Assembly: GCA_965649765.1 (NCBI GenBank) | Contig: OZ287754.1 | Location: 37,510,001-37,574,000, forward strand | Direction: 5' to 3' | Length of the DNA stretch: 64,000 bases | Origin: Bispira polyomma | Lineage: Eukaryota | In this document: positions 1-64,000 of the stretch, one piece after another | How the letters are laid out: each line of letters starts with the position of its first letter | Position numbering within the stretch: position 1 is the stretch's first letter | Translations under genes and position numbers: made by a program | Notes under the pieces: model-generated | What the model saw: the letters and a program-made list of their open reading frames with translations, nothing else | The model's database searches: none | Told to the model about the DNA's origin: nothing

Positions 1-1119
1 CTTTGTTTAGAGCATGCGTCAAAGGATGTCAGCTACTGTACAGGCCATAGGCTTTTATTTAATATAGCCAACAAGCTAACCGTAGTGAAATATCTGATAA
101 TTAGATTAAAAGAGTTTCTTTGAAATATATTATAGCTTGGTTTTGCAACATTGGTTTTACAGTTATAAAGTTAGTATTTATTTTTTATTTTAGTTCACAG
201 TGACTGTAACATCTACAATGCAGTCACAACTCAGTTAAGGATTTCTGTTGCCTTATAGGGAATGACTCTTTCTTCAATACAGAACAAATGAAATTTAATA
301 GATCAATTTTTTTTGTATTAAATAAGTTATCTGTGCTATGTATTTATTTTGCTTGACCCTCTAACAACACGTTTTGTGAAATGATAACGGAATAAATTTG
401 CCATACTTCCTCCTGACAAAATCCCACCACATTGATCTTTTTCTGCTTTACTTTAAAAAAAGTTCACCTTTTTGTGGAAAGCTCATTTCACCAGGATATC
501 AATTTTGACATGATTAGATTATAAATCACAATGTTTGACATTCGCATTCATCACTATGATGACAGGTGGTTTGCTGGTCCATTTACATGATCTGTCTCAA
601 TCCAACAAATGTCTCCCTATTCTGTTTAAAAATACATGGTGAAATTACACATAGGAATAGTGGGAATAATTATTTTCTTGAATATTCAAAACGCAACGTT
701 ACCGCCATAATTATATTATACTATGGCCACTTAATGGATAAAATCAAGTCTAATTTTGGAGCTAATTTAATGTAATGTAAATTCCCAAATAAAAGTATAC
801 ATAATGCACTGGCAAGGGCCAGATTAGATTGTAAAGACTGGTGGTGTTTGAATCATGAGGTCCAATTGCCTCCTCTTATTTGCTACAATTTGCTGTAGAC
901 TCACAACAATAACACTCATTTTCGTGGCAATTGTATTTTTATGTATGGCAACCGGAGAAAGTGAAACTAGAAAATGAACACTCACTGTCCCTGTCCTTCT
1001 AATTTTGACATAAATGTAACCAAAGCGATAATGATTGGTATATGATTACTTTTGAGACACTACTTTTTATTATATCTACGAAATTAACGTTTGACATTTG
1101 GCCTGCAAAACTACTATTA

Positions 1120-1666
1120 TAGCCCAGTCATACCTACACGTGCTATCGTCTCACAACTGAGCAAAACAATATATCTAAAATGGGGTAGTTTCATGTCAAA
1201 ATGACATGTATTCGATTTCTGACTTTTAGTGATGTTTTTGTTATGTTGGTACTTATACACTTGGAGCAGGATAAAAAAACAAAGATTTTACTGGTAGGAT
1301 ATCACTACCTACTACGTAGCCCTACTGTACTGCTACTTCTGGCTGCGTTCTGGTGCGTTATGATGCTTAGTGAAACGTTCCACGACAAATACAGATGAGT
1401 AGAAATGAATCACTACTTACTGCTACTTACTGCTACTTACACAGACGATTGGAGATGTCCTTGAAAAACAGAGAGCTCAATAATCATGGTATCAAAGCAA
1501 ACGGAGGTGTTTCCGGAATGATATCATTCGTTAAGCAACGTCCGGGAAAGAATGCACCAGGGATCTTCACTTTTGTATTACCTTCTACTACGTCTGTACT
1601 GGGTTTCTAAACAATTGAAAACGTCACACACACGTAGCTCCAGCACGTGTAGGTGTGACTGGGCTA
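1120..1666. mobile_element. PIF/Harbinger-type MITE
   Basis: 25-bp TIRs TAGCCCAGTCA(T/C)ACCTACACGTGCT; flanks TTA/ATA; inverted relative of 11266-11841. Confidence 0.8.
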
Positions 1667-1674
1667 ATACTAAC

Positions 1675-1803
1675 CTGCAACCAATGTATAGGCCTATGAC
1701 ATGCGCCATATGATATTTTAACAGTTGTGGTGGGAACATTGACTGCATAGTTCTCTTGAATCTTTGTCAGTTCAATCTCCTCTTTACTTAATCCAGATTC
1801 CAT
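1675..1803 (-). CDS. Candidate exon of the unidentified minus-strand gene
   Basis: MESGLSKEEIELTKIQENYAVNVPTTTVKISYGACHRPIHWLQ ending at CAG|GTTAGT; acceptor position uncertain. Confidence 0.45.
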
Positions 1804-4800
1804 CCTTTTGAATATCTTCAGTTAATTAACTGTGTATTTGTTGTAAGTGTAAGGTTTGTGAATCTTTTACAATCAAATACCACACATTGTTACTGATATA
1901 TTCAACATATGATATCCTTGGTAAATAAAGTAGTTTAAACAATGGTCAAACCATGTAATCTCTTTTTGAGGGTAAAGTATAAGATGATAAATAAAAAATC
2001 AACACGTTATACCAGGGGGTCATATCCACACGACTAGTTTATTTCTCCTTGTAGCAAACATAACTTTTAAGATATTTTAATATAACTAAGATGACGTCAC
2101 TGTATTGCTACTTTACCATATCCCATTCCAATCATCCACTAAAGAAGTGGCTATCATTGTCACTAAGACTTCCCACACCTTCAATTGTCACACAAAGAGT
2201 TAATTGTACTTGAATAAGACTACATTATAGGAACATGTGCAGAGTTCTAGTTCTCTGTTAAAATAGACAGAGGAAAAGGAAGGGAGACTATTTGTGGAGT
2301 CTATTAGGAGGGCCTGGAAATAATCATATATCTCCTATAAATATCATTAAAATTCCCATGAGAGAAGCCTATATCTATGCAGAACAATGGACGTACATCA
2401 TCAGTGTTTTTAATACCAATAAAGGGTGGTATAATCATGAAAATGGGAACAACAGAGTGGCCTGGCCTTTCTACTGGATTGATGGCTGTGGTGGCATCAA
2501 AACGTGCAAAACTGGACCACTGGAGATAAAATGTAATATGGTTATGGAAATGGGTGGAAAGCAGGTTTGTCTTCTGGCCATGACCTTTATGACTGAGTGA
2601 GTGATTTTTAACCATTATAACTAAGGCTGCCACGATATACTGATGTATCAATATATCCCGATACAGTTTCTAAAGGCAATATATTGCGATACAAAATTTT
2701 AAAGCAAGTATGTATCAATACAGTATTTCACCATAAATCTTTTAATATCGCTTACTTCCGGGTCGCGTTTTAGACAAAACCTTGCCTAGTGTGTAAATTA
2801 AATATATTCTAGTGAGATAGGAAGTTTTGAAAGCTGAGTACCCAACCAAAACGCCCCAAATATGATGACAACGACAAGCGATTTGCAAGCCGCATGTGTC
2901 AAATAAAATATATTCTACACCGACTCTGGGATGTATACGAAATATGATGTCATCAATACAACACAAAAATGGCAATAAGTAAATATTTCTAAAAATTTAA
3001 ATAGAAATGGGGTATATATTTAACATAATAATCCTAACTTTATATTTAAAAGTAAAGTACACCTTACTCCATACATTAATCCCAATCGCAATATATCGCA
3101 AAACGTATCGTGAATACAATCTGCGTATTGCAATATATCGCAATACGATTTTCTGATCCAATACACTTCCGGCCAAAGAAACAACACCAAACCCTACTAC
3201 ATGAGGGAACCGGTTGGTTATGATCCCCTGAACCCAGAGCTAAGGGCTAGATTTTAAATCTAGAAGCATGCTTCCAATTACTAGGCCACTGTATCCTATA
3301 ATCTGACAGACAGTTTGTGATAGACACGATTTAGACCTACAGAAGGGTAATGACAAAACGAAGACCAGCGCATTTAGTTACCTTTAAGAACCCAGATATT
3401 TCAAGCAAGAGAAATCAGGCAATCTAAATAAAAGAAAGATATTTAACAGGAACTTAAACTTTTTTCTTAGAAATAAATCTAGTTGTTTGATGTATCATGA
3501 GCTATATCTCTATACTACTTTAACCTTTGTGGCAGGCTATTATAGCTCTTCCAACTGTGTGTCATTTATACATATACCAGACCCAAATTCTATAAGATTG
3601 GTATTCTTAAAGTGATTTGATCACAAACACTCTTCAAACAGAGAGACTGGATGTGTTGTATTTTTCCCATCAGTAGTTTGAGTGACAAGGGGCAAACACT
3701 CCCCGCCCCCCCTCTTACCTTATCAACACAACCCACACCACACTCTGGATACTGCTATACAAACAACCACAAGGTCACTGATTGTAACACACTGCCTCAC
3801 ACACATAGACCCTTCTAACCTCGGCTAAAGAGCCCATAGAAGTTAAGAGTTTAATCAGCCAATGTGTGTCCTTTGAGCACACAAATACACACAATTCTGC
3901 TCATCTAGAGTTATTGCAAATCCATTTATTTTCTTCAAGTTGAGTGACACAGGTGACTTTGAAGTTAGTGTTTTAATTAACTCTGTCTACTGGCTAGGTC
4001 TTTATGGTATTTAGACTATGTTGTGGTAACAACAGTGACTTTAACAGGTTACAATTTAGAAGTTACATTCATACTTTTTTTCTCTTTTTAGTTTAACATG
4101 TCTTTCAGCAACTGCAAGTTACATTGCAATGGACAGTGTATTTTTGGAAGAAAGTAAACAAGGAAGGTTTCTTGTACTGTAAACTAACCATCTTCAGCAA
4201 GTATACTGCCAAATTGCGTACATACATGCCATGCCTGAGAACCAAAGGCAGACTTGAGTGTTGGCATTAGCAGTGTTACCTCCACACGACCGAGGTCCCA
4301 TGATCATACTGATACAAATTAAGTCATTCAAAGTTCACACAGAGATAAGCTAGCATATTATTATAATATGTAGATCAGTCCTATGGTAATTTTGATCTTT
4401 ACTTCTTCTTAATTAGTTTTTCATTGATTTACTTAAAATTTTTAACTCTAAACCTGATGAAAATGTTGATTTTTGACATCCTATTTTAGAATTATGCAAC
4501 TTCAAAAGAAGTTCTGTTACAGTAGATTTAATCCGCATTGATTGTGTAATGTTATGACTAAACGGGTCAATTTCTCCTTTACAAAACCAATTTCCGTGTT
4601 TTACTTGAAACCTTACTTAATTTAACACTGAATGGAGTATTTTTTCAATTTTTTTTTTACTAGAATTAAAACTGAAAAAAATAGCTAAAAATTGTGCAAC
4701 TGTTTTGTCTGAAGATATATATTGATGTCTTCTCAAATATATATTCTCAAAAGGCAATTCCTGTGACTTGAAAACAATGATGTAGACCAAAGCAACAATG

Positions 4801-4869
4801 TGTACACAAATGAACCTTTTCACGCTAAAATGATATCACATTTAGTCCATGACAGTAATATTGTCTTAC

Positions 4870-5052
4870 CATAAAAGCCGAGTTGAAGCCATCACTTTGC
4901 ACCAGTCTTACAGATGATTTCAGCTCGTCATCTGCACTAACCTGGTCTGTATTGTCTACCAGCTTGGTGTTGGTCACTATGAGGTTCTCTGTAGACCCAG
5001 TGTCTTCCCTCTCCTGGCTCAGAAGTTGTGTATAAATCCTAGAACTTGTGGC
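4870..5052 (-). CDS. Exon of an unidentified minus-strand gene
   Basis: TGTTGTAG acceptor, ATG|GTAAG donor, 183 nt = 61 open codons (ATSSRIYTQLLSQERED...VQSDGFNSAFM). Confidence 0.65.
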
Positions 5053-5084
5053 CTACAACAGATAGGTTTGGAATTTAGTTAGGT

Positions 5085-5285
5085 TTTCTTGTTGATTTCA
5101 ACAGGTAAGGTCATATTATGACCGCCAGCCTTAATGGTGGAGGGAACCAGTGCTGACACAATGTAAATCTATGGCAAGTGCTCGACAAACTTTGCCACAG
5201 GAAGGATCAAATTGGATTTGAACCCGCATTGGTGAGAGGAGGCCAGTTATTATGGAACCAACACTTCTAGCAGGTGCAATGGCCT
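5085..5285 (-). mobile_element. SINE family B copy
   Basis: GGTCATATTATGAC...GGAGGGAACC...GGATTTGAACCC; further degenerate copies near 19075-19210, 28188-28400 and 46490-46705. Confidence 0.55.
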
Positions 5286-5431
5286 ATTGTAATAGCCTAT
5301 AGCTGAACTGTTATGAGATTTTGCCTTTTTGTCACAAGATGTTTTACTACTTGCACCATCATAGTTAGTGACTAAGGGTTGACTTCCAAAAATGTGTGTA
5401 ATAATCTGTGCGATATTAATCTAAATGTATT

Positions 5432-5710
5432 GGTGATCCCTGTGGCCTAGTGGTGAGAGTGTCGGACTTTGGATCTGAGAGTCCCAGTTTGATCCTCAAT
5501 GCTGGCCTGTATAATGTACCCTTGGACAAGGTACTTTACACAAAGTTGTCCTGCTCTACCCAGGTGTTTTAATGGTACTAATGGGTGTTAGTCTTTGATG
5601 CACTAAATGTTGCAGCACAGCTAGCATGCTCGAGGGAGCTGAGACTATACAACTGTTTGAAAAGTGGAAGAACCTAGAATTGGATAACAGTAATGTTTAT
5701 AACTTCACTA
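5432..5710 (+). mobile_element. tRNA-derived SINE, family A
   Basis: A box TGGCCTAGTGG, degenerate B box, core TGTACCCTTGGACAAGGTACTTTACAC...CCCAGGTG; inverted copy at 44525-44822. Confidence 0.75.
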
Positions 5711-6251
5711 TATCAAACGATAATTAAAATAGTTATTGGTTTTCAGACGCTGGATGACTATTAGACGAAGTTTAAATAAAAACTGACTTACAACGTTATA
5801 TTTCACACCGTAATTCCTTACTTATAGTGGTTTTTAATAATTTGAAATAAATGTTTTAAAGAAAATATATTGGTTGATATCTGGGCAGTCATCATAGATG
5901 GATTTCTGAATTCTATCACCATAGTGTCAAGTATAAATGACAAGTGAAGGAGGCATGTTATACTTCAGGATATGTCAGACATGGCAGTTTCTTGACATCT
6001 CATGTCTCATGACCAGTAGATTTCCGACATGTATTGCCCGAGACATTATCATCTGTACTCGTTGTCATGCGATATATTTATAGATAAGCAAATCTCCAAG
6101 TATAATTAATGTAATTATTAACCGTTTTCATAATCTATTTGGAAAAACATACTGCACTACATGCAATAGAACATTAAATATACCTCAGATTTACATATTT
6201 AAGCCATGTCATCCAGACATCAATAAATCACCACATTGCATTGGTTTCTAC

Positions 6252-6381
6252 CTGGTCTTTTCCCTTCCGTTTCCTCTTCAGGGCTCTGAGAGGTAGGGCC
6301 TCCTCATCCTCTTCCGCCTCCCCCAACCCCTCCTCCCCCTCACTGTCCCCCTGGGGCAGATCAAGGATGGTGTCCTGGTTC
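6252..6381 (-). CDS. Exon of an unidentified minus-strand gene (acidic tract + KRKRK)
   Basis: CTACTTAG acceptor, CAG|GTAGA donor; NQDTILDLPQGDSEGEEGLGEAEEDEEALPLRALKRKRKGKDQ; ends in phase 0, compatible with exon 5052-4870. Confidence 0.65.
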
Positions 6382-7669
6382 CTAAGTAGGTTATAGCTCA
6401 TACTGCTATGAATCTTTCAGACAATATATCTGCACTGCTTTAGCTGCTAACTACATGTTTTGTGGCCCTTTGTGAGTATATAATAAGCAATAATAATAAT
6501 AATAAGATGTACACCAAATCTCAAAACCATTACAATGAACTGGCATTGTTTAAATTGGTCTTCTTATTCAATTTTTACCATGAGGTGTCAAAAACAATTT
6601 CATACTTTACAGAATCTGTATACCATCCCAAATTCTACCAACATGGTTTTCTGTGGCAACTCTCCTATGTCATATTTTGTTACCTGTCTTCGGTTCTCTT
6701 CAATTTTATAACGATTTAAGTCAACTTCATAGAGTTTGCTTCATATTCCATATGAGAGACAGCAAATCAAGCAAATAAGTCTTAAAAACATTTCCTGCAA
6801 ATAATGTCTTAGCCTACGAATCGTGGTTCTTTAAAACAATCCCCATTTAGTCCCATTTTATAGGGAAAAACATTTCATTTCCTTGACCGGCTTTCACAGT
6901 TTCTTTTTTACATCTAAATTGGTCTCCAAGGTAAAGCTAATAACATCCCAGCCATCTGTTTCCCTGTCAGACGCATATTCACACTGGGAGACAAGGGACA
7001 CCATGAGCATGTCTCCGGGACTTACAACCTCCTCACACACCACACACAACTACACTCTGATATCCAGATATGACAAAAGTATTTTGTAATTAAAAGATTA
7101 GTAAGATTGCATGGTATAGTAAAGTTACATAATGTGAGAATTTTATCAATTTTAATCTATTTAAGTGTCAATGTTTCCCCAATCACAATTTCTGCAGTTG
7201 ATTTACCATCTCAAAAGGTACTAATGGTCATAATTGCACAGCCTCTGATTAAATACAGCTCTATTCTTAGACCTTGCTATTGTAATCTCCTAATAAACTG
7301 TAACTAGCTACAAGAAAATATGCCTGACTATCACAATGTTAAAAATGTAGCAAAGGGGGTTTTGCTCTTATAGTTGTTGTCTTAATAAGTCACTTAATAC
7401 ACACATCTACAGCATATAGTCTTTTTTTGCCTTCGGCAAAAAGCAAATACGTTGCTTTTTATTATTTGCCATTCTCCAGCCAAGTGGTTTTCCAACAACT
7501 AGGTAAACAACCTTTCTGATAGTGTCTTTATATAGTTACATCCAATATAAGAAACAATAAAACTAATCCCAACAGACAATAACATGTAATCCTTCTCATA
7601 AAGCACCTCCTTGGAATTACATGCCATTAAAGAGGCTACACAAAATATAAATAGCCCCCCCCTCCCTCT

Positions 7670-7672
<3 letters not shown>

Positions 7673-7736
<64 letters not shown>
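7673..7736. repeat. (TA)n microsatellite
   Basis: Direct reading. Confidence 0.98.
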
Positions 7737-7737
<1 letters not shown>

Positions 7738-10700
7738 CATTCACTAAGAGAGTAGTAGACTGAAAAGTTTCTCTACATATCCAGATCTGTGTTAGTGTTA
7801 GGAAGTCCCAAACTACTCTACATATTCCACCGAGTTCATCTCTCTCTATGTTCTATATTTATTGTCAGATATACTTAACAGTGACATGTTTCAAATTACT
7901 GCTACACACCAGTGTATATATACAGAGAAAGAGAGTGAGAGGAGTGGGGGGAGATAATGCAGTCTCTGCAGCCTCTTACACACACACATACAGGCACACA
8001 CACCCACCTCACCCCTCAACTGCCTCCACTATTGAAGTGTACAAGCTAAAGCAGGGATTCCCTTGCCCAATCAAAGCTAATCACCTCCACTACCAATACT
8101 TCACTTTGGGACTATGACGGCATCCATAATTGAGCAACCATGATAGGAAAAAAGAGTATTCTAAACTACGGAGATCAATGATTTGTATAGCTAGAGCTGT
8201 TTTTGTCATTTTGTTTTATAGGTTGTGTTTTTCTTCTTCCAAAAGTGTTTATACTTTCTTGTAACACCCCCCCCCCCCATTCCCCCTCATTTCTTTATTA
8301 CTTGAAAAATTCCAGCCCATCCTTACAAACTCAGTAGTAAAGGGCTGTTATTACTGCTACTTTGGGTTTTATCATTGCATCACTTGCCACTGATTGAGAT
8401 CCTTTAAAATCTGAAGGAAAACCTTATGAGTTCAAGCAACTTCCCGTGGAAAGGCACCTTCTTTGGGGAGCCTGCTTGGGTATATATGGATTGCTACATC
8501 ACAAGATGTGTGTGGTTCTATTGCATTCTAAACGAAGTCATTAGTTGATGTGAAACATGTAGATATTGTAAGAAGGGGATGTGTAATAAGGATCTGAAGC
8601 TATGCATATCTGTACATTTTACCTTAAAGCAAAGTCGCCTGTAATTTGTTGTATCATAAATTTCATTGTTTTTGTATGTACTTTATCTGAAAATAAATAT
8701 CTATCTAGTTTTGGGTTTCAATCACGAGCTGCACTCTGCATTGTCTCAGAAAATGGGCAAAACATGCATGTTTAAATCTCATTGCAAATTGAATCATGTA
8801 TCATCCTTGACATAACCAGCCCTCCCCCCACCATCACCCCCTCTAACAAGAGCACTCGCCTATTTGTCTCCGAAAAATGTCCCATTTATGACCCACTTTT
8901 ATGGAGTTTTACCCTGGGGTGTATCCCCATCATGCAAATAGGAGGCTCAAAAAGTGCTTGTGTTTTAGTCATCACCAATAGATCACTCCAGTCATTTGAA
9001 ACCCTGCTTTGTCTCTGAGAGCCGACGTCTCCAGGACCCAGCAAGCTTTCGATCACCCCAAACTCTTTATTCTAAAAGAGACTCAAAATATTTAAAACTT
9101 ATACCTGTACCTGTTTATATGTTTAACTCCAAAAACAAACCCACCTAATATACAGATGGAAGACAAATACCAAATCAGTGAGGCATATTTCTTTATAACA
9201 ATGGAACCTAAACAAAGGTATAAAGTAGAGAGGTGCCATTCATCTCAGTGCACATTGTGTTATTTCCTTATGGACCTATAGACAAACATAGATGGAGGAA
9301 ACACACAGGGAGGGAGTTAAGTAAGAAATGTTGACACACCATAACAAGAGGGGCTCTGTGTTTTGTCTTCCTTGTTGTGTTGGTTTTCTTTTAATACTGG
9401 CATCATTTCTAACCACAGAGTTTGGAGACTTATAGTTGCCATGCCTTCAGATGTGTACTTGAAGCACGCCTATGGAGTCAGTGGGGTGAGGGAAGGCAAA
9501 CAAAGCTTTAATTATGTCATGCATCTCTGTTTTACTGCAATAGAGGAAAATGACTTGAGGTGAGGTGAGGGATGGAATATAATTGTCTCATATTTACAAA
9601 GAATACTCAGCAGACTTACTTTGTTCTCTAAACATCTATGGTACTTTTTGTATATGACTGGTGTTATAGTGCTTGAAATATTGTTGACAGATATTTTTAT
9701 TGGCAGTAGAGCTTGATGTGGCTTAATATACTTCATCTTTCTAGGAAGAAACCACAACAAAATATAGGCAATTTTAGAGTGGCTGTGTTTATTTCATCAG
9801 CACATCTAGAATGTTGTGCAGTACCTAAAAATTATTCTCTGACCACCTTTAAGATGTAGGGACATGGTGGATGTTGGCATCACTAAATATGGATATGGAT
9901 ATATTGTATAAAATGTCGACTTTTTCGCTTAAAGACAATTTTACTAATTTACAACTTTTAGGAAATTCACTGGATTTAAATTTTACTGTTGGAATGTATT
10001 GACCTAATTTTTGGTAACAAGATTAATATAAAATAATTTTTTTACTGGGAAATAATTTGCACCAGCCCATTAGCTAAACTTACTTCCACTAATACAGTAT
10101 GTCTATATACATATATATGATATTTTTTAGAAATTTATTAGAAATGTTAATGGCTAAAATGTAACAGCTTTGGCTCATTTTGTACTGACAAAACCTTTGT
10201 GAGTCAGGGGAAGATTTGTTGGCAGTTTAAATATGAAGTTGTACATGTGGTTCCAAATGTTCTGCATTATTCTATTGTAAATCAATGGACTTGCTGTAGA
10301 CCCTTTTAAAAGAATGAATGTAGTTTGTAATATAGATGGAACAAGTTGTAATTTATCCTATGTTGACAGTGCTTTTGAATTATTTAATTGTGGCAAACAT
10401 ACATACCGGTATTGATTGTGTAATGTTATGACAAAACATGCCATTCTTCTCCTTACAAATAAAGCAATTTGCCGTCTTACTAAAACCTTACTTAATTTAA
10501 CACTGAATGGAGGTGTTAGTGTTTTCTCTTGATGCATTTTACCATTTCCATCAATAAAATAAATTGGACAGTAATTTGTAACCCAATTTGGTATATGTAT
10601 TTAATGAGTTGAAAGTTTGCCAGGAATGTAAAAAGTAAAACACCAAGCTAAGTAATTGAGTAATAACTGCTTTACCTGAAGATATAATTTAATGTATTTA

Positions 10701-11265
10701 GTGGGATGAATGTAGATGGCCCAAAGCTGAACTACTTTAAAACCTGGACTAATACAAATAATAAACGTTCTATTATCTACAATTCAACACTTTGTGGTCA
10801 GTTGTGAAGTCCTGGTGAAATTAAAGTTGCCTAACACAAATCTAGAATGCAATTTTTTATATATATATTAAAATTTGACAGTCAAGGCCTGTAGTTTCCA
10901 GTAGAAAGCAGTCTCATCCCTGACTATTGATTGTCAGCCATCCATCGCCCTGTGTTCTGTGTGTATTGTCAGCTGGGAGGTGTCAGATGGCCTGTGTTTT
11001 ATTGGTACACCTCCTGATCTTCTCTGTGGGCGATCTACACCTAGGACATCATATCTCTCTGGTGCTGTCTAAAGACAAGATCACTGGTCTGCTCAGTTAT
11101 AGGATTCCCCCGGGAAATAGGGGCTTCAACTCTTCACATAAGTATTGGGGTTACAAGGGTTTAATGGCAACCAGGACTGAAAAGATGTATTGCAAACAAC
11201 TGGCGAAAGAGCTCCCTAACTTGGCCTGGCTGCTAATTAAACGTGGTTCAGTTTTTGACTGTTTA

Positions 11266-11841
11266 TGTCCTGGTCACACCTACACGTTCTGGAGCTACGT
11301 TTGTGTCACGTTGTGTTAATTTTGGAAACGTTTTGGAAATATAGTAGGAAGTGAGGAGCCCTGGTGTGTTTGTTCCGTGATGATGATTAACGGATGGTAT
11401 CGTTCCGGAAACGTCTCCGTTCCGTCTTTTGCGTGTAGCGTTTCAAACTATTTCAAACACTACAGTCACAGCTTCCGTTTATCTCCGTTTCTCTGTTTGT
11501 CCCCGAAAGTTTTCGTAAGTAGCACAGACGTAAGTAGCTCTACTTAGTAGTAGGTAGCGAGGAAGTAGCATAACGAAGCAGAACACACCAGTAAGTAGAA
11601 GTCCGTAGCTGTACATAGTAGTAGGTAGTGATATCCTACAAGTAAAGGGTCCGTTTTTTTGTCCGCGCTTCATGTGTGCAAGTACCAACATCGTCACGGA
11701 ACATCATGAAACGTCACAAAACTTCCCAATCGACTCCCCCTTTATGAAAATGATATCACTTTGACAAGAAGCACAACGTTTTCAGTTTATATTGATTTGC
11801 CACGTTGTGGGACATTAGCACATGTAGGTGTGACCAGGTCA
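11266..11841. mobile_element. PIF/Harbinger-type MITE
   Basis: TIRs TG(T/A)CCTGGTCACACCTACA with a perfect TTA TSD (11263-11265, 11842-11844). Confidence 0.85.
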
Positions 11842-13912
11842 TTAGGGAAAGTTTCTGCCTCAAATAATACAGAGTATGTGTTTGTAAAAGCAGGTGTCTC
11901 AGATAAACCCAAACCCCAGAATTCCCTTAACACACCCGGTCTGTGTCATTCAGTTGTTCCTTTTTCAATAAATTAAATGACAACTGCCATATAGGTCTAG
12001 GCTTTGCATGGAATTATCCAAGGAAATAACTCTTTGGCTTAAGAAGTGTTTTGCAACTAAATGTACAAATTTATTATCTAAATGCATAATTCAAATGAAA
12101 AACTCCATGACTTTTGCATTTAAAGATTTCATTCTGAATCACTTTAATGACAGCTGTTGTACATTTATAATATACTTGGTGACTTGCTGCTATTCTGGCT
12201 TCTAAAGAAATAGATGTTGGATATATTTAGTGTTTTCAGTCTGAGTGCACTACTACCAAAATAGTTTTCTATTTTCTAAATAAATTTATTGACTACTGTA
12301 AACCACTTCAAATGAGCTTGTTATTTGTTTCCATTCTGACTCTTTAAAATATATGGCTGTTTGGATTATTTTACTGTTTTGAGTCTATACTCAGTCAGAA
12401 AACACCCACAGCCGCTGTCCCTAGCCACCCCTTGGGAGTGCAGATCTTGTAAAAGAGATGTCAGCCTCATGATTTAGCCGGTAGTTTTTTGTAATTAGAT
12501 TTGAATGGACTATTTGTCAGAGCAATGTTCCTGTCTTATTTCAGGGTATGTTTGTGGGAGGTGGGTGGTGGGTGGTGGGTAGTGTTAGTATTAGGGTTAT
12601 AATACAAGTGCAGGAGGTGGACCAGGATTATTGGATCATTTCTAACACCTCTGTCATAACTTATACTGCTGTTTTTTTGTGAATGGCATCATATATCAAG
12701 CTCTACCCCCCAATTTATCCTAGAATACAGTCAAACCTGTATGAAAGACAATATATACTCATCAAACACCCAAAGTTTAGACGAGTTGATTGCTTCCAAC
12801 ACCAACACCAGGTTGTGCCTGGTAAAATAATTTGCTTTTGATTTATTGTTTCTGTTTGACCTGTATTTAAAGTCCACCCACATTTACAGCTCTTTGGAAT
12901 AGATATCGTCTTGTTTAATTTATTTTACTCGCGGTGACTTAACTTATATTTGACTAGTGTTTCAAGGTGGGTAACCTGTAAGAACCAGGAGAGTTCTGGC
13001 GAGAAATATAATTGTCGGCTTTGCATTTTTATTGCTTAAATGCCATGTGACATGGACATGTGAAGCTGGTTAGGTGTAATTCAATTACAACAGGGTGTAA
13101 ACAGGAATCTATAGATAAAGAGTGTCAAGGCAGTTTATTGAATGACCCGACACTGGAAATGAACAAGGTTGATAAAATTATATTATCTGCAAGAGTCAGG
13201 GTTTAATAAGTGATATCCCATGACAAACTGTGGATATACTCAGCAGGTTACCATAATTGCCTCTATGCCTCAAATGTGCTAAAATGTCTGCTATATCCAT
13301 GGTTCAGAATAGGATATTCCAATTCTAGCAAAACAAATTACCAGCATTAACTGAATGTATTTAAACATAAAATAATCTTACTCTAGGAATTACTATATAG
13401 GAACTGGAATAAATTTTGACTATTGGAAAAGTAGATTAATACAAATTTAAATATTTTAAATTTTCACTGGGCATTAATTTTCACTATCCAAGCTGATTAC
13501 CTCAAATTAGTTACTAGTGAAACTTTCCACTTACAGAGTATTTGACGTGGTATCAAAACCAGGAAGACAGCAGCCCTTGCTATTCCTATGAGTTGGTAGT
13601 AGCATTGCAACATATAATTAAACCAATCTAAATCGAGGCCATGGACTGTTTGGGTCAGAATTTGGGTGTTACTAGGCTTTCAATATCCTAGGTTATATTT
13701 GGACAGTTTAAGTTTTTTGGTTAAGAAAACATGTACTCTATATAAAGGAGTAAAATTAAGTTTGGCATATACTATAAACCAGACCAAATTTAGCAGATGA
13801 AGTGGAACTACTGCCCCACGAAGAGAGAGAAAACTATTATAGAAAAGCTCTTTGTAGCCGGTAAAAGTTTAATGTTTCGTAGTTGTATCAAATATAGTGC
13901 AATAAATTTTAT

Positions 13913-14403
13913 TATTATACCTCGGCGGCGAATCCAGTGATTCTATTGGTTAAAATGCGATCACGTGACATAACATGTTTCCTGATATGGCCCGGCAATC
14001 GGAGGCCATATCACTGCAGCGGCCATATCACTTGCAAAGTTTAGCAAGCACCATTGGTGGTTATTTGTGTTTTCATTAAAGATCTATAGTTTAACACACA
14101 ATTAAACAACTGTAAATACATTATATTGAATTTGATGTTAAACGTCTTCTTTCGCCGTGGTTAAATTGTTTATATACTCGTCACGGGAGTTAGGGGCACG
14201 GAAATAGATGTCGGGACTCAAATTCCTTATTAAACTATCTTTATTAAAAATCAAAAATGCTTCGGTATAATAAAGAGAATATAAGCTTTTTGCGGGGGCC
14301 TTACTAGGATATATGCACTTGACGGCCCTCAAGCCATATTGGCCTGACCAAGGGTGCATATATCCCAGTATAGCCCTCACAAACAGCATATATTTTTTAA
14401 TTA
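13913..14403. repeat. Non-autonomous element with short inverted ends and a long terminal palindrome
   Basis: TATTATACC (13913) / GGTATAATA (14263) followed by an imperfect palindrome with ~45-bp arms around GGATATATGCAC...GTGCATATATCC. Confidence 0.55.
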
Positions 14404-15924
14404 TGAATGGGTGATGTATCAATTAATATATAAAATGGGGTGTTTAGAAATGCTTAAACTCGCTTGTTCTCGCTATTTAGCCATTTACGTCCAATGTACA
14501 GATTAAATGATCAATGGAACAACAACAGCTAATTACTACAAGGCCACTGCTTTGCAGTCCATGTGGTAAATGGAACATAGTACCAACCTCTCCATGTAAG
14601 TATGCTGTCCTTTAAGAGTACTTCACTACTGTTTTGCTCTGTGGGTTTAACATGTACACATACAGATGTATGACTATGTAAGTGAAACAGTTACAGAGTA
14701 AGTGTACAGGTTCTGGCCAGAGAGTCATTTGATGTTTCACTCCGGGCGTTAGTTCATAAAACAACAATAAACCTAAGTTGTGATTGTCCTTAAGTACATA
14801 TGAAAACTGAATTGAAACAATGTTGTCACTTTGAAGTTAATTTTGGCCCACTGGAATGAACTACGAATAAAGCAAGTTGCTTTGGTGAAGCAACAATGTC
14901 CACAGATAGAGGTCCTTGGATACATTATGATTTTGTTTACTGACCTAATACAGATCACCTTTGATGAGTTTCACGAGGAAATAATCTTTACATGAGAACT
15001 AACCACTTTTAAATATGATATAAAAGTTACATTATGTATATTTTTTTTTGTGTGTGCAGATATTGACGTTGTTAGATGTGTCTGTTGTGTTCAAGAATGC
15101 AATAGTTGTTCCTCGATAGCAGAAAAATGTGTATGTTGAACTTTACAAAAAACTAAGTGCCAGGTCTCTTTAACTCCTACATTAATTGTAAATCATGGTA
15201 TAAAATATTTACCACTTAAAAAAATATAACACACTTTCCTTACATAAAACAATAATTCAAAGTACTGGTTTCAATGGCTGACATCTGTCATGATGGCACA
15301 CTGTAACAAAAACCATCAGATATGATCCATAGCCTACCATTACCCAATAACACTTCTTTTACAAACTTTCTATGGGAGAACAGACATCAGAGATAGGTGG
15401 CAGACAAGAGGAAAGGATGGACTAAAAGTAATTCTATTTGTCAAATAACTTTGACTGGCCCTGGTTGTTTAAATAATGCATTGGCATTAATGGGTTTCAG
15501 CAGCCAGAAATAGGCTGTGTTTACCTGACAAACAGTGCAGCTTTGATCTTGTAAGCTGCCTTTGTGCTGTATAGTGTTAGTATATATGGTACTTTACACA
15601 TTAGTGCATTTAACAGAAACAATATCAGGAATCAGTTATTTGTGGCAGAGTAGGATGTAGTCAGTTCAGCATGTGCTAGATAAAAAGTAAACTAGTTTCA
15701 AAGCCTCAAATGTCCGAGCATTTACGTCTGTTCAGCCACATTTGGACAACAGAATGCTCTTGTATAGTCACTGAGATTTCTCATTTTGCTCGCATTAGTC
15801 TCACCTACTTCACTGGTTAATTGGGTTACTTGACCTACAACAAACACATTTTGGCCACCTAGTTTATCTGAAAAAAGTATACATCCATAAAGTTCACCAA
15901 GACAGATTCATATCAGTAAGCCTA

Positions 15925-16100
15925 ACCTCAATTTTCTCCAGGTTCTAAAATAAGAAAAGTTTATTTTTTCTTTTAGAAACCATCTTAAATCTTATACTTC
16001 AACCAAGCCTTTCCAGCATAGTCGCACTTTTTCTTGGCTTAATGCTAATACTTTTTGTTAAATTATATAGACACCTCATAAGTACCCTAGATTAGATTGA
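15925..16100 (+). mobile_element. Short LINE 3' remnant
   Basis: RNHLKSY..NQAFPA* followed by a TAGATTAGATT tail like 20085-20410. Confidence 0.4.
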
Positions 16101-19100
16101 AACACATGATTGCTTTTAAGAATTAATATTGTTAAGAAATAGTTAGAATCATCCTCGTGAGACGATCCATTACTGCTTTCACAATACTTTTAGTATTCTA
16201 GTCATTTACCCAAGATTTCCATCCTTCACATGATGGTTGATCTGTGGCATGATGTGTAAAGTGAGGGTTGATTCTTGCAATGTCATGCATGTAGGAATTC
16301 TTTAATGGAGGACGTTGGGGTTGGGGTACTATTTTCATCCATCAATAAACTGCCTATTGTATTGTAAAAGCGGCAGTAGAATTAAAATTAATCTAAATAT
16401 ACAGATAATAGTTTATTAAACACTTTCCAGACATAAAGACAATTTTGGTATGTCACAAAAAGCAATAGGTTCAGACCTTATTTGCGATTCGTGACCTTGA
16501 CACAAAACTAACCTATCCTTGAGCCTTATAGCTGACATTTGAATTTATCACATGTATCCATAATGTCTACAAGTCTGAAAATAGTAACGTGGTGTCCAAG
16601 ATTTTTATCATGTAATCTATTTTACAGTAAATATATAACTTCTTGTAGCATATAAAACTAGTCCAAACCCATTATGTAAATGCTAAAAGCAACAACCTTA
16701 GCCAGTTGCTATTATTAAATGAATAACGTATGAAAATACCCATGTTAAAATGATTAACTGGAGCTCAATCATAATTTCATTAAGCTGACCAAACCAATTC
16801 TAACCTGTTGCGACTGGTTTGTGAGCATATTCCACAAATTGAAGGTTTACCAAAATTTGATCAAGTTAATAATGAATAGATCTGAACAATGCTTCAGAGC
16901 CTCAATATAATTTGTGTTTATTATACACTAATACTTTGGTGGGTATATACCGGATTCGTGGGACATTCCGGGCTTTAGTATTAACCATTTTGCATAGTGA
17001 TTTCACCTACTTTCTAATCAGGTAAGCTATGATGCATTACCAGACGGAAGAATCCCAGAAGTAAAAAAAATGTCTGTTAGCTTTGTCAACATAAAACATA
17101 AAACATTTTTGTATTTCTACACAACCTATACAAGAGAAATATCAACCATAAATATAAGACAAATATAACATTAACCTTGTTACAACAAGGTATATGTCTT
17201 GATAAATATAATGATCAATATATCTACACCCCCCAAAATGGGTCATATAATATAGATATAAAACATGGTGACCAAAATTATAAAATTCACCTGCATTGCA
17301 GCTATCAAAACTTTTGCCCGCTATCACAGAGGCCACATTTTTGCCTGTGCTGTCCATTCGTTTTTGTGTAATTTTGGGATTGCACCAAAACTACCAAACT
17401 GATTTATGTGAAATTTGGTGGATCGATGGTGCTTAAAACCTGGGGTTGGTGGTACTTTTAAATTGTATACTTATTTTGCTGACAGGTGATTTCATCTTGA
17501 CTATTTTAAATTTCTCATTAGTTAAAATATTAATTAGGTTAGTCCACATATTCACTATTACTTAAACTTAATTTTAGCTTTACCAAGATATTTACTATCA
17601 TTTCCTGCTATCTATTTTATAGTATCACTGAGAGGAGATGGAAGACACCTCCCAGGAAATGAGCTATATGTAAACAAGAGGTGTCTTTAAAAGACATAGA
17701 TGCACAATGTGAAATACACTATTATTGATATGGCCAATATTTACTCAGACCCCTGTCACTCCTACAAATATCAATCTGACACTCGTCAGTTTGGGCAGGT
17801 TGATTACTTCTAACCAATCCATAAAGGCCTTACATCTTATCACTAGAATGGCGAATCTCTTATCAAAGATGGTCGCGAATGAATAATACAATAACATGCA
17901 TCGCCTGATAAAAAGGCTTCAAGTGTTTAAATATACCACAGTGAAAGGAAACCTCCTACACACAGTTTAGGGAAATAGCATTCTGGGATTCAGTGCTCGT
18001 AAATATGATACATTATTCATGGTCAGGGTCTGGGGTGAAGTTGCTATTAAAAGTGATACAAGGCTTCAAAGTTTAGGTTATAGTGTGTATTTTGTGTATC
18101 TGACCTTTAAGACAAACATTTTAGGTACCAAGGATCTACCTATTGTTAAAACAGCTCTTTGAAAATGATTCCTAGTACTCTTAATAATATAGCACTGTGG
18201 TCTGCTATTTGTGATAACTTATACTATGCTACATTTACACACATTTAATAGCTGTACAACTCACCAGTTAATACAAAGGTGTAGGAATTAAACTACTAGT
18301 CTTAGTGATAACTAGCAGTGATTGTAGTACAACGATAATATAACCATTTTCCATGAATAAATACAGTACAGAAATGATACACTGCAAGATATGCAGTTGG
18401 TATTTACAAGACGTCTGCTTAAAAGAGATAGATGGTGATGAAATGGAATGTTTTACACGGTGATATGTCTTTGATTTTGACATCACACAGAAGTTGTAGT
18501 TGAGCCACTAAGTAAGACCTTAAAGCATGGCTGTATATTACCCTAGTATGGTCACCTGTGTTGATACAGAAGAATGTGAAACACTTAATATATTATTGAG
18601 AAGTTTGATAAATCCTATTTACAGAAATGTAGTGGTAATATTGTATTATGTTAATATTGTCATACATGTTGAAAATCAAAGTTAAGTTTGAGATTTCAAC
18701 ACAGTTAAGAATTAACACTTTCTACCTCCCCAATCAATAATGTTCCCTCCTGACATAAGTATTGGGATGTATCATTCTATAATCCCAGGCGACATCAGAT
18801 ATCAAAGGCCTCGCCCTGCTGATACTAAGGAGGATTCACTAGTGAGAAGCTCATGTGAGATCTGTTTTCACGTGAAACTGCGTGACTATTTCATATCCAG
18901 GGGCTTGGACCACTGGGAAGGAGATGGATTTCTACTGGGGGTGGTCCTCATGGAATGTTTCAGAATTGTTGTCCTGTGGAGACTTAGTCTTTCATGAGAG
19001 AACCACAACACACAAGCAGTCCCTACTGATTGTGTATATTATGTGTAAATAAAAAGGAAAGGAACTTGTTCATTTTGATTTGGGTTTAACACCGCTTGCT

Positions 19101-20084
19101 GATGGAAGCCAGTTTATACTAGTTGGTCAAGATTCTACTCTGAAAACCTGTGACTGCGGCAGGTAACTGCCAACTTTCCCACTTAAACGCTTGAGCCGAG
19201 ATTCGAACAGGTAATTCTGTGTATCCTGTGGCAATTCTTTGTGTCAGTTTATTTCTTGAAATTAAAAAAAAAAACGAAAGGAACTTGTCAAAGGACGAAA
19301 ATTATTTCAAAGTTTTCCTTCTCCACGTCAATACCAGGCACCATTACTAAACCCATTAAGACAATAAAGAGTATTGTATTTGCATTTTGCATTTTAACAT
19401 GCCTTACTGATGCAAGCCATCTTCTGAAGCCACGCAGTTAAATCATGATCGGCCTAATAATGCTCCACATGATTATAAAGGATTTGTGATAACGCATATT
19501 TCAGTCTTTTATTTCATGGTACAGAACAAAATAAACAGCAATTTATATTTAAATTTCTAAAACGTCAGGATATTGGTATTCATAAGCACACTATCCACAC
19601 CACTTTATTGTTGCTTTGGGACTAAACTAATTTACAGTGATTTAATTCACTCTAGAACTGAACACAATTCCTTTCACAATTTTTTCCTATTTACTAGAGA
19701 TAGCCTGCTCTAATTACCATCATCAACATTTTTCCCAGTAGAAAGGCCAAATTTATTTTTTTTCTTTGACAAAGTGTGCTAATGCAATCTCTATTTATGT
19801 AAAATTAGAGTAAATTCTCTTGCTCCTTCTATCTGGTGCAGCCTTAAGTTGTTTTCATTCTAAAAAGGGCGCCACCATCTTAGAAATAGTATGATAAACC
19901 TTCATAGATTGGTTGGAAGCAATTGACTGGTCCAAACTGAGGGGTGTCAGATTTGTATGAATATATAGTGGCCATATCAACGTTAGTGTTTACCCCTGTG
20001 TATTTTTAAAAGACAACTTTTGCTCGCACTTTTTGTCAGTAAAAAAATGATTGTCATGTTGCAAAATCAATCAGGTCAATTGCA

Positions 20085-20410
20085 CATATTTCACAAAGTA
20101 AAGGTTCACAGGTCAAAAAGACATTTTAAGAATGGTTTCTAATATGATGCTCCTACGCTGTGGAATGATCTGCCTTATGATATTCCAACTGCCTCCTCAC
20201 TTGCTGTTTTAGGAAAAAAGATCAAAACCTACCTATTTAGCAAGGCTTTTCCAGCTTAGCCTCCTTAACTTTTTTGCACCGTCCCCATCGTCATGACCCC
20301 TGTACGTCCAATGGCTATATGAAATTATCAAAATAATTTTCTGCCCTATGCACCACAACATTTGCTAGCACAGAGATAGACGCTATAAAAGTTAGATTAG
20401 ATTAGATTAA
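20085..20410 (+). mobile_element. L2/CR1-clade LINE 3' end
   Basis: YDAPTLWNDLPYDI...KKIKTYLFSKAFPA* followed by a 3'UTR and (TTAGA)3 tail. Confidence 0.75.
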
Positions 20411-21465
20411 TTGCTTGCAGTATTCTGGTTTTATTTAACTTCCTATATATCTTTTCACAAATCTGTTGATAGAACTAGACTAAGTAATCCTGATGAAGTA
20501 TATTTAAATGTTCCATATTTTGTACTTTAATACATTAATCTAAGGTTCACTTTGAACGTAGTTTCCCACATGATGTACCAAAGCTGTGCAATGACCTTTA
20601 AAGCTTTAAAAATGTAAAAAGCACTAGCTGTTTTCTTGTTGTTCACCGTTTCTCTGGTTTAGAGATATGGTTTTCTGGTTTACAAAGTGTGCCTTAGAGA
20701 GATTCCGCTAGCATTGAGATTGGGTGTTTGGTTGTTGATTGAATCCAGGTAAAATTTTCCTCTTATTGATTTAGATTGAAGTTTCTTATTTTAGTTGTAT
20801 GTTACATATAATTACATTTGATGTGAAATCACCCAGTTTCTCACAAACAGTATTAGACAAAGAAGTAACTTAATCCAAGATATGAATGTGACACAAACCA
20901 AGATAAACCGAGCCGCCTAATGTTATTAGCCTTTACTTAAAGTAAATCTCAAAACAAGCAAACAAATCCAATAAAAATCTAATGTGCTACAGCTCTCTTG
21001 TAGAAAGTGCAATTTTTTTAATGGAGCTTGAGTTTCATTGAATTTTATTGAATTAGGTAGTAGGCAAACCTTATTGAATCAAAGCTTTGTGGCCATTCAG
21101 TAGCCTATTTCCGGATTAATAATTTGATATGTTCGAGGTTATTGACTTACTTGTGTCACCACAGTGGACTATCTGGTTACAGTTTCTAGAACTATTTGCT
21201 GAGTTAGGGCCCCAACATATAAATGATAAAATGTACATTGGAACCTCTATTGCCCAAATTTCTCTTATCCAAAGATTTGATTTGATCAGCTTAATCTTAC
21301 TCTCCCAAAAATGTACATTTCTCTGTTGCTTCATAATGAAATACAGCTTTATACCTTCCATTATATAAATGTGTTCGGATAATAGAAGTTCCATCACCGA
21401 TTTTTTATGACATGTTTGTAGACAAGCCCTAATGGGCCAAGTGTTTTCTGTGTCCACATTCTCAC

Positions 21466-21588
21466 CTGTTTCTGCTGACTCTGTAAGGACGTCTCAGTTA
21501 CCAGGCTACTTCTGACGTCATCAGCAAAGTCTGATTTCTTTAGAACCTCAATGGCAATAGGGCTGGCCATGGTATGATCACTGAGAGC
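21466..21588 (-). CDS. Exon of an unidentified minus-strand gene
   Basis: TTTTTTTCTAG acceptor, CAG|GTGAG donor, 123 nt open (ALSDHTMASPIAIEVLKKSDFADDVRSSLVTETSLQSQQKQ), phase 0-0. Confidence 0.6.
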
Positions 21589-24500
21589 CTAGAAAAAAAT
21601 AACGAATCAGAACAACTAGTTAGTTAAGGTGTCTGAACTGTAAACCACTGGCCTTTAGCAAGTCTACCCCCAAATAGTAAATCTATCAGAGAAAATTAAC
21701 CAAATAATTTTTTTTTTTTTTTTATGAGCTGACATGTAATAAATAGCAATATTTGAACTCTTAATTCACTTTAATATTAGGAATTAGGAATATTTTGAGT
21801 CAGTTCATCCCCTTTATAACCATTCTCCAAAACAGTTATCCAAGTCTGATAAAATAGTTTGGTCTAAAGTCCTGTATATGTCGATGTTATTGTGTTTTTG
21901 TTTGTAAAATTTAAAAAAATCCATCCAGTCTACCCTCTAATGTAGTCAGTGAAACAATTAAAAAAATGGAAAAGTATAGAAATGTCAGAAGCAGATCCAA
22001 TTCACAATTTTAAGTAAAAATGCTTGATGTTGTACAGGTGTTGAATGGGTTCAAATCAAATATAGATTCATTTTAATGATGCTTTGAGTTTAACGTTGCT
22101 TTTAACTATTGTGCATTATATTGTGACATGAATTTCATTTGATAGAGAACACTAAACAGGGGTAACCACCAGTCATTAACTTGGACCCTAACCCATATCC
22201 CTGATTAAATGTACATGTAGGCATCCATTTCCTCTATAATATGCCATAGTTGACAAAGGAGGAAAATATACAAAAACAGCAAAAAAATAGTACCTATGTG
22301 AAGACAACAGCTGAATGAACCAATAGGCAATTTTACAACATCAAGAGTAATGAGCTAATAAGAAAACCTTAGCTTGGTCCATTGATATTCCATTAACAAG
22401 GAAGAGTTTCACAAAAGAGAGAGCTATCAAGGCAGACGTCTGTGGATGTAGTTTTGTCACACAGTTCACCTAAAAAGTTTGGAATAATCATCATGCCATT
22501 GATTGTGTAAATGTAACTATAAATTTGTCTATATAGCACAACACCTGAACAGGCGTTAATTATGTACCAATAATAACCCTTTGTTATGAAACTTCTAAAT
22601 ATTAACTATGTTAACCTTTATAAGCACAATAGCAATTATTTCACTTGTCTATTGATGACTACATTCATTACCACCACTTTTTGCTAAGTTTGCTGATGTA
22701 ACACACGACAATACATTCAATATCCATTCTTTTGGGCATTTGTATGTATTGATATTCAGTTTTATACACAATGCATTTAGCTACCTTTGTAAGTGTAATT
22801 AACCTGCCATTCAACATCCCATCCAACTAGCACCAGTAACTGTCATTTTGCTATCCGAAGTCAGAGGGTTGGTGATGACCATGTATCAATGTCCTGAAGG
22901 TTATTTAGCATGTCACCTGAGAGAGTGCCACATAACAGAGGCCTTTCATACTAAGTGGTCATCTGAAACACTATGTATCTACTTGTATCTGGGAGCTCGA
23001 GCTTGGGATATATTCCAGGTCCTCTGCTTTCAAAACCCATATTTCCATAGCGGCAGAATATCCATTAGTGAAAGCATTGGCAGATAAAAGCCCTGAATCA
23101 CCAATGCCCCTCCTCCCTGGATATCAGTAAATTACAATAATACATATTCTCAAAAAGTGAATGAAAACATAACTGATAATGCAAGGAATTTGATTATGGG
23201 CTAATTTTTCCACGTTTCAAGGTTTATTTTGAAGTGACCTATACTGGAATTATCAATATTTATCAATATGACATCAAAGAAATATTTAATCAGGCACTTC
23301 TGATGCACACAACTGCTTTTTGTATATAGTTGGAATGTTTTTTGATCTGACAAAAAAGTATGCAGAATAGTTTACAGGAGCTTAAATAGACAGTTCTCTG
23401 AGAAGCTGCAGTGGTCCAGAGTCTGCTTTAATATCACCAGTCTCTCACCTCTGGGAACAGTGGGCTCACAGACACTTCTTCCGTCATGCGGGGAAGTTTT
23501 CGTGGTACTTGCCATAGGCTGGCAGTTTCTAATTAATAGTACTGCTTTCCCTCCACCAATATATTTGGCCTTTTTCAGTATAGTCAAAGATAAATAAATT
23601 CAAATTGTTCTCTGATAAGGGATAGGTTGACAACACAACATTAGATTGTCTTCAGAAGGCACATTTTGGCGAGGGATGTTATCTTTCCTTTGCAACTGTG
23701 GCTTATGACTTTACTCGGAATAGAATCTGAGACCATCAGTTCCAGGATCAGCTACCTGAGCAATAGACCATTATAGTAGTAATGTCAATTGTGAAACAAG
23801 GAAATGACACTCATTCACACACAGTTGTCACTGAGGAACAATAGGATGTAATTAAATTCTAATCATAACTTTATATATATCTTACATTGAGTTGTTACAT
23901 TGCACATACAATGATCCAATTAAAATTTTATCATTATTGCTTGAATTGTAATCGTCCATGTATCTTAAATGTCACCCACTCAAACATATGGTATCTCCAT
24001 TTAAAGAGAATAGAGAATTGATCACATAATTAATGGAGTTATTTAATGATTTGCCCAAAAACATCTCCTTTGTTGGATGGTTAACATTACGTGTCTCATA
24101 CTTATTGGTCACTGAACAACAGATCTCTCAGAAATATCAGTGGGTTTAAGTGATGCTTAAAGAGTTTACAAATACTTTATATTAATTATCAAAATATATT
24201 AGTACATATAAGGGTAACTGTGAAGAATAACAACAAAAACAGCAATTAATGAACAATCATTTCTTTTATCAAAGAAATAAAACATAGAAAGTTTTTCAAC
24301 TGAGAAAAGTTTCTAGAGACTAACACAATTATGACTGGTCTTAATACTGCCATAATAATATAACATTCGAATATAATTCTAAATTGCTAGTGTTACCATT
24401 TCATAGAAATGTCTGATATCTTGCTGACGTTATGCACATCTTTCTGTTTGACTTAGTTTTAAAATGCTACCTGTTTATTACCTGTGTATTGTGAACCGTA

Positions 24501-24835
24501 TCTACACTCCTTTTTATTTGACTCATTAAGTTATCTACAATGGCTTTCTGTTTATTATTTACATAGCTCAAAGTATCAATCTCAATATGTATCTTTTTTG
24601 ACTAACAAAATATATATAAATACCCAAAAGAAAGAATATGATTTGTTAAGTTTAATCTTAATAAGAGGGTTATTTTCTGAGTAATGAGCCACCAATCTTT
24701 GGAACAATTGAGTCTGCATGTTACGTAATCAAATGGAAATAAATGAGATTGGCATTTGAATCTCACATGCTATAGAACGATGGACCTTTTATTTTATTTT
24801 CTTGAATATTGATACAATTAAGTGTTATTGTGACT

Positions 24836-24843
24836 TATAAATA
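24836..24843 (+). promoter_or_regulatory. Candidate TATA box of VWA paralog 1
   Basis: TATAAATA about 95 nt upstream of ATG 24934; comparable position to the TATA boxes of paralogs 2 and 3. Confidence 0.5.
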
Positions 24844-24933
24844 GAAGGGGTCTTGAGCACCAAAGATCACACACCCAGAGTGGGAATTCTTCAAGACAAC
24901 CAGGTGTGATTTTGATAAGGACAACATTCCAGA

Positions 24934-27900
24934 ATGAATAGCCTGTTCGTACTTGTCTTGGTGGCGGCTACTTGTGGTAAGCATGCTGTATTTGATTTTG
25001 GATTTAACACCGCTTTCAACACATTGTACAGGTCATGTCACGATGGGCAGCTTTTAGAGCAGTGGATATACTAATTGGTCAAGACTCTACACTTTAAACC
25101 AGCCGTCATCGGCAAATAACTGGCAACTTTTCCGGTCTAAATTTGAATCGAATAGGTGGGAAGCGAGTGTGTTGGTACTGCGCTACCGAGGTCTGTGTAA
25201 GCATGTTTGAATAAGGCGCGGGGGTGGGGGGGGGATATGATATATTTGAGCTTTTTGTTGATCCTGAGATATTATATGGTCTATGTATGTGTGTATTCCA
25301 GTGTGAAAGTATGTATGTAGTACTGAAATGCCTCCCCCTTAATGGGCGGAATAACCATGTCAAAATGTTTCAGGTCAGTAGGGCTTTTTCAGGAGCTGTT
25401 GTTAAAGAGCAAAGCTCTTCGTATTCACGAAGGGACCAGGTCTCAGGCTTAAATCTTTAGAGAGTAGTGCTAAAGCATTGCTGATAAGCAATGCCCATTG
25501 GATAGATTTTCCATTAGATAGCTAGTATTATATAAAAACAAACTATCACTACTAAAGTCTTAAATGGAAACCTCCAGCATTAATATGTATTTAACTTTCA
25601 GAATATTGTGTTTTCAAGCTACATGTGTGGTTAAGATTTTGTAGAATAAACCAATTACCTTGTATGAAAGCTACCTATTAATTGTAAAAGTACCACACCT
25701 ATGAACTAAAACGTCTTTTCCCAAAGTAACTAAAAAAAAAAAACTTTTTCAAAACCGGTAAAGTTTTTTACTCAAAGAAGGGGTGCGGTAATGTGTTTAG
25801 ATACCCTGGTTTTGTATATGACTTGTACCGTCCATATCATTAAGATTCTTAGTCACAAGTGGGGAACAACAATTTGTATTTTGTTTTCTTTAACGTCACT
25901 TTCAATTCACATTTTGTCATGTCATGAAGGGCACGTTTGTGGTGTTTGGTTGTTGGTCTATTTTTGGGTTCTGAAAGCCAACCTTTGGCAAGTGTACTGC
26001 TAATTTCCGACATACATGCCCAAGTCAAGGTATTCATACACAATACCGCAGAGAGATATTATTACTAAACCACTGAGGCCCCTTGAAGAAACTAACCTTC
26101 ACAACATATTTTTAAAATATTTGTTGTCACATTTGGGGAGGGATGCAGCCACCTGTAAAACTACTGGTTTTGGGTGTCAGTCATACCCCCCACATCATTA
26201 CGTCAAATGTGAGGGGCAGCAATATGTAAAACTGTTTTAGGCAGTGGTTTGAAGTGACGCTTGAACCCTCAGCGTCATAACAGTTTTAGTCTCAGATTTG
26301 GGGCAGCAATGTGTAAGCATACTCATTGTTTTATGCATTGGTTATGGGCATAGCCCTACGTACACTCAAATAATATGGTGTTTTTTGGCTCAGGTGGAGC
26401 GACAGTAACATGTTAATCTACTCTGTTTTAGGTACTGGTTTGGGATCTCACCAATACGGTCATCATCATCATCATCATCCTACACACAAACATGAGCCAT
26501 GTGACATCTGTGAAGAAGAAGACTTTTTAGGATTTGGTACACCGTCCAGTAAGTGTGGATGTTGTCCCTGGCCGTGCTGCTGCAAGTGCTTTGAGAGTCC
26601 AGGCGAAGAGCCAGGTGAGTTTGAAGGGGAAGGAGTGTCCGCTGGACAGTACAATACGTCAGAATTTGGAGTGTGGCGTTCACTCTACTTTAAACAATAA
26701 AATTAACTGTATCATCCTGTATAAATCAATACTTTAGGCATTCTTGTTATCTACAGAACAGGTTCTTATATGAACTTCTTCATTAGAAGTTTATTTTAAC
26801 CATGTATGAACTTTGTCAGAAGTAGTTTGTCAAAATAAGATGTCGGGGCCGCGGTGGCCTAGTGGTTAGCAAGCATTGCGTTTCACAATCACTGGTCTGT
26901 CACCTCTGAGCGGCATGAGTTCGAATCCTGTCGATGCCTATGTGGAAAAGGTGGTAGTTCCTTACTGTGGGCCGCTGGTTTCAGTGCAGAACCTTGATCA
27001 ACTGTATGCAGTGTTTCCTCCAGGGTTTCCATCGACCCATCCCAATATAACCTAAACAGGTACTAGAGTGGACGTTAAATATCCAAATAAAAAAAAAAAA
27101 AAAAGAAGTTTTGATTCCGCTTATGTATATTTTAGTGGTTTCTTTGTCCCAAACGGAATATGTTGATTAAATTTGGTACATGCTTGAAATGCTGATTTGG
27201 CTTGGTAGAAGACATTCATTTGACGTTTAATTTTTTTCAATTTAAACCACTGTTTATTTTAACCATACCACTCCAAAACAAAACTATCACCAGGAAATAA
27301 TTTTTTTTATTTATTTATTTATTTTTTTTTTTGAGGGGGGGGGGGGGTAGATTACAGTTAGCTGGCGTCACTAAAACACGCCACAGAGAACTTTCAGCAT
27401 TAAATAACAGCCTTATGCTGTATATTAATCTGGTATATTAATATGTTGCAGTATGTAGAAGTGTTCTCGACATTATGTGGGTTCTTGACTCTAGTGGATC
27501 CATAGGAGATATAGACTGGATTGTGGCCAAACAGTTTGTTTCCGATGTAGTTGGTGAACTGGATGACATTGGACTCAACCAACTGGTAAGAATATAATGC
27601 ACTATTTATTGTGTATCTTTCTCCAAGGGAAGGGGCCGTGACGGCCCAGTGGTTAGAAGTGATTGGGAATGCTCAAAGGTCCCTCACCAATGGGGCTTTC
27701 GAATTCCGTTGATTCCTTCATGTGAAAAGGCTGTCACATACTTACAATAGATAAAGGGTTTCTGTCACCATTAAATACAAACTTATGATATAACCTACAC
27801 TGTTGAAAGTGACGTAAAATCTTTAGGGGTCAGTAGATTGGCTGTCATAGGTATATAACTAATTCTATTTTAGTAAGTACCATATTTGACGTCATTATCG

Positions 27901-30900
27901 TATAAAAAGAACAAAGTATTTTGTAAATAAGAGATGGCATATCAATTTACATAAATAAAAATATTTATATAAAAATAACTATAAATTCAATTATATATAG
28001 AAAAAAAGTCAAAGAAGTATAGAACGTGGGCAAATATTAAACTGTACATATATACTCTTTGTCATAATATCTACTTCACCATAGTTTATAGGAGAACCCC
28101 AACATAACTATGTTTTGATACCTTTTATTTAAACATTAAACAAAAGTTATATATATTAAGGCCTCCATAATGTGGGGAAAAATATTAATTTAGTTGTTTT
28201 TTAAGTCACTTTTAACAGCTGAGGTCATATCACGAAAGCCAGATTAAATTATAGATGGAACTAATTCTGAAGCATTTTAATACACTGACCTACAACCATG
28301 TATTTTGCACAAGAAGCGGACACGATTCAAATCCAACTATTGGTGAGAGGCAAATAATTGTTAAGCAGGTGCTTAGGTTACCACTAGGGCACCAAGGTCC
28401 CTAGCCCTTCAATAGATATTTTAACAGCATATAAAAAATAAGAAAAAATTTGTGATTTACCATGTTTGTTACTGTGATACAAATTTTACTTTACTTGCTC
28501 TTGAAATGATTCATTTGGATTAATTTCAGGTTGCCATGACGACCTATTCCACGAATGCTACTTTGGAGTGGTGCTATGATGGGATTGAGACCACATCCAA
28601 ATCAAAGTTAAATGCTGCTGTGGAAGATCTAATACTAAAAGGAGCTTTCACAAACACTGTGGAAGCTTTACAAAAGGCTACCGGATGTCAGCAGTCACCT
28701 TCAAACAGGTAGCAAATAAGCTGATATATTTCTGATTCTATTTCCTAACATATTTATTTAATACAAGTCAAGTGCTGAATTGATTGGAATTTAACCCAAT
28801 GAGAGCTTGCACAAACACTGTGGAAGCTCTACAAAAGGCTACCGGATGTATGCAGTCACCTTCAAACAGGTAGCAAATAAGCTGATATATTTCTGATTCT
28901 ATTTCCCAAAATATTTATTTAATACAAGTCATGTGCTGAATTCATTGGAATTTAACCCAATCAGACAGGTACTGGCTGATTCTAATGTACATATTTCATT
29001 TTATTGGTTTGTAAAATACAAAACAACTAGGTTTTAAGTTTGCCTTAATACAATAAGTGAGTATCTTTGCTGCGGATTGAGGTCCTATTAAACCTTGGTT
29101 TATTTGATTGGTGTATCATGTCTGGACTATCATGGCTGCATATTGGGGGGAGGGGGTAATAATAAGTAATTAATATGAATAACCTATAACCAGTGATCTC
29201 TTATATTTTGAAGGCCTGAGGCCCCAAATGTATGCATTGTCATGACAGATGGGAGGACAACACATAATGTAGCGCAACTTCCAGACGTGGCAGCTAAATT
29301 TAGGCAATATTGTGACAAGTAAGTCAATGGATCTGTGTGTATCCAGACTTTGTTTGATTTAAAGCACCAATTACGGAATCACCCTGTATAACTAGATTAT
29401 AGTAAGTTTCTGTCTGTATGGGTCTGTCATTACACTCAAATCACCTTGTATGACTAAATAATAGTAATTTTCTGCTTGTATGGGTCTGTCTTTACATTTT
29501 GAATTCCTTGTATAAGTGCAATCATATCGTTCATTTGAACAATTAAATACTTACTTTAGCCATGGAATAACAACGAATGTTTTCTGGCAATGATGATTTC
29601 AGAATGGTCGTGATTGGTGTGACAACAACTTTATCAGAGGATGAACTAAAACTAATTGCTGGTCCAGGTGGGAGCATATTTGAGGTGGATGACTACCAAG
29701 CCCTGCAATCCATCTTGAGTAACATCAGAAAGGTAAGATGGTTTGCCTTTAGACATTACTTAGAATCAGGTTGAAGTACTCTTGGACAAAGGACCACTTT
29801 GAATGCCACGAACTTTTCAAGAGAACTTGTGATATAGATCATTGGTGAATTAGTATTCAGATTGGCAAATTTTAATGCCCAATACCCAATGTTAAACATA
29901 ATGCCAAATGTGTTACAATGGAAAAAACTCAAGGAGTAAAAACGTGGTAGAATTCAAATGTTTTAAGTTGTGAGGATAAAACGGAATCTGCTAAGCTAGC
30001 ACCATCAGACAGACCTGAATTCCAGAATGAATTTTAGGTCATCACGGTTACATTGTAGAGACACAATGTGTACTTTTCATTTAGTGAGTGCAACATTTTG
30101 AGATATTTAAAAAAAAGCTTTTTTCACAATAAATAGGAGAAAGCTACTTATTAATGACCGATGCTAAACTGAAAAAAATGCAGGTTTGTAATTATGTATC
30201 TCTTTCTGTCTCTCTATAGGAAATCTGTGTGGGAGGAAAGAAGCCTATGGAAGAGAAGTGTTGTAAGTATGCTACAGTACCTAAGAGGTTACTTTTAAGA
30301 AGAGACTTACTTTATAAGTAGAAATTTGAATTTCATTCTAGCTATTTAAACTAGTGGGTTTGGATAGAAAAACATTGCTTACAATTAAATTTGTATCATA
30401 ACTAAAAATTGGTCAATAGCGAAACATAATTTAAGTGAATTTCTTTAAAATGTAAAATAGTGAAATTTCCTTTAAGCTAAAATGTTTACATATATACAAG
30501 TATTCTGAATATATTTGCATTTGTTACCCCAATTCATGCTTCAGATAATTTCATTTTCTTAGTGAAGACAAACTATCCGAATAAAATAGAATGCAAATTG
30601 AGCAATGCTAATCTTTATTTTCAAAATGTACTGTTCTTTTCAATGTTGACAAATTAGCAATTTGAATAAGAAATATTTTAGAAAAATATTCTGAATAACT
30701 GTTAAATAAAGTTTCACATGTTATGCACAACTTTGGCCAGACAAAAAATGTTGACATCTGGAAAACTACTGACAAGAGGATATATTTCATCAATGCTGTT
30801 CTGAAATGGCCTTAGTTTATATTATCAATAACTGCTCCCAATTGTTTATTCATTGGGGTTTATAGAATTTAATAAAAGAAATGTGTAAACAAAGCTATTT

Positions 30901-31895
30901 TTTAACATAATTTGCTTAACTGTAGATGTAAAATAGATCAATACAATTACATGTTTCAGATTTTATTAAATTACAGGTGTGTAAAAAAATGAATAAAATG
31001 ACCTTTTTCAGATATTACTAGACTACAAGTGTATGAAATAGATTAAATTAAGTAAAGTGTATTCCATACAATGACGGGACTTTCCCCGTTATTGTTGCTT
31101 TTTATAGAAACTAGAAGAATACTTTATCTAGTTGATCAATGACTTTTCAATTAAATAAAACTGACTAAAAGTTCTGCCAGAGTGAAGAAATTTGAAATAT
31201 TCCCGACATCGGCTAGTATTTAATTAAAAAAAATCAGAGCTGCCACTCACAAACATTTTTAGGATGCAATTGTAACAATTGTCTTCGCCAATCAGATGCT
31301 TTGAAAAAATATGTTAAGCCAATCAAATTGGTTGAAACAAATTAAATTGAAGAATATTTTTGTTTGGGAATCTGCCCCTTGAATTTGCTTGGTCCTTTTA
31401 CCCACACCTCTTGGCAAGAGGTACATCCGGTTATTAATAATCAGTATTAACAGAACATCAACAACATGTAATGCTAAACCTTAAGTATTTATGATAATAT
31501 TGGAAATACACTCTACAGAAAGTGGACTAGAGCAAGCAAACCATAATAAGAAGCTCTAATGTAAACTCTACAGTATCCCTATCTTTAATCAAACTGTATA
31601 TTGAATTTAGTTATATTAAGCTCTTCTAAAATGAATGGTTACAAGTATAATTTATGTCCCTATACAGAGACTTGTACCCTCATTTCAGTTGGGCCTGGGT
31701 TTCAGCTTGATATTTTGGGAGAATACAGATCTGCGAGTATAATTCTTAGTATATAATGTGTATATAATAAAGCATAGATTGAATGGTTTGGTTTTACTAT
31801 TAATCATCACAGTCTGCTGTTGTACCCCGGCGCAGTTCTTTGGTGGGGGCGGAGCTTATTACTACACTGATCCTTATGACCACCATCATTATTAA
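24934..31895 (+). CDS. Secreted Cys-rich single-VWA-domain protein, paralog 1 (299 aa, 8 coding exons)
   Basis: Hand-spliced join(24934..24976,26432..26614,27452..27585,28530..28708,29214..29318,29603..29732,30220..30262,31813..31895) = 900 nt, all GT-AG introns, open frame. Signal peptide MNSLFVLVLVAATCGTGLG; His6; CDIC-x14-CGCCPWPCCCKC; VWA with LDIMWVLDSSGSIG, TNT, VCIVMTDG, VVIGV; C-terminus CFCCCTPAQFFGGGGAYYYTDPYDHHHY*. Exon structure mirrored by paralog 2. Confidence 0.92.
24993..25192 (-). mobile_element. SINE family B copy in intron 1 of paralog 1
   Basis: TTTAACACCGCTTTCAAC...GGTCATGTCACG...GGTCAAGACTCTACACT is the reverse complement of the family B 3' part. Confidence 0.6.
26845..27103 (+). 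mobile_element. tRNA-derived SINE, family B (best-preserved copy)
   Basis: A box GTGGCCTAGTGG, B box GTTCGAATCC, 3' ATATAACCTAA...GTGGACGTTAAA and a poly(A) tail. Confidence 0.8.
27632..27820 (+). mobile_element. SINE family B copy
   Basis: GGGGCCGTGACGGCCCAGTGGTTAG...TTCGAATTC...GATATAACCTACACTGTTGAAAGTGACGTAAAA. Confidence 0.65.
28642..28963 (+). repeat. 161-bp tandem duplication spanning the exon 4 / intron 4 boundary of paralog 1
   Basis: Units 28642-28802 and 28803-28963, highly similar. Confidence 0.9.
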
Positions 31896-32939
31896 TGATG
31901 GACGAAAATCATTTGGATCATCTGACATGACTTGGTAAGTGCCAACTGTATACCACATGTAACATATACCATACCACAATGTAGTATATTCAATTGCTCA
32001 AAATATACTTTTGGGCACCATTTTAGATGACATTGTAACTAGCTTAGCAAAAATTCTGAAAATTATAAAATTGTATCTTGAATTTCTATTAAATTCAATG
32101 ACGTAACTGGTTTCATATGGCTTAGTAATCCTTCAGAAAGGTACACATTTTAAAACATTTAAAAACATATCTATCTGAAGGTATTATTTTGTACTTAAAG
32201 TGACTATAGACTTATATATTGTCATTTCCAAGAAACAGCTACTGTTTATCACTTGTTATCAATGTAATAGGTGATTTGCTAAAAGCCAAATTTAATTTTT
32301 ATGGAATGTATAAAAAATCATTGTGTTTGGTGTGTATATTATTGAATAAAAATAATCAAAAAAGTTTTCATTGGAAATTTACAATGTTATTGGATGACAA
32401 TCATGACGATCAGGTTAACATGCACCGATTGGCCCAACACAATATATTCACTATTTGCACATGTTCCCTAATGTACGTGAATGTCTGTTTACATAAATGT
32501 AATTACCCTTTGGAATTATGCCAATTGTAAAGTTGTTGCACAAATTGTGGGTCATATGGTCTAGTGGTTAGGGAGTTCGTCAGGAGATTGGAGGGAGCAT
32601 GGTTGAACTCCCAGTAAGTCACAATGATTATTGGAAGACAGCATCTGGAATCTGAATACACAAATGCTTTCTAAAGATAACACCTATCAGTTAACTACTC
32701 TTAATGTTAGATGTCTCCTATGTGTTCTGTTTAGTGGTTCCAGGTAGAAGGGCAGATCAGTATTTGTTTTTTTGGCAGAGTGGGGAAACATTGGCGGAGG
32801 TATACACTCTACTCGATGCTCTACTAATTTATTACAATTCTGTTACACCAGTTGTTACATTGGTCAGTGGGTAGTGGTGGGTAATCACACTATAGATCAG
32901 AAAAATGCTTACAAGCTGCCACTATCTGTATATTTTCAG

Positions 32940-33550
32940 ACTGTGAACTATGGACGGAATGACAATGACAAAGCCCTTTGCCTTTAGAAAAAATACCAAG
33001 ATATACCCATGATACATCAACATATAATGAGTGTGTACAAGATCGTATGGTCGTACAAGAACAAGAACAAGAAAAGAAGCAGAAAAAGGCCCAGCTACCA
33101 AAAGCAACTTAAATTTTGTTACCTTAAAATTAACTATAGAATGGAAGGTTTTTAATCTGACACAAGTGTTCTTGCTATGGTGTTAACTTTTGTTTCTGAG
33201 CATTCTCTGAGATTTTTTATTATCTAGCAAACGTGGACTTTATTCTAAAATCATAGTGGGACTCTTTGTAAAAGTCCAGAGATCATCCATTATTGGAACA
33301 TGTTAAACATGTACTTCATTCATTTTGGTTCCAAATATATATGCAATTGTTGATGTGTTGTATGAGTTATCAAAATTACCATTGTTCATTATGGGTATAT
33401 TAAAGTGTTTGCCTTAGATTTTAATATCGATATTTGTTACATTAACTGGTAAATACATTCAGAAAGCTTAAAAAAGATTATTTTTGTCACAATTGCCTTT
33501 ACTTACTGTGATTGTCATTGCGATTGTAAATAAATCCCTTTGTAAATAAA
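32940..33550 (+). other. Probable non-coding terminal (3'UTR) exon of VWA paralog 1
   Basis: Consensus donor G|GTAAGT at 31935, 39 nt after the stop codon; acceptor TATTTTCAG ending 32939; two AATAAA near 33529 and 33545. Confidence 0.45.
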
Positions 33551-35589
33551 CCCTACCAAGCAGAAATTGGTGTTGTTTCTTTCTATAGAATCAATACAAA
33601 TTGATTAGTTTATACACTAAATTTATTTCAAACTGACCTTGCTTAATAATGTCTGTCTCTACAATTCAAAACTTCAACTGCTTTTGGACTGGCTATGGTA
33701 ATTACACTTATATTTTACAGTGGGTTTTTTCTGGGCTTGACAGGGTCAGATATCAAACTGTATCCAATATCTTGGCCTATAACAACAAAACAAAATGTTT
33801 TATGACAAACACATAGGTGAAAATAGTACAGATCCAAATTGTCTGTGTCTTGCATTTGCCATAAGTGATGTAATGTTGATCCTATTAAACTGCAGTTCTA
33901 AAAGAGTCTGTGGATGTTATTACTTCGATAACAAACATGTAAAACCTCCTGCTTGTGAAGGGGAGTCTGCTGTTTCTAAAATCATTTACTAGTGTCTTAA
34001 TTTTGTCTGACAGATGACAATACATTAAATTACAAGTATTTATACGCTTTGTTCTCTTCTATATGATGCTCCATATGGTTCTGTGCATGGACCCCAAAAA
34101 CGTAAAGTTTCACATCATATTTATGCCTCCATGCATTTTGGCTCTTATTTAGATAATAATGAGAAATGCACCAAGTTTACACTTATGAAACTCTACAACT
34201 CGGCTATTATTGTTTGGTACTAATCACAAATCTGAGCAACATACAGCACTATTTACCCATTAGGTTGTCAGACAGTCGTCTGTTCAGAATGCTCGAATGT
34301 ATACCATCTGCAAAACTGTTAAAAACTGTTATCCTCAGCGACAAATGTATAAAAAAACTACATTATCCTCTAGTCCAATAATAAATCTTTTTCAAAACCA
34401 ATGTTCTTACATTTAAAGCAGTTAACTTTGGTAGTTTACCAGTGTACCTATGCCATTTAGTGCAATTTTGTTGACTCACTTGTGGACAAGAGTTTTTTTT
34501 TATTAAAATTACATTGGCGCACATTGTCACTAACATCCCTCAGTTTAGCCGGGTCAATTGCGTCCAACTAATTCATAAAGGTTTACATATTATTTCCAAC
34601 ATGACGGCTGTGCCTGATAATCGCTTGATAATATAAATCTGACATCCCTCAGTTTGGACTGATTGATTGCTTCCAACAAATTCACGAATGACTTACATAT
34701 TATTTATGTAATGGTGGCGCCCTTATCAGGGTTAGAACAACATCAGGTTACGCCAGATAAAAATACCTGCCTTAATATATGATTATGCCTTCCAATAACT
34801 ATCTATCTAGTGTCTCCACTGAAGCATCCACTTCAGAATGGAACAACACTTTCTCCATCCATCTGTACAATGTTTTGGGAGTGTGTATTTGCGAGTATTA
34901 GATGCTACAGAAGCTAATACATTACATCACATATCATCATCTACCATCTACTATAAATTACATTTAAACAATTATGTAATGAGGGGTAAGGTTGATCCGA
35001 AAAAAATCATTTACCCCACCCGTGTACAGAATCTAATAGGGCATATTTATTTTGATGTTTCTGATTATTTACTATGTTAATTCAGATTTTTTAGTCAATA
35101 TACATCATCTTAGTTGTAATTGAAGATATAGAGTCAGGTCCAGTAATCATATAAACTATATTCAGAGAACCTAATTTAATACTTACAAAACAAATTACAT
35201 TTAAGACGCCAAACCTCTGGTCAAACTATATTCTAACTAGTTCAGTGACTGTAAAGCAGCATCATTTGGCAGACTCTATCACTTTGTATATGTATTTATA
35301 ACATCAATATGATGCATTAAAATCTATTGAAACACATGAACTTTTTAAAAGAAACAGACATAATAGAAAACTGGATGCACTCATTGAGTAAAGAAGTAAT
35401 GTATCTTTACACCGGGTTGTTCCTACCACAGAGAACCTGGCATGCTATATTTTTAAACAATATATATCTAAAATTGAGAATGATGACAATTCGGGAACAA
35501 TGATAATACTCCATTTATAGCTGTGTTTAGTGTCTCACTTACATTTGTGACTAAATGCCTGGACATTCGTATCACTCCTATTAGAAATA

Positions 35590-36540
35590 TTTTTAAGTTT
35601 TCATGTGGGGATGGTATTTTACCTGTTGTTTAAAACCGCTTATGTTGCCCCCATACTGAAAAAATAGGGCTTGACAAAAATGAGATGAAAAATTTAGACC
35701 AGTGTCCGCTTCAGTTTTTTTTATCTGACTGACTACCTGCGACCATCTTAATACACAAAACTTTAGAAACTCACACGATTCTGCTTACAGAAAATTTCAC
35801 TACATAGAAAGTGCCCGCCTTTCCATCAGAAATAATATCAACATTGCATTAGGACATGATTAAAATGTCTCTTGACCATGGTTTACTATTTGGCACATTT
35901 AAACAGTGCTTTTGATTAAATGGCACTGTCCTTAATTGGATCACATCCTGTCTGGCTCTCAGAACCCAAAATCAAATCAAGTGACTATTTCTCATCCTTC
36001 AACCAACCACTGAGTGTATCCCAAAGATCGGTCCTTGTGCCTCTAATTTGTTAACCTATACACACTGACGTCTCTCCATACCTTAAAAGTTACATTGGCT
36101 TACTATTCATTATCAAATTGTGTTTAAAATTCAAGTCAACACTGTCAACACTGATGTCTCTCATCATGCCTCCTACCTTGCTACCTGTCTTTCCTTCAGT
36201 AATGTTAAGAGGGGAAATAGACTACTGTTGCCTCTGTAAAACCCACCAAGAGTGCTGGATCTAGAGATTTCTCAATTGTTTTCCCTATGTTATGAAATAG
36301 TCTCCCAGTTGCGCTTAGATCACTAGAAACACTTTCTTGGTTTAAGAAAAAAGTTGAACCTAATTTAACCTATCTCTTTAAACTCACTTACCCCCGTAAT
36401 TCTCTCCCTGTACACCAGACATCCTTCCTTACAACTTGGCTATGTTTTATAAACCTATTGATTGGTTAATTGATTCTGCTGTCTGGGCTTTAGATGATGT
36501 TTCACATCAATAAGGCACGTCCAAATTATTGGATGTTTAA
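35590..36540 (+). mobile_element. Decayed L2/CR1-clade LINE with internal deletions
   Basis: FKTAYVAPILKK.GLDKNEM..RPVS, SAYRKFH, PQRSVLVPL and LKKLHWL fragments. Confidence 0.65.
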
Positions 36541-36664
36541 GTGAACTGAAGATAATTTAAGATTTTAAGAACTACATTACATTGCTAAATGAAAAGTGAT
36601 TACAACCTTTTGAGAAAAGCCTTTGTAATTATAGTAGAGTGACCCTGTTCTTAGAACACCTTAT

Positions 36665-37045
36665 GGCTACATGTTTCCCATAAATTGCCCCAAGGAAGCA
36701 AGCTGTCTGGCAACGTCATCTGCTGTGTTTGGGCAGTGCTGTACTTCTTGGCGGTATTCCTCATACAGGGTCATAAAGACATTTTTGACAATCTTTAAGA
36801 TGGTGTTGGCAGCTTTGTGAAAGTTTTTTTTAATTTTGTGGAATTTATATGAATTATCAGATGTCACATGACTCAGGATGATGACCTGTTTGCAGGCTCC
36901 TGAAACATCGATGGGTTGACCCTAACAAATTTCTTGAAAACTGCCATGTCCTTAAAGGCCAACTTAATCATCAAATTCTCTTAATGATCATATAAAAGCC
37001 TTATCAGAGAGCAGCTTCTAACCCAAATGCTATAGTTTTGTTGAA
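36665..37045 (-). pseudogene. Harbinger transposase (HARBI1-like) relic
   Basis: Translates to ...SDNSY...AANTILKIVKNVFMTLYEEYRQEVQHCPNTADD, matching the LA(T/S)GxSY...xxNTISxxVxxVCxAI...CPxTxxEW pattern of Harbinger transposases. Confidence 0.7.
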
Positions 37046-37169
37046 ACCATCGATACATGGCATAGTTTTGCTGACTATAGCAGTCAAAAGTTCCAGAAAT
37101 TCCAGAATGTCAGCAGCATTCATATATCTGGCCATCACATATTTGTATAACCACCAATAGACCAACTAA

Positions 37170-37990
37170 AAACTAGACCTAGAGCATCGGAGAACCGATG
37201 CATATTTGAATCCACCAGAAAGACAAAGCACCCTAGGTAGCAAACACCCTAGCTAGCATCCTAGCTAGAAGCTTATAATTTCCTATAGGGTATTCATGCT
37301 AAAGCCTTGAATGGCACAAGTGAGTTTCACTTTGCAAACCTGTGGGACCAATAATAGTGTGAGATAGGCACTTTAAACTTTGACCTACCCGTTTGGCCTT
37401 GCTCGAAGGGTCCAAGGTCAAATCCGACAACAGCAAAAGATTCCCAGGCCATGATTTTCTATAGGTTGGTTTGGCACTCTAAACCTCTGGAACCAATAAT
37501 AAATGAGATATGGACACTTTTGAGTTTGGCCATCCGCATTTGACATTGAATGAGGGACCTAAGGTCAAATCTGAGCACATCAAAAGATTCCCTGCTCATA
37601 ATTTTCTATAAGTTGGCTCACATCCTAAACCTCTACGACCAGTAATAAGCCAGATAAAAGCACTTTTAGGTTTGGCCAAAATCTGTCCCCTGTTGGTACT
37701 TGAGCACTATGTCGACGACCTTGAATGAGGAAATGCAAGGTCAAATATCTGCATGCTTATACAAGACTTGTATATAAGTTAAACATATTACCCGTAAAGA
37801 GATTCAACCTTCTACAACTGAGCAACAGACACAGTTAAAAGCCTGATTATTCAAAATGAGGCCAAAATTACTCTCAGGCAAGGTAATAAAGAAGATTTCC
37901 TGTAAATTTCAGGAGACTAAATGTAAAAGTTTTCCCAGGAGTGCGGGAATGGTAAAATCTCTACACCCCTGACTCAGCTGCGATGGCGAT
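37170..37990. mobile_element. Probable Helentron-associated (HINE/DINE-1-like) element with ~147-bp internal tandem repeats
   Basis: AACTAGA start, hairpin GCATCGG-AGAA-CCGATGC, AAGGTCAAAT recurring at 37414, 37561 and 37737; absent from the paralogous segment. Class assignment is by structural resemblance only. Confidence 0.5.
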
Positions 37991-38441
37991 AATCTCCCCA
38001 GCTGGAGATCTCGATAAGAGGTTGCGGTATGTTCCCAAAGTAACTACTTGGGCTGCAGTGGTTGTACAGTGAAAGTACAGGTTACAACGGGTAATGCACG
38101 GTTATCATAATTGGTTGCAATTGGTGGCAAGCACCTGAAATGTGATAATTTCACTGGTTTCAAGATGAACGCAAATGGATTACTCTGACTTGCAATAATT
38201 GCACTTTCAAATGCAAACCTACCATATTTAGAGCAAAAGTGGCATTATTTTGAGAATCAAAATGCTCGCAACTAAATCGCACAAAAATATTGTAATTAGG
38301 TTGCAAAAGTGGGACAGGGCCAAGGTGAGAACACTTTCTGGTTTCAGGATAAAACTTAAACCTAAATCAAAATCGTTTACCACCTTTAATTAGAAAAAAT
38401 TCATTAAATTAAGTATTCTGTTCCACGTACATTCTGTCTTA

Positions 38442-39064
38442 TGCTGTGGTCACACTGAGTAAGTTCGTGCTATGTGTTTTTTTTTTTTGTAAATGGGAGA
38501 AAAGGAAGTAAAACACTGTGGGAAAAACGCAGCAAAAACCTATGCATGGGCCGTTTTGTACACGTTCAGTACGCATCTGTACACGTTTGTAACACATTTA
38601 ATATGTTTTAATAGCTGTTTTAATTATGTTTAACTCGTTGACCACATTTTAATAATATGTTAGCCTCATTAGCCATGTTTTAGAAATACGTTAGCCACGT
38701 TTCTAAATCTGTTTTGTCTCGTTCTCCTCGTTTTTAGCGTTTGTAAACCCATTTCGTTCTTGTTCTCCTCATTTTATAGTATTATTTGTATCTATAGTTT
38801 GTTTTACTCCCGTTCTTCATGTTAAATACGCATTGAATATGTGTCATACGTTTGCCATAAACGCACCACTTGTTTTTGGAAAATTTTCATCCAACGGCTA
38901 AAAACGTAAAAATTTTCGAGCAGTCTGAAAAACAGGAGAACACTAAACTAAAGGTACCATGTTTTACTTACGTTACTTATGTTTTACTTATGTTCACAGC
39001 GTTTTAGCTTACGTTAGCCATTGTTTGTGCGTAATCGAAACGTAAGGCCAGTGTGACCACTGCA
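38442..39064. mobile_element. PIF/Harbinger-type MITE (related TIR)
   Basis: TIRs TGC(T/A)GTGGTCACACTG; flanks TTA/TTT; ACGTT-rich interior; absent from the paralogous segment. Confidence 0.75.
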
Positions 39065-40677
39065 TTTAACTTAATAAATTATGAAATATTTTCCTGTGTT
39101 GACCACTGTACCATTATGGTTCTCTTCCATGTAAAGACATATTATTTTTTATTTAATTCTAGTTTTAACAGTTATTGATATTTCATTAAAACCAGCTGAA
39201 TTCACGATTTTTTTAAAAAAATTTAAACTGTTAAAATTGTTGGTATGGTTTATGGTCCAAACATAAAAATTCTACCTTTGGTATTTCAGAGAAAAGAGAA
39301 AAGCCATTTTGGGCCCCTCTTATGTTGGCTAAGCTTTAACTAATACTTATATACATAATACTTGACAAATACTTTAAGTACAATACTTAAGTCTGCCAAC
39401 AAGTTAGTTTCAGACTTTAAGCTCATAGCAGACACCTTGCCGACATACTGACAAACACTCTGTGGCTAGTTTCACCCAATCAATGGGACTATTCTCTGCT
39501 GTCTACACTTATTACAATTAGTTATTACACCATTCCATTATTTGTTTGGTTAAATTCTATATATTCTTTTTATGTAAATTATTGAACAGTGGATTCAATA
39601 GCATCTTAATTATACCATCTTTTTCTACTTCATCAAGGTAATAAATGAGTGTCACACACAATGCTGATTTCTTTGAACATTGTTACCGTGTCACTGTCTT
39701 TAGAGACTGTGACTCATAAATTTTAATTATCTGCATTCAGTGTCATGCCAATAAACCAATTGGAAGTTTTCAAGATTGCAAATCAAACTTTGAAGGTATA
39801 TGCAATAATTTTTCAAATTAGAATAATGGATGACATGATGAATATTGGGTGAAAACAAAAATATGATTAATGAGATGTACGTACAATGTATTGCCTTATA
39901 ACAATAGTTATTACGTATTGTTGTGACAGTCATTGCTCTATGCGTTGACATTATTCACATAACTGCTATTTCTTACTGAACTATTCTGCATTGAACCTAA
40001 AGAGTTACAACAATAAAATTGTTTATGATACTTGCAATCATTGAAAGGGGTATTTCTTCTGTTGAACAAAGGCCTAATAAATAAGAATGGACCTGAAGAG
40101 ACTGCTTCATTTAGATTCTGTGCAATTTATTTCCTCAGCCCCTAAACCATTATTACTATGTGTTACTTATATATATATATATATAGAGAGAGAGGTATAC
40201 AGATATTTAAACAACAACAACAAACACTTCAAAAGGTTAGAAAAAGTGTAAATATATTTTGGTTTTCTGTTTGTTTGGTTCCAACCCTACTTTTGAATAA
40301 TATTAGAATTATCTGATAAACTTAGACTCACTTATCAATTCTTGAGAAATTTATTCCCTTATCAATTATGTGATCAATTTGTTCTCTTTACTCAATCTTT
40401 CGTTTTTAGGGGGTCAATATTGTTATTATTCTGTAAAGACTGATTTAATATTACCCAGTATTTGATATTGAAGGCTTAAATAAAGAGATAATGGTTGTGT
40501 CAAAAGTAATAGAAACTGGTGAAATCTCTCACAGCGTCATCATAGATGGAATAAAAACACAAAAAATGCAACAATTTAATCACACCAATTAAAACATTGT
40601 GTTTGGCCATTATCATTATTGCAGCAATAAGAAAAATTCGCAAATAAAGGAAACATTGGTTTTTGTCCAAACATGGT

Positions 40678-40685
40678 TATATAAA
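40678..40685 (+). promoter_or_regulatory. TATA box of VWA paralog 2
   Basis: TATATAAA about 80 nt before the ATG, followed about 25 nt later by Inr-like ACAGTT; conserved in paralog 3. Confidence 0.65.
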
Positions 40686-40761
40686 CACCCCTCTCACCAG
40701 GACAGTTACTGTACATCTGACTGTCAATGACATACATACGTACATACAACTAAGCCAGACC

Positions 40762-43700
40762 ATGAAGATTCTGTGTTTGCTGATTTTAGCAGCCAGCTGT
40801 GGTAAGATATTTAAGTTCTTTCTGTGTAAGTCTGCATACATTATTTTTATTATCCACTCGGCCATGAAATATGATGTTTTGATGTGCAATACAGAAAGGG
40901 TGATAAAATGTGTTTTATTATTTGCTGTGACATAATTATGACATTTTCGTGGTTGATACGGGCCTGGTGATAACATGAACTGTATCACTTGGCGGCACCT
41001 GTAAAAATGCATTTGACAACTGTAGGTAGTCACAGTAATTTCAAAGGACTTGTAACAACATATTGGTATATTAAACTTGATTTTTACTTTTTTATGAATA
41101 CAAATTTGAAGCTAATTCTTTATGGTTATTACTCTGTTTTTTTCTGTTTTCTGTTCTTTTTGAATCTATATGATCATTATAATTACATTTTATAACTGGA
41201 TAATAAAAGTAAAACAACCGTTGTGGTGTGCATATTGAAAAAAATGTATAACTCCGGGAGATAAGACAAGCAATACTCGCTCTACCAGGCTGTGAAAGTA
41301 GTGTTTTATCGTCTCTCATCATATGTATTTTTAATATACACCACATTGGCCCGTTAATATGATGATAATAAAAAATGTAATATTTACCAGTTTTTAGAGT
41401 TAAATTTATTCACTATTTCAACACAAACCTAACCACAAATAAACATTACATCAACTAGAAACCTTAAGCAATATACTTTGATACTAAATTCCGGAAATTT
41501 TAATACTTTCTTAATATGTGTTTAAAGTTTATTCTTTAAGGTACCAACTTCAGATTTGCGTTGTGATGGACTGGAAGGTTTTAAAACGTCAACAAAAACT
41601 TATATATGTACAATATATACAGCATATTTTCAATATTTTCGTATTAAAGTTAGTGATAAAGTGGATAATAAAAGTCAAACAACCCTTGTGCTGTGCATTA
41701 CTGGGCGAGTAATGTGCATTTGTTTTTTTGAGTCATATACTGTTTTAATATACTACCCATCGCCAATTCTGAACGGAAGGTTGACAATTCTGAACAATTC
41801 AAATAGTTATTCAAAAACTGCACCTTATAAATTTCACATATGTGACCATTGTCAGTGCAAAAAATGGTATATCACGGTTCAAATGAATATGTAATGGTAA
41901 CAATCGTTCAGAAGAATTCCCATCGGCCATGACAAGGGTAGGTTTACTATTGTATTTAAACCTATAGTCAGTGGTTGGTATTTAAAGCACTAAGTAAAAT
42001 GCTCTTGTAATAAATCATTGTTCCCCAAGTGTATTACATTGTTTTTGTATGGTACAGAACCAAGTAATGACCTTAATATTAAGTGGTTATTAGACCTACT
42101 ATTTGTGTATTTGCACCTCCAAGACCGAGATCAAACTCTGGTCCTATGTGTTCTTGAATCGGCATTTAACTCATCATCTAATCAGTTTAACACTATTTTA
42201 TTTTTTGTGTATGTTGTAAACATTATCTGATCAGTTTAGCACTCTTCTGTGTTTCTTGGAGGGTTTGTAAACATTATCTGATCAATTTATCACTGTTTTT
42301 CCTTTCTATCCTGTTTTATAAACATTATCTGATCAGTTTAGTACTGTTTTGTATTTCTATGCTGTTTTTAAACATTATCACACTGTTTTGTTCTTTTTTT
42401 GGGTGTTTTGTTAACAATGTCCAACCAGTTAGGCGATGTTTGCTTTTTTATGTAATTTGGAGTTGTTTTAATAGCCCAGACAAACCCTTCCCCATCTGTT
42501 AGAGTTGTTGTTTGCCAACCATTTCTGCCTGTGTTTCAGCCATCAGTCTGGGCTACCATTCTCAACAAAGGACCAGTTGTGGTGCCTGTGAAAACCATCA
42601 TGCCCGAAAACATGATATGTCAGTCAATAAGTGTGGATGTTGCCCGAAGCCTTGCTGCTGCAAGTGTGTGCAAATACCAACCGATCCTGGAGGTAATGCC
42701 TTTAAATAGTTGACTTCTTAAAAACTAAATATAGAATATTGGCTGATACAATTTACAATATTTCCAGTGTTAGAAGTCATCCTAACTTTGTACAAGCATT
42801 TAACAGTGAATGCCTCAGACGAGTTCTAATTCCTTTATATTCAATCTACCTGTAATAACATAAGTTATTTTATTAGAATCCGTCTTGTGACTGGATTGTC
42901 TACTAATATCCTGTACATCGTGAGCATACAGGTGCATCATAGGCATATAATTTGTAAATTTAGTCAGATTTTACTTCGCTTTTAACAGCTTAGGTCATAT
43001 TGTAACAGCGGTGAACAGCCAGATTTAATAGTGGAAGAAACCAGTGCTGAAGTACTGTAAAACACCGACCTATGCCAAGTACCTGACAAACTTTCCCACA
43101 TGAAGCAACAAATGAGATCCAGACTTGCATTGTTGAAATACCATTGAAAGTGAAGCAAGTGGTTCTAACCACTAGGCCACCACGACCACCTATAGGCCTA
43201 CAAGCGTACCATGCAGTGAAAGCACCAGAATTAGTTCTAACTGTTAAATATTGCACAAGCATGGCAAGTCAGTCATGAAGGTTAAATTGAAAATTGTTTC
43301 AGAAATACCAATCATAGCTTAGAATGCTTAAGCATCACAACCAATAGCTCACCTTAATAGTAATACGGTTTCCCGCCTTTTCTTCTATATTAGCATTAAT
43401 TAGTTGCAAGTCAATGAAGCAACACACGAAAATTTAACCAACTTAAGTGATTGAGAAACACAGGTACAGTGATAGTACTGGAATAAGTTCTATCTGTAAA
43501 ATAAGAGACACACCATACATACTCGGTTTGACGCAGATTTGTATTAGTTTACTGTATATTTTTCTCAGAGGGTATGAGGATTTAGGAGGTAAAGTGTTCT
43601 TCAAGGAATAACCCCTTATTGGAGGAATATAAATACATATCCATCCCAAGGTTTAAGTGGGTTTCTGACAGAATAAAAATATAAGTGCATTTAAAACTGA

Positions 43701-46700
43701 ATCATGTTTCTCGAGGAACTATATATATTGGCACCTATATACTATATGGAGGAAAATGGCAGTGGCTGTTCCTACATTTAATCCCATCTAATAAAAAAAT
43801 GCACACAAATATTAATGATAAGTGTTATCCAGTAGATTCCATTTATTTCCTATAGTCACTGTTTTCCGTTAATGCATTGCTAAATCTTCTTAGATTAATT
43901 AATCTTCTGAAACATTAATATCTTTATATATTACAAATCAGGCTTTTAATTATTTCTGAAGTGAAATAAATTGTGAAAACAAAAACAAGAAGGTGGTCAC
44001 TATAATAGTATATCTGTATTTACAAATTACTGCATAATATTTTGCTCACCTTAACATGGGCATAAAACAGTTGAAAGTATTTAAATTGAATTGTGTCATT
44101 CAATAAAAATAGCTTATTTCTGTAATATTACAGGCTGTTAAATAAATTTGGCAGTAAACTTGCTGAAAGTCAAGGTGGTTTGCCATTCAGAAATCTTTAT
44201 CAACTTCTCTATTCTGATTTCCTTTACCAGTAAACCTCCCATTGCAATATAATAAGCAGTAGTAAATATAATGGTATATTTTCCCCTTTCCTCATAAAAA
44301 TTGGTCAAGTTCTGCTTTTAAATCCTTACTAAAATGACATTGAGTAAATTTTTCTTGTTAAAAACTATTCAAGAAGGACTTTGATAAAGACGCCTTGCAA
44401 TTGACATAGTAACTAAACCATTAAACTTCAATTTCGATTTTCCCGAATAAATAAGATTTTCTAATATCTGTGTGGGGGTCACTTACTATCATCACTATAG
44501 AACAACAAAACCAACAAGAGGTAGTGTTATGATAAATGTAAATTTGCATTTATATAGAGCTTGCCTTTAAAGCGCTGTTTTCAGTTTACACTCCCAGCCT
44601 GGGTTCTGCCAACGGTCAACCCCAATTGTTTACTCTCAGTTCCTCAAGGGAGCAAACTAGCCATGCCACATATGGTGCACAAAGACTAACATTTATACAC
44701 CTGGGTGGAGAGGGACAACTTTGTGTAAAGTACTTTGTCTAAGGGTACAACCTCCAAGCCTGCAGCGTGGATCTAACCTGGACCCTCAGATCCCTCAGAT
44801 CCAAATCTGACACTCTTACCATATGAGTACACAATACATCATCTAGGGATAATGCAGTGGTTTTTGAATAGGGTTCAATGGTAAAACCAATTTCCTGAGA
44901 ATAATGATTACCAATTTAAAATTTGGAAAAAAAATTTATAAACAGAAGCAATAAAGAGCATTGTTTTAATATGGGGTGTATAGTGACTTAGTTCAAATAA
45001 CGACAAAATTAACCATATAGTTGTGTACATTATGTATCATGTTGTTTTTGTCACTGTACACAGAATGCCACATGGTACTAGACTTGATGTGGATTGTTGA
45101 CTCGAGTAACTCCATAGGATCTGATTGGATTTTCGTACAAAATTTTGTCAAGGCAGTTACAGGCTCACTCAGTGATCTTGGTTCAGATCAACTGGTAGGA
45201 ATATTGTTAACATAAAAGATAAAAGTAGTTGATTCCAACCTTTGCAATTTTTGTAAGCAACATCCAGATTCTATTTACCACCTTTTGACTCAGTGCACTT
45301 ACGTGGACAAATTGTGAAAAAATATATTAGATTGGATGTTGAATAAGTTGACTCTTAAAATAGAGCTTTGCGATTCTAGAAAAAATTGTATATGGTTTTC
45401 TGAATTTACTTTTACCTATATATCTATCTGCTTATCATTTTACACGTGGGTAATACTTTTACAATTTTAAATATATTTGATAGTTTGACCCTTTTTTTCA
45501 TCAGTAAATATTATTTTGTTTAATTCTATTATTTGATTTTTGCATCAGGCTGCTCTGGTATGCTATGGTAATAGAAGCCCCATGCCTCTGAAACATTGGT
45601 GCTTTGGAGGTACAGAGACTAATAATATTGGCAACTTTAACTCTGCTGTCATGGGTTTAGACCTAAAAAAAGGAAACACAAATACAGCGGATGGCATAGA
45701 CCAAGCCCTGTTATGCTTGGGATCTGGAGAAGATAGGTAATGTTTAATAGATCTAATAAAGGGTTAATTTACTGTCATAGACACTCGTCCCCCTTTGATT
45801 TAGAATGCACATGGTTATTGTTGGACAAAAGAATCAAATCTGGCCTCTTCTCTTTGCAAATTTGGTACAGATATGTCCAGTAAATTTCAACAACAAATTA
45901 GAAATAATTGAATATTTGTGAGTCAATATCCAACATAACCTATGATTGATCATGATATCTGGCAATGACTCAGCGGGCATTGATATGATACACATCGATG
46001 AGCAATAGCTGTCCTTAATTTGATAATAAATGATTAAACTATAATAAACTTCTATTTGTCAACCTTCTGTATCCTCAACAAAGATTCTTTTAGATATTTC
46101 CCACAGTAAGGTTCTATACATTTGTTTTTCATGCTTCACCCATGAATCACCAATACAAAAGTCTGTCCAGCAAAATTATTAGCTTAATTTATATTTGATG
46201 TGCCTCTACATATTTAGATAACACTATCGAACAGTGTGTAATGTTGTGAAAATATTTTAATTATTATGCTAAAGTATATTTTCCAGGGTTGAAGCACCCA
46301 ATGTCTGCATTTTAATGACTGATGGCAAGTCAAATGATCGTACAGAAGACCTTCCAGCTTTAGCTGTAGACCTAGACATTAAGTGCAATGGCAAGTAAGT
46401 GACTTTCACAATATATAATGTATGTAAGTTCACTTTAATGGTGTTTGACAATTGCAGAGTTGGCAAGATGTAAAATCTTGAAAAAAATCTGCGGTGTAGT
46501 AGTATGCTGCCATGGTGAGTTTGGATCTCAGCCGCTGATTTGTATGTGGAAAGTTGGCAGCATACTTGCTGAAGGACAGGATTTTGCAGAACAAAAAACC
46601 TTTACTGACTAACATGTTCTTACTTCCTCCACCAGTAGACTGACCAACGTGATATGACACAAAATGTGTTAAATGCAATGTTAAGCTGAATCTAAACTAA

Positions 46701-48429
46701 ACACAAGGTAAAAACGGAAAACTACAGCTAGTGGATGGACACTGTGTATTTTTTTTTGGGGGGGGGGCTGCTTACTGTCATCGGTCTATCAGCTGTCTCC
46801 TTTAGATGACACTGTTACCCCATTATCCTTTTTAACAAAAATCTTTCTGATCCATTGACTATAATTTATCGATGATTGTGTTTTTCCATAACAGTCTCAT
46901 CTTATATATAAGAGACTTTGACAATATGCCTACTGTGTATACAGATGGCCTTTTAAATTGTCCAACTGCTTTCCTAATAGGTGTTGTAATATACCATAGG
47001 TAAATTGTAAAAAGTAGGGTCACAATAACCACAAAAATGGTGTCACAAAATTACTACCTTTCCATATGAGTCACACCAACTCAGTATTGTGTTTTTATTC
47101 CAGTGTATTAGTTATTGGTGTGACTGATGACGTGGATGCTACTGAACTTCTGGTAATTGCTAATAATAAGATTGAGAGGGTGATTACAGTTCCTAGTTTC
47201 CCTGAACTGATAGGAATGCTGGACGATGTTATAAAGGTAAGAGTGATTACTTAGTATGATGATTGAATGCATATTTCTATTGTTTATTGTATACACTATG
47301 CTGTTAAATATATATAGTGTATATGATCACAAATACACATGTAAATCGAACATCTCCTATTATATCATCATGTATATACATTTTCACTGAATGCCCATAT
47401 AGACATTTAATATATGTTCCATTTAGTTATGATGTAGTCAAGATATTTATATATTTTAATGTGTTTTGGTTTCAGGAAATTTGCCCTGAACCTCAATTCG
47501 AGGAAGAATGCTGTGAGTAGAATTAATATAAATATGTTAAATACTGAATGCAGATTTTACTATTTGAAAAGTATCAAACAAATGGAAGGACAATCCTCTA
47601 AATTTCAGCTTTTTGTACACAGAGGGTTTGTATATACATATTCTGAATATAGCGAGATTTTCTATTGTTTTTCTTTTGTCTAGAATTTGTCTGCAGACAA
47701 TGTACATAACCTGTGTGTACTATATATTTTATTCAGACTCTTACATTTTACAAGGTACATGCTGTAATGGTCAAGTTAGTTTAACTGCTTTATTTTATTA
47801 GAAGACATGACACCCACATAAAATTGCTATACACCTGGTCTTACTATTACATAACATGCCTTCATATGAGAACTGCCCGCCATTCTCTATAGTTTACAAC
47901 GTACAATTGGTTGGCTTTGCTGAGGATTATGTGTGACTCATACCACTTACCACTACCATGTAATAAAAATATTAATTAAAGCATTTATAGAGCACCTAAC
48001 TGTTGAAAACATCCTGTAAGGTGCTGTTATCCAAATAGGGAAGGTGCAGGCGCAAGCACAATGTTGTTACCAAAAGCATCAGAAAAGAAAGTAAGGATTT
48101 AGTGGTCCAGATAGTTTAACTACTTTGTTTACATTGTTTACAATGTGTTACATACCATGTCTTTAAAGATCAACAAGATCACTAAAATACTGGGCTTATC
48201 ATACACTGAGCCTATAGTATTACAATGAGTACGGTATTCAATCAGACTTTAATCTCTTTTCTTCAATCTGTTTTCAGTTTGTTGCTGTCCCCCTCCTCCA
48301 ATGATTGAGACACACAGCCATCCCTACTCGCCGTATGGTTACCAACACCAACCCTATTCCTACCCTCATTGTCCTTATCCATATCCTCTTCCACCTTACC
48401 CATATCCTTCTCCACCCCAACCATACTAA
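40762..48429 (+). CDS. Secreted Cys-rich single-VWA-domain protein, paralog 2 (313 aa, 8 coding exons)
   Basis: join(40762..40801,42540..42692,45064..45194,45549..45736,46287..46394,47104..47236,47476..47512,48278..48429) = 942 nt, GT-AG introns, same phases as paralog 1. Signal peptide MKILCLLILAASCAISLG; CGAC-x14-CGCCPKPCCCKC; VWA LDLMWIVDSSNSIG...TNT...VCILMTDG...VLVIGV; CFCCC followed by a Pro/Tyr/His-rich tail. Confidence 0.92.
42170..42430 (+). repeat. ~51-bp minisatellite in intron 1 of paralog 2
   Basis: CATTATC recurs at 42221, 42272, 42323 and 42373. Confidence 0.75.
42958..43186 (-). mobile_element. SINE family B copy in intron 2 of paralog 2
   Basis: GCTTTTAACAGCTTAGGTCATAT...CTAACCACTAGGCCACC (reverse-complement A box). 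Confidence 0.65.
44525..44822 (-). mobile_element. tRNA-derived SINE, family A
   Basis: Reverse complement of the 5432-5710 head and core. Confidence 0.7.
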
Positions 48430-49734
48430 CAGAGCTCTTCATACGTGCAAAGTTAGTTTAACATTGGAAATGTTGATATTTTAATTTTTAATTGTATTCT
48501 TAGCAGTATTACAATAATATCTTGTGATAAATCAATTTTAACAAATAATAAGTCACATTAAGAGTTATGTGTGAAACATTTGCCATGTTGTTTTTGTAAT
48601 TGTAGAATTTGATATGGCACATTAAGATGGAACTGAAAATTATCAATAGATTATTGGATGTATTTGGGAGAGTTGGAGAATTCTAGTTACTGAAATGTCA
48701 AATTTACCGAATAAAACTACCTAAGCTTTGCATTTTGTTTTATTTATAAATCACAAATGTGAATTTTTATATTAGGATGTAATTGTACTTAGTTTCCCAA
48801 TTTCTTTAAAAATACTGGTATTCACCATAATATGTCTTTGTTTGAATGTAGCATCCCCAATTTCAACATTCCACCTTAGTGTTCTTCAGTGGATCTTGTT
48901 CATTTATTACATCTTGATTTAAATTAATAGTATGTCTATATTGAATTCATCTATCATGAATGAGTTGAGGTTTAAAACTACAACGAAATAATAATACTAT
49001 ATAAATGCATTATGATGTGGATACATGACTTCTAAGTATAAAGACCTTCTGATGATAGATATTCTACACATCACAGGCAACCCACAGCATTTCATTTGAC
49101 AAGGTGCAGTACTTAAGGAAATAAAAAAACTGTTTTGTGCTGCCCATCAAAGTGCTGTTCTTTGTCTACATTACAGAGTGGTTAAGCTACTGTTGTGTTA
49201 AAGATATTTATTATTTACCTATGCCAGGAGGTCTACGATTTTACCCGTGTTGGTTGGTTTGTTTGTTGGCGTGTTTGTTAGCAGGATTATACCAAAACTA
49301 CTACACCGATTATTACCAAATAAAATACATAATTAATACTAATAAAATAATAAACCAGACAAATAGAAAATCACAACCAAAGCTAAACTGGTAAAAATTA
49401 TTTTAACAATGTTATTATATTTTGCAATAAACTTATCTTCTGCAATTCTAAATCTAGTGACGACATTTGCACCTCACAATCATACACAAAATCAGGCCTC
49501 AGATGTGCTGTAGATTTTACCCTGGTTGACCTACGAGGGACAGCAACTGGTGAGATAGAGACTAAACTCTGATCTGAGACTTACTACGACTATTGTCACC
49601 CAATGAAGACAACTGATTTTGATCATTCTTACTTGATAATGCCGATTAGGGGTGGAGAGATATAGATAGGCCAATAAAAAACAGCATTATATTTTAATTA
49701 GTACACATACCACCAGCAAAGCTATGCAGGACAA

Positions 49735-49957
49735 TGCATAGCATGACCCAACAGGGGTCTGCTACTTCAGTTCTACCACAGAAAATTTATATGACTACCT
49801 TAACCCCTAGAGATTGATTCTATCACTACAAATTATTCACCCAACCGTGAATAACATACTCTAGCCAATCAGAAGCTCTCCCTCTTAAAGTGGCCACGTT
49901 TTCTGTAGAGATCTTCCATTTTGGAACCAGATTCAGCAGTATTAACACGGACATTTT
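49735..49957 (+). repeat. Split direct repeat A1 (223 bp)
   Basis: Matches 55370-55592 with 2 substitutions by eye; contains AGCCAATCAG (CCAAT box). Confidence 0.95.
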
Positions 49958-50078
49958 ACAGCCAAGTTTATGAAGGCTCTGCTGAATCTACATTTTAGTA
50001 TTTTAGTTTTTATCTTTTAAGTTTGTTTTTAAGTATATACTACTTCTTTTACGTGTTATTATATCCATTTGTGTTATT

Positions 50079-51225
50079 ATGGGAAGGACGGCTGAACGTC
50101 AGTGCAAACACCCCAAGAAAACTCCTGCAACGGAGGGTAGAAAACCTGCAAGAAAGAGCACAGTAAAAAAGGCAAGAGTTGGTAAGAACACTCGCATAGA
50201 TGATAGTATTATTACAGACCCCAGTGGTCTGTTTGACCAGGTAGAATCCATTCACTCGTCTCCACCTACCCGCTTACCACAGTCGAGTCAGGCCGAGTTA
50301 TCCTGCCGAGACTCTGAGATGTTGTCAATATTAAAACGATTAGAAGAATCAAACGCATTATTAACACAAAGGTTAGATCGCGTAGAGGCCAGGGACTCCA
50401 GCATCCAGACAGCGTCTCCGTGCTTACACCCGCCTCGCCTTGGTTCACAGGCCGTGTCAGCAAGTAACACCACAGTTCAACCGAGTCTGGCAGCAGCCAC
50501 CTCACTCACACGTTCAGACTACTCAACGGACGCCATTGTACCGAAGATAGATGTCTTGAAAGCCCTGCCGGATGTCCAGGCGATGGTCAACGAAAGACTG
50601 GCAGAATATAATCTCCAAGCTCAGGCTGCGTTTACACAAGGTAAGGCTGCTCTTAGACAGAAGTCGGGAAGGTTTAACACGACGGACATACCTACTAGCA
50701 ACCCAAAAATAAGATGGGCAAACGAGGGCTGGACGGGCAGCTCTGCGCGCAAACGATTACCGTATGACGACTTATCCCTCCCACAGTGGGCATCTGGCCA
50801 GTTGGCCAATGCTCTACAGGTCACAGACCCGACTGTTTCCAGAGAAATCATTCAACAGGTGGTTTTGTCATTGAAGGACGCCGCCACACTACCATGGGAA
50901 GTCGTTCGAACGGCTTGGGCACTAAACATGACAGAAGTCGAAGAGGGTAGACTGTCCTGGGGTGACACGACGCAGTGGGCCCTTAATCGCCTTAGTGCTT
51001 CACAGCTGGCTATGGTGAATTCGAAAGCCAACCACGGTTCGTCTACTCATTTGTAAATTATATAATTCTGGAAAATGTGTACACAAAGCCGATCACAACC
51101 AATATAAGCACGTATGCTGGTACTGCGCCACAGTACTCCACAAAGACGTTTACCACCCGGAGTTCAAGTGTTATAAGTCCAACTCAGCTAAGCAAGCAGA
51201 GTCAGGATCACTTTCCAACCAATAG
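50079..51225 (+). CDS. Retrotransposon gag-like ORF1 (frameshift between 51019 and 51054)
   Basis: 325-aa ORF 50079-51056; the Cys/His knuckle CKLYNSGKC...HVCWYC...HPEFKC continues in the +1 frame to TAG at 51223-51225. Confidence 0.85.
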
Positions 51226-51333
51226 GACATCGACCAACTGCCAGTTCAAGGTACATTTCGTCAGAACAGTGAAAACAAAGTAAAATGTAAAAATCTTAGA
51301 AATCAAAGTAATACAGGTGTAACTACACCGAGT

Positions 51334-54186
51334 TTGAATGGTAGTGCGTTAAATTTATTTAAGAAGATTAAAAATGGTAATGTATTCTGTCAAGAAAGCA
51401 TGAGAAAAATTAAAGATAGTAATTCTAGAAATCAAAGTCACACAGATGTGAACATGTCAAATTTGGGTAATACTAACTTTAAGTCAAGAACAAACTTTGC
51501 AGATGTAAGGTTAGCAGAAACCAGAAATTCGGGCATATGTAAACCCCTCCTTTCTACTTGTCATGACAAGCAGTATGATAGTCATGAACTGAATGGGGTT
51601 ACAAAGGGTAACACTCAGCAATGTATTCAGGGAACCCAAAGTACACTGGCCTCGAGTACCAGTGATACTTTATACTCTCATAAACAAAGCAAACTTTCGG
51701 AATATATTCAATGTTTGGAATGTATGGACTATGGTGATATTGATAATACAAGAGCCATTCTAAATTATGAGAATGTTAATTCTCTTAAAGGCAATCACAT
51801 TGCTGGATGTTTACAAACGGGTAAGAAAATGGACTGTTATGAAAAAGTACAGACTGTAATTAAAAATAATGATATGTATGGTACCCCAGACGGGTCTATG
51901 GTGGAAGTCATCATTTCGACTACTAATTGGTTGTACTATATCCCGAATCTAACATGGGAATTGCCTGTGGTATTTGTTCAGTGTAAGTTAACACACCATT
52001 CCGGGTTTTATGTATTGTGGGATGGGGAACTTGAGCAAACATTGTATAATTGTGGGGACCCACCAGCAGGTGCAATGTTGGTGACCGATACAGTCACTAC
52101 TGTTATACCTTTGGCAAGTATGAGAGATGAGGTTCTCAACACCAACATAATTGAACCCATTACTACCATAAGCAAATTGGGAGCTAAACATGCATGGCAG
52201 GATTTCCAAAAAGATATATGTTACAAAGAGAGATGTGATGTTGACTATACAAAGTATATGACTAACATAATTGATATGTTATTAGATATTAATGTAAATA
52301 AAACATGTTCAGTCAGTAATGACAGACCAATAGACTTGGCAGTTAAACCCTGCCACAAAGGTAAGACCGCATCGCCCAATTGCTTCTTCAAAACTTATGA
52401 AAATTTGTCAGATGACACCATTTGTGCTACCATACCAGATAGAGACATAAATTTTCCTAACAAAACTAGAGGTTTTTTGGCAACTTCCGATACTAAATTT
52501 GAATTTATAGGACCTGATAGAGCACCCACACACATCACATCTATTGAACAAATGATCAAAGTAGCAGACATTATTAGGGACACGGGATGTCCCAACTATA
52601 AAGGGGCTAGAATTCCCCTCACATCAGGCTTAAATATTAAGGCATGGGAAGAAGCCCTTTATGATTACCCTGATCAATTGTTGCTTCAATATGTAAAATT
52701 TGGTTTTCCATTATCTTTAACAAATTCAGAAAATTTAAAAATAAAAGACACAACTAATCATCATTCTGCACTGCAATACAAGCAGCACATCCAACAATAT
52801 CTTGATAAGGAAAAACAATACGGGGCAATGTTGGGCCCTAGTTCAGAAATTGACAATGATTCATTTCACTGTTCTCCACTGCTCACCAGACCTAAAGACA
52901 ATTTTAAGCGACGTGTTATTTTGAACCTTTCTCACCCTAAAGGCAATTCGCTCAACGACAATGTCAACAGACACCAATTTGATGGAGTAAATTTTATATT
53001 AAAATTTCCGACTATAGACGGCATAGTTGACCAAATTCGTAGAACTGCCACTCCTAGGATCTTCAAACTGGACGTGGCTCGTGCATTCAGGAACCTGAGG
53101 GTGGACCCAGTCGACGCCATGAAACTAGGCATAAAATTCGATAACAGGAAGTACGTTGATCCAGCGGTCGCGTTCGGCTGGGTCCACGGCTCGGCGGCCT
53201 TCCAGCGTTGTTCTGACGTCATAGCACATATAATGAATAAAAATAGCCATAGCGTGTTCTGTTATATCGACGATTACGTCGGTATCTCCCCAGAAGATAA
53301 GGCCCATGAAGCCTTTAGTCAGCTATACGAACTGGTTACAAAACTCGGTTTTCCACTCAATCTAGACAAAATTTCTAAACCAAGCACTAGAATAACCTGT
53401 CTTGGCATAGATATCGATATCCAGGAGGGCACGATTAGTATTACACAAGAGGACACCCACATGTTATGTCGCGAAGTAATGGATAAGGCTTGGATTTCTA
53501 GGACAAAATTTCAATCAGTTTTGGGAAAACTGCTTTATATCCATAAGTGCGTTAAGCCAGCACGTATATTTATAAACAGACTGTTGATGGCGTTTCGAAG
53601 CAACAGCCAGGCCAAAAGATTTAAAATTTCAGAACAAATTAAAGCTGACTTAACCTGGTTTGAAAAATTTTTGCCACGTTATAATGGCATCACTTTCATT
53701 AATCCTATTGTTAGCAAGCACGAAGACGAAGTATTCATTGACGCTTGTTTAACCGGATTGGGGGCTATCCACGCAGAAGAAGTGTACGCCACTCCCTTAT
53801 ATAATATCTATGGAAGGAAACTCTCCATAGTACACATAGAAATGCTAAATATCTTACTTGCCTTAAGGGTCTGGGGTGAGCAGTGGACTCATAGACGCAT
53901 AATTATGCATTGTGACAACATGGCCGTTGTCCTGGTAGTTAGGTCAAACAAGACAAAAGACGAATTATTGGCCTTATGCCATAGGAATATTTGGCTGATT
54001 TCAGCCACATACGACATTACAATAGAAATACAGCATGTAAGGGGCAAAGAAAATACCATTGCTGATTTGTTTTCTAGATTATTTTCTGACCAGCCTCCTC
54101 ACAGGGGGCAAGTGGACATATTAAAACACTCTTGTAGGTGGCATACTATCCCTATTCAGTATTTTAACCTAGATTTAAATATCTGA
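51334..54186 (+). CDS. Retrotransposon pol: reverse transcriptase + RNase H
   Basis: RT motifs KLDVARAFR, FGWVHGSAAF, YIDD; RNase H residues IDAC, HIEM, CDNM, ADLFSR. The frame is open from 51226. Confidence 0.95.
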   Translation: MNGSALNLFKKIKNGNVFCQESMRKIKDSNSRNQSHTDVNMSNLGNTNFKSRTNFADVRLAETRNSGICKPLLSTCHDKQYDSHELNGVTKGNTQQCIQGTQSTLASSTSDTLYSHKQSKLSEYIQCLECMDYGDIDNTRAILNYENVNSLKGNHIAGCLQTGKKMDCYEKVQTVIKNNDMYGTPDGSMVEVIISTTNWLYYIPNLTWELPVVFVQCKLTHHSGFYVLWDGELEQTLYNCGDPPAGAMLVTDTVTTVIPLASMRDEVLNTNIIEPITTISKLGAKHAWQDFQKDICYKERCDVDYTKYMTNIIDMLLDINVNKTCSVSNDRPIDLAVKPCHKGKTASPNCFFKTYENLSDDTICATIPDRDINFPNKTRGFLATSDTKFEFIGPDRAPTHITSIEQMIKVADIIRDTGCPNYKGARIPLTSGLNIKAWEEALYDYPDQLLLQYVKFGFPLSLTNSENLKIKDTTNHHSALQYKQHIQQYLDKEKQYGAMLGPSSEIDNDSFHCSPLLTRPKDNFKRRVILNLSHPKGNSLNDNVNRHQFDGVNFILKFPTIDGIVDQIRRTATPRIFKLDVARAFRNLRVDPVDAMKLGIKFDNRKYVDPAVAFGWVHGSAAFQRCSDVIAHIMNKNSHSVFCYIDDYVGISPEDKAHEAFSQLYELVTKLGFPLNLDKISKPSTRITCLGIDIDIQEGTISITQEDTHMLCREVMDKAWISRTKFQSVLGKLLYIHKCVKPARIFINRLLMAFRSNSQAKRFKISEQIKADLTWFEKFLPRYNGITFINPIVSKHEDEVFIDACLTGLGAIHAEEVYATPLYNIYGRKLSIVHIEMLNILLALRVWGEQWTHRRIIMHCDNMAVVLVVRSNKTKDELLALCHRNIWLISATYDITIEIQHVRGKENTIADLFSRLFSDQPPHRGQVDILKHSCRWHTIPIQYFNLDLNI

Positions 54187-54192
54187 TTTCAG

Positions 54193-55170
54193 GGTCAAAC
54201 CACATCACACAGAGATTTACAGACTCAGCTTGGCAGAGGATCAACTGTGCCTTACGACCAAAGACCACCCAGACTTACAACAATCAATTCAAAACATTTA
54301 TTTCCTTTGTTTGCTATGCTGGCCTAACAGACATTACTACACACTCAGTCATAGCATTTTTGGAATACTTAGTACAAACAGGAGCTTCTCCACACATGAT
54401 TAATAACTACCTCTCTGCAATCAAATACATGGCCAAAAAAGCTATATTAGGACATAAAAATCTTTGAGAACAACACGGTCTCCATGTTCACCAGAAGCCT
54501 CACACATACGTCACTATTTAGGCCCTCACCTAAGGGAATTTTTCAGATTGAACACCTTTCATTAATCTCCAGGGCATGTGACATCCTTAGTGATCCACCT
54601 TTGTACAGGGCAATATTTATGTTGGCTTTTTTCGGGTTCCTCAGGATTTCTAATATAGTCCCACATTCCAGATCAAAGTTTGATCCCACCCGTCATTTTC
54701 TCAGGAAAGATATAATATTTGGTAATCCAGGGGCACATTTGATTCTCAAATGGGCAAAGAACCTTCAAATTAGATCACAAGTTCACATCATACAGATACC
54801 ACTACTGGAGAATAAAACCTTATGTCTTGTTACAGCTTTGCAAGTATTGCTGACCTCTAGACCACTTTCCACACATTCACCATTGTTTGTCAGTGCAACA
54901 TTCCCACATCACCCAATTGTGGAAACACATGTGCGTTCTGCACTTGCTTCAGTACTTACACATGTGGGGATTCCCACAAAATCACATAGCTTCCACACAT
55001 TCAGAAGGTCAGGGGTTACATATGCCTTCAATAATAACGTTTCACTCCAGAACATAATGGCACATGGCCTTTGGAGGTCATCTGCAGTTTGGTCATATCT
55101 TCACCAGAATTCCCAGGCTGCCTCTGCTGTCCCTCTCACCTTTGCCTCTTCCATACCTAAACTTTCTTAG
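54193..55170 (+). CDS. Retrotransposon tyrosine recombinase (frameshift near 54435-54465)
   Basis: Catalytic domain 54484-55170: GFLRISN (R), WAKN (K), HTFRRSG (HxxR), HGLW, WSYL (Y). The N-terminal core-binding domain (ALRPKTTQTYNNQFKTF...FLEYL...NYLSAIK) lies at 54195-54467 in another frame. Confidence 0.9.
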
Positions 55171-55177
55171 TTTGGCT

Positions 55178-55592
55178 TGGGTGTTTTTAAAATTACTCTG
55201 CATTTTAAACCATTATGATGTTTTACCCCTACCTGTAGATATACTGAACTAACATGTACAGATTTAAATAAATTCCTCAAACCATGGTTTTACTGTCTTC
55301 AACATATAACCACACAAAATTGCTATCCGACCTTCAATACCGACCTTCCATTTTCACTCAGTAGAACTGTGCATAGCATGACCCAACAGGGGTCTGCTAC
55401 TTCAGTTCTACCACAGAAAATTTATATGACTACCTTAACCCCTAGGGATTGATTCTATCACTACAAATTATTCACCCAACCGTGAATAACATACTCTAGC
55501 CAATCAGAAGCTCTCCCTCTTAAAGTGGCCACGTTTTCTGTAGAGATCTTCCATTTTGGAACCAGATTCAGCAGTATTAACACAGACATTTT
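55178..55592 (+). repeat. Internal B1-A2 junction of the split direct repeats
   Basis: B1 55178-55369 directly abuts A2 55370-55592 (AGAACTG|TGCATAG); B contains AATAAA at 55267. Confidence 0.95.
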
Positions 55593-56205
55593 CCCCCCAC
55601 CTCCCCTTACCACAGCACAAGATATTATGAAGGTTCTTTTCAAAAATTTTCTCCCATTTCACTTATGGCCAATTTGTGGTCCTAAACACTTATCTATACT
55701 GCTAGCTTATGGCATGTAAGCACATACCGAGTTTAGATGGTTACTTGATTACGGACCCACTGCGCCCTGCTGAGATTATTAGAAAAACTCTTGATTCGTT
55801 TGGATTATGAGAGTTTTTGAACTCGGAACTGTGTGGTGTTAGATCCTTCTTCATAACCTACCCTCTGGTGTGGGCTACCAGGGGGGCAATGCTCTGTGAG
55901 GAAGGATGTCTCACTGCTAGGCGAGTCGGTGTCACAAGTTCCGGGTTCCTAAAAATTCATATAGGCCTTTGGCGCAGGTTCATGTACTTATATTTATGAA
56001 ATTTTAATATTTTGTGAATGGTAAAAGATTAATGTGTAATTGTTATGTATTGGCTTAGGGGGCCGTTAATAATTACTAGCAGGTGTCATTTAGGCGAATG
56101 CTAGCTCTCAGATGTTGAATTTCAACTTGCTCTGCTGTTTCGAGGCTTATATCCTCTTATATTGTTGCTGTACTGGCGGTTTTGTTTGTACTGTTGTACT
56201 ACGTA

Positions 56206-56397
56206 TGGGTGTTTTTAAAATTACTCTGCATTTTAAACCATTATGATATTTTACCCCTACCTGTAGATATACTGAACTAACATGTACAGATTTAAATAAA
56301 TTCCTCAAACCATGGTTTTACTGTCTTCAACATATAACCACACAAAACTGCTATCCGACCTTCAATACTGACCTTCCATTTTCACTCAGTAGAACTG
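56206..56397 (+). repeat. Split direct repeat B2 (192 bp)
   Basis: Matches 55178-55369 with 3 substitutions by eye. Confidence 0.95.
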
Positions 56398-57116
56398 GTG
56401 AAGAGCTACAAAATTTATTTTGATTCAATTTTGTAGAAGACTATAACATTTTAGCTGAGCACATAGCTCAGCCAAAGCAACACATGGCCAAAAAAATTAA
56501 CAAGATTCTTCTAATTAGTACACAAAAACTGTAGGACCAATTTTGAGTTAGGAGAGAACAATTAAATTTTGTTGATGACATACCTCCGCCAAGCCAAAAT
56601 ATGCCTGGATCTGCACCTCAACCAACATGTCTCCACATTAAAAGAATAGTTCTTAATTTTGTTTTTAAGGGGTCAATGTGTCACCCTGGTGGAGCTATGT
56701 ACTCTACTGAGTACCCTTGAGATACGTTTACGGCAGTGACACTATAAACAAAAAATACTGGATTTACTACAGTTGAAAACAATGAAGTTATATATATCTA
56801 CCCATCATGGAATCTGCAACGATTGCAAATGATGCATAATCATTATTAATTTATAATCAAGTTCTAGTTAATATATGCCATTTACAAATAGAATGCTTGA
56901 AATTATTGTCAAGGGTGATTGGTATTATGCTTTTACAGCTTCACCATAAACACTTTTTCCATGAGAATTCAGCCACATCTACTGCATTACCCTATTTGTA
57001 ATAAATTGGAAAACACTGTCCGTTATGTACAATCATCATGCACTCTTGCAAAGCTAAGCCAACTTTTCCCAGTAAGAACAATATTTCCAGATGAGGAAAA
57101 GTTTTAATCATAATCT

Positions 57117-57790
57117 ATGAATAATGGAGATCGATCGTTTTCATCCAACCTGCGGATAAACAAAAGGCTGGACAAGGTAAAAAAAGCAACAGCTACTAAT
57201 TACACTCCAGTGGCGTCACCTATTATCGCTGTATGCAACGGTACACCATTCGGAACAAGGGCTAACGATGGCTATCACATGCAATCACCACTTAGAATGA
57301 ACTCAATTCCTCAGCGACGCGATATGGGATGGGATGTCCACCTCTGTCCAACCCTATTAGGCGGGAGCAGCAAGAGTACAGTAGGGACAGAATCGTGCCC
57401 AGTCTTGAAGCTTTACGTTCAATGCCAAACATACAGTGCTGTAAACAGACAATTAGCTGATTATGAAGCGGGGGTGCAACACAAACTAAACCAAGGTAAG
57501 CCCAATACACGTCAACTTTACGGCAGGTTCTATAATACATATAATGTCACTTCCGCTGACCCCAGATTAAGGTGGCGATGTGTTTCCGCACGTAATAAAC
57601 CAGCTTTCGATGACTTTTATCACTGTGGGCTGTTGGGCAGCTTTCTAATACCCTATTGGCGTCTCAAGTTCCAAACATGCATGACATGATACAGCAGGTC
57701 ATACTCTCGTTATGTGAAGCCTGATCACTTCCTTGGTAGGTGGTCTGTATAGCATGGTCTGTCAGCATGCACAAGCGATAGAGGAAAGAC
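57117..57790 (+). pseudogene. Decayed gag of a related YR retrotransposon
   Basis: IVPSLEALRSMP / AVNRQLADYEAGVQHKLNQGKPNTRQLYGRF / DPRLRW / WAVGQLSN / IQQVILSL / SLPW*VV align with ORF1 IVPKIDVLKALP / MVNERLAEY...QGK...SGRF / NPKIRW / WASGQLAN / IQQVVLSL / TLPWEVV; stops and frameshifts present. Confidence 0.85.
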
Positions 57791-58149
57791 ATCGTTAGTA
57801 AACCTGCATGGATCCCAGGGTATCTGGTCCAGGTCAAGTTTTGCAGTGATTAGCAGGCCAGCACTATTGCCAAATTTGTGGGATAAAATCCCAAATAAAT
57901 TTGTAACTGTTGTCCTGGCGAGGTTCTGTCTTGAAAATGACTACATACACCATTCCCTCAGAATAAAGGCATCATTTACAACATGTAAAGTATGGCTGAT
58001 CATCCCCGACTAGAGACTCATCAGGAAAAGCCGATGGTAGCATCATCAATGACTTCTTTCAGTTAGCAAGCATTACAAAACTGGGCATTGGAGCAGCTGC
58101 CATTGCTAGCCACGTCCACCAAGACTTATAGTCCGTATCCACCAGTGCC

Positions 58150-59020
58150 AAGAGTATAATCTAATCAAAATCAATTTCGTAATGGCACTTAATCTCCTTA
58201 ATACTTGTCTAGGGGCCAAAAAAACAGAATCGTTATTCATTATTTGTGTTGTGGTGGACGAAAAAGGGGTCGTTACCAGGGAGGGAGTCGGTAATGGTAA
58301 AACCATGACAGGAGGGATAAGCTTTTTGATAGACAGGTCTTGCCTAAAAAAGTTGAAAGAGAAGGTGAGCATCTAATATCTTGCGGTAGGTGATTCCATA
58401 GCTTAGGTGCAGCGTATGAGAAACTACGATTGAAATGGACTTTTGAACTGTGTATGCTGCGATCAAAGGTAGGAACATTGAGAAATAATTTGTTAAGATT
58501 TCCGCGATGGGTTTTGGCTTGCTGAGAGTAATTGGTGGGATTTGGGCTGAGATATTTTGGGAGACCTGTATTGAGAGACGTATAGACCAATGGTGCAGTT
58601 TTGAACATACATCGAAATTTAACAGGAAGCCAGTGTAAATATTTTAGAACAGGAGATATGTGGGAAAACTGAGGTATTAGTGATAATACGAGCTAGAGTA
58701 TTCTGTATTGCCTGAAGGCTTAGCAATGAATTAAAATAGTCAATAGAACTGCTTACAAGTGCATTAGCCAACAACATAGCTGTATCCAGCAACAAATAGT
58801 GTTTCACTGACCAAACAGAATTTACAGACAGAAGTGACGTGTTTGCTGAAAAATGAAAAAATCAGTGTTAAACATTACTCCAAGATTAAGTTAAACCTTT
58901 TACGGTGATATCATATTCCCAAGGATGTTTATTGGAGAGTAACCTGCATACTAGTGCCAAAAAAAATATATATTCTGTTTTGTCAGGATTAAACTTGAGC
59001 TTATTTGATAACATCCATTC
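58150..59020 (-). mobile_element. L2/CR1-clade LINE 3' fragment
   Basis: ORF2 C-terminal motifs LANALVSSSIDYFNSLL, HWLP, FSYAAPKLWNHLPQDIR; (TTAGA)-like tail near 58156-58175. Confidence 0.85.
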
Positions 59021-59850
59021 TTGCCATCAATTACCCCAAGTAAGCAATGGCCTTCCACTCATCTGGTGTATTTGGGCAGTACTTTTTAGCGCAATACTTC
59101 ATATATCGCCATACTTACATCCTTAACAAGCTTTGAGATAGGGTTGGCAACCTTGCGGAAGCCGAGCACTGGGGATTTATATGAAATTATCAGATGCCAC
59201 GTGTCTAAGGATGATAGCCAGTTTAATGGACCTGCGGAATAAAGTGTGTGACTTCTCGATCATGTGCTCCAAAGATCCACCAGCTGAAACATAGCTGCGT
59301 GGACCCTAACAAATTGCTTGAAAGCTACCATGTCCTTCAAGACCAGCTCAGTCATCAAATTCTCTTAAGGCTGTAGTAACGTAAACACACAAATGCGCAG
59401 CCCGTATATATACTGCACTTACGAAAATATTTTGACCATAAGTACCCACCATGGCAGCCTTAAAATAGGTCTTTAGTGACAGTTTTAAGCAGTTATACAT
59501 GCAAATACCATTTAAAAGTTTACTAACAATTCATGTGTTGTGACGTCACACAATTTAAAATTTATGGTGGAACCTCATATTTGTAAACAATTCTCGCAGA
59601 GAGCCCCTTCTATTGTGACACAATACGAGTATTGATCCAGCATATATAAAGATATTATATAGGCTACACATAAATATGTTATCTATAAATCGAGTTTAAG
59701 GCCACAAAGAAAAGGTTGTGCAGTTTCTGAGAAGCTCAAGCACACATAACGTGGTTATCCGAGATCGTTTTTTGTGTTTACGTCACTAAACCCTTAATGA
59801 TCATTTGAAGGCCTTCTCAAAAGCCAGCTTCTAACACAAACATCCACCTT
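59020..59850 (-). pseudogene. Harbinger transposase relic (paralogous copy, interrupted by the TTAA element)
   Basis: ENLMTELVLKDMVAFKQFVRV...IEKSHTLFRR...KLAIILRHVASDN...CPNTPDEWKAI; homologous to 36665-37045. Confidence 0.75.
59369..59793. mobile_element. Non-autonomous TTAA-targeting DNA transposon (Kolobok-like termini)
   Basis: TTAA TSD at 59365-59368 and 59794-59797; 25-bp imperfect TIRs (21/25) starting GG and ending CC; empty site CTC-TTAA-TGATC at 36981-36984. Confidence 0.85.
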
Positions 59851-61107
59851 TGTTGATGGTCCAATCTTAAAAATATCCCCTTTTGTTTTTCAGAGAAAAG
59901 TGAATAGAACTATGGGGTTACCTGTTAGGCCCCCCTTACTTTGCCTAAACTTAAATAATACTTAACAAAAAAAAAAACAAAAAAAAACAACACAGAAATA
60001 CAAACAAAATACCTTGTATGGATTCAGTTTGAGAGTTTAAGGTCAGACTCCTTGCCGACATACTGGCAGACATATGTAAGTGACTAGTTTTCACCCAATC
60101 AATGAGACTATTGTATGCTGTCTACACTTGCGACATTTAGACATGATTAAATTATTTGTCTGGTAACATTCTATATATTCAGTCTTTCTGATGTCAATTA
60201 TTGACCCTGGATTCATAGAATTCTATTTATACTATCTTGTCTATTTCATGACAATGAGCCCATTGAAAGTTTTTAAGAAAGCAAAACAAATGGAGGTATG
60301 CGATAATTTTGCAAATTACAATAACAGATGAAAAAAATGAATATGGATGGTGACATTATGATTATTGAGATGTACATACAAGGCATTGTCTTATTACAAT
60401 AGTTATTATATATTATTGTGACAATCATTGCCCTATTCATTGCCACTATTCACATAAACGGCTATGTCTTACTGAAATATTGAACTTGAAATTGTTTAGA
60501 AGTGCTTACAATTATTTCAAATGGTGTTTTTTTTGTTGCAAAAATGCCTAATTTATAAGAATAGAAGGGCATGGTTTTCTTAGATTCTGTCTAATATTTA
60601 TTCACTCAGTCCCAAAACGAGTACTATTGTGTGTCTATATTTCTCTACAGATATTAAAACAACAGCAACAAACACTTCAAACAGGGAGAAAAAGTGTAAA
60701 TATATTTCGGTTTTATTGATATTAATTCCAACCCTACTTCTGAAAAAAATATTAGAATTATCTGTTAATCGTAGACTCCCTTATCAATTCTTTGATTAAT
60801 TTGTTGTCTTTAGTCAATCTGTCTTTCGTTTTTAGAGGAAATCCATTGTTATTATTCTGTGAAATGCAGACTGGTTTCTTATTAACCAGTATTTGATATT
60901 GGAGGCTTAAATAAAAAGATAATGGTTGTGTCAAAAGTAATAGAAACTGCTAAAATCTATAACAGCGTCATTATAGAGGAAATGAAAACACCCCAAAAAT
61001 ATTATTCACACCAATTAAACAATTGAATTTGGCCATTGTAATTATTGCAGCAATAGGGAAATAAATACACACGTAAGGGAAACATTGGTTTATGTCCAAG
61101 AATGGTT

Positions 61108-61115
61108 ATATAAAC
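61108..61115 (+). promoter_or_regulatory. TATA box of VWA paralog 3
   Basis: TATATAAA in the same context as 40678-40685. Confidence 0.6.
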
Positions 61116-61190
61116 ACACTTCTCAGGAGGACAGTTACTGTACATCTGACTGTCAATGACATACTTACGTACGTACAACTAAGCCAGACC

Positions 61191-61230
61191 ATGAAGATTC
61201 TGTGTTTGCTGATTTTAGCAGCCAGCTGTG
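61191..61230 (+). CDS. Exon 1 (signal peptide) of a third VWA paralog; gene continues beyond the window
   Basis: ATGAAGATTCTG...AGCTGTG|GTAAG identical to paralog 2 exon 1 (MKILCLLILAASC). Promoter and intron 1 are homologous to 39250-42240, and the window ends in sequence matching the region about 300 bp before paralog 2 exon 2. Whether the gene is intact cannot be seen. Confidence 0.8.
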
Positions 61231-62704
61231 GTAAGATATTTAAGTTATTTCTGTGTAAGTCTGTATACATTATTTTTGGTAAGAAACCTCCAGCGTGATC
61301 ATTAGCTTGGCACAGGGATGTTGTATGACTGACGGGTCCAAGATTAACCATTTAGGTGTGTAGATTTATGGATAATATTCATGCAATATATATCTTGTTT
61401 TACCGTTATTAATGTTATATTTGCCTTATATTTGTGGTTTATATATATTTGTCTGAAATAAGGTACACGGATAGAAGTTTATTTCATAATAGATAAGTAA
61501 AACCTCTTTGTGACCTGCTTTTTTGAAGGCTGTTCTTGCTATTATCCATTAGGCTGTGAAATACAATGTTTTGATGAGCAATACGGAGCGGGAGATATAA
61601 AGTGTTTTACTATCCACTGTGACGTGAGAATGACGTTTTCGTGGCTAATACAGGCCGGATGGTAAAATGAACCGTGTCACCCGGCGCCCGTAAATGTGTA
61701 TATAAAAACTGCAGTAGTTACAGAAATTCGCACTGTTTTTAATGTCATTTTTACTGAATATTTCAGATAGTAAATTGATAAATAGTGTGATTAACATATA
61801 AACAACATAATGGTACATTTAAGTGCTATGTACATACGAGTTGAAAGGCAATTCTTTAGGAGACCAACTCTGTACTTTTTGGCTTTCAGATTTGCATTGT
61901 GTCGTCATAATGAAAGGTTTTGAAACTTAAACAAGAATATATACAGTTTTGGGTTGTTTAATATTGTCTTAGTAAAAAAATAATCTATCAATTGCTTAAA
62001 ACTTTCGATATATTTTACATAAGCAATGTTATTGTCAAAAAAACCTAATTTTTAGAGTAGTAAAAGTTTTAATTTGAAGCTAATTCTATAAGGTAACAAG
62101 TCAGTACTTTTTGTCTATTTTGCCCTGAATTTTCAATATTTTAGACCCTTTTCAGACTGTTTTTGTTATATTTTGAACTATATTAATTAATATAACGATA
62201 TTATATCAGTTAATAATAAAAGTAAAATGACACTTGTATATTAAAAAATTATATGACTTAAGTAGATAAAATGCACAATACTCGCCCTGTGGGGCTTGTA
62301 TCGTACTTTTTATATTCTTTCGTCATATAATTTTTTCATATACACCACTCGGGTAATTTTTCTAATGAACTGTATCACCCGTCCCAATGAATGTGTATAT
62401 AAAAACTGCAGTAGTTAAAGGAATTTCAATGTCATTTTTATTGAATATTTCAGATAGTAAATTGATAAATAGTGTTTAACATAAAATATAAACCTTAGAC
62501 AACATAATTATATAATAAACTGGATTTTTAATACTTTCTAAATACAAATTTGAAGTTAATTCTTACAGGTAATAACTCTGTACTTCTTGGCTTTTAGATT
62601 TGCATTGTGACGTTATAATAGAACGTAAACAAACAACATATACGGTTTGGGGTTGTTTTAATATGGTCAAAACAAACAAAGTTATCTATAAATTCTTTAA
62701 AACT

Positions 62705-62707
<3 letters not shown>

Positions 62708-62786
<79 letters not shown>
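62708..62786. repeat. (TA)n microsatellite
   Basis: Direct reading. Confidence 0.98.
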
Positions 62787-62789
<3 letters not shown>

Positions 62790-64000
62790 GGCTCTTGTTA
62801 TATTTATAAATATAAAATATAAGCAATATGCTATGTTATTTTGCACAAAACGTGATTTTTAAATTGATGGAAGTTTGTATTTGAAGCTAATTCTTTGAGG
62901 TCACATCTTAGTACTTTTTAGTTGTATTATGTAATTTGTCGTGAATTTTTAATGTTTTCGGACTCTTTCTGACTGTTTTGTGTTATATTTAACCTATATA
63001 AGCATAATAATTATATTTTATCAGTGGATAATAAATGTAAAACAACCCTTGTGTGCATTAAGAAGATAAAACGCACAATACTCGCGCTACCGTGCTCGTA
63101 TTGTACTAATCATCTTCTTTCGTCATATATTTTTTTATTATACAACACTCGGGTAGTTTTACTATTGTATCACCCAGTGCCCGAAACTATATTATATAAA
63201 ATGTAATATTTACTGATATTACCAAGTTTTTAAAAAAAATTTTTTTTACTATATTAATATAAACACTAGTAAAAATTACATCAAATAGAAACCTTAAGCA
63301 ATACTAGGCTACAATACTAAAATTGTGTTTTAAGGTACCTTGTTTTAGATGTTTTATTTTATATATTGTGTAAATTTAGCAGAATATCTGTTTTAAAAAA
63401 ATGAGTAAATTCAATATTAAAACCTTGAAAAGTGACGCAAATCCTGTCATTTTAAATCTATTTTCATAGGCAACGTGTGTTAACTACCTCAGAGTGGAGG
63501 ATGATACATAGTGTAGTGTGAAATTTCTTGAAATCCCTGGAAATTTTAGTTATTTCGTGAATTGCCTAATTGAATCAGAGATTTCACGAAATTACTACAA
63601 AAAATCACGAAATTCCTGATTGCATTATTTGACTGTAACATATATACTGTATACACAACATTTGCATTAGTTTTTGTAATAAAGCTTGAAATAAAGTCAA
63701 CAATAAAATTAAAACAACCCTTGTGGTGTGCATATTGAAAAAGTACATGACTCAAGGAGATAAAATGCACCTTACTCGCCCTACCAGGCTGGTATTGTAC
63801 TGTTTATCTTCTTTTGTCATATAATTTTGTACTAGATACACCACTTACTTTTGTCAGACCCAGGTCCTATGTGTTCTTAATTGAGCATTTAACTCAGAAA
63901 CATTTTTTTGTTTTTCTTGTGCATTTTGTGCACATTATCTAATCAGTTTAGCACTGTCTTTTTTATTGATGACAAAGTACATATACAAAATAAAATACAT

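Follow-up and report, generated by a model that had tools for sequence, protein, structure and literature searches.

Within the window, the whole 64-kb stretch of DNA analysed, an AT-rich sequence of animal type whose introns have GT-AG boundaries holds tandem copies of one gene: g1, g2 and the start of a third copy (Table 1). The eight coding exons of g1 (24934-31895, + strand) specify 299 aa and those of g2 (40762-48429, + strand) an open frame of 313 aa; the two products are 39% identical (111/285 aligned residues), and the genes have the intron phases 1,1,0,2,2,0,1 in common, all seven matching. The spliced models were assembled from the GT-AG boundaries, and that of g1 is backed by a relative, P0013, which has an unbroken ORF of 281 aa on a contig of 1267 nt, with 51% identity to g1 and a colinear alignment over all junctions; the start of the exon 8 tail is nearly identical in the two. 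An alternative g1 acceptor at 26394 is ruled out by a stop codon and the wrong phase. A TATA-like box lies ~100 nt upstream of g1 exon 1, and the region upstream of the third copy is 76% identical to that upstream of g2 over 1127 nt. Scanning all six frames of the window with the family profile also recovered an incomplete duplicate of g1 exon 4, and no other convincing family exons.

Table 1. Coding exons of g1, g2 and the third copy, in positions of the window.
Feature	Position	Strand	Content
g1 exon 1	24934-24976	+	Start codon; hydrophobic signal-peptide-like segment, aa 1-14, including Cys14; GT donor, phase 1 as in g2
g1 exon 2	26432-26614	+	His-rich stretch; CxxC (26500-26511); 7-Cys N cluster Cys56-Cys67 (26554-26589); N linker
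g1 exon 3	27452-27585	+	VWA-opening Cys77; first strand; MIDAS DxSxS Asp88-Ser92 (27487-27501); Pfam VWA E 2.4e-05
g1 exon 4	28530-28708	+	Mid VWA; Cys135 and Cys173; MIDAS Thr161; Pfam VWA E 0.0039
g1 exon 5	29214-29318	+	Cys187; MIDAS Asp192; Cys213; family profile E 9.4e-13 (profile contains g1)
g1 exon 6	29603-29732	+	Final VWA strands and C-terminal helix; aligns to P0013, P0008 and P0009
g1 exon 7	30220-30262	+	VWA-closing Cys261; 10-aa C linker; Cys272; g2 has the same small phase 0-1 exon
g1 exon 8	31813-31895	+	Remaining CxCCC residues Cys274-276 (31815-31823); Gly/Tyr/His tail; stop
g2 exon 1	40762-40801	+	
g2 exon 2	42540-42692	+	N cluster at 42632-42667
g2 exon 3	45064-45194	+	
g2 exon 4	45549-45736	+	
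g2 exon 5	46287-46394	+	
g2 exon 6	47104-47236	+	
g2 exon 7	47476-47512	+	
g2 exon 8	48278-48429	+	Pro/Tyr-rich tail with one extra Cys
Third copy, signal exon	61191-61230	+	First 13 codons encode g2's residues; remainder would fall past the window end

Both proteins follow one layout: signal peptide, CxxC, CxCC-xxP-CCCKC, a linker, a VWA domain with intact MIDAS between an opening and a closing Cys, a second linker, CxCCC and a Tyr-rich tail. The family consists of acidic linear proteins of ~300 aa with a net charge of -13 to -26 and with N-glycosylation sequons. The signal-peptide-like segment of g1 exon 1 reaches a 9-residue hydropathy maximum of 3.38, and no membrane anchor is apparent, as the 19-residue hydropathy after residue 25 peaks at 0.75-1.54. 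The g1 and g2 gene models contain no Gly-X-Y run, and Pfam recognizes no family besides the one VWA stretch, with no collagen, EGF, coiled-coil or TSR segment detected.

Relatives were sought with a profile built from the exon-4 translations of both genes, which returned 17 hits from 1.84 billion representatives, 12 of them family-like; P0005, P0007, P0012, P0015 and P0016 were set aside as generic or repetitive. The full-length ORFs among the family-like hits are P0013 and P0008, on contigs of ~1.2 kb, P0009 is without its N-terminus, and the others are short pieces resembling single exons; of the ten that were looked up, none carries an informative name. A wider search gave 23 hits with five family members, the sole addition being an N-cluster fragment, P0038, and both Cys clusters occur together in none of the 16 sequences examined among its 18 non-family hits (P0027 and P0037 left out). 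P0035 was left unplaced: it carries CFCCC 14 residues past the closing Cys, but it has no N side and resembles read-through of an intron. A Cys-cluster profile run against proteins of 150-2000 aa matched 2 of 262 candidates, neither of them new, and the exon-3 profile, in a word-index search, gave 113 candidates without a match at E <= 1e-5, a threshold that is probably too strict. None of 95 pattern matches in prokaryotic genomes was confirmed, and plasmids yielded one chance match (E 5). The ESM atlas held no usable match for exon 2, and for P0013 only generic VWA clusters, the nearest being matrilin-2-like and collagen VI-like. No published description of the family was found in the literature searched, although an entry in a proteome table is possible. 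As the searches added only the fragment P0038, the comparison below rests on four full-length chains: g1, g2, P0013 and P0008.

The proteins belong to the VWA superfamily. Exon 3 of g1 alone passes the curated Pfam cut-off for VWA (PF00092; 25.1 bits vs 23.8), and the relatives score 88.6-123.7 bits against the same family. Alignment indicates a complete MIDAS (DxSxS, Thr, Asp) in g1, g2, P0013, P0008 and P0009. The best PDB sequence match of g1 exon 3 is the VWA domain of collagen VI alpha-2 (E 2.2e-07). With AlphaFold2 models of P0013 and P0008 used as stand-ins for the spliced g1 and g2 chains, the fold is the Rossmann-type one of VWA domains; the best Foldseek match of both is mussel PTMP1 (E 6.8e-13 and 2.0e-15), and MIC2 ranks seventh for P0008. 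The matches extend over only ~190-220 columns, in essence the VWA domain, with 25-30% identity. The termini of VWA domains are described as adjacent and joined by a terminal disulfide (PMC3919171). The opening and closing Cys are both present in all four full-length sequences as a putative disulfide, and in g1 Cys77 and Cys261 would form this usual bond, so that both linkers would be launched from one point.

The initial annotation described the Cys patterns on either side of this domain as mirror images, and the motif is indeed found in both paralogs, as CCCKC-x9-C[VWA]C-x10-CFCCC in g1 (26554-26589 and 30226-31823) and CCCKC-x9-C[VWA]C-x8-CFCCC in g2. The likeness covers the proximal five N-side Cys but not the whole N side: in g1 this side has 10 Cys, made up of the CxxC, CxCC-xxP-CCCxC and the Cys that opens the VWA domain, while the C side has 5. 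The pattern is kept in homologs, being present in 4/4 full-length sequences, where the seven Cys of the N cluster and the four of the C cluster form an invariant 11-Cys flank core. The N cluster is likewise invariant in 5/5 rows of alignment A6 and kept in P0038, and the C cluster is kept in the N-truncated P0009; the flank alignments have a depth of only 2-5 rows, and A8 places one C-terminal CCC fragment wrongly on the N cluster. A profile of the N cluster has no PDB sequence match at E <= 1 and no Pfam family.

The linkers between the clusters and the VWA domain have N/C lengths of 9/10, 9/8, 10/8 and 29/28 residues in the four full-length chains. P0008 is the sole long-linker chain, and both of its linkers are lengthened (29/28 aa vs 8-10), as pairing of the N and C clusters would predict, in the single informative case among these sequences. 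This joint lengthening in P0008 is one event, for which permutation gives 6/24. In shuffles of the C flank, CxCCC arose with a spacing that matched the N linker to within 1 in 8/200,000 trials for g1 and 5/200,000 for g2, the test being post hoc and the two sequences related. A quite unlikely alternative would make the mirror incidental: the N cluster would close as a hairpin of its own (56-67, 58-65, 59-64), and CxCCC would pair with the CxCCC of another chain in the manner of a hinge or collagen-type knot. Such independent clusters are suggested by the seven-Cys N cluster being near-palindromic in itself (CxCC..CCxC), by the mirror order being one of three arrangements once four Cys are clustered in five residues, and by CxCxC, which would be self-complementary about a two-fold axis; however, they would not predict the joint lengthening of the linkers in P0008. 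This alternative and those weighed below partly overlap.

The predicted structures bear on this point. In the AlphaFold2 model of P0013 (3-row alignment, mean pLDDT 59.8) strands are found at 54-61 and 258-265, and in that of P0008 (30 rows, mean pLDDT 73.9) at 42-49 and 286-293. The two clusters are modelled as equal 8-residue strands, the sole strands outside the VWA domain in both models, and are predicted with moderate confidence (pLDDT ~54-71 across models); in P0008 the cluster block lies at ~59-71, and the linkers between block and VWA fall below 50. Read as antiparallel, both models set Cys opposite Cys at every cluster Cys and Lys opposite Phe/Ile at the spacer, a mirror register taken from DSSP strand limits and not from coordinates or S-S distances. 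The antiparallel arrangement first proposed from the letters of g1 and g2 thereby gains moderate independent support, through the mirror-matched strand ends in both models and the long linkers on both sides in P0008. A strand at the upstream CxCC is absent from both models, which disfavours the self-hairpin, and the placing of CCCKC and CxCCC in equal strands speaks against independent clusters as well.

The form of the pairing is likely to differ from the one first suggested, in which four consecutive cross-strand disulfides and in-register linkers would build a rigid stalk. In its favour, four Cys pairs stand opposite each other in the modelled register, and in both models the strands continue into the linkers for three to four residues. 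In a two-stranded ribbon, however, neighbouring residues face opposite sides. As side chains alternate between faces, three of the pairs would share one face (63-276, 65-274 and 67-272), and the fourth, 64:275, would lie on the opposite face at a type of site that rarely takes a disulfide, so beta-geometry argues against a four-rung ladder. A stalk of this kind also leaves Cys56, Cys58 and Cys59 unexplained and is at odds with the long linkers of P0008, which are Pro/Thr-rich and model as disordered rather than as a continuous structure; in its literal form it is improbable. In the three-rung ribbon favoured here, which would be arranged like the theta-defensin ladder, Cys64 and Cys275 would instead be capped on the other face by two of Cys56, Cys58 and Cys59, folded back through the xxP turn.

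The count of Cys residues needs a narrower argument than the one originally made. The g1 and g2 chains contain 20 and 23 Cys in total, or 19 and 21 without the predicted signal-peptide Cys, with the cleavage site placed by eye; P0013 contains 18 and P0008 17. The odd mature counts of g1 and g2 therefore stand, but an odd total is not a rule of the family (P0013 18), and as whole-chain parity is not conserved, the parity argument of the initial annotation, that at least one Cys must be free, metal-bound or intermolecular, fails as stated. Within the VWA domain, Cys135 and Cys173 co-occur in 5/14 exon-4 relatives and are both missing at those columns in the other nine, making an internal disulfide between them probable. 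A Cys in the Cys187 column comes with Cys213 in g1, g2 and P0013 and with a first-strand Cys in P0008, while P0009 lacks both. One internal Cys of P0013 is left unexplained and g2 carries two additional singletons, so the proteins evidently tolerate buried or free thiols. With the internal VWA Cys mostly paired and the terminal pair accounted for, an invariant odd core of 11 is left over, and sequence comparison across all four chains makes it likely that this core supplies a spare thiol for interchain bonding. By this parity, one leftover of the core Cys would bond other chains together with the distal CxxC, or with the tail CxC in P0008, which is without the N-terminal CxxC; in a ribbon model the two motifs would extend from one shared distal end, as judged from this one case.

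The same features could be read as metal ligands, with reduced Cys in a Zn- or Cu-thiolate cluster and the His-rich N-terminus as part of the metal site, since CxxC and CCC runs, nine His in g1 exon 2 and an odd core count are all present. This is very improbable: the signal peptide and the sequons for N-glycosylation speak for an oxidising secretory route, the His run is missing from P0008 and much reduced in P0013, and no metallothionein or zinc-finger family is matched in Pfam.

Whether the ribbon closes within one chain or between chains is a separate matter, as the monomer models fit intra-chain and swapped pairing alike. The N cluster of one chain could pair with the C cluster of the next to give swapped dimers or head-to-tail polymers, since the modelled register is satisfied equally between chains and the flexible linkers of P0008 would permit swapping; moreover, the Cys domains at the N- and C-termini of minicollagens are described as reshuffling from intra- to intermolecular disulfides (PMC4863159). 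Even so, we regard this as fairly unlikely, as matched linker lengths are more simply a sign of loop closure in a single chain, and the terminal VWA disulfide would hold the clusters at high local concentration during folding. A homodimer prediction for residues 26-272 of P0013, run without an alignment, scored 0.01 and carries no weight on either side.

Taken together, the reading that we consider probable, though well short of assured, is that g1 and g2 represent a small family of secreted animal proteins, each with one VWA domain as an insert within a split cystine ribbon-knot, which act as disulfide-anchored matrix cross-linkers. CCCKC and CxCCC would zip as an antiparallel ribbon in the modelled mirror register, and the chains would make up an oligomer or network, anchored by disulfides, whose MIDAS-bearing VWA heads on paired, equal-length tethers may bind fibrils, e.g., collagen. 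By analogy with PTMP1 and minicollagens, the Tyr/His/Pro-rich ends and the tandem duplication would suit a structural secretion, and these ends may contribute further cross-links to a material resembling cuticle, thread or cement. The ribbon model predicts the three rungs named above, a single spare thiol and matched tethers. The VWA head is ordinary, while the split 11-Cys clamp is without a Pfam or PDB sequence match or a usable match in the ESM atlas. If the ribbon is real, it would be a natural cystine ladder whose loop holds a whole folded domain on adjustable tethers, and could serve in the design of domain displays and of materials cured by disulfides, as well as being a soluble model of force input to VWA domains in invertebrate matrices.

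In comparing the family to known systems, the A domains of PTMP1, collagen VI and the matrilin type share with g1 and g2 the VWA fold, an intact MIDAS and a terminal Cys pair, which in g1 and g2 is a putative disulfide. PTMP1 of the mussel byssus is described as having two VWA domains (PMC12817120), and the multi-VWA, EGF, coiled-coil or triple-helix features of PTMP1, matrilin and collagen VI are not found in g1 and g2, which have a single VWA domain. The topology is like that of TRAP/MIC2, in which an I-domain is reported to be an insert within an extensible beta-ribbon, with antiparallel, force-carrying flanks that a disulfide joins where helix 7 ends (PMC7351488). Unlike TRAP/MIC2, g1 and g2 have no TSR domain and no transmembrane or cytoplasmic tail, and the proposed ribbon would be distal, multi-Cys and joined to the VWA domain by variable linkers in a secreted animal protein. 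A bolder and rather unlikely extension would make the protein a secreted, membrane-free catch-bond unit, in which the ribbon-knot sits in a disulfide network, length-matched tethers pull on helix 7 so that the MIDAS opens as in TRAP/MIC2, and paralogs tune their reach by lengthening both tethers.

The ladder Cys of theta-defensin stand at alternate residues, a spacing that is contained in CCCxC and CxCCC. Theta-defensin is described as two antiparallel strands joined by three parallel disulfides (PMC10096437). Ladder spacing is all that is common, as g1 and g2 have no cyclic backbone, their strands are ~200 residues apart with the VWA domain as the loop, extra Cys lie on the other face, and the proteins are acidic rather than cationic. 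Cnidarian minicollagens are described as small, secreted, Cys-rich at both ends, with Pro-rich stretches, and polymerised by disulfides, their Cys pattern CX3CX3CX3CX3CC flanking a collagen helix with the same orientation at each end (PMC4863159). By analogy, g1 and g2 are probably like minicollagens in polymerisation, but their Cys pattern is another one, mirrored and flanking a VWA domain, and they fall outside the minicollagen definition. The g1/g2 proteins are thus like both TRAP/MIC2 and the minicollagens while lacking the defining features of each.

An intron interrupts the CxCCC motif, the C-terminal cysteine cluster, in both g1 and g2, the paralogous eight-exon VWA-protein genes (window 30259-31823 and 47509-48288). 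The C linker, which joins the VWA-closing cysteine to this cluster, is encoded in both genes by a separate exon of 37-43 nt; having an exon of its own, the linker could be altered in length through shifts in splice sites. TATA-like boxes are seen at 24835-24845 (g1) and 40676-40686 (g2), ~85-100 nt 5' of the start codons.

A tandem duplication with a 161-nt unit (94% identity) lies at 28642-28963, and repeats the 3' portion of exon 4 of g1, donor site included. If used, a weak AG ahead of 28804 would create an in-frame 66-nt cassette with two extra cysteines; as no polypyrimidine tract is present at this candidate, the cassette is probably not spliced in.

P0009, an N-truncated relative found by profile search, lies on a large contig of genomic size, where its reading frame stays open between the MIDAS and the stop codon. 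This frame spans the sites of five introns in g1 and g2, which suggests intron loss or a retrocopy in the source of P0009.

The stretch 60246-63955 duplicates the g2 upstream region and first intron in identity blocks of 65-81%, and includes at 61191 a signal exon the same as that of g2; the gene array probably extends past the window end. The exon-like stretch listed below probably belongs to an unrelated neighbouring gene.

Coordinates of neighbouring features in the window
Feature	Position	Strand	Details
Exon-like stretch	21464-21590	minus	clean AG and GT ends, ~42-codon open frame
Retrotransposon open frame	50007-51053		
Retrotransposon open frame, RT + RNase H-like	51226-54183		Pfam RVT_1 and RVT_3
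Retrotransposon open frame, phage integrase family	54451-55167		
Split direct repeat A, two copies	49735-49957 / 55370-55592		99%
Split direct repeat B, two copies	55178-55369 / 56206-56397		98%

Between g2 and the third copy, a tyrosine-recombinase retrotransposon occupies 49735-56397 and looks young. Its split direct repeats are arranged as A1..B1-A2..B2, the Ngaro/PAT-type layout.

What the first reader, a model, noticed from the sequence alone, without database searches (positions are those of the whole stretch)
24934..64000. Tandem cluster of secreted VWA proteins capped by poly-Cys modules and His/Tyr tails: candidate self-crosslinking biomaterial or adhesive family
Seen: at least three head-to-tail paralogs, invisible as whole ORFs in the track. 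Both complete genes have signal peptide - CxxC-x14-CGCCPxPCCCKC - VWA - CFCCC - low-complexity tail ending in Tyr, with identical intron phases, although the VWA sequences have diverged substantially. Established: VWA domains occur in invertebrate extracellular materials (mussel byssal PTMP1, molluscan shell Pif/BMSP, matrilins), and His-metal and Tyr/DOPA cross-links harden such materials. Inference: these are small polymerising matrix units for a cuticle, tube, shell, glue or egg coat. I do not recognise this domain architecture from any named family.
Basis: partly seen in the sequence, partly recalled or inferred. Interest (0 to 1): 0.85.

Follow-up and report, generated by a model that had tools for sequence, protein, structure and literature searches.

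The report
Cysteine-stalked secreted VWA protein family
These genes encode small secreted proteins with one metal-dependent adhesion (VWA) domain flanked by two mirror-image cysteine runs, an arrangement with no named match that probably links the proteins into disulfide-bonded clusters that cross-link an invertebrate extracellular matrix, although tissue and function are untested.

Summary
The window has two intact 8-exon genes (299 and 313 aa, all GT-AG, identical intron phases). Each encodes a signal peptide, CxxC, CGCCPxPCCCKC, one VWA domain with a full MIDAS, CFCCC and a Tyr tail. A third copy is seen only as promoter, exon 1 and intron 1. An intron-less 281-aa homologue matches gene 1 in order along its length, supporting the splice joins. 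Six further paralogues or orthologues turned up in three other unannotated animal datasets; no named protein carries the Cys modules. The 7+4 Cys modules, MIDAS and C-terminal Tyr are conserved; His tracts and CxxC are not. The modules are mirror images at matched distances from the VWA, and two low-confidence AlphaFold models place strands there in that register. Best reading: the ends zip into a disulfide stalk, and the odd eleventh Cys joins chains into multivalent matrix cross-linkers that work like matrilins or PTMP1 without being members. A glue or bulk-biomaterial role is untested and the His-metal part is weakened. New variant of VWA matrix proteins; host probably a mollusc (not established).

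The parts
24836..24841 (+). gene 1 TATA-like box
   Evidence: sequence; inferred
24934..24976 (+). gene 1 exon 1, signal-peptide h-region
   Evidence: hydropathy
26432..26614 (+). gene 1 exon 2: His6 tract, CxxC, GFGTP motif, N-terminal Cys module (about 26554-26589), linker
   Evidence: 89% identical to the orthologue in L008 over 44 aa
27452..27585 (+). gene 1 exon 3: VWA-opening Cys and MIDAS DxSxS (27487-27501)
   Evidence: Pfam VWA E=2.4e-5
28530..28708 (+). gene 1 exon 4: VWA, MIDAS Thr loop
29214..29318 (+). gene 1 exon 5: VWA, MIDAS Asp (TDG)
29603..29732 (+). gene 1 exon 6: VWA end
30220..30262 (+). gene 1 exon 7: VWA-closing Cys, linker, first Cys of CFCCC
   Evidence: matching exon in L012
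31813..31895 (+). gene 1 exon 8 coding part: CCC, FFGGGGAYYY motif, His/Tyr end, stop
   Evidence: 94% identical to the P0001 tail over 17 aa
32345..32350 (+). candidate poly(A) signal of gene 1
   Evidence: inferred
40678..40685 (+). gene 2 TATA-like box
   Evidence: conserved in the gene 3 copy
40762..40801 (+). gene 2 exon 1, signal-peptide h-region
42540..42692 (+). gene 2 exon 2: CxxC and N-terminal Cys module (about 42632-42667)
45064..45194 (+). gene 2 exon 3: VWA start, DxSxS (45099-45113)
45549..45736 (+). gene 2 exon 4: VWA
   Evidence: 40% identical to gene 1 exon 4 over 40 aa
46287..46394 (+). gene 2 exon 5: VWA, TDG
47104..47236 (+). gene 2 exon 6: VWA end
47476..47512 (+). gene 2 exon 7: VWA-closing Cys, linker, first Cys of CFCCC
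48278..48429 (+). gene 2 exon 8 coding part: CCC and 46-aa Pro/Tyr/His tail, stop
48710..48715 (+). candidate poly(A) signal of gene 2
   Evidence: inferred
59021..63967 (+). segmental copy of the gene 2 upstream region and intron 1 (65-88% nucleotide identity, collinear with 36675-42355)
61107..61114 (+). gene 3 TATA-like box
61191..61230 (+). gene 3 exon 1, identical to gene 2 exon 1 with an intact GT donor; the rest of the gene lies beyond the window

Best explanation
A lineage-restricted family of secreted, roughly 30 kDa, acidic single-VWA matrix proteins that act as disulfide-linked multivalent cross-linkers. Shown: the genes, the VWA domain, an intact MIDAS and invariant 7+4 Cys modules. 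Inferred step 1: the two ends of a VWA domain lie side by side and are closed by a flanking Cys pair (established for this fold). Here the linkers run away from it antiparallel, so CCC[KR]C pairs with its mirror image C[FI]CCC as a cross-strand disulfide stalk. Inferred step 2: the stalk leaves the CxCC block unmatched and the total odd (11), so at least one Cys per chain bonds to another chain, giving covalent homo- or hetero-oligomers of the tandem paralogues. Inferred step 3: each head binds an acidic residue of a matrix fibre such as collagen through the MIDAS metal, so the oligomer bridges fibres as matrilin oligomers or two-headed PTMP1 do. Inferred step 4 (weakest): terminal Tyr residues can be oxidatively coupled and fix the complex in the matrix.
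For: Open GT-AG gene models. An intron-less homologue P0001 matches gene 1 exons 2-6 and 8 in order. Orthologue and paralogues keep the intron positions. Gene 1 versus orthologue: dN 0.23, dS 1.71. DxSxS, Thr loop and TDG are present in all 7 complete members. The VWA fold is confident (pLDDT 90-98) and closest to PTMP1, E=1e-17. N-/C-linker lengths match: 10/11, 10/9, 10/11, 11/9, 14/11, 11/9, 30/29 (P0005 counted from C75). Both models give equal-length strands at the two modules in the mirror register: E55-62 with E257-264 in P0001, and E43-47 with E288-292 in P0005, 30 residues from the domain. The 7+4 Cys count is invariant. PTMP1 binds collagen (PMC4754843).
Against: pLDDT of the module strands is only about 50-56, and the output does not name the strand partners. 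The linker correlation rests mostly on one long member. Oligomers could not be modelled. An odd Cys may stay free, be capped or bind metal. There are no data on expression, tissue or ligand. PTMP1 topping the fold search reflects a generic VWA fold (24-29% identity). The host taxon was not identified.
Confidence: 0.45

Rival explanations
1. One reading: bulk self-polymerising units of a hardened secreted material (glue, tube, periostracum, byssus, cuticle, egg coat), cured by disulfide exchange, His-metal and Tyr/DOPA bonds.
For: Tandem expansion; Tyr-rich ends in all members and a Pro/Tyr tail in gene 2; VWA proteins recur in byssus, shell and ascidian adhesives; the layout of Cys modules at both ends recalls minicollagens (memory).
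Against: His tracts are absent in the orthologue and in most members. Low-complexity sequence is a small part of the chain. The proteins are acidic. The Cys symmetry favours intrachain use. There is no tissue or proteomic evidence, and the motifs were not found in papers.
Confidence: 0.22
2. A soluble monomer or dimer whose Cys stalk is just a stabilising cap; the VWA head recognises foreign or gamete surfaces (immune opsonin or fertilisation protein).
For: Gene duplication with one fast-evolving copy (gene 2 branch 1.21 versus 0.30 for gene 1); dispersed paralogues in another genome; complete MIDAS.
Against: The extremely conserved terminal motifs (FGTPASK, FFGGGGAYYY) and the odd Cys suggest assembly rather than a mere cap; no positive selection was seen between gene 1 and its orthologue.
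Confidence: 0.2
3. The Cys modules are metallothionein-like metal-thiolate clusters (Zn/Cu/Cd), making an extracellular metal carrier or buffer with a VWA targeting head.
For: Density of CxC, CC and CCC motifs; nearby His and acidic residues in some members.
Against: The secretory pathway oxidises Cys (established knowledge); no Pfam or PDB match of the module to metallothioneins; the mirror register fits disulfides.
Confidence: 0.08

Closest known systems
PTMP1 (Mytilus proximal thread matrix protein 1; PDB 4cn8/4cn9)
   Same: Secreted invertebrate VWA protein with a metal-bound MIDAS in its structure; top fold match (E=1e-17, 26-29% identity) and second sequence match in PDB; collagen-binding cross-linker is the working model.
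   Different: PTMP1 has two VWA domains in one chain and about 1.3% Cys (PMC4754843); this family has one VWA and 11 clustered Cys in its termini.
Matrilins and mollusc 'cartilage matrix protein-like' proteins
   Same: MIDAS-type VWA; best named sequence relatives (26-34% identity; Mya, Saccostrea, Ruditapes); matrilins gain multivalency through interchain disulfides (own knowledge).
   Different: No EGF repeats, no second VWA, no coiled coil; the named hits lack the Cys modules and fall outside the family clade.
Pif / BMSP shell matrix proteins
   Same: Secreted molluscan VWA proteins.
   Different: They pair VWA with chitin-binding domains (PMC13564323); Pfam finds only VWA here.
Single-VWA adhesive proteins (ascidian ASP-1; Pinctada P-UF1)
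   Same: ASP-1 is a secreted adhesive protein with one VWA whose adhesion improves on Tyr oxidation (PMC12817120).
Cnidarian minicollagens / NOWA
   Same: Analogy only (memory): short Cys modules at both ends of a small secreted protein, next to Pro runs, used for disulfide assembly.
   Different: No Gly-X-Y, and the Cys spacing is not the CxxxCxxxCxxxCxxxCC pattern.

Membership tests
VWA domain superfamily (MIDAS type) | Rossmann-like VWA fold | tested here: met
   Pfam PF00092 by exon and on P0001/P0005 E=6e-33/1e-35; model and fold search
VWA domain superfamily (MIDAS type) | DxSxS, Thr and Asp MIDAS residues | tested here: met
   Present in all 7 complete members; metal binding itself not tested
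Matrilin | VWA plus EGF repeats (usually two VWA) | tested here: not met
   Only one VWA and no EGF by Pfam
Matrilin | C-terminal coiled-coil oligomerisation domain | tested here: not met
   Tails are 11-46 aa and rich in Pro, Gly and Tyr; no helix after the VWA in either model
Matrilin | Disulfide-linked oligomers binding collagen | not testable with these tools
   Inferred only from the odd Cys count and the MIDAS
PTMP1 | Two tandem VWA domains | tested here: not met
   One VWA; both PTMP1 domains align to the same single domain
PTMP1 | Location in byssal thread matrix | not testable with these tools
   No expression data
Pif/BMSP | VWA plus chitin-binding domain | tested here: not met
   No chitin-binding Pfam hit
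Minicollagen/NOWA | Six-Cys CRD pattern and Gly-X-Y or CRD repeats | tested here: not met
   Read from the sequences; pattern recalled from memory
Metallothionein | Cytosolic Cys-rich metal-thiolate domain | tested here: not met
   No Pfam or PDB match; hydrophobic N-terminal leader present
DOPA/His-cured marine adhesives | Conserved His tracts for metal cross-links | tested here: not met
   Tail His counts 3,4,1,0,1,0,0; His6 absent in the orthologue
DOPA/His-cured marine adhesives | Tyr converted to DOPA; secretion from an adhesive gland | not testable with these tools
   3-10 Tyr per tail in all members; modification unknown

The most novel reading that the evidence does not exclude
The split, mirror-image CCCKC/CFCCC pair is a new oligomerisation module. 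It folds as an intrachain stalk in the secretory cell and then uses or reshuffles its spare cysteines to polymerise VWA heads into a metal- and Tyr-cured structural material of an invertebrate lineage, a convergent counterpart of the minicollagen disulfide switch.
Probability: 0.18. Interest if true: 0.8.

Novelty: new variant of a known kind. Interest (0 to 1): 0.47.

Why it matters
VWA domains turn up in almost every invertebrate glue, byssus and shell proteome, but how single-domain members become multivalent is mostly unknown. This family offers a compact, testable answer: a 12+5-residue split cysteine module that could clamp a domain's two ends and join chains. If confirmed, it is a new disulfide assembly motif, useful for annotating unassigned matrix peptides and for designing wet-setting protein materials. 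If it proves monomeric, it remains an unannotated lineage-specific VWA family of modest interest.

Tried and rejected
Searches used single exons by reference, an alignment of the two exon-2 peptides, or natural full-length database proteins (P0001, P0005, P0004). Joined models were built only inside scripts, for frame checks, Cys counts, dN/dS and a tree. A word-based search with gene 2 exon 4 found nothing; given its length limit, that blank says nothing about full-length relatives. P0003 is a repeat translation and was rejected as a chance Cys match. A metagenome DNA scan returned only the two known transcripts. A literature search for five motif strings gave one irrelevant hit. Attempts to name the host failed: accession search, SINE k-mers in a bivalve repeat library (files truncated), the coral metatranscriptome paper and exact look-up of window ORFs. 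The PTMP1 structure paper and the slug glue paper were not held. No second paralogue was found within about 17 kb downstream of the gene 1 orthologue, so the tandem array is not shown to be conserved. A retained or alternative exon at 28803-28965 was considered and not modelled (it has a donor but no clear acceptor). The VWA tree cannot show co-evolution of the two ends: gene 2 lost both the GFGTP/W and the FFGGGGAYYY motifs, but that is one event. No contig taken for human was fetched; human entries appear only as names in PDB hit lists.

Full report
Observation. A six-frame scan found the CCPxPCC motif twice, at 26560 and 42638, each downstream of CxxC. Exon models give two open reading frames of 299 and 313 aa. 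Each has eight exons, all introns are GT-AG, and the phases are identical (1,1,0,2,2,0,1). Pfam places VWA on exons 3-6 of gene 1 in profile order and on exons 3 and 5 of gene 2, and finds nothing for exon 2. The N-termini have a short hydrophobic core and there is no later membrane-like segment outside the VWA (no dedicated signal-peptide predictor was available). The third copy consists of a duplicated upstream region, TATA box, an exon 1 identical to that of gene 2, and an intron 1 collinear with gene 2 up to the window end. It is a recent duplicate of gene 2 whose integrity cannot be judged.

Relatives. A profile of the two exon-2 peptides against 1.84 billion cluster representatives gave three hits, two of them real. 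P0001 is a 281-aa uninterrupted reading frame on a 1267-base JGI contig that looks like a transcript. It has the whole architecture and matches gene 1 exons 2-6 and 8 in order, which supports the predicted joins, including the split CFCCC. Searches from P0001 added P0005 (same sample) and three genes in ENA assembly ERZ22147071. L008/L012 is a gene 1 orthologue: 69% identical, same introns, dN 0.23 and dS 1.71, and it shares a neighbouring gene exon. L009 is a paralogue with the same VWA introns. L002 has lost them and sits antisense inside CFAP54. A Logan fragment (L006) carries exons 2 and 3. The seven complete VWA domains form one group apart from matrilin-like outgroups (94/94 support, just under the starred threshold), and gene 2 is a fast-evolving sister of gene 1 plus its orthologue (99/96). 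No named NCBI or UniRef hit has the Cys modules; the best named hits are generic bivalve matrilin-like proteins at 26-34%. These searches are limited by shared words and by length, and a divergent member such as P0005 was missed by the Cys profile, so absence from annotated genomes is likely but not proved. The host is an AT-rich animal, probably a mollusc, judging by the nearest named hits and by SINEs that I recognise only from memory. I could not confirm this, nor my recollection that the JGI sample is a Caribbean coral holobiont metatranscriptome.

What is conserved. Invariant in all seven: CxCCxxPCCC[KR]C (7 Cys), C[FI]CCC (4 Cys), a Cys opening and a Cys closing the VWA, the MIDAS residues, and 3-10 Tyr in the tail. 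Four members share FGTP[AS]SK before the first module and FFGGGGAYYY after the second. Variable: the CxxC (absent or differently spaced in three) and His. The His6 tract and HHH of gene 1 are missing in its orthologue, and P0005 has no His.

Mechanism. The last five residues of the N module (CCCKC) are the mirror image of the C module (CFCCC). They lie at matching distances from the VWA-closing cysteine pair: 10/11, 10/9, 10/11, 11/9, 14/11, 11/9 and 30/29 residues. Since the two ends of a VWA domain are adjacent (established knowledge), this is what an antiparallel intrachain stalk would look like. Two AlphaFold2 models, of P0001 and P0005, each show two equal-length extra strands at exactly these places. 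Their positions put the last Cys of CCCKC opposite the first Cys of CFCCC. Confidence there is low (pLDDT about 50-56) and the pairing is my inference from the secondary structure list. The VWA core of the second model is confident and closest to PTMP1, collagen VI and integrin I domains. The stalk would leave the CxCC block without a partner, and the modules total 11 Cys, so at least one per chain must be free or bonded to another chain. The most economical reading is a disulfide-linked oligomer with several MIDAS heads that bridges matrix fibres, working like matrilin or PTMP1 (collagen binding of PTMP1: PMC4754843). Oxidative coupling of terminal Tyr is possible but unshown. I put this at 0.45. 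The rivals are a bulk glue or hardened material (0.22), a soluble recognition protein with a capped end (0.20) and a metal-thiolate carrier (0.08).

Comparison and novelty. The proteins are members of the MIDAS-type VWA superfamily. They fail the defining tests for matrilins (no EGF, no coiled coil), PTMP1 (one VWA, not two), Pif/BMSP (no chitin-binding domain), minicollagens and metallothioneins. VWA proteins in invertebrate secreted materials are well known, so the kind is not new. The split mirror cysteine module has no match in Pfam, NCBIfam, PDB or the searchable literature. Verdict: a real, conserved, apparently undescribed family and a new variant of a known kind, with function inferred only. 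Interest 0.47.

Noticed in passing
window 49735-56397: Tyrosine-recombinase (DIRS/Ngaro-type) retrotransposon between genes 2 and 3. It has split direct repeats (49735-49957 with 55370-55592; 55178-55369 with 56206-56397; 98-99% identical) and ORFs at 50079-51056, 51334-54186 (RT) and 54484-55170 (integrase family).
   Followed up: partly
window 21397-21588, 6231-6416, 4828-5052 (minus strand): Probable exons of an unnamed neighbouring gene with no convincing Pfam match. The 21.5-kb exon also lies near the gene 1 orthologue in ERZ22147071 (62% identical) but on its downstream side.
   Followed up: partly
window 28803-28965: 163-base, 94% identical copy of the 3' end of gene 1 exon 4 with its splice donor, inside intron 4.
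   Followed up: partly
L002 9441-10618: Family member with the VWA and tail in a single exon (possible retrocopy), lying antisense within a CFAP54 gene.
   Followed up: partly
window 26845-27085, 24989-25190 and L002/L008/L009: tRNA-type SINE family shared by the window and ERZ22147071 (73-87% identity), suggesting related hosts; it resembles molluscan SINEs from memory but was not matched to a library.
   Followed up: partly
gene 2, window 40762-48429: Gene 2 has a long VWA branch (1.21 versus 0.30 for gene 1) and has lost both terminal motifs kept by gene 1 and three other members, gaining a Pro/Tyr tail.
   Followed up: partly
window about 35400-36400 and 58100-59100: Decayed LINE-like reverse-transcriptase fragments, judged by eye from the sequence.
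   Followed up: no
window 61666-63850: Intron 1 of gene 3 contains internal duplications of 350-370 bases and a long TA run, so it is longer than the gene 2 intron.
   Followed up: no

Follow-up and report, generated by a model that had tools for sequence, protein, structure and literature searches.

How is a tyrosine recombinase (YR) translated from a retrotransposon in which no ATG precedes the recombinase domain? The question is raised by an element in a stretch of 64,000 nucleotides from Bispira polyomma (GenBank assembly GCA_965649765.1, contig OZ287754.1, positions 37,510,001 to 37,574,000), which is referred to below as the window and in which positions are counted from its first letter. 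In Ngaro elements the YR was described as overlapping the reverse transcriptase/RNase H (RT/RH) region in the -1 frame and as probably reached by frameshifting (Poulter and Butler 2015, as quoted in a passage of PMC13003380). For fungal Ngaro elements, a passage of PMC3783388 gives the YR as either in frame or frameshifted. An earlier note on this DNA had put forward a splice from a donor inside gag to an acceptor behind the pol stop, which would skip all of pol and fuse the N-terminal part of Gag to the YR.

Architecture and state of the element

The element spans 49728..56397. Its gag, RT/RNase H and YR open reading frames (ORFs) all run in one orientation, and it carries split direct repeats, with A1 at the 5' end and B1-A2-B2 downstream of the YR. 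The parts are as follows.

49728..49964, forward strand: split direct repeat A1, left end of the element (97% identity to 55363-55599)
50079..51225, forward strand: gag ORF, frameshifted near 51030-51056 (ORF and profile matches)
51226..54186, forward strand: pol ORF with a variable N-terminal part, RT and RNase H (ORF; Pfam RT and RNase H-like)
54193..55170, forward strand: YR with SAM-like and catalytic domains, frameshifted near 54435-54460 (Pfam PF02899, PF00589)
55178..55362, forward strand: repeat B1 (98% identity to 56206-56397)
55363..55599, forward strand: repeat A2, which abuts B1 (repeat comparison with A1)
56206..56397, forward strand: repeat B2, right end of the element, about 600 nt beyond A2

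By the criteria of ORF content, repeat arrangement and lack of a methyltransferase given in passages of PMC13465315, PMC4157794 and PMC3783388, the element is an Ngaro-like retrotransposon. Two other memberships were considered and rejected. PAT-like elements are recognized by a methyltransferase domain in pol; no Pfam match to such a domain was found after the RNase H of the window element, and pol stops 40 residues past the last RNase H motif. DIRS1-like elements have inverted terminal repeats and an internal complementary region, but the terminal repeats found here are direct, and none of the repeats listed formed an inverted pair at the element ends.

The copy in the window is dead. As a result of the YR frameshift, even its spliced frame would terminate at 54462, and, judged from its sequence, this copy could not make an intact YR. 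The earlier note mentioned neither the gag and YR frameshifts nor the -1 overlap of pol and YR with its heptamer. The family is diverse and present in many copies, and other copies show an indel at the YR break (three contig runs from one study). When gag, YR and pol were used as queries against viral and prokaryotic contigs, no relative was found. A donor-plus-motif pattern retrieved 19 viral loci; the profiles of gag, YR and pol gave no match to any of these or to the locus L001.

The recombinase frame and its candidate splice sites

The pol ORF lies in the same frame as gag, after the gag stop, both in the window and in an intact relative (locus L002, described below), and it ends in the window with TGA at 54184-54186. 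The YR occupies the -1 frame of pol. In the open YR frame, an in-frame ATG first appears at codon 77 (54396), which falls inside the Pfam SAM-like domain, in agreement with the earlier claim that no ATG precedes the core-binding domain. The features relevant to a putative splice are listed here.

50079..50640, forward strand: predicted first coding exon, 562 nt or 187 codons plus 1 nt (sequence)
50638..50646, forward strand: predicted donor AAG/GTAAGG, phase 1, the highest-ranked of the 287 GTs in the element
50641..54192, forward strand: predicted intron of the YR mRNA, 3552 nt, covering the C-terminal half of gag and all of pol, inferred from donor, acceptor and frame
54164..54168, forward strand: branch-like TTAAC, 25 nt before the AG; its TAA (54165-54167) closes the YR frame (sequence)
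54174..54180, forward strand: slippery heptamer T TTA AAT inside the pol/YR overlap, in frame, not conserved
54187..54193, forward strand: predicted acceptor TTTCAG/G, which is in phase 1 relative to the YR frame, lies 21 codons ahead of the R-P motif and has the same register in L002 (sequence)
57144..57775, forward strand: second gag, decayed, of the same family (profile matches), with donor AAG/GTAAGC at 57495/57496

All coordinates in the earlier note proved correct, that is, the phase-1 donor at 50640/50641, the TAA at 54165, the TTAAC and the AG ending at 54192, just past the pol stop. Splice sites were ranked with a heuristic matrix built from metazoan frequencies. Gag begins with the ATG at 50079, and the full donor context is CAAG/GTAAGG. 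Donor and acceptor share phase 1 and would therefore join in frame. A single such donor is no rarity, since the window contains 15 copies of MAGGTRAG, compared to 7.1 expected. The acceptor of the window copy is weak, ranking 34 among 367 AGs. No phase-1 acceptor of note was detected for pol in the window or in L002 by the splice-matrix scan.

The earlier note had also pointed to the same donor in a second, diverged gag, and this gag was confirmed as a true decayed homologue; its donor, CAAG/GTAAGC, ranks first among 56 GTs. The run CAAGGTAA is common to the window gag, the second gag and the L002 gag; at the DNA level, no longer stretch is invariant across all three. In each of these gags, the top donor is phase 1 and lies in the same linker.

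The Gag protein consists of a basic tail, a long helix (71-108), a helix pair (157-186), a linker, a helical domain and a Cys/His tail. In an AlphaFold model (mean pLDDT 59.6), the helix 164-186 stops at the donor codon and is followed by a low-confidence linker (188-223). The donor would accordingly sit at a predicted domain boundary, so that the junction would keep whole units: the basic tail, the 38-residue helix and the helix pair. A fold search with this model gave no match at E <= 0.001, and an atlas search with Gag returned only leads below 0.9. Among 67 Gag proteins, which are redundant (14 clusters) and hence not independent, 61 cover the donor site and read PGK (31), QGK (27), or QGR, AGK and QSK (1 each). 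Exchanges between Q, P and A in front of a near-fixed G-K are what a phase-1 donor would permit, and G-K may also be conserved for protein reasons.

An intact relative

L002 was obtained from one metagenome scan that gave 13 loci and is the sole intact relative compared as DNA; it was found only after the splice prediction had been made. All three of its ORFs are intact, with identities of 25% to the window gag, 31% to the N-terminal part of the YR and 40% to pol. Between the pol stop and the opening of its YR frame lie 306 nt and several stop codons, and for this reason a -1 frameshift cannot reach the YR in L002.

The predicted acceptor of L002, TTTGTAG/G, ends at 3951. It is phase 1, is preceded by a pyrimidine tract, ranks third among 261 AGs and lies in a non-coding spacer, 21 codons ahead of the R-P motif and thus at the codon equivalent to that of the window acceptor. 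At 3777 there is another phase-1 acceptor, which is stronger and leads into a dead end of 26 codons. The donor, CAAG/GTAATT at 510/511, is phase 1, scores highest among the 54 GTs of its gag and lies in the linker as in the window. The protein alignment sets the family G-K on G146-K147 of L002, 8 codons past this donor and at a position with no GT. By protein alignment the homology of the L002 donor is therefore ambiguous, and it rests on the DNA alignment together with the phase.

A G-K without GT is what might be expected if the splice-like sites merely resulted from constraint on the proteins (Q/P-G-K in Gag, a hydrophobic C-terminus in pol and a glycine at the YR start) and no splicing took place, and the frequency of consensus donors and the weak acceptor of the window copy point the same way. 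The pyrimidine tract and AG of L002, however, lie outside coding sequence, and GGT accounts for just 24 of 60 and 27 of 75 glycine codons, yet is present at all three donors. Such an origin would also leave the YR with no route to translation, and we regard it as very unlikely.

The end of pol and the distant loci

In the window copy, pol and YR overlap by 16 nt and the overlap contains an in-frame heptamer of the type XXXYYYZ, so that a -1 ribosomal frameshift on this heptamer (T TTA AAT), where pol ends, could yield a Pol-YR fusion. A YR frame overlapping pol had been named in the earlier note as evidence against splicing; it is present in this copy and absent from L002. The position of the pol stop is tightly conserved, with 72 of 119 pol relatives sharing the distance from motif to stop. 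Among the 84 relatives with an intact-type end, 29 could carry a heptamer within the final six codons, compared to about 16% expected from a per-position background of 4.3%. At the codons of the window heptamer itself, however, only 4 of these 84 could do so, which equals the background. Moreover, no stable downstream structure was found (z -1.08, -0.65 and +0.46), and the window pol contains seven such in-frame heptamers. Together with the lack of any overlap in L002, this makes frameshifting very unlikely.

Further evidence came from the loci L004-L014, whose RT is about 27% identical and of which L005, L006, L009 and L010 form a separate clade in the tree. In these four loci the YR overlaps pol by about 150 nt, but no in-frame heptamer is present, which again argues against a frameshift. 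In all five loci compared in this respect (window, L002, L005, L009 and L010), no ATG is found ahead of the YR domain, and the first in-frame phase-1 AG follows 22-28 nt past the stop that closes the YR frame (25 nt in the window, 28 nt in L002 and 22-25 nt in L005, L009 and L010). The YR acceptor of L005, L009 and L010 sits within conserved pol codons.

In the window clade gag is one ORF, with pol in frame after the gag stop, and the distant clade differs in this respect. Phase-1 acceptor-like sites were seen at the start of the gag C-domain in L006, L007 and L008, and at the start of pol in L004, L005, L006, L009 and L010. In these decayed copies no partner donor was pinned down.

Protein-level signatures upstream of the recombinase

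Among the best 150 YR representatives, 37 were anchored at the domain start and 15 of these extend at least 22 residues upstream. One of the 15 is an RNase H-YR fusion and was dropped, leaving 14 relatives with pairwise identities of 26-54%. The dipeptide [SPTALIV]-G, which a phase-1 YAG/G would give when read through, was found at -22..-20 in 6 of the 14 (null 0.047, P 2e-5) and at -22..-18 in 9 of the 14 (null 0.076, P 1e-7), the latter range having been picked after viewing the data. Phenylalanine and tyrosine were enriched in front of the dipeptide (13/53 compared to 3/72, with the RNase H-YR fusion still included), which matches the expectation for a translated pyrimidine tract.

A Gag-YR fusion was found in none of the 349 proteins compared. 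Splicing was apparently not taken into account in the gene calls. A search for YR relatives with a length of 420-2000 residues yielded one protein, an RT-YR fusion without Gag.

In 22 of the 37 anchored gene calls the called start lies shortly ahead of the domain, 5-19 residues before R-P. Such starts would suit a free YR, for which the acceptor is real but served by another donor or a non-coding leader, or for which an internal promoter provides a transcript that is translated from an ATG or near-cognate codon further downstream. L002 would allow this, as it has a spacer of 300 nt and an in-frame ATG just past the R-P motif (codon 37). CTG/TTG codons are located just 5' of the acceptor in the window and in L002, and alternative donors exist at 52361 (window) and 579 (L002). 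The called starts are, however, scattered across 15 positions, and the first ATG of the window YR lies deep within the binding domain. A conserved acceptor phase is required only when an upstream coding exon is joined, and the best donor of each of the three gags shares both phase 1 and the linker. We therefore consider a free YR rather unlikely.

Proposed expression of the recombinase

Taken together, the comparisons suggest that the YR is probably translated from a spliced mRNA in which 50640/50641 is joined to 54192/54193, giving a Gag-N/YR fusion. Splicing is favored over frameshifting because L002, in which pol and YR do not overlap, has retained a phase-1 acceptor at exactly the corresponding codon. 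Use of both sites by the spliceosome is likely, as is the role of the gag-linker donor as partner; both are inferred from the sequences. The earlier proposal of a splice that skips pol is thereby supported in part: an acceptor stands at the predicted codon in an intact relative without pol overlap, and the protein-level signatures agree with it. The joint 50640^54193 was absent among the 15 of 95 joints listed, which stem from contig runs not recorded as RNA.

In the proposed mechanism, the spliced mRNA would join the gag-internal donor to the acceptor past the pol stop and encode Gag-N/YR. More speculatively, the unspliced RNA would be translated into Gag and Pol and would also serve as the genome. 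The location of pol in frame after the gag stop suggests readthrough of this stop as a candidate route to Pol. It may further be speculated that the fused half of Gag, with its basic tail and long helix, carries the YR into the particle or the nucleus, and that the YR level is set by splice efficiency. Both ideas, YR dosage and tethering to Gag, go back to the earlier note, and the one observation that bears on them is the location of the donor at a predicted domain boundary.

Whether this arrangement extends to Ngaro-type YRs in general is a more tentative matter. Under such a scheme, which is possible but which we would not presume, the Gag N-module would end at a phase-1 donor, and this donor would be combined with a phase-1 acceptor in front of the YR and, in the distant loci L004-L010, with further ones in front of the Gag C-domain and of pol. 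The overlap of pol and YR would then be just the stretch from the branch point to the pol stop, and every downstream protein would be fused to one Gag-N targeting module.

Comparison with known systems

The window element shares with Ngaro elements, which belong to the order DIRS, as characterized in passages of PMC13465315, PMC4157794 and PMC3783388, the presence of gag, RT/RNase H and YR on one strand, the A1...B1-A2...B2 repeats and the lack of a methyltransferase. It differs in the spacing of about 600 nt between A2 and B2 and in the route to the YR: the route described in the quoted passage is a probable -1 frameshift, whereas the evidence from the window points to a gag-internal splice. 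With PAT-like YR retrotransposons it shares split direct repeats and a Cys/His motif at the end of Gag, but those elements have a methyltransferase domain after the RNase H, which is missing here.

Spliced subgenomic mRNAs are familiar from retroviral and gypsy env, foamy virus pol and copia gag, where one transcript is the genome and the spliced form serves another gene. These cases concern other genes and elements, none of which involves a tyrosine recombinase. No report of a spliced YR mRNA was found in the parts of the Ngaro/DIRS full-text literature that were available (PMC7192593, PMC6681497, PMC9341512, PMC4157794, PMC13003380, PMC9210276, PMC8547959, PMC3783388, PMC3266345, PMC2632668, PMC12477816 and PMC13465315).

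The closest working analogue is the P50 protein of murine leukemia virus (MLV). According to a passage of PMC10496198, the SD' RNA of MLV joins a gag-internal donor to an acceptor late in pol and thereby places the Gag N-terminus in frame with integrase, much like the Gag-N/YR join predicted for the window element. Of the integrase, P50 contains no more than the last 116 residues, and it is an accessory protein. In the window element, in contrast, the splice would be needed for the recombinase as a whole, and both the enzyme and the class of element are unrelated.

Frameshifting is the standing guess for Ngaro YRs without a start codon, and a defined splice offers a testable alternative. If it is correct, the Gag-N/YR fusion would escape ORF-based annotation, and a retroelement would keep an intron that spans most of its own genome by packaging the unspliced RNA. 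The strategy of MLV P50 would then be paralleled in an unrelated element, with the entire integration enzyme depending on the splice.

Gag-Pol boundary and the ends of Pol

In both the window element and L002, an intact distant relative from the metagenome scan, the gag stop codon (TAG, TGA) immediately precedes pol, which continues in the same frame as gag:

window 51223-51228, gag stop/pol start junction
L002 1122-1127 (own coordinates), gag stop/pol start junction

No fitting acceptor was found at the pol start in the window or L002. Judged from this arrangement, stop-codon readthrough is a candidate mode of Pol expression in both elements.

The N-terminal ~400 residues of pol (window 51226-52500) are rich in Asn and Cys, highly variable between relatives and without a Pfam match. 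At the C-terminus, the pol relatives compared (P0231-P0349) end in F-x-L-[DN]-[LFY]-x-[IL]-stop at constant spacing from the last RNase H motif. In the window, the codons of this motif overlap the predicted branch point.

Other features of the window

The A2-B2 interval of the split direct repeats comprises ~600 nt of unique sequence (window 55600-56205). Two further features were noted:

58273-58692, minus strand, 139-codon frame that by its motif resembles a LINE reverse transcriptase at its C-terminus, a putative assignment
61690-63860, an AT-rich unit of ~700-800 nt present in several divergent copies, in which inverted arms flank a (TA)n tract; it may be a MITE or a satellite

Acceptor-like sites in relatives

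L002 carries two further strong acceptor-like sites, one at 3777 within the pol-YR spacer, behind which the frame is a 26-codon dead end, and one at 1271 (phase 0) in the N-terminal part of pol. In the distant YR-retrotransposon clade (L004-L010), phase-1 acceptor-like sites were found where the gag C-domain, pol and YR begin (own coordinates):

L006 4774, L007 913, L008 908, gag C-domain start
L004, L006 and L009 5914, L005 5727, L010 58, pol start
L005 7356, L009 7520, L010 1660, YR start

This layout would correspond to a plan of one putative donor and three acceptors.
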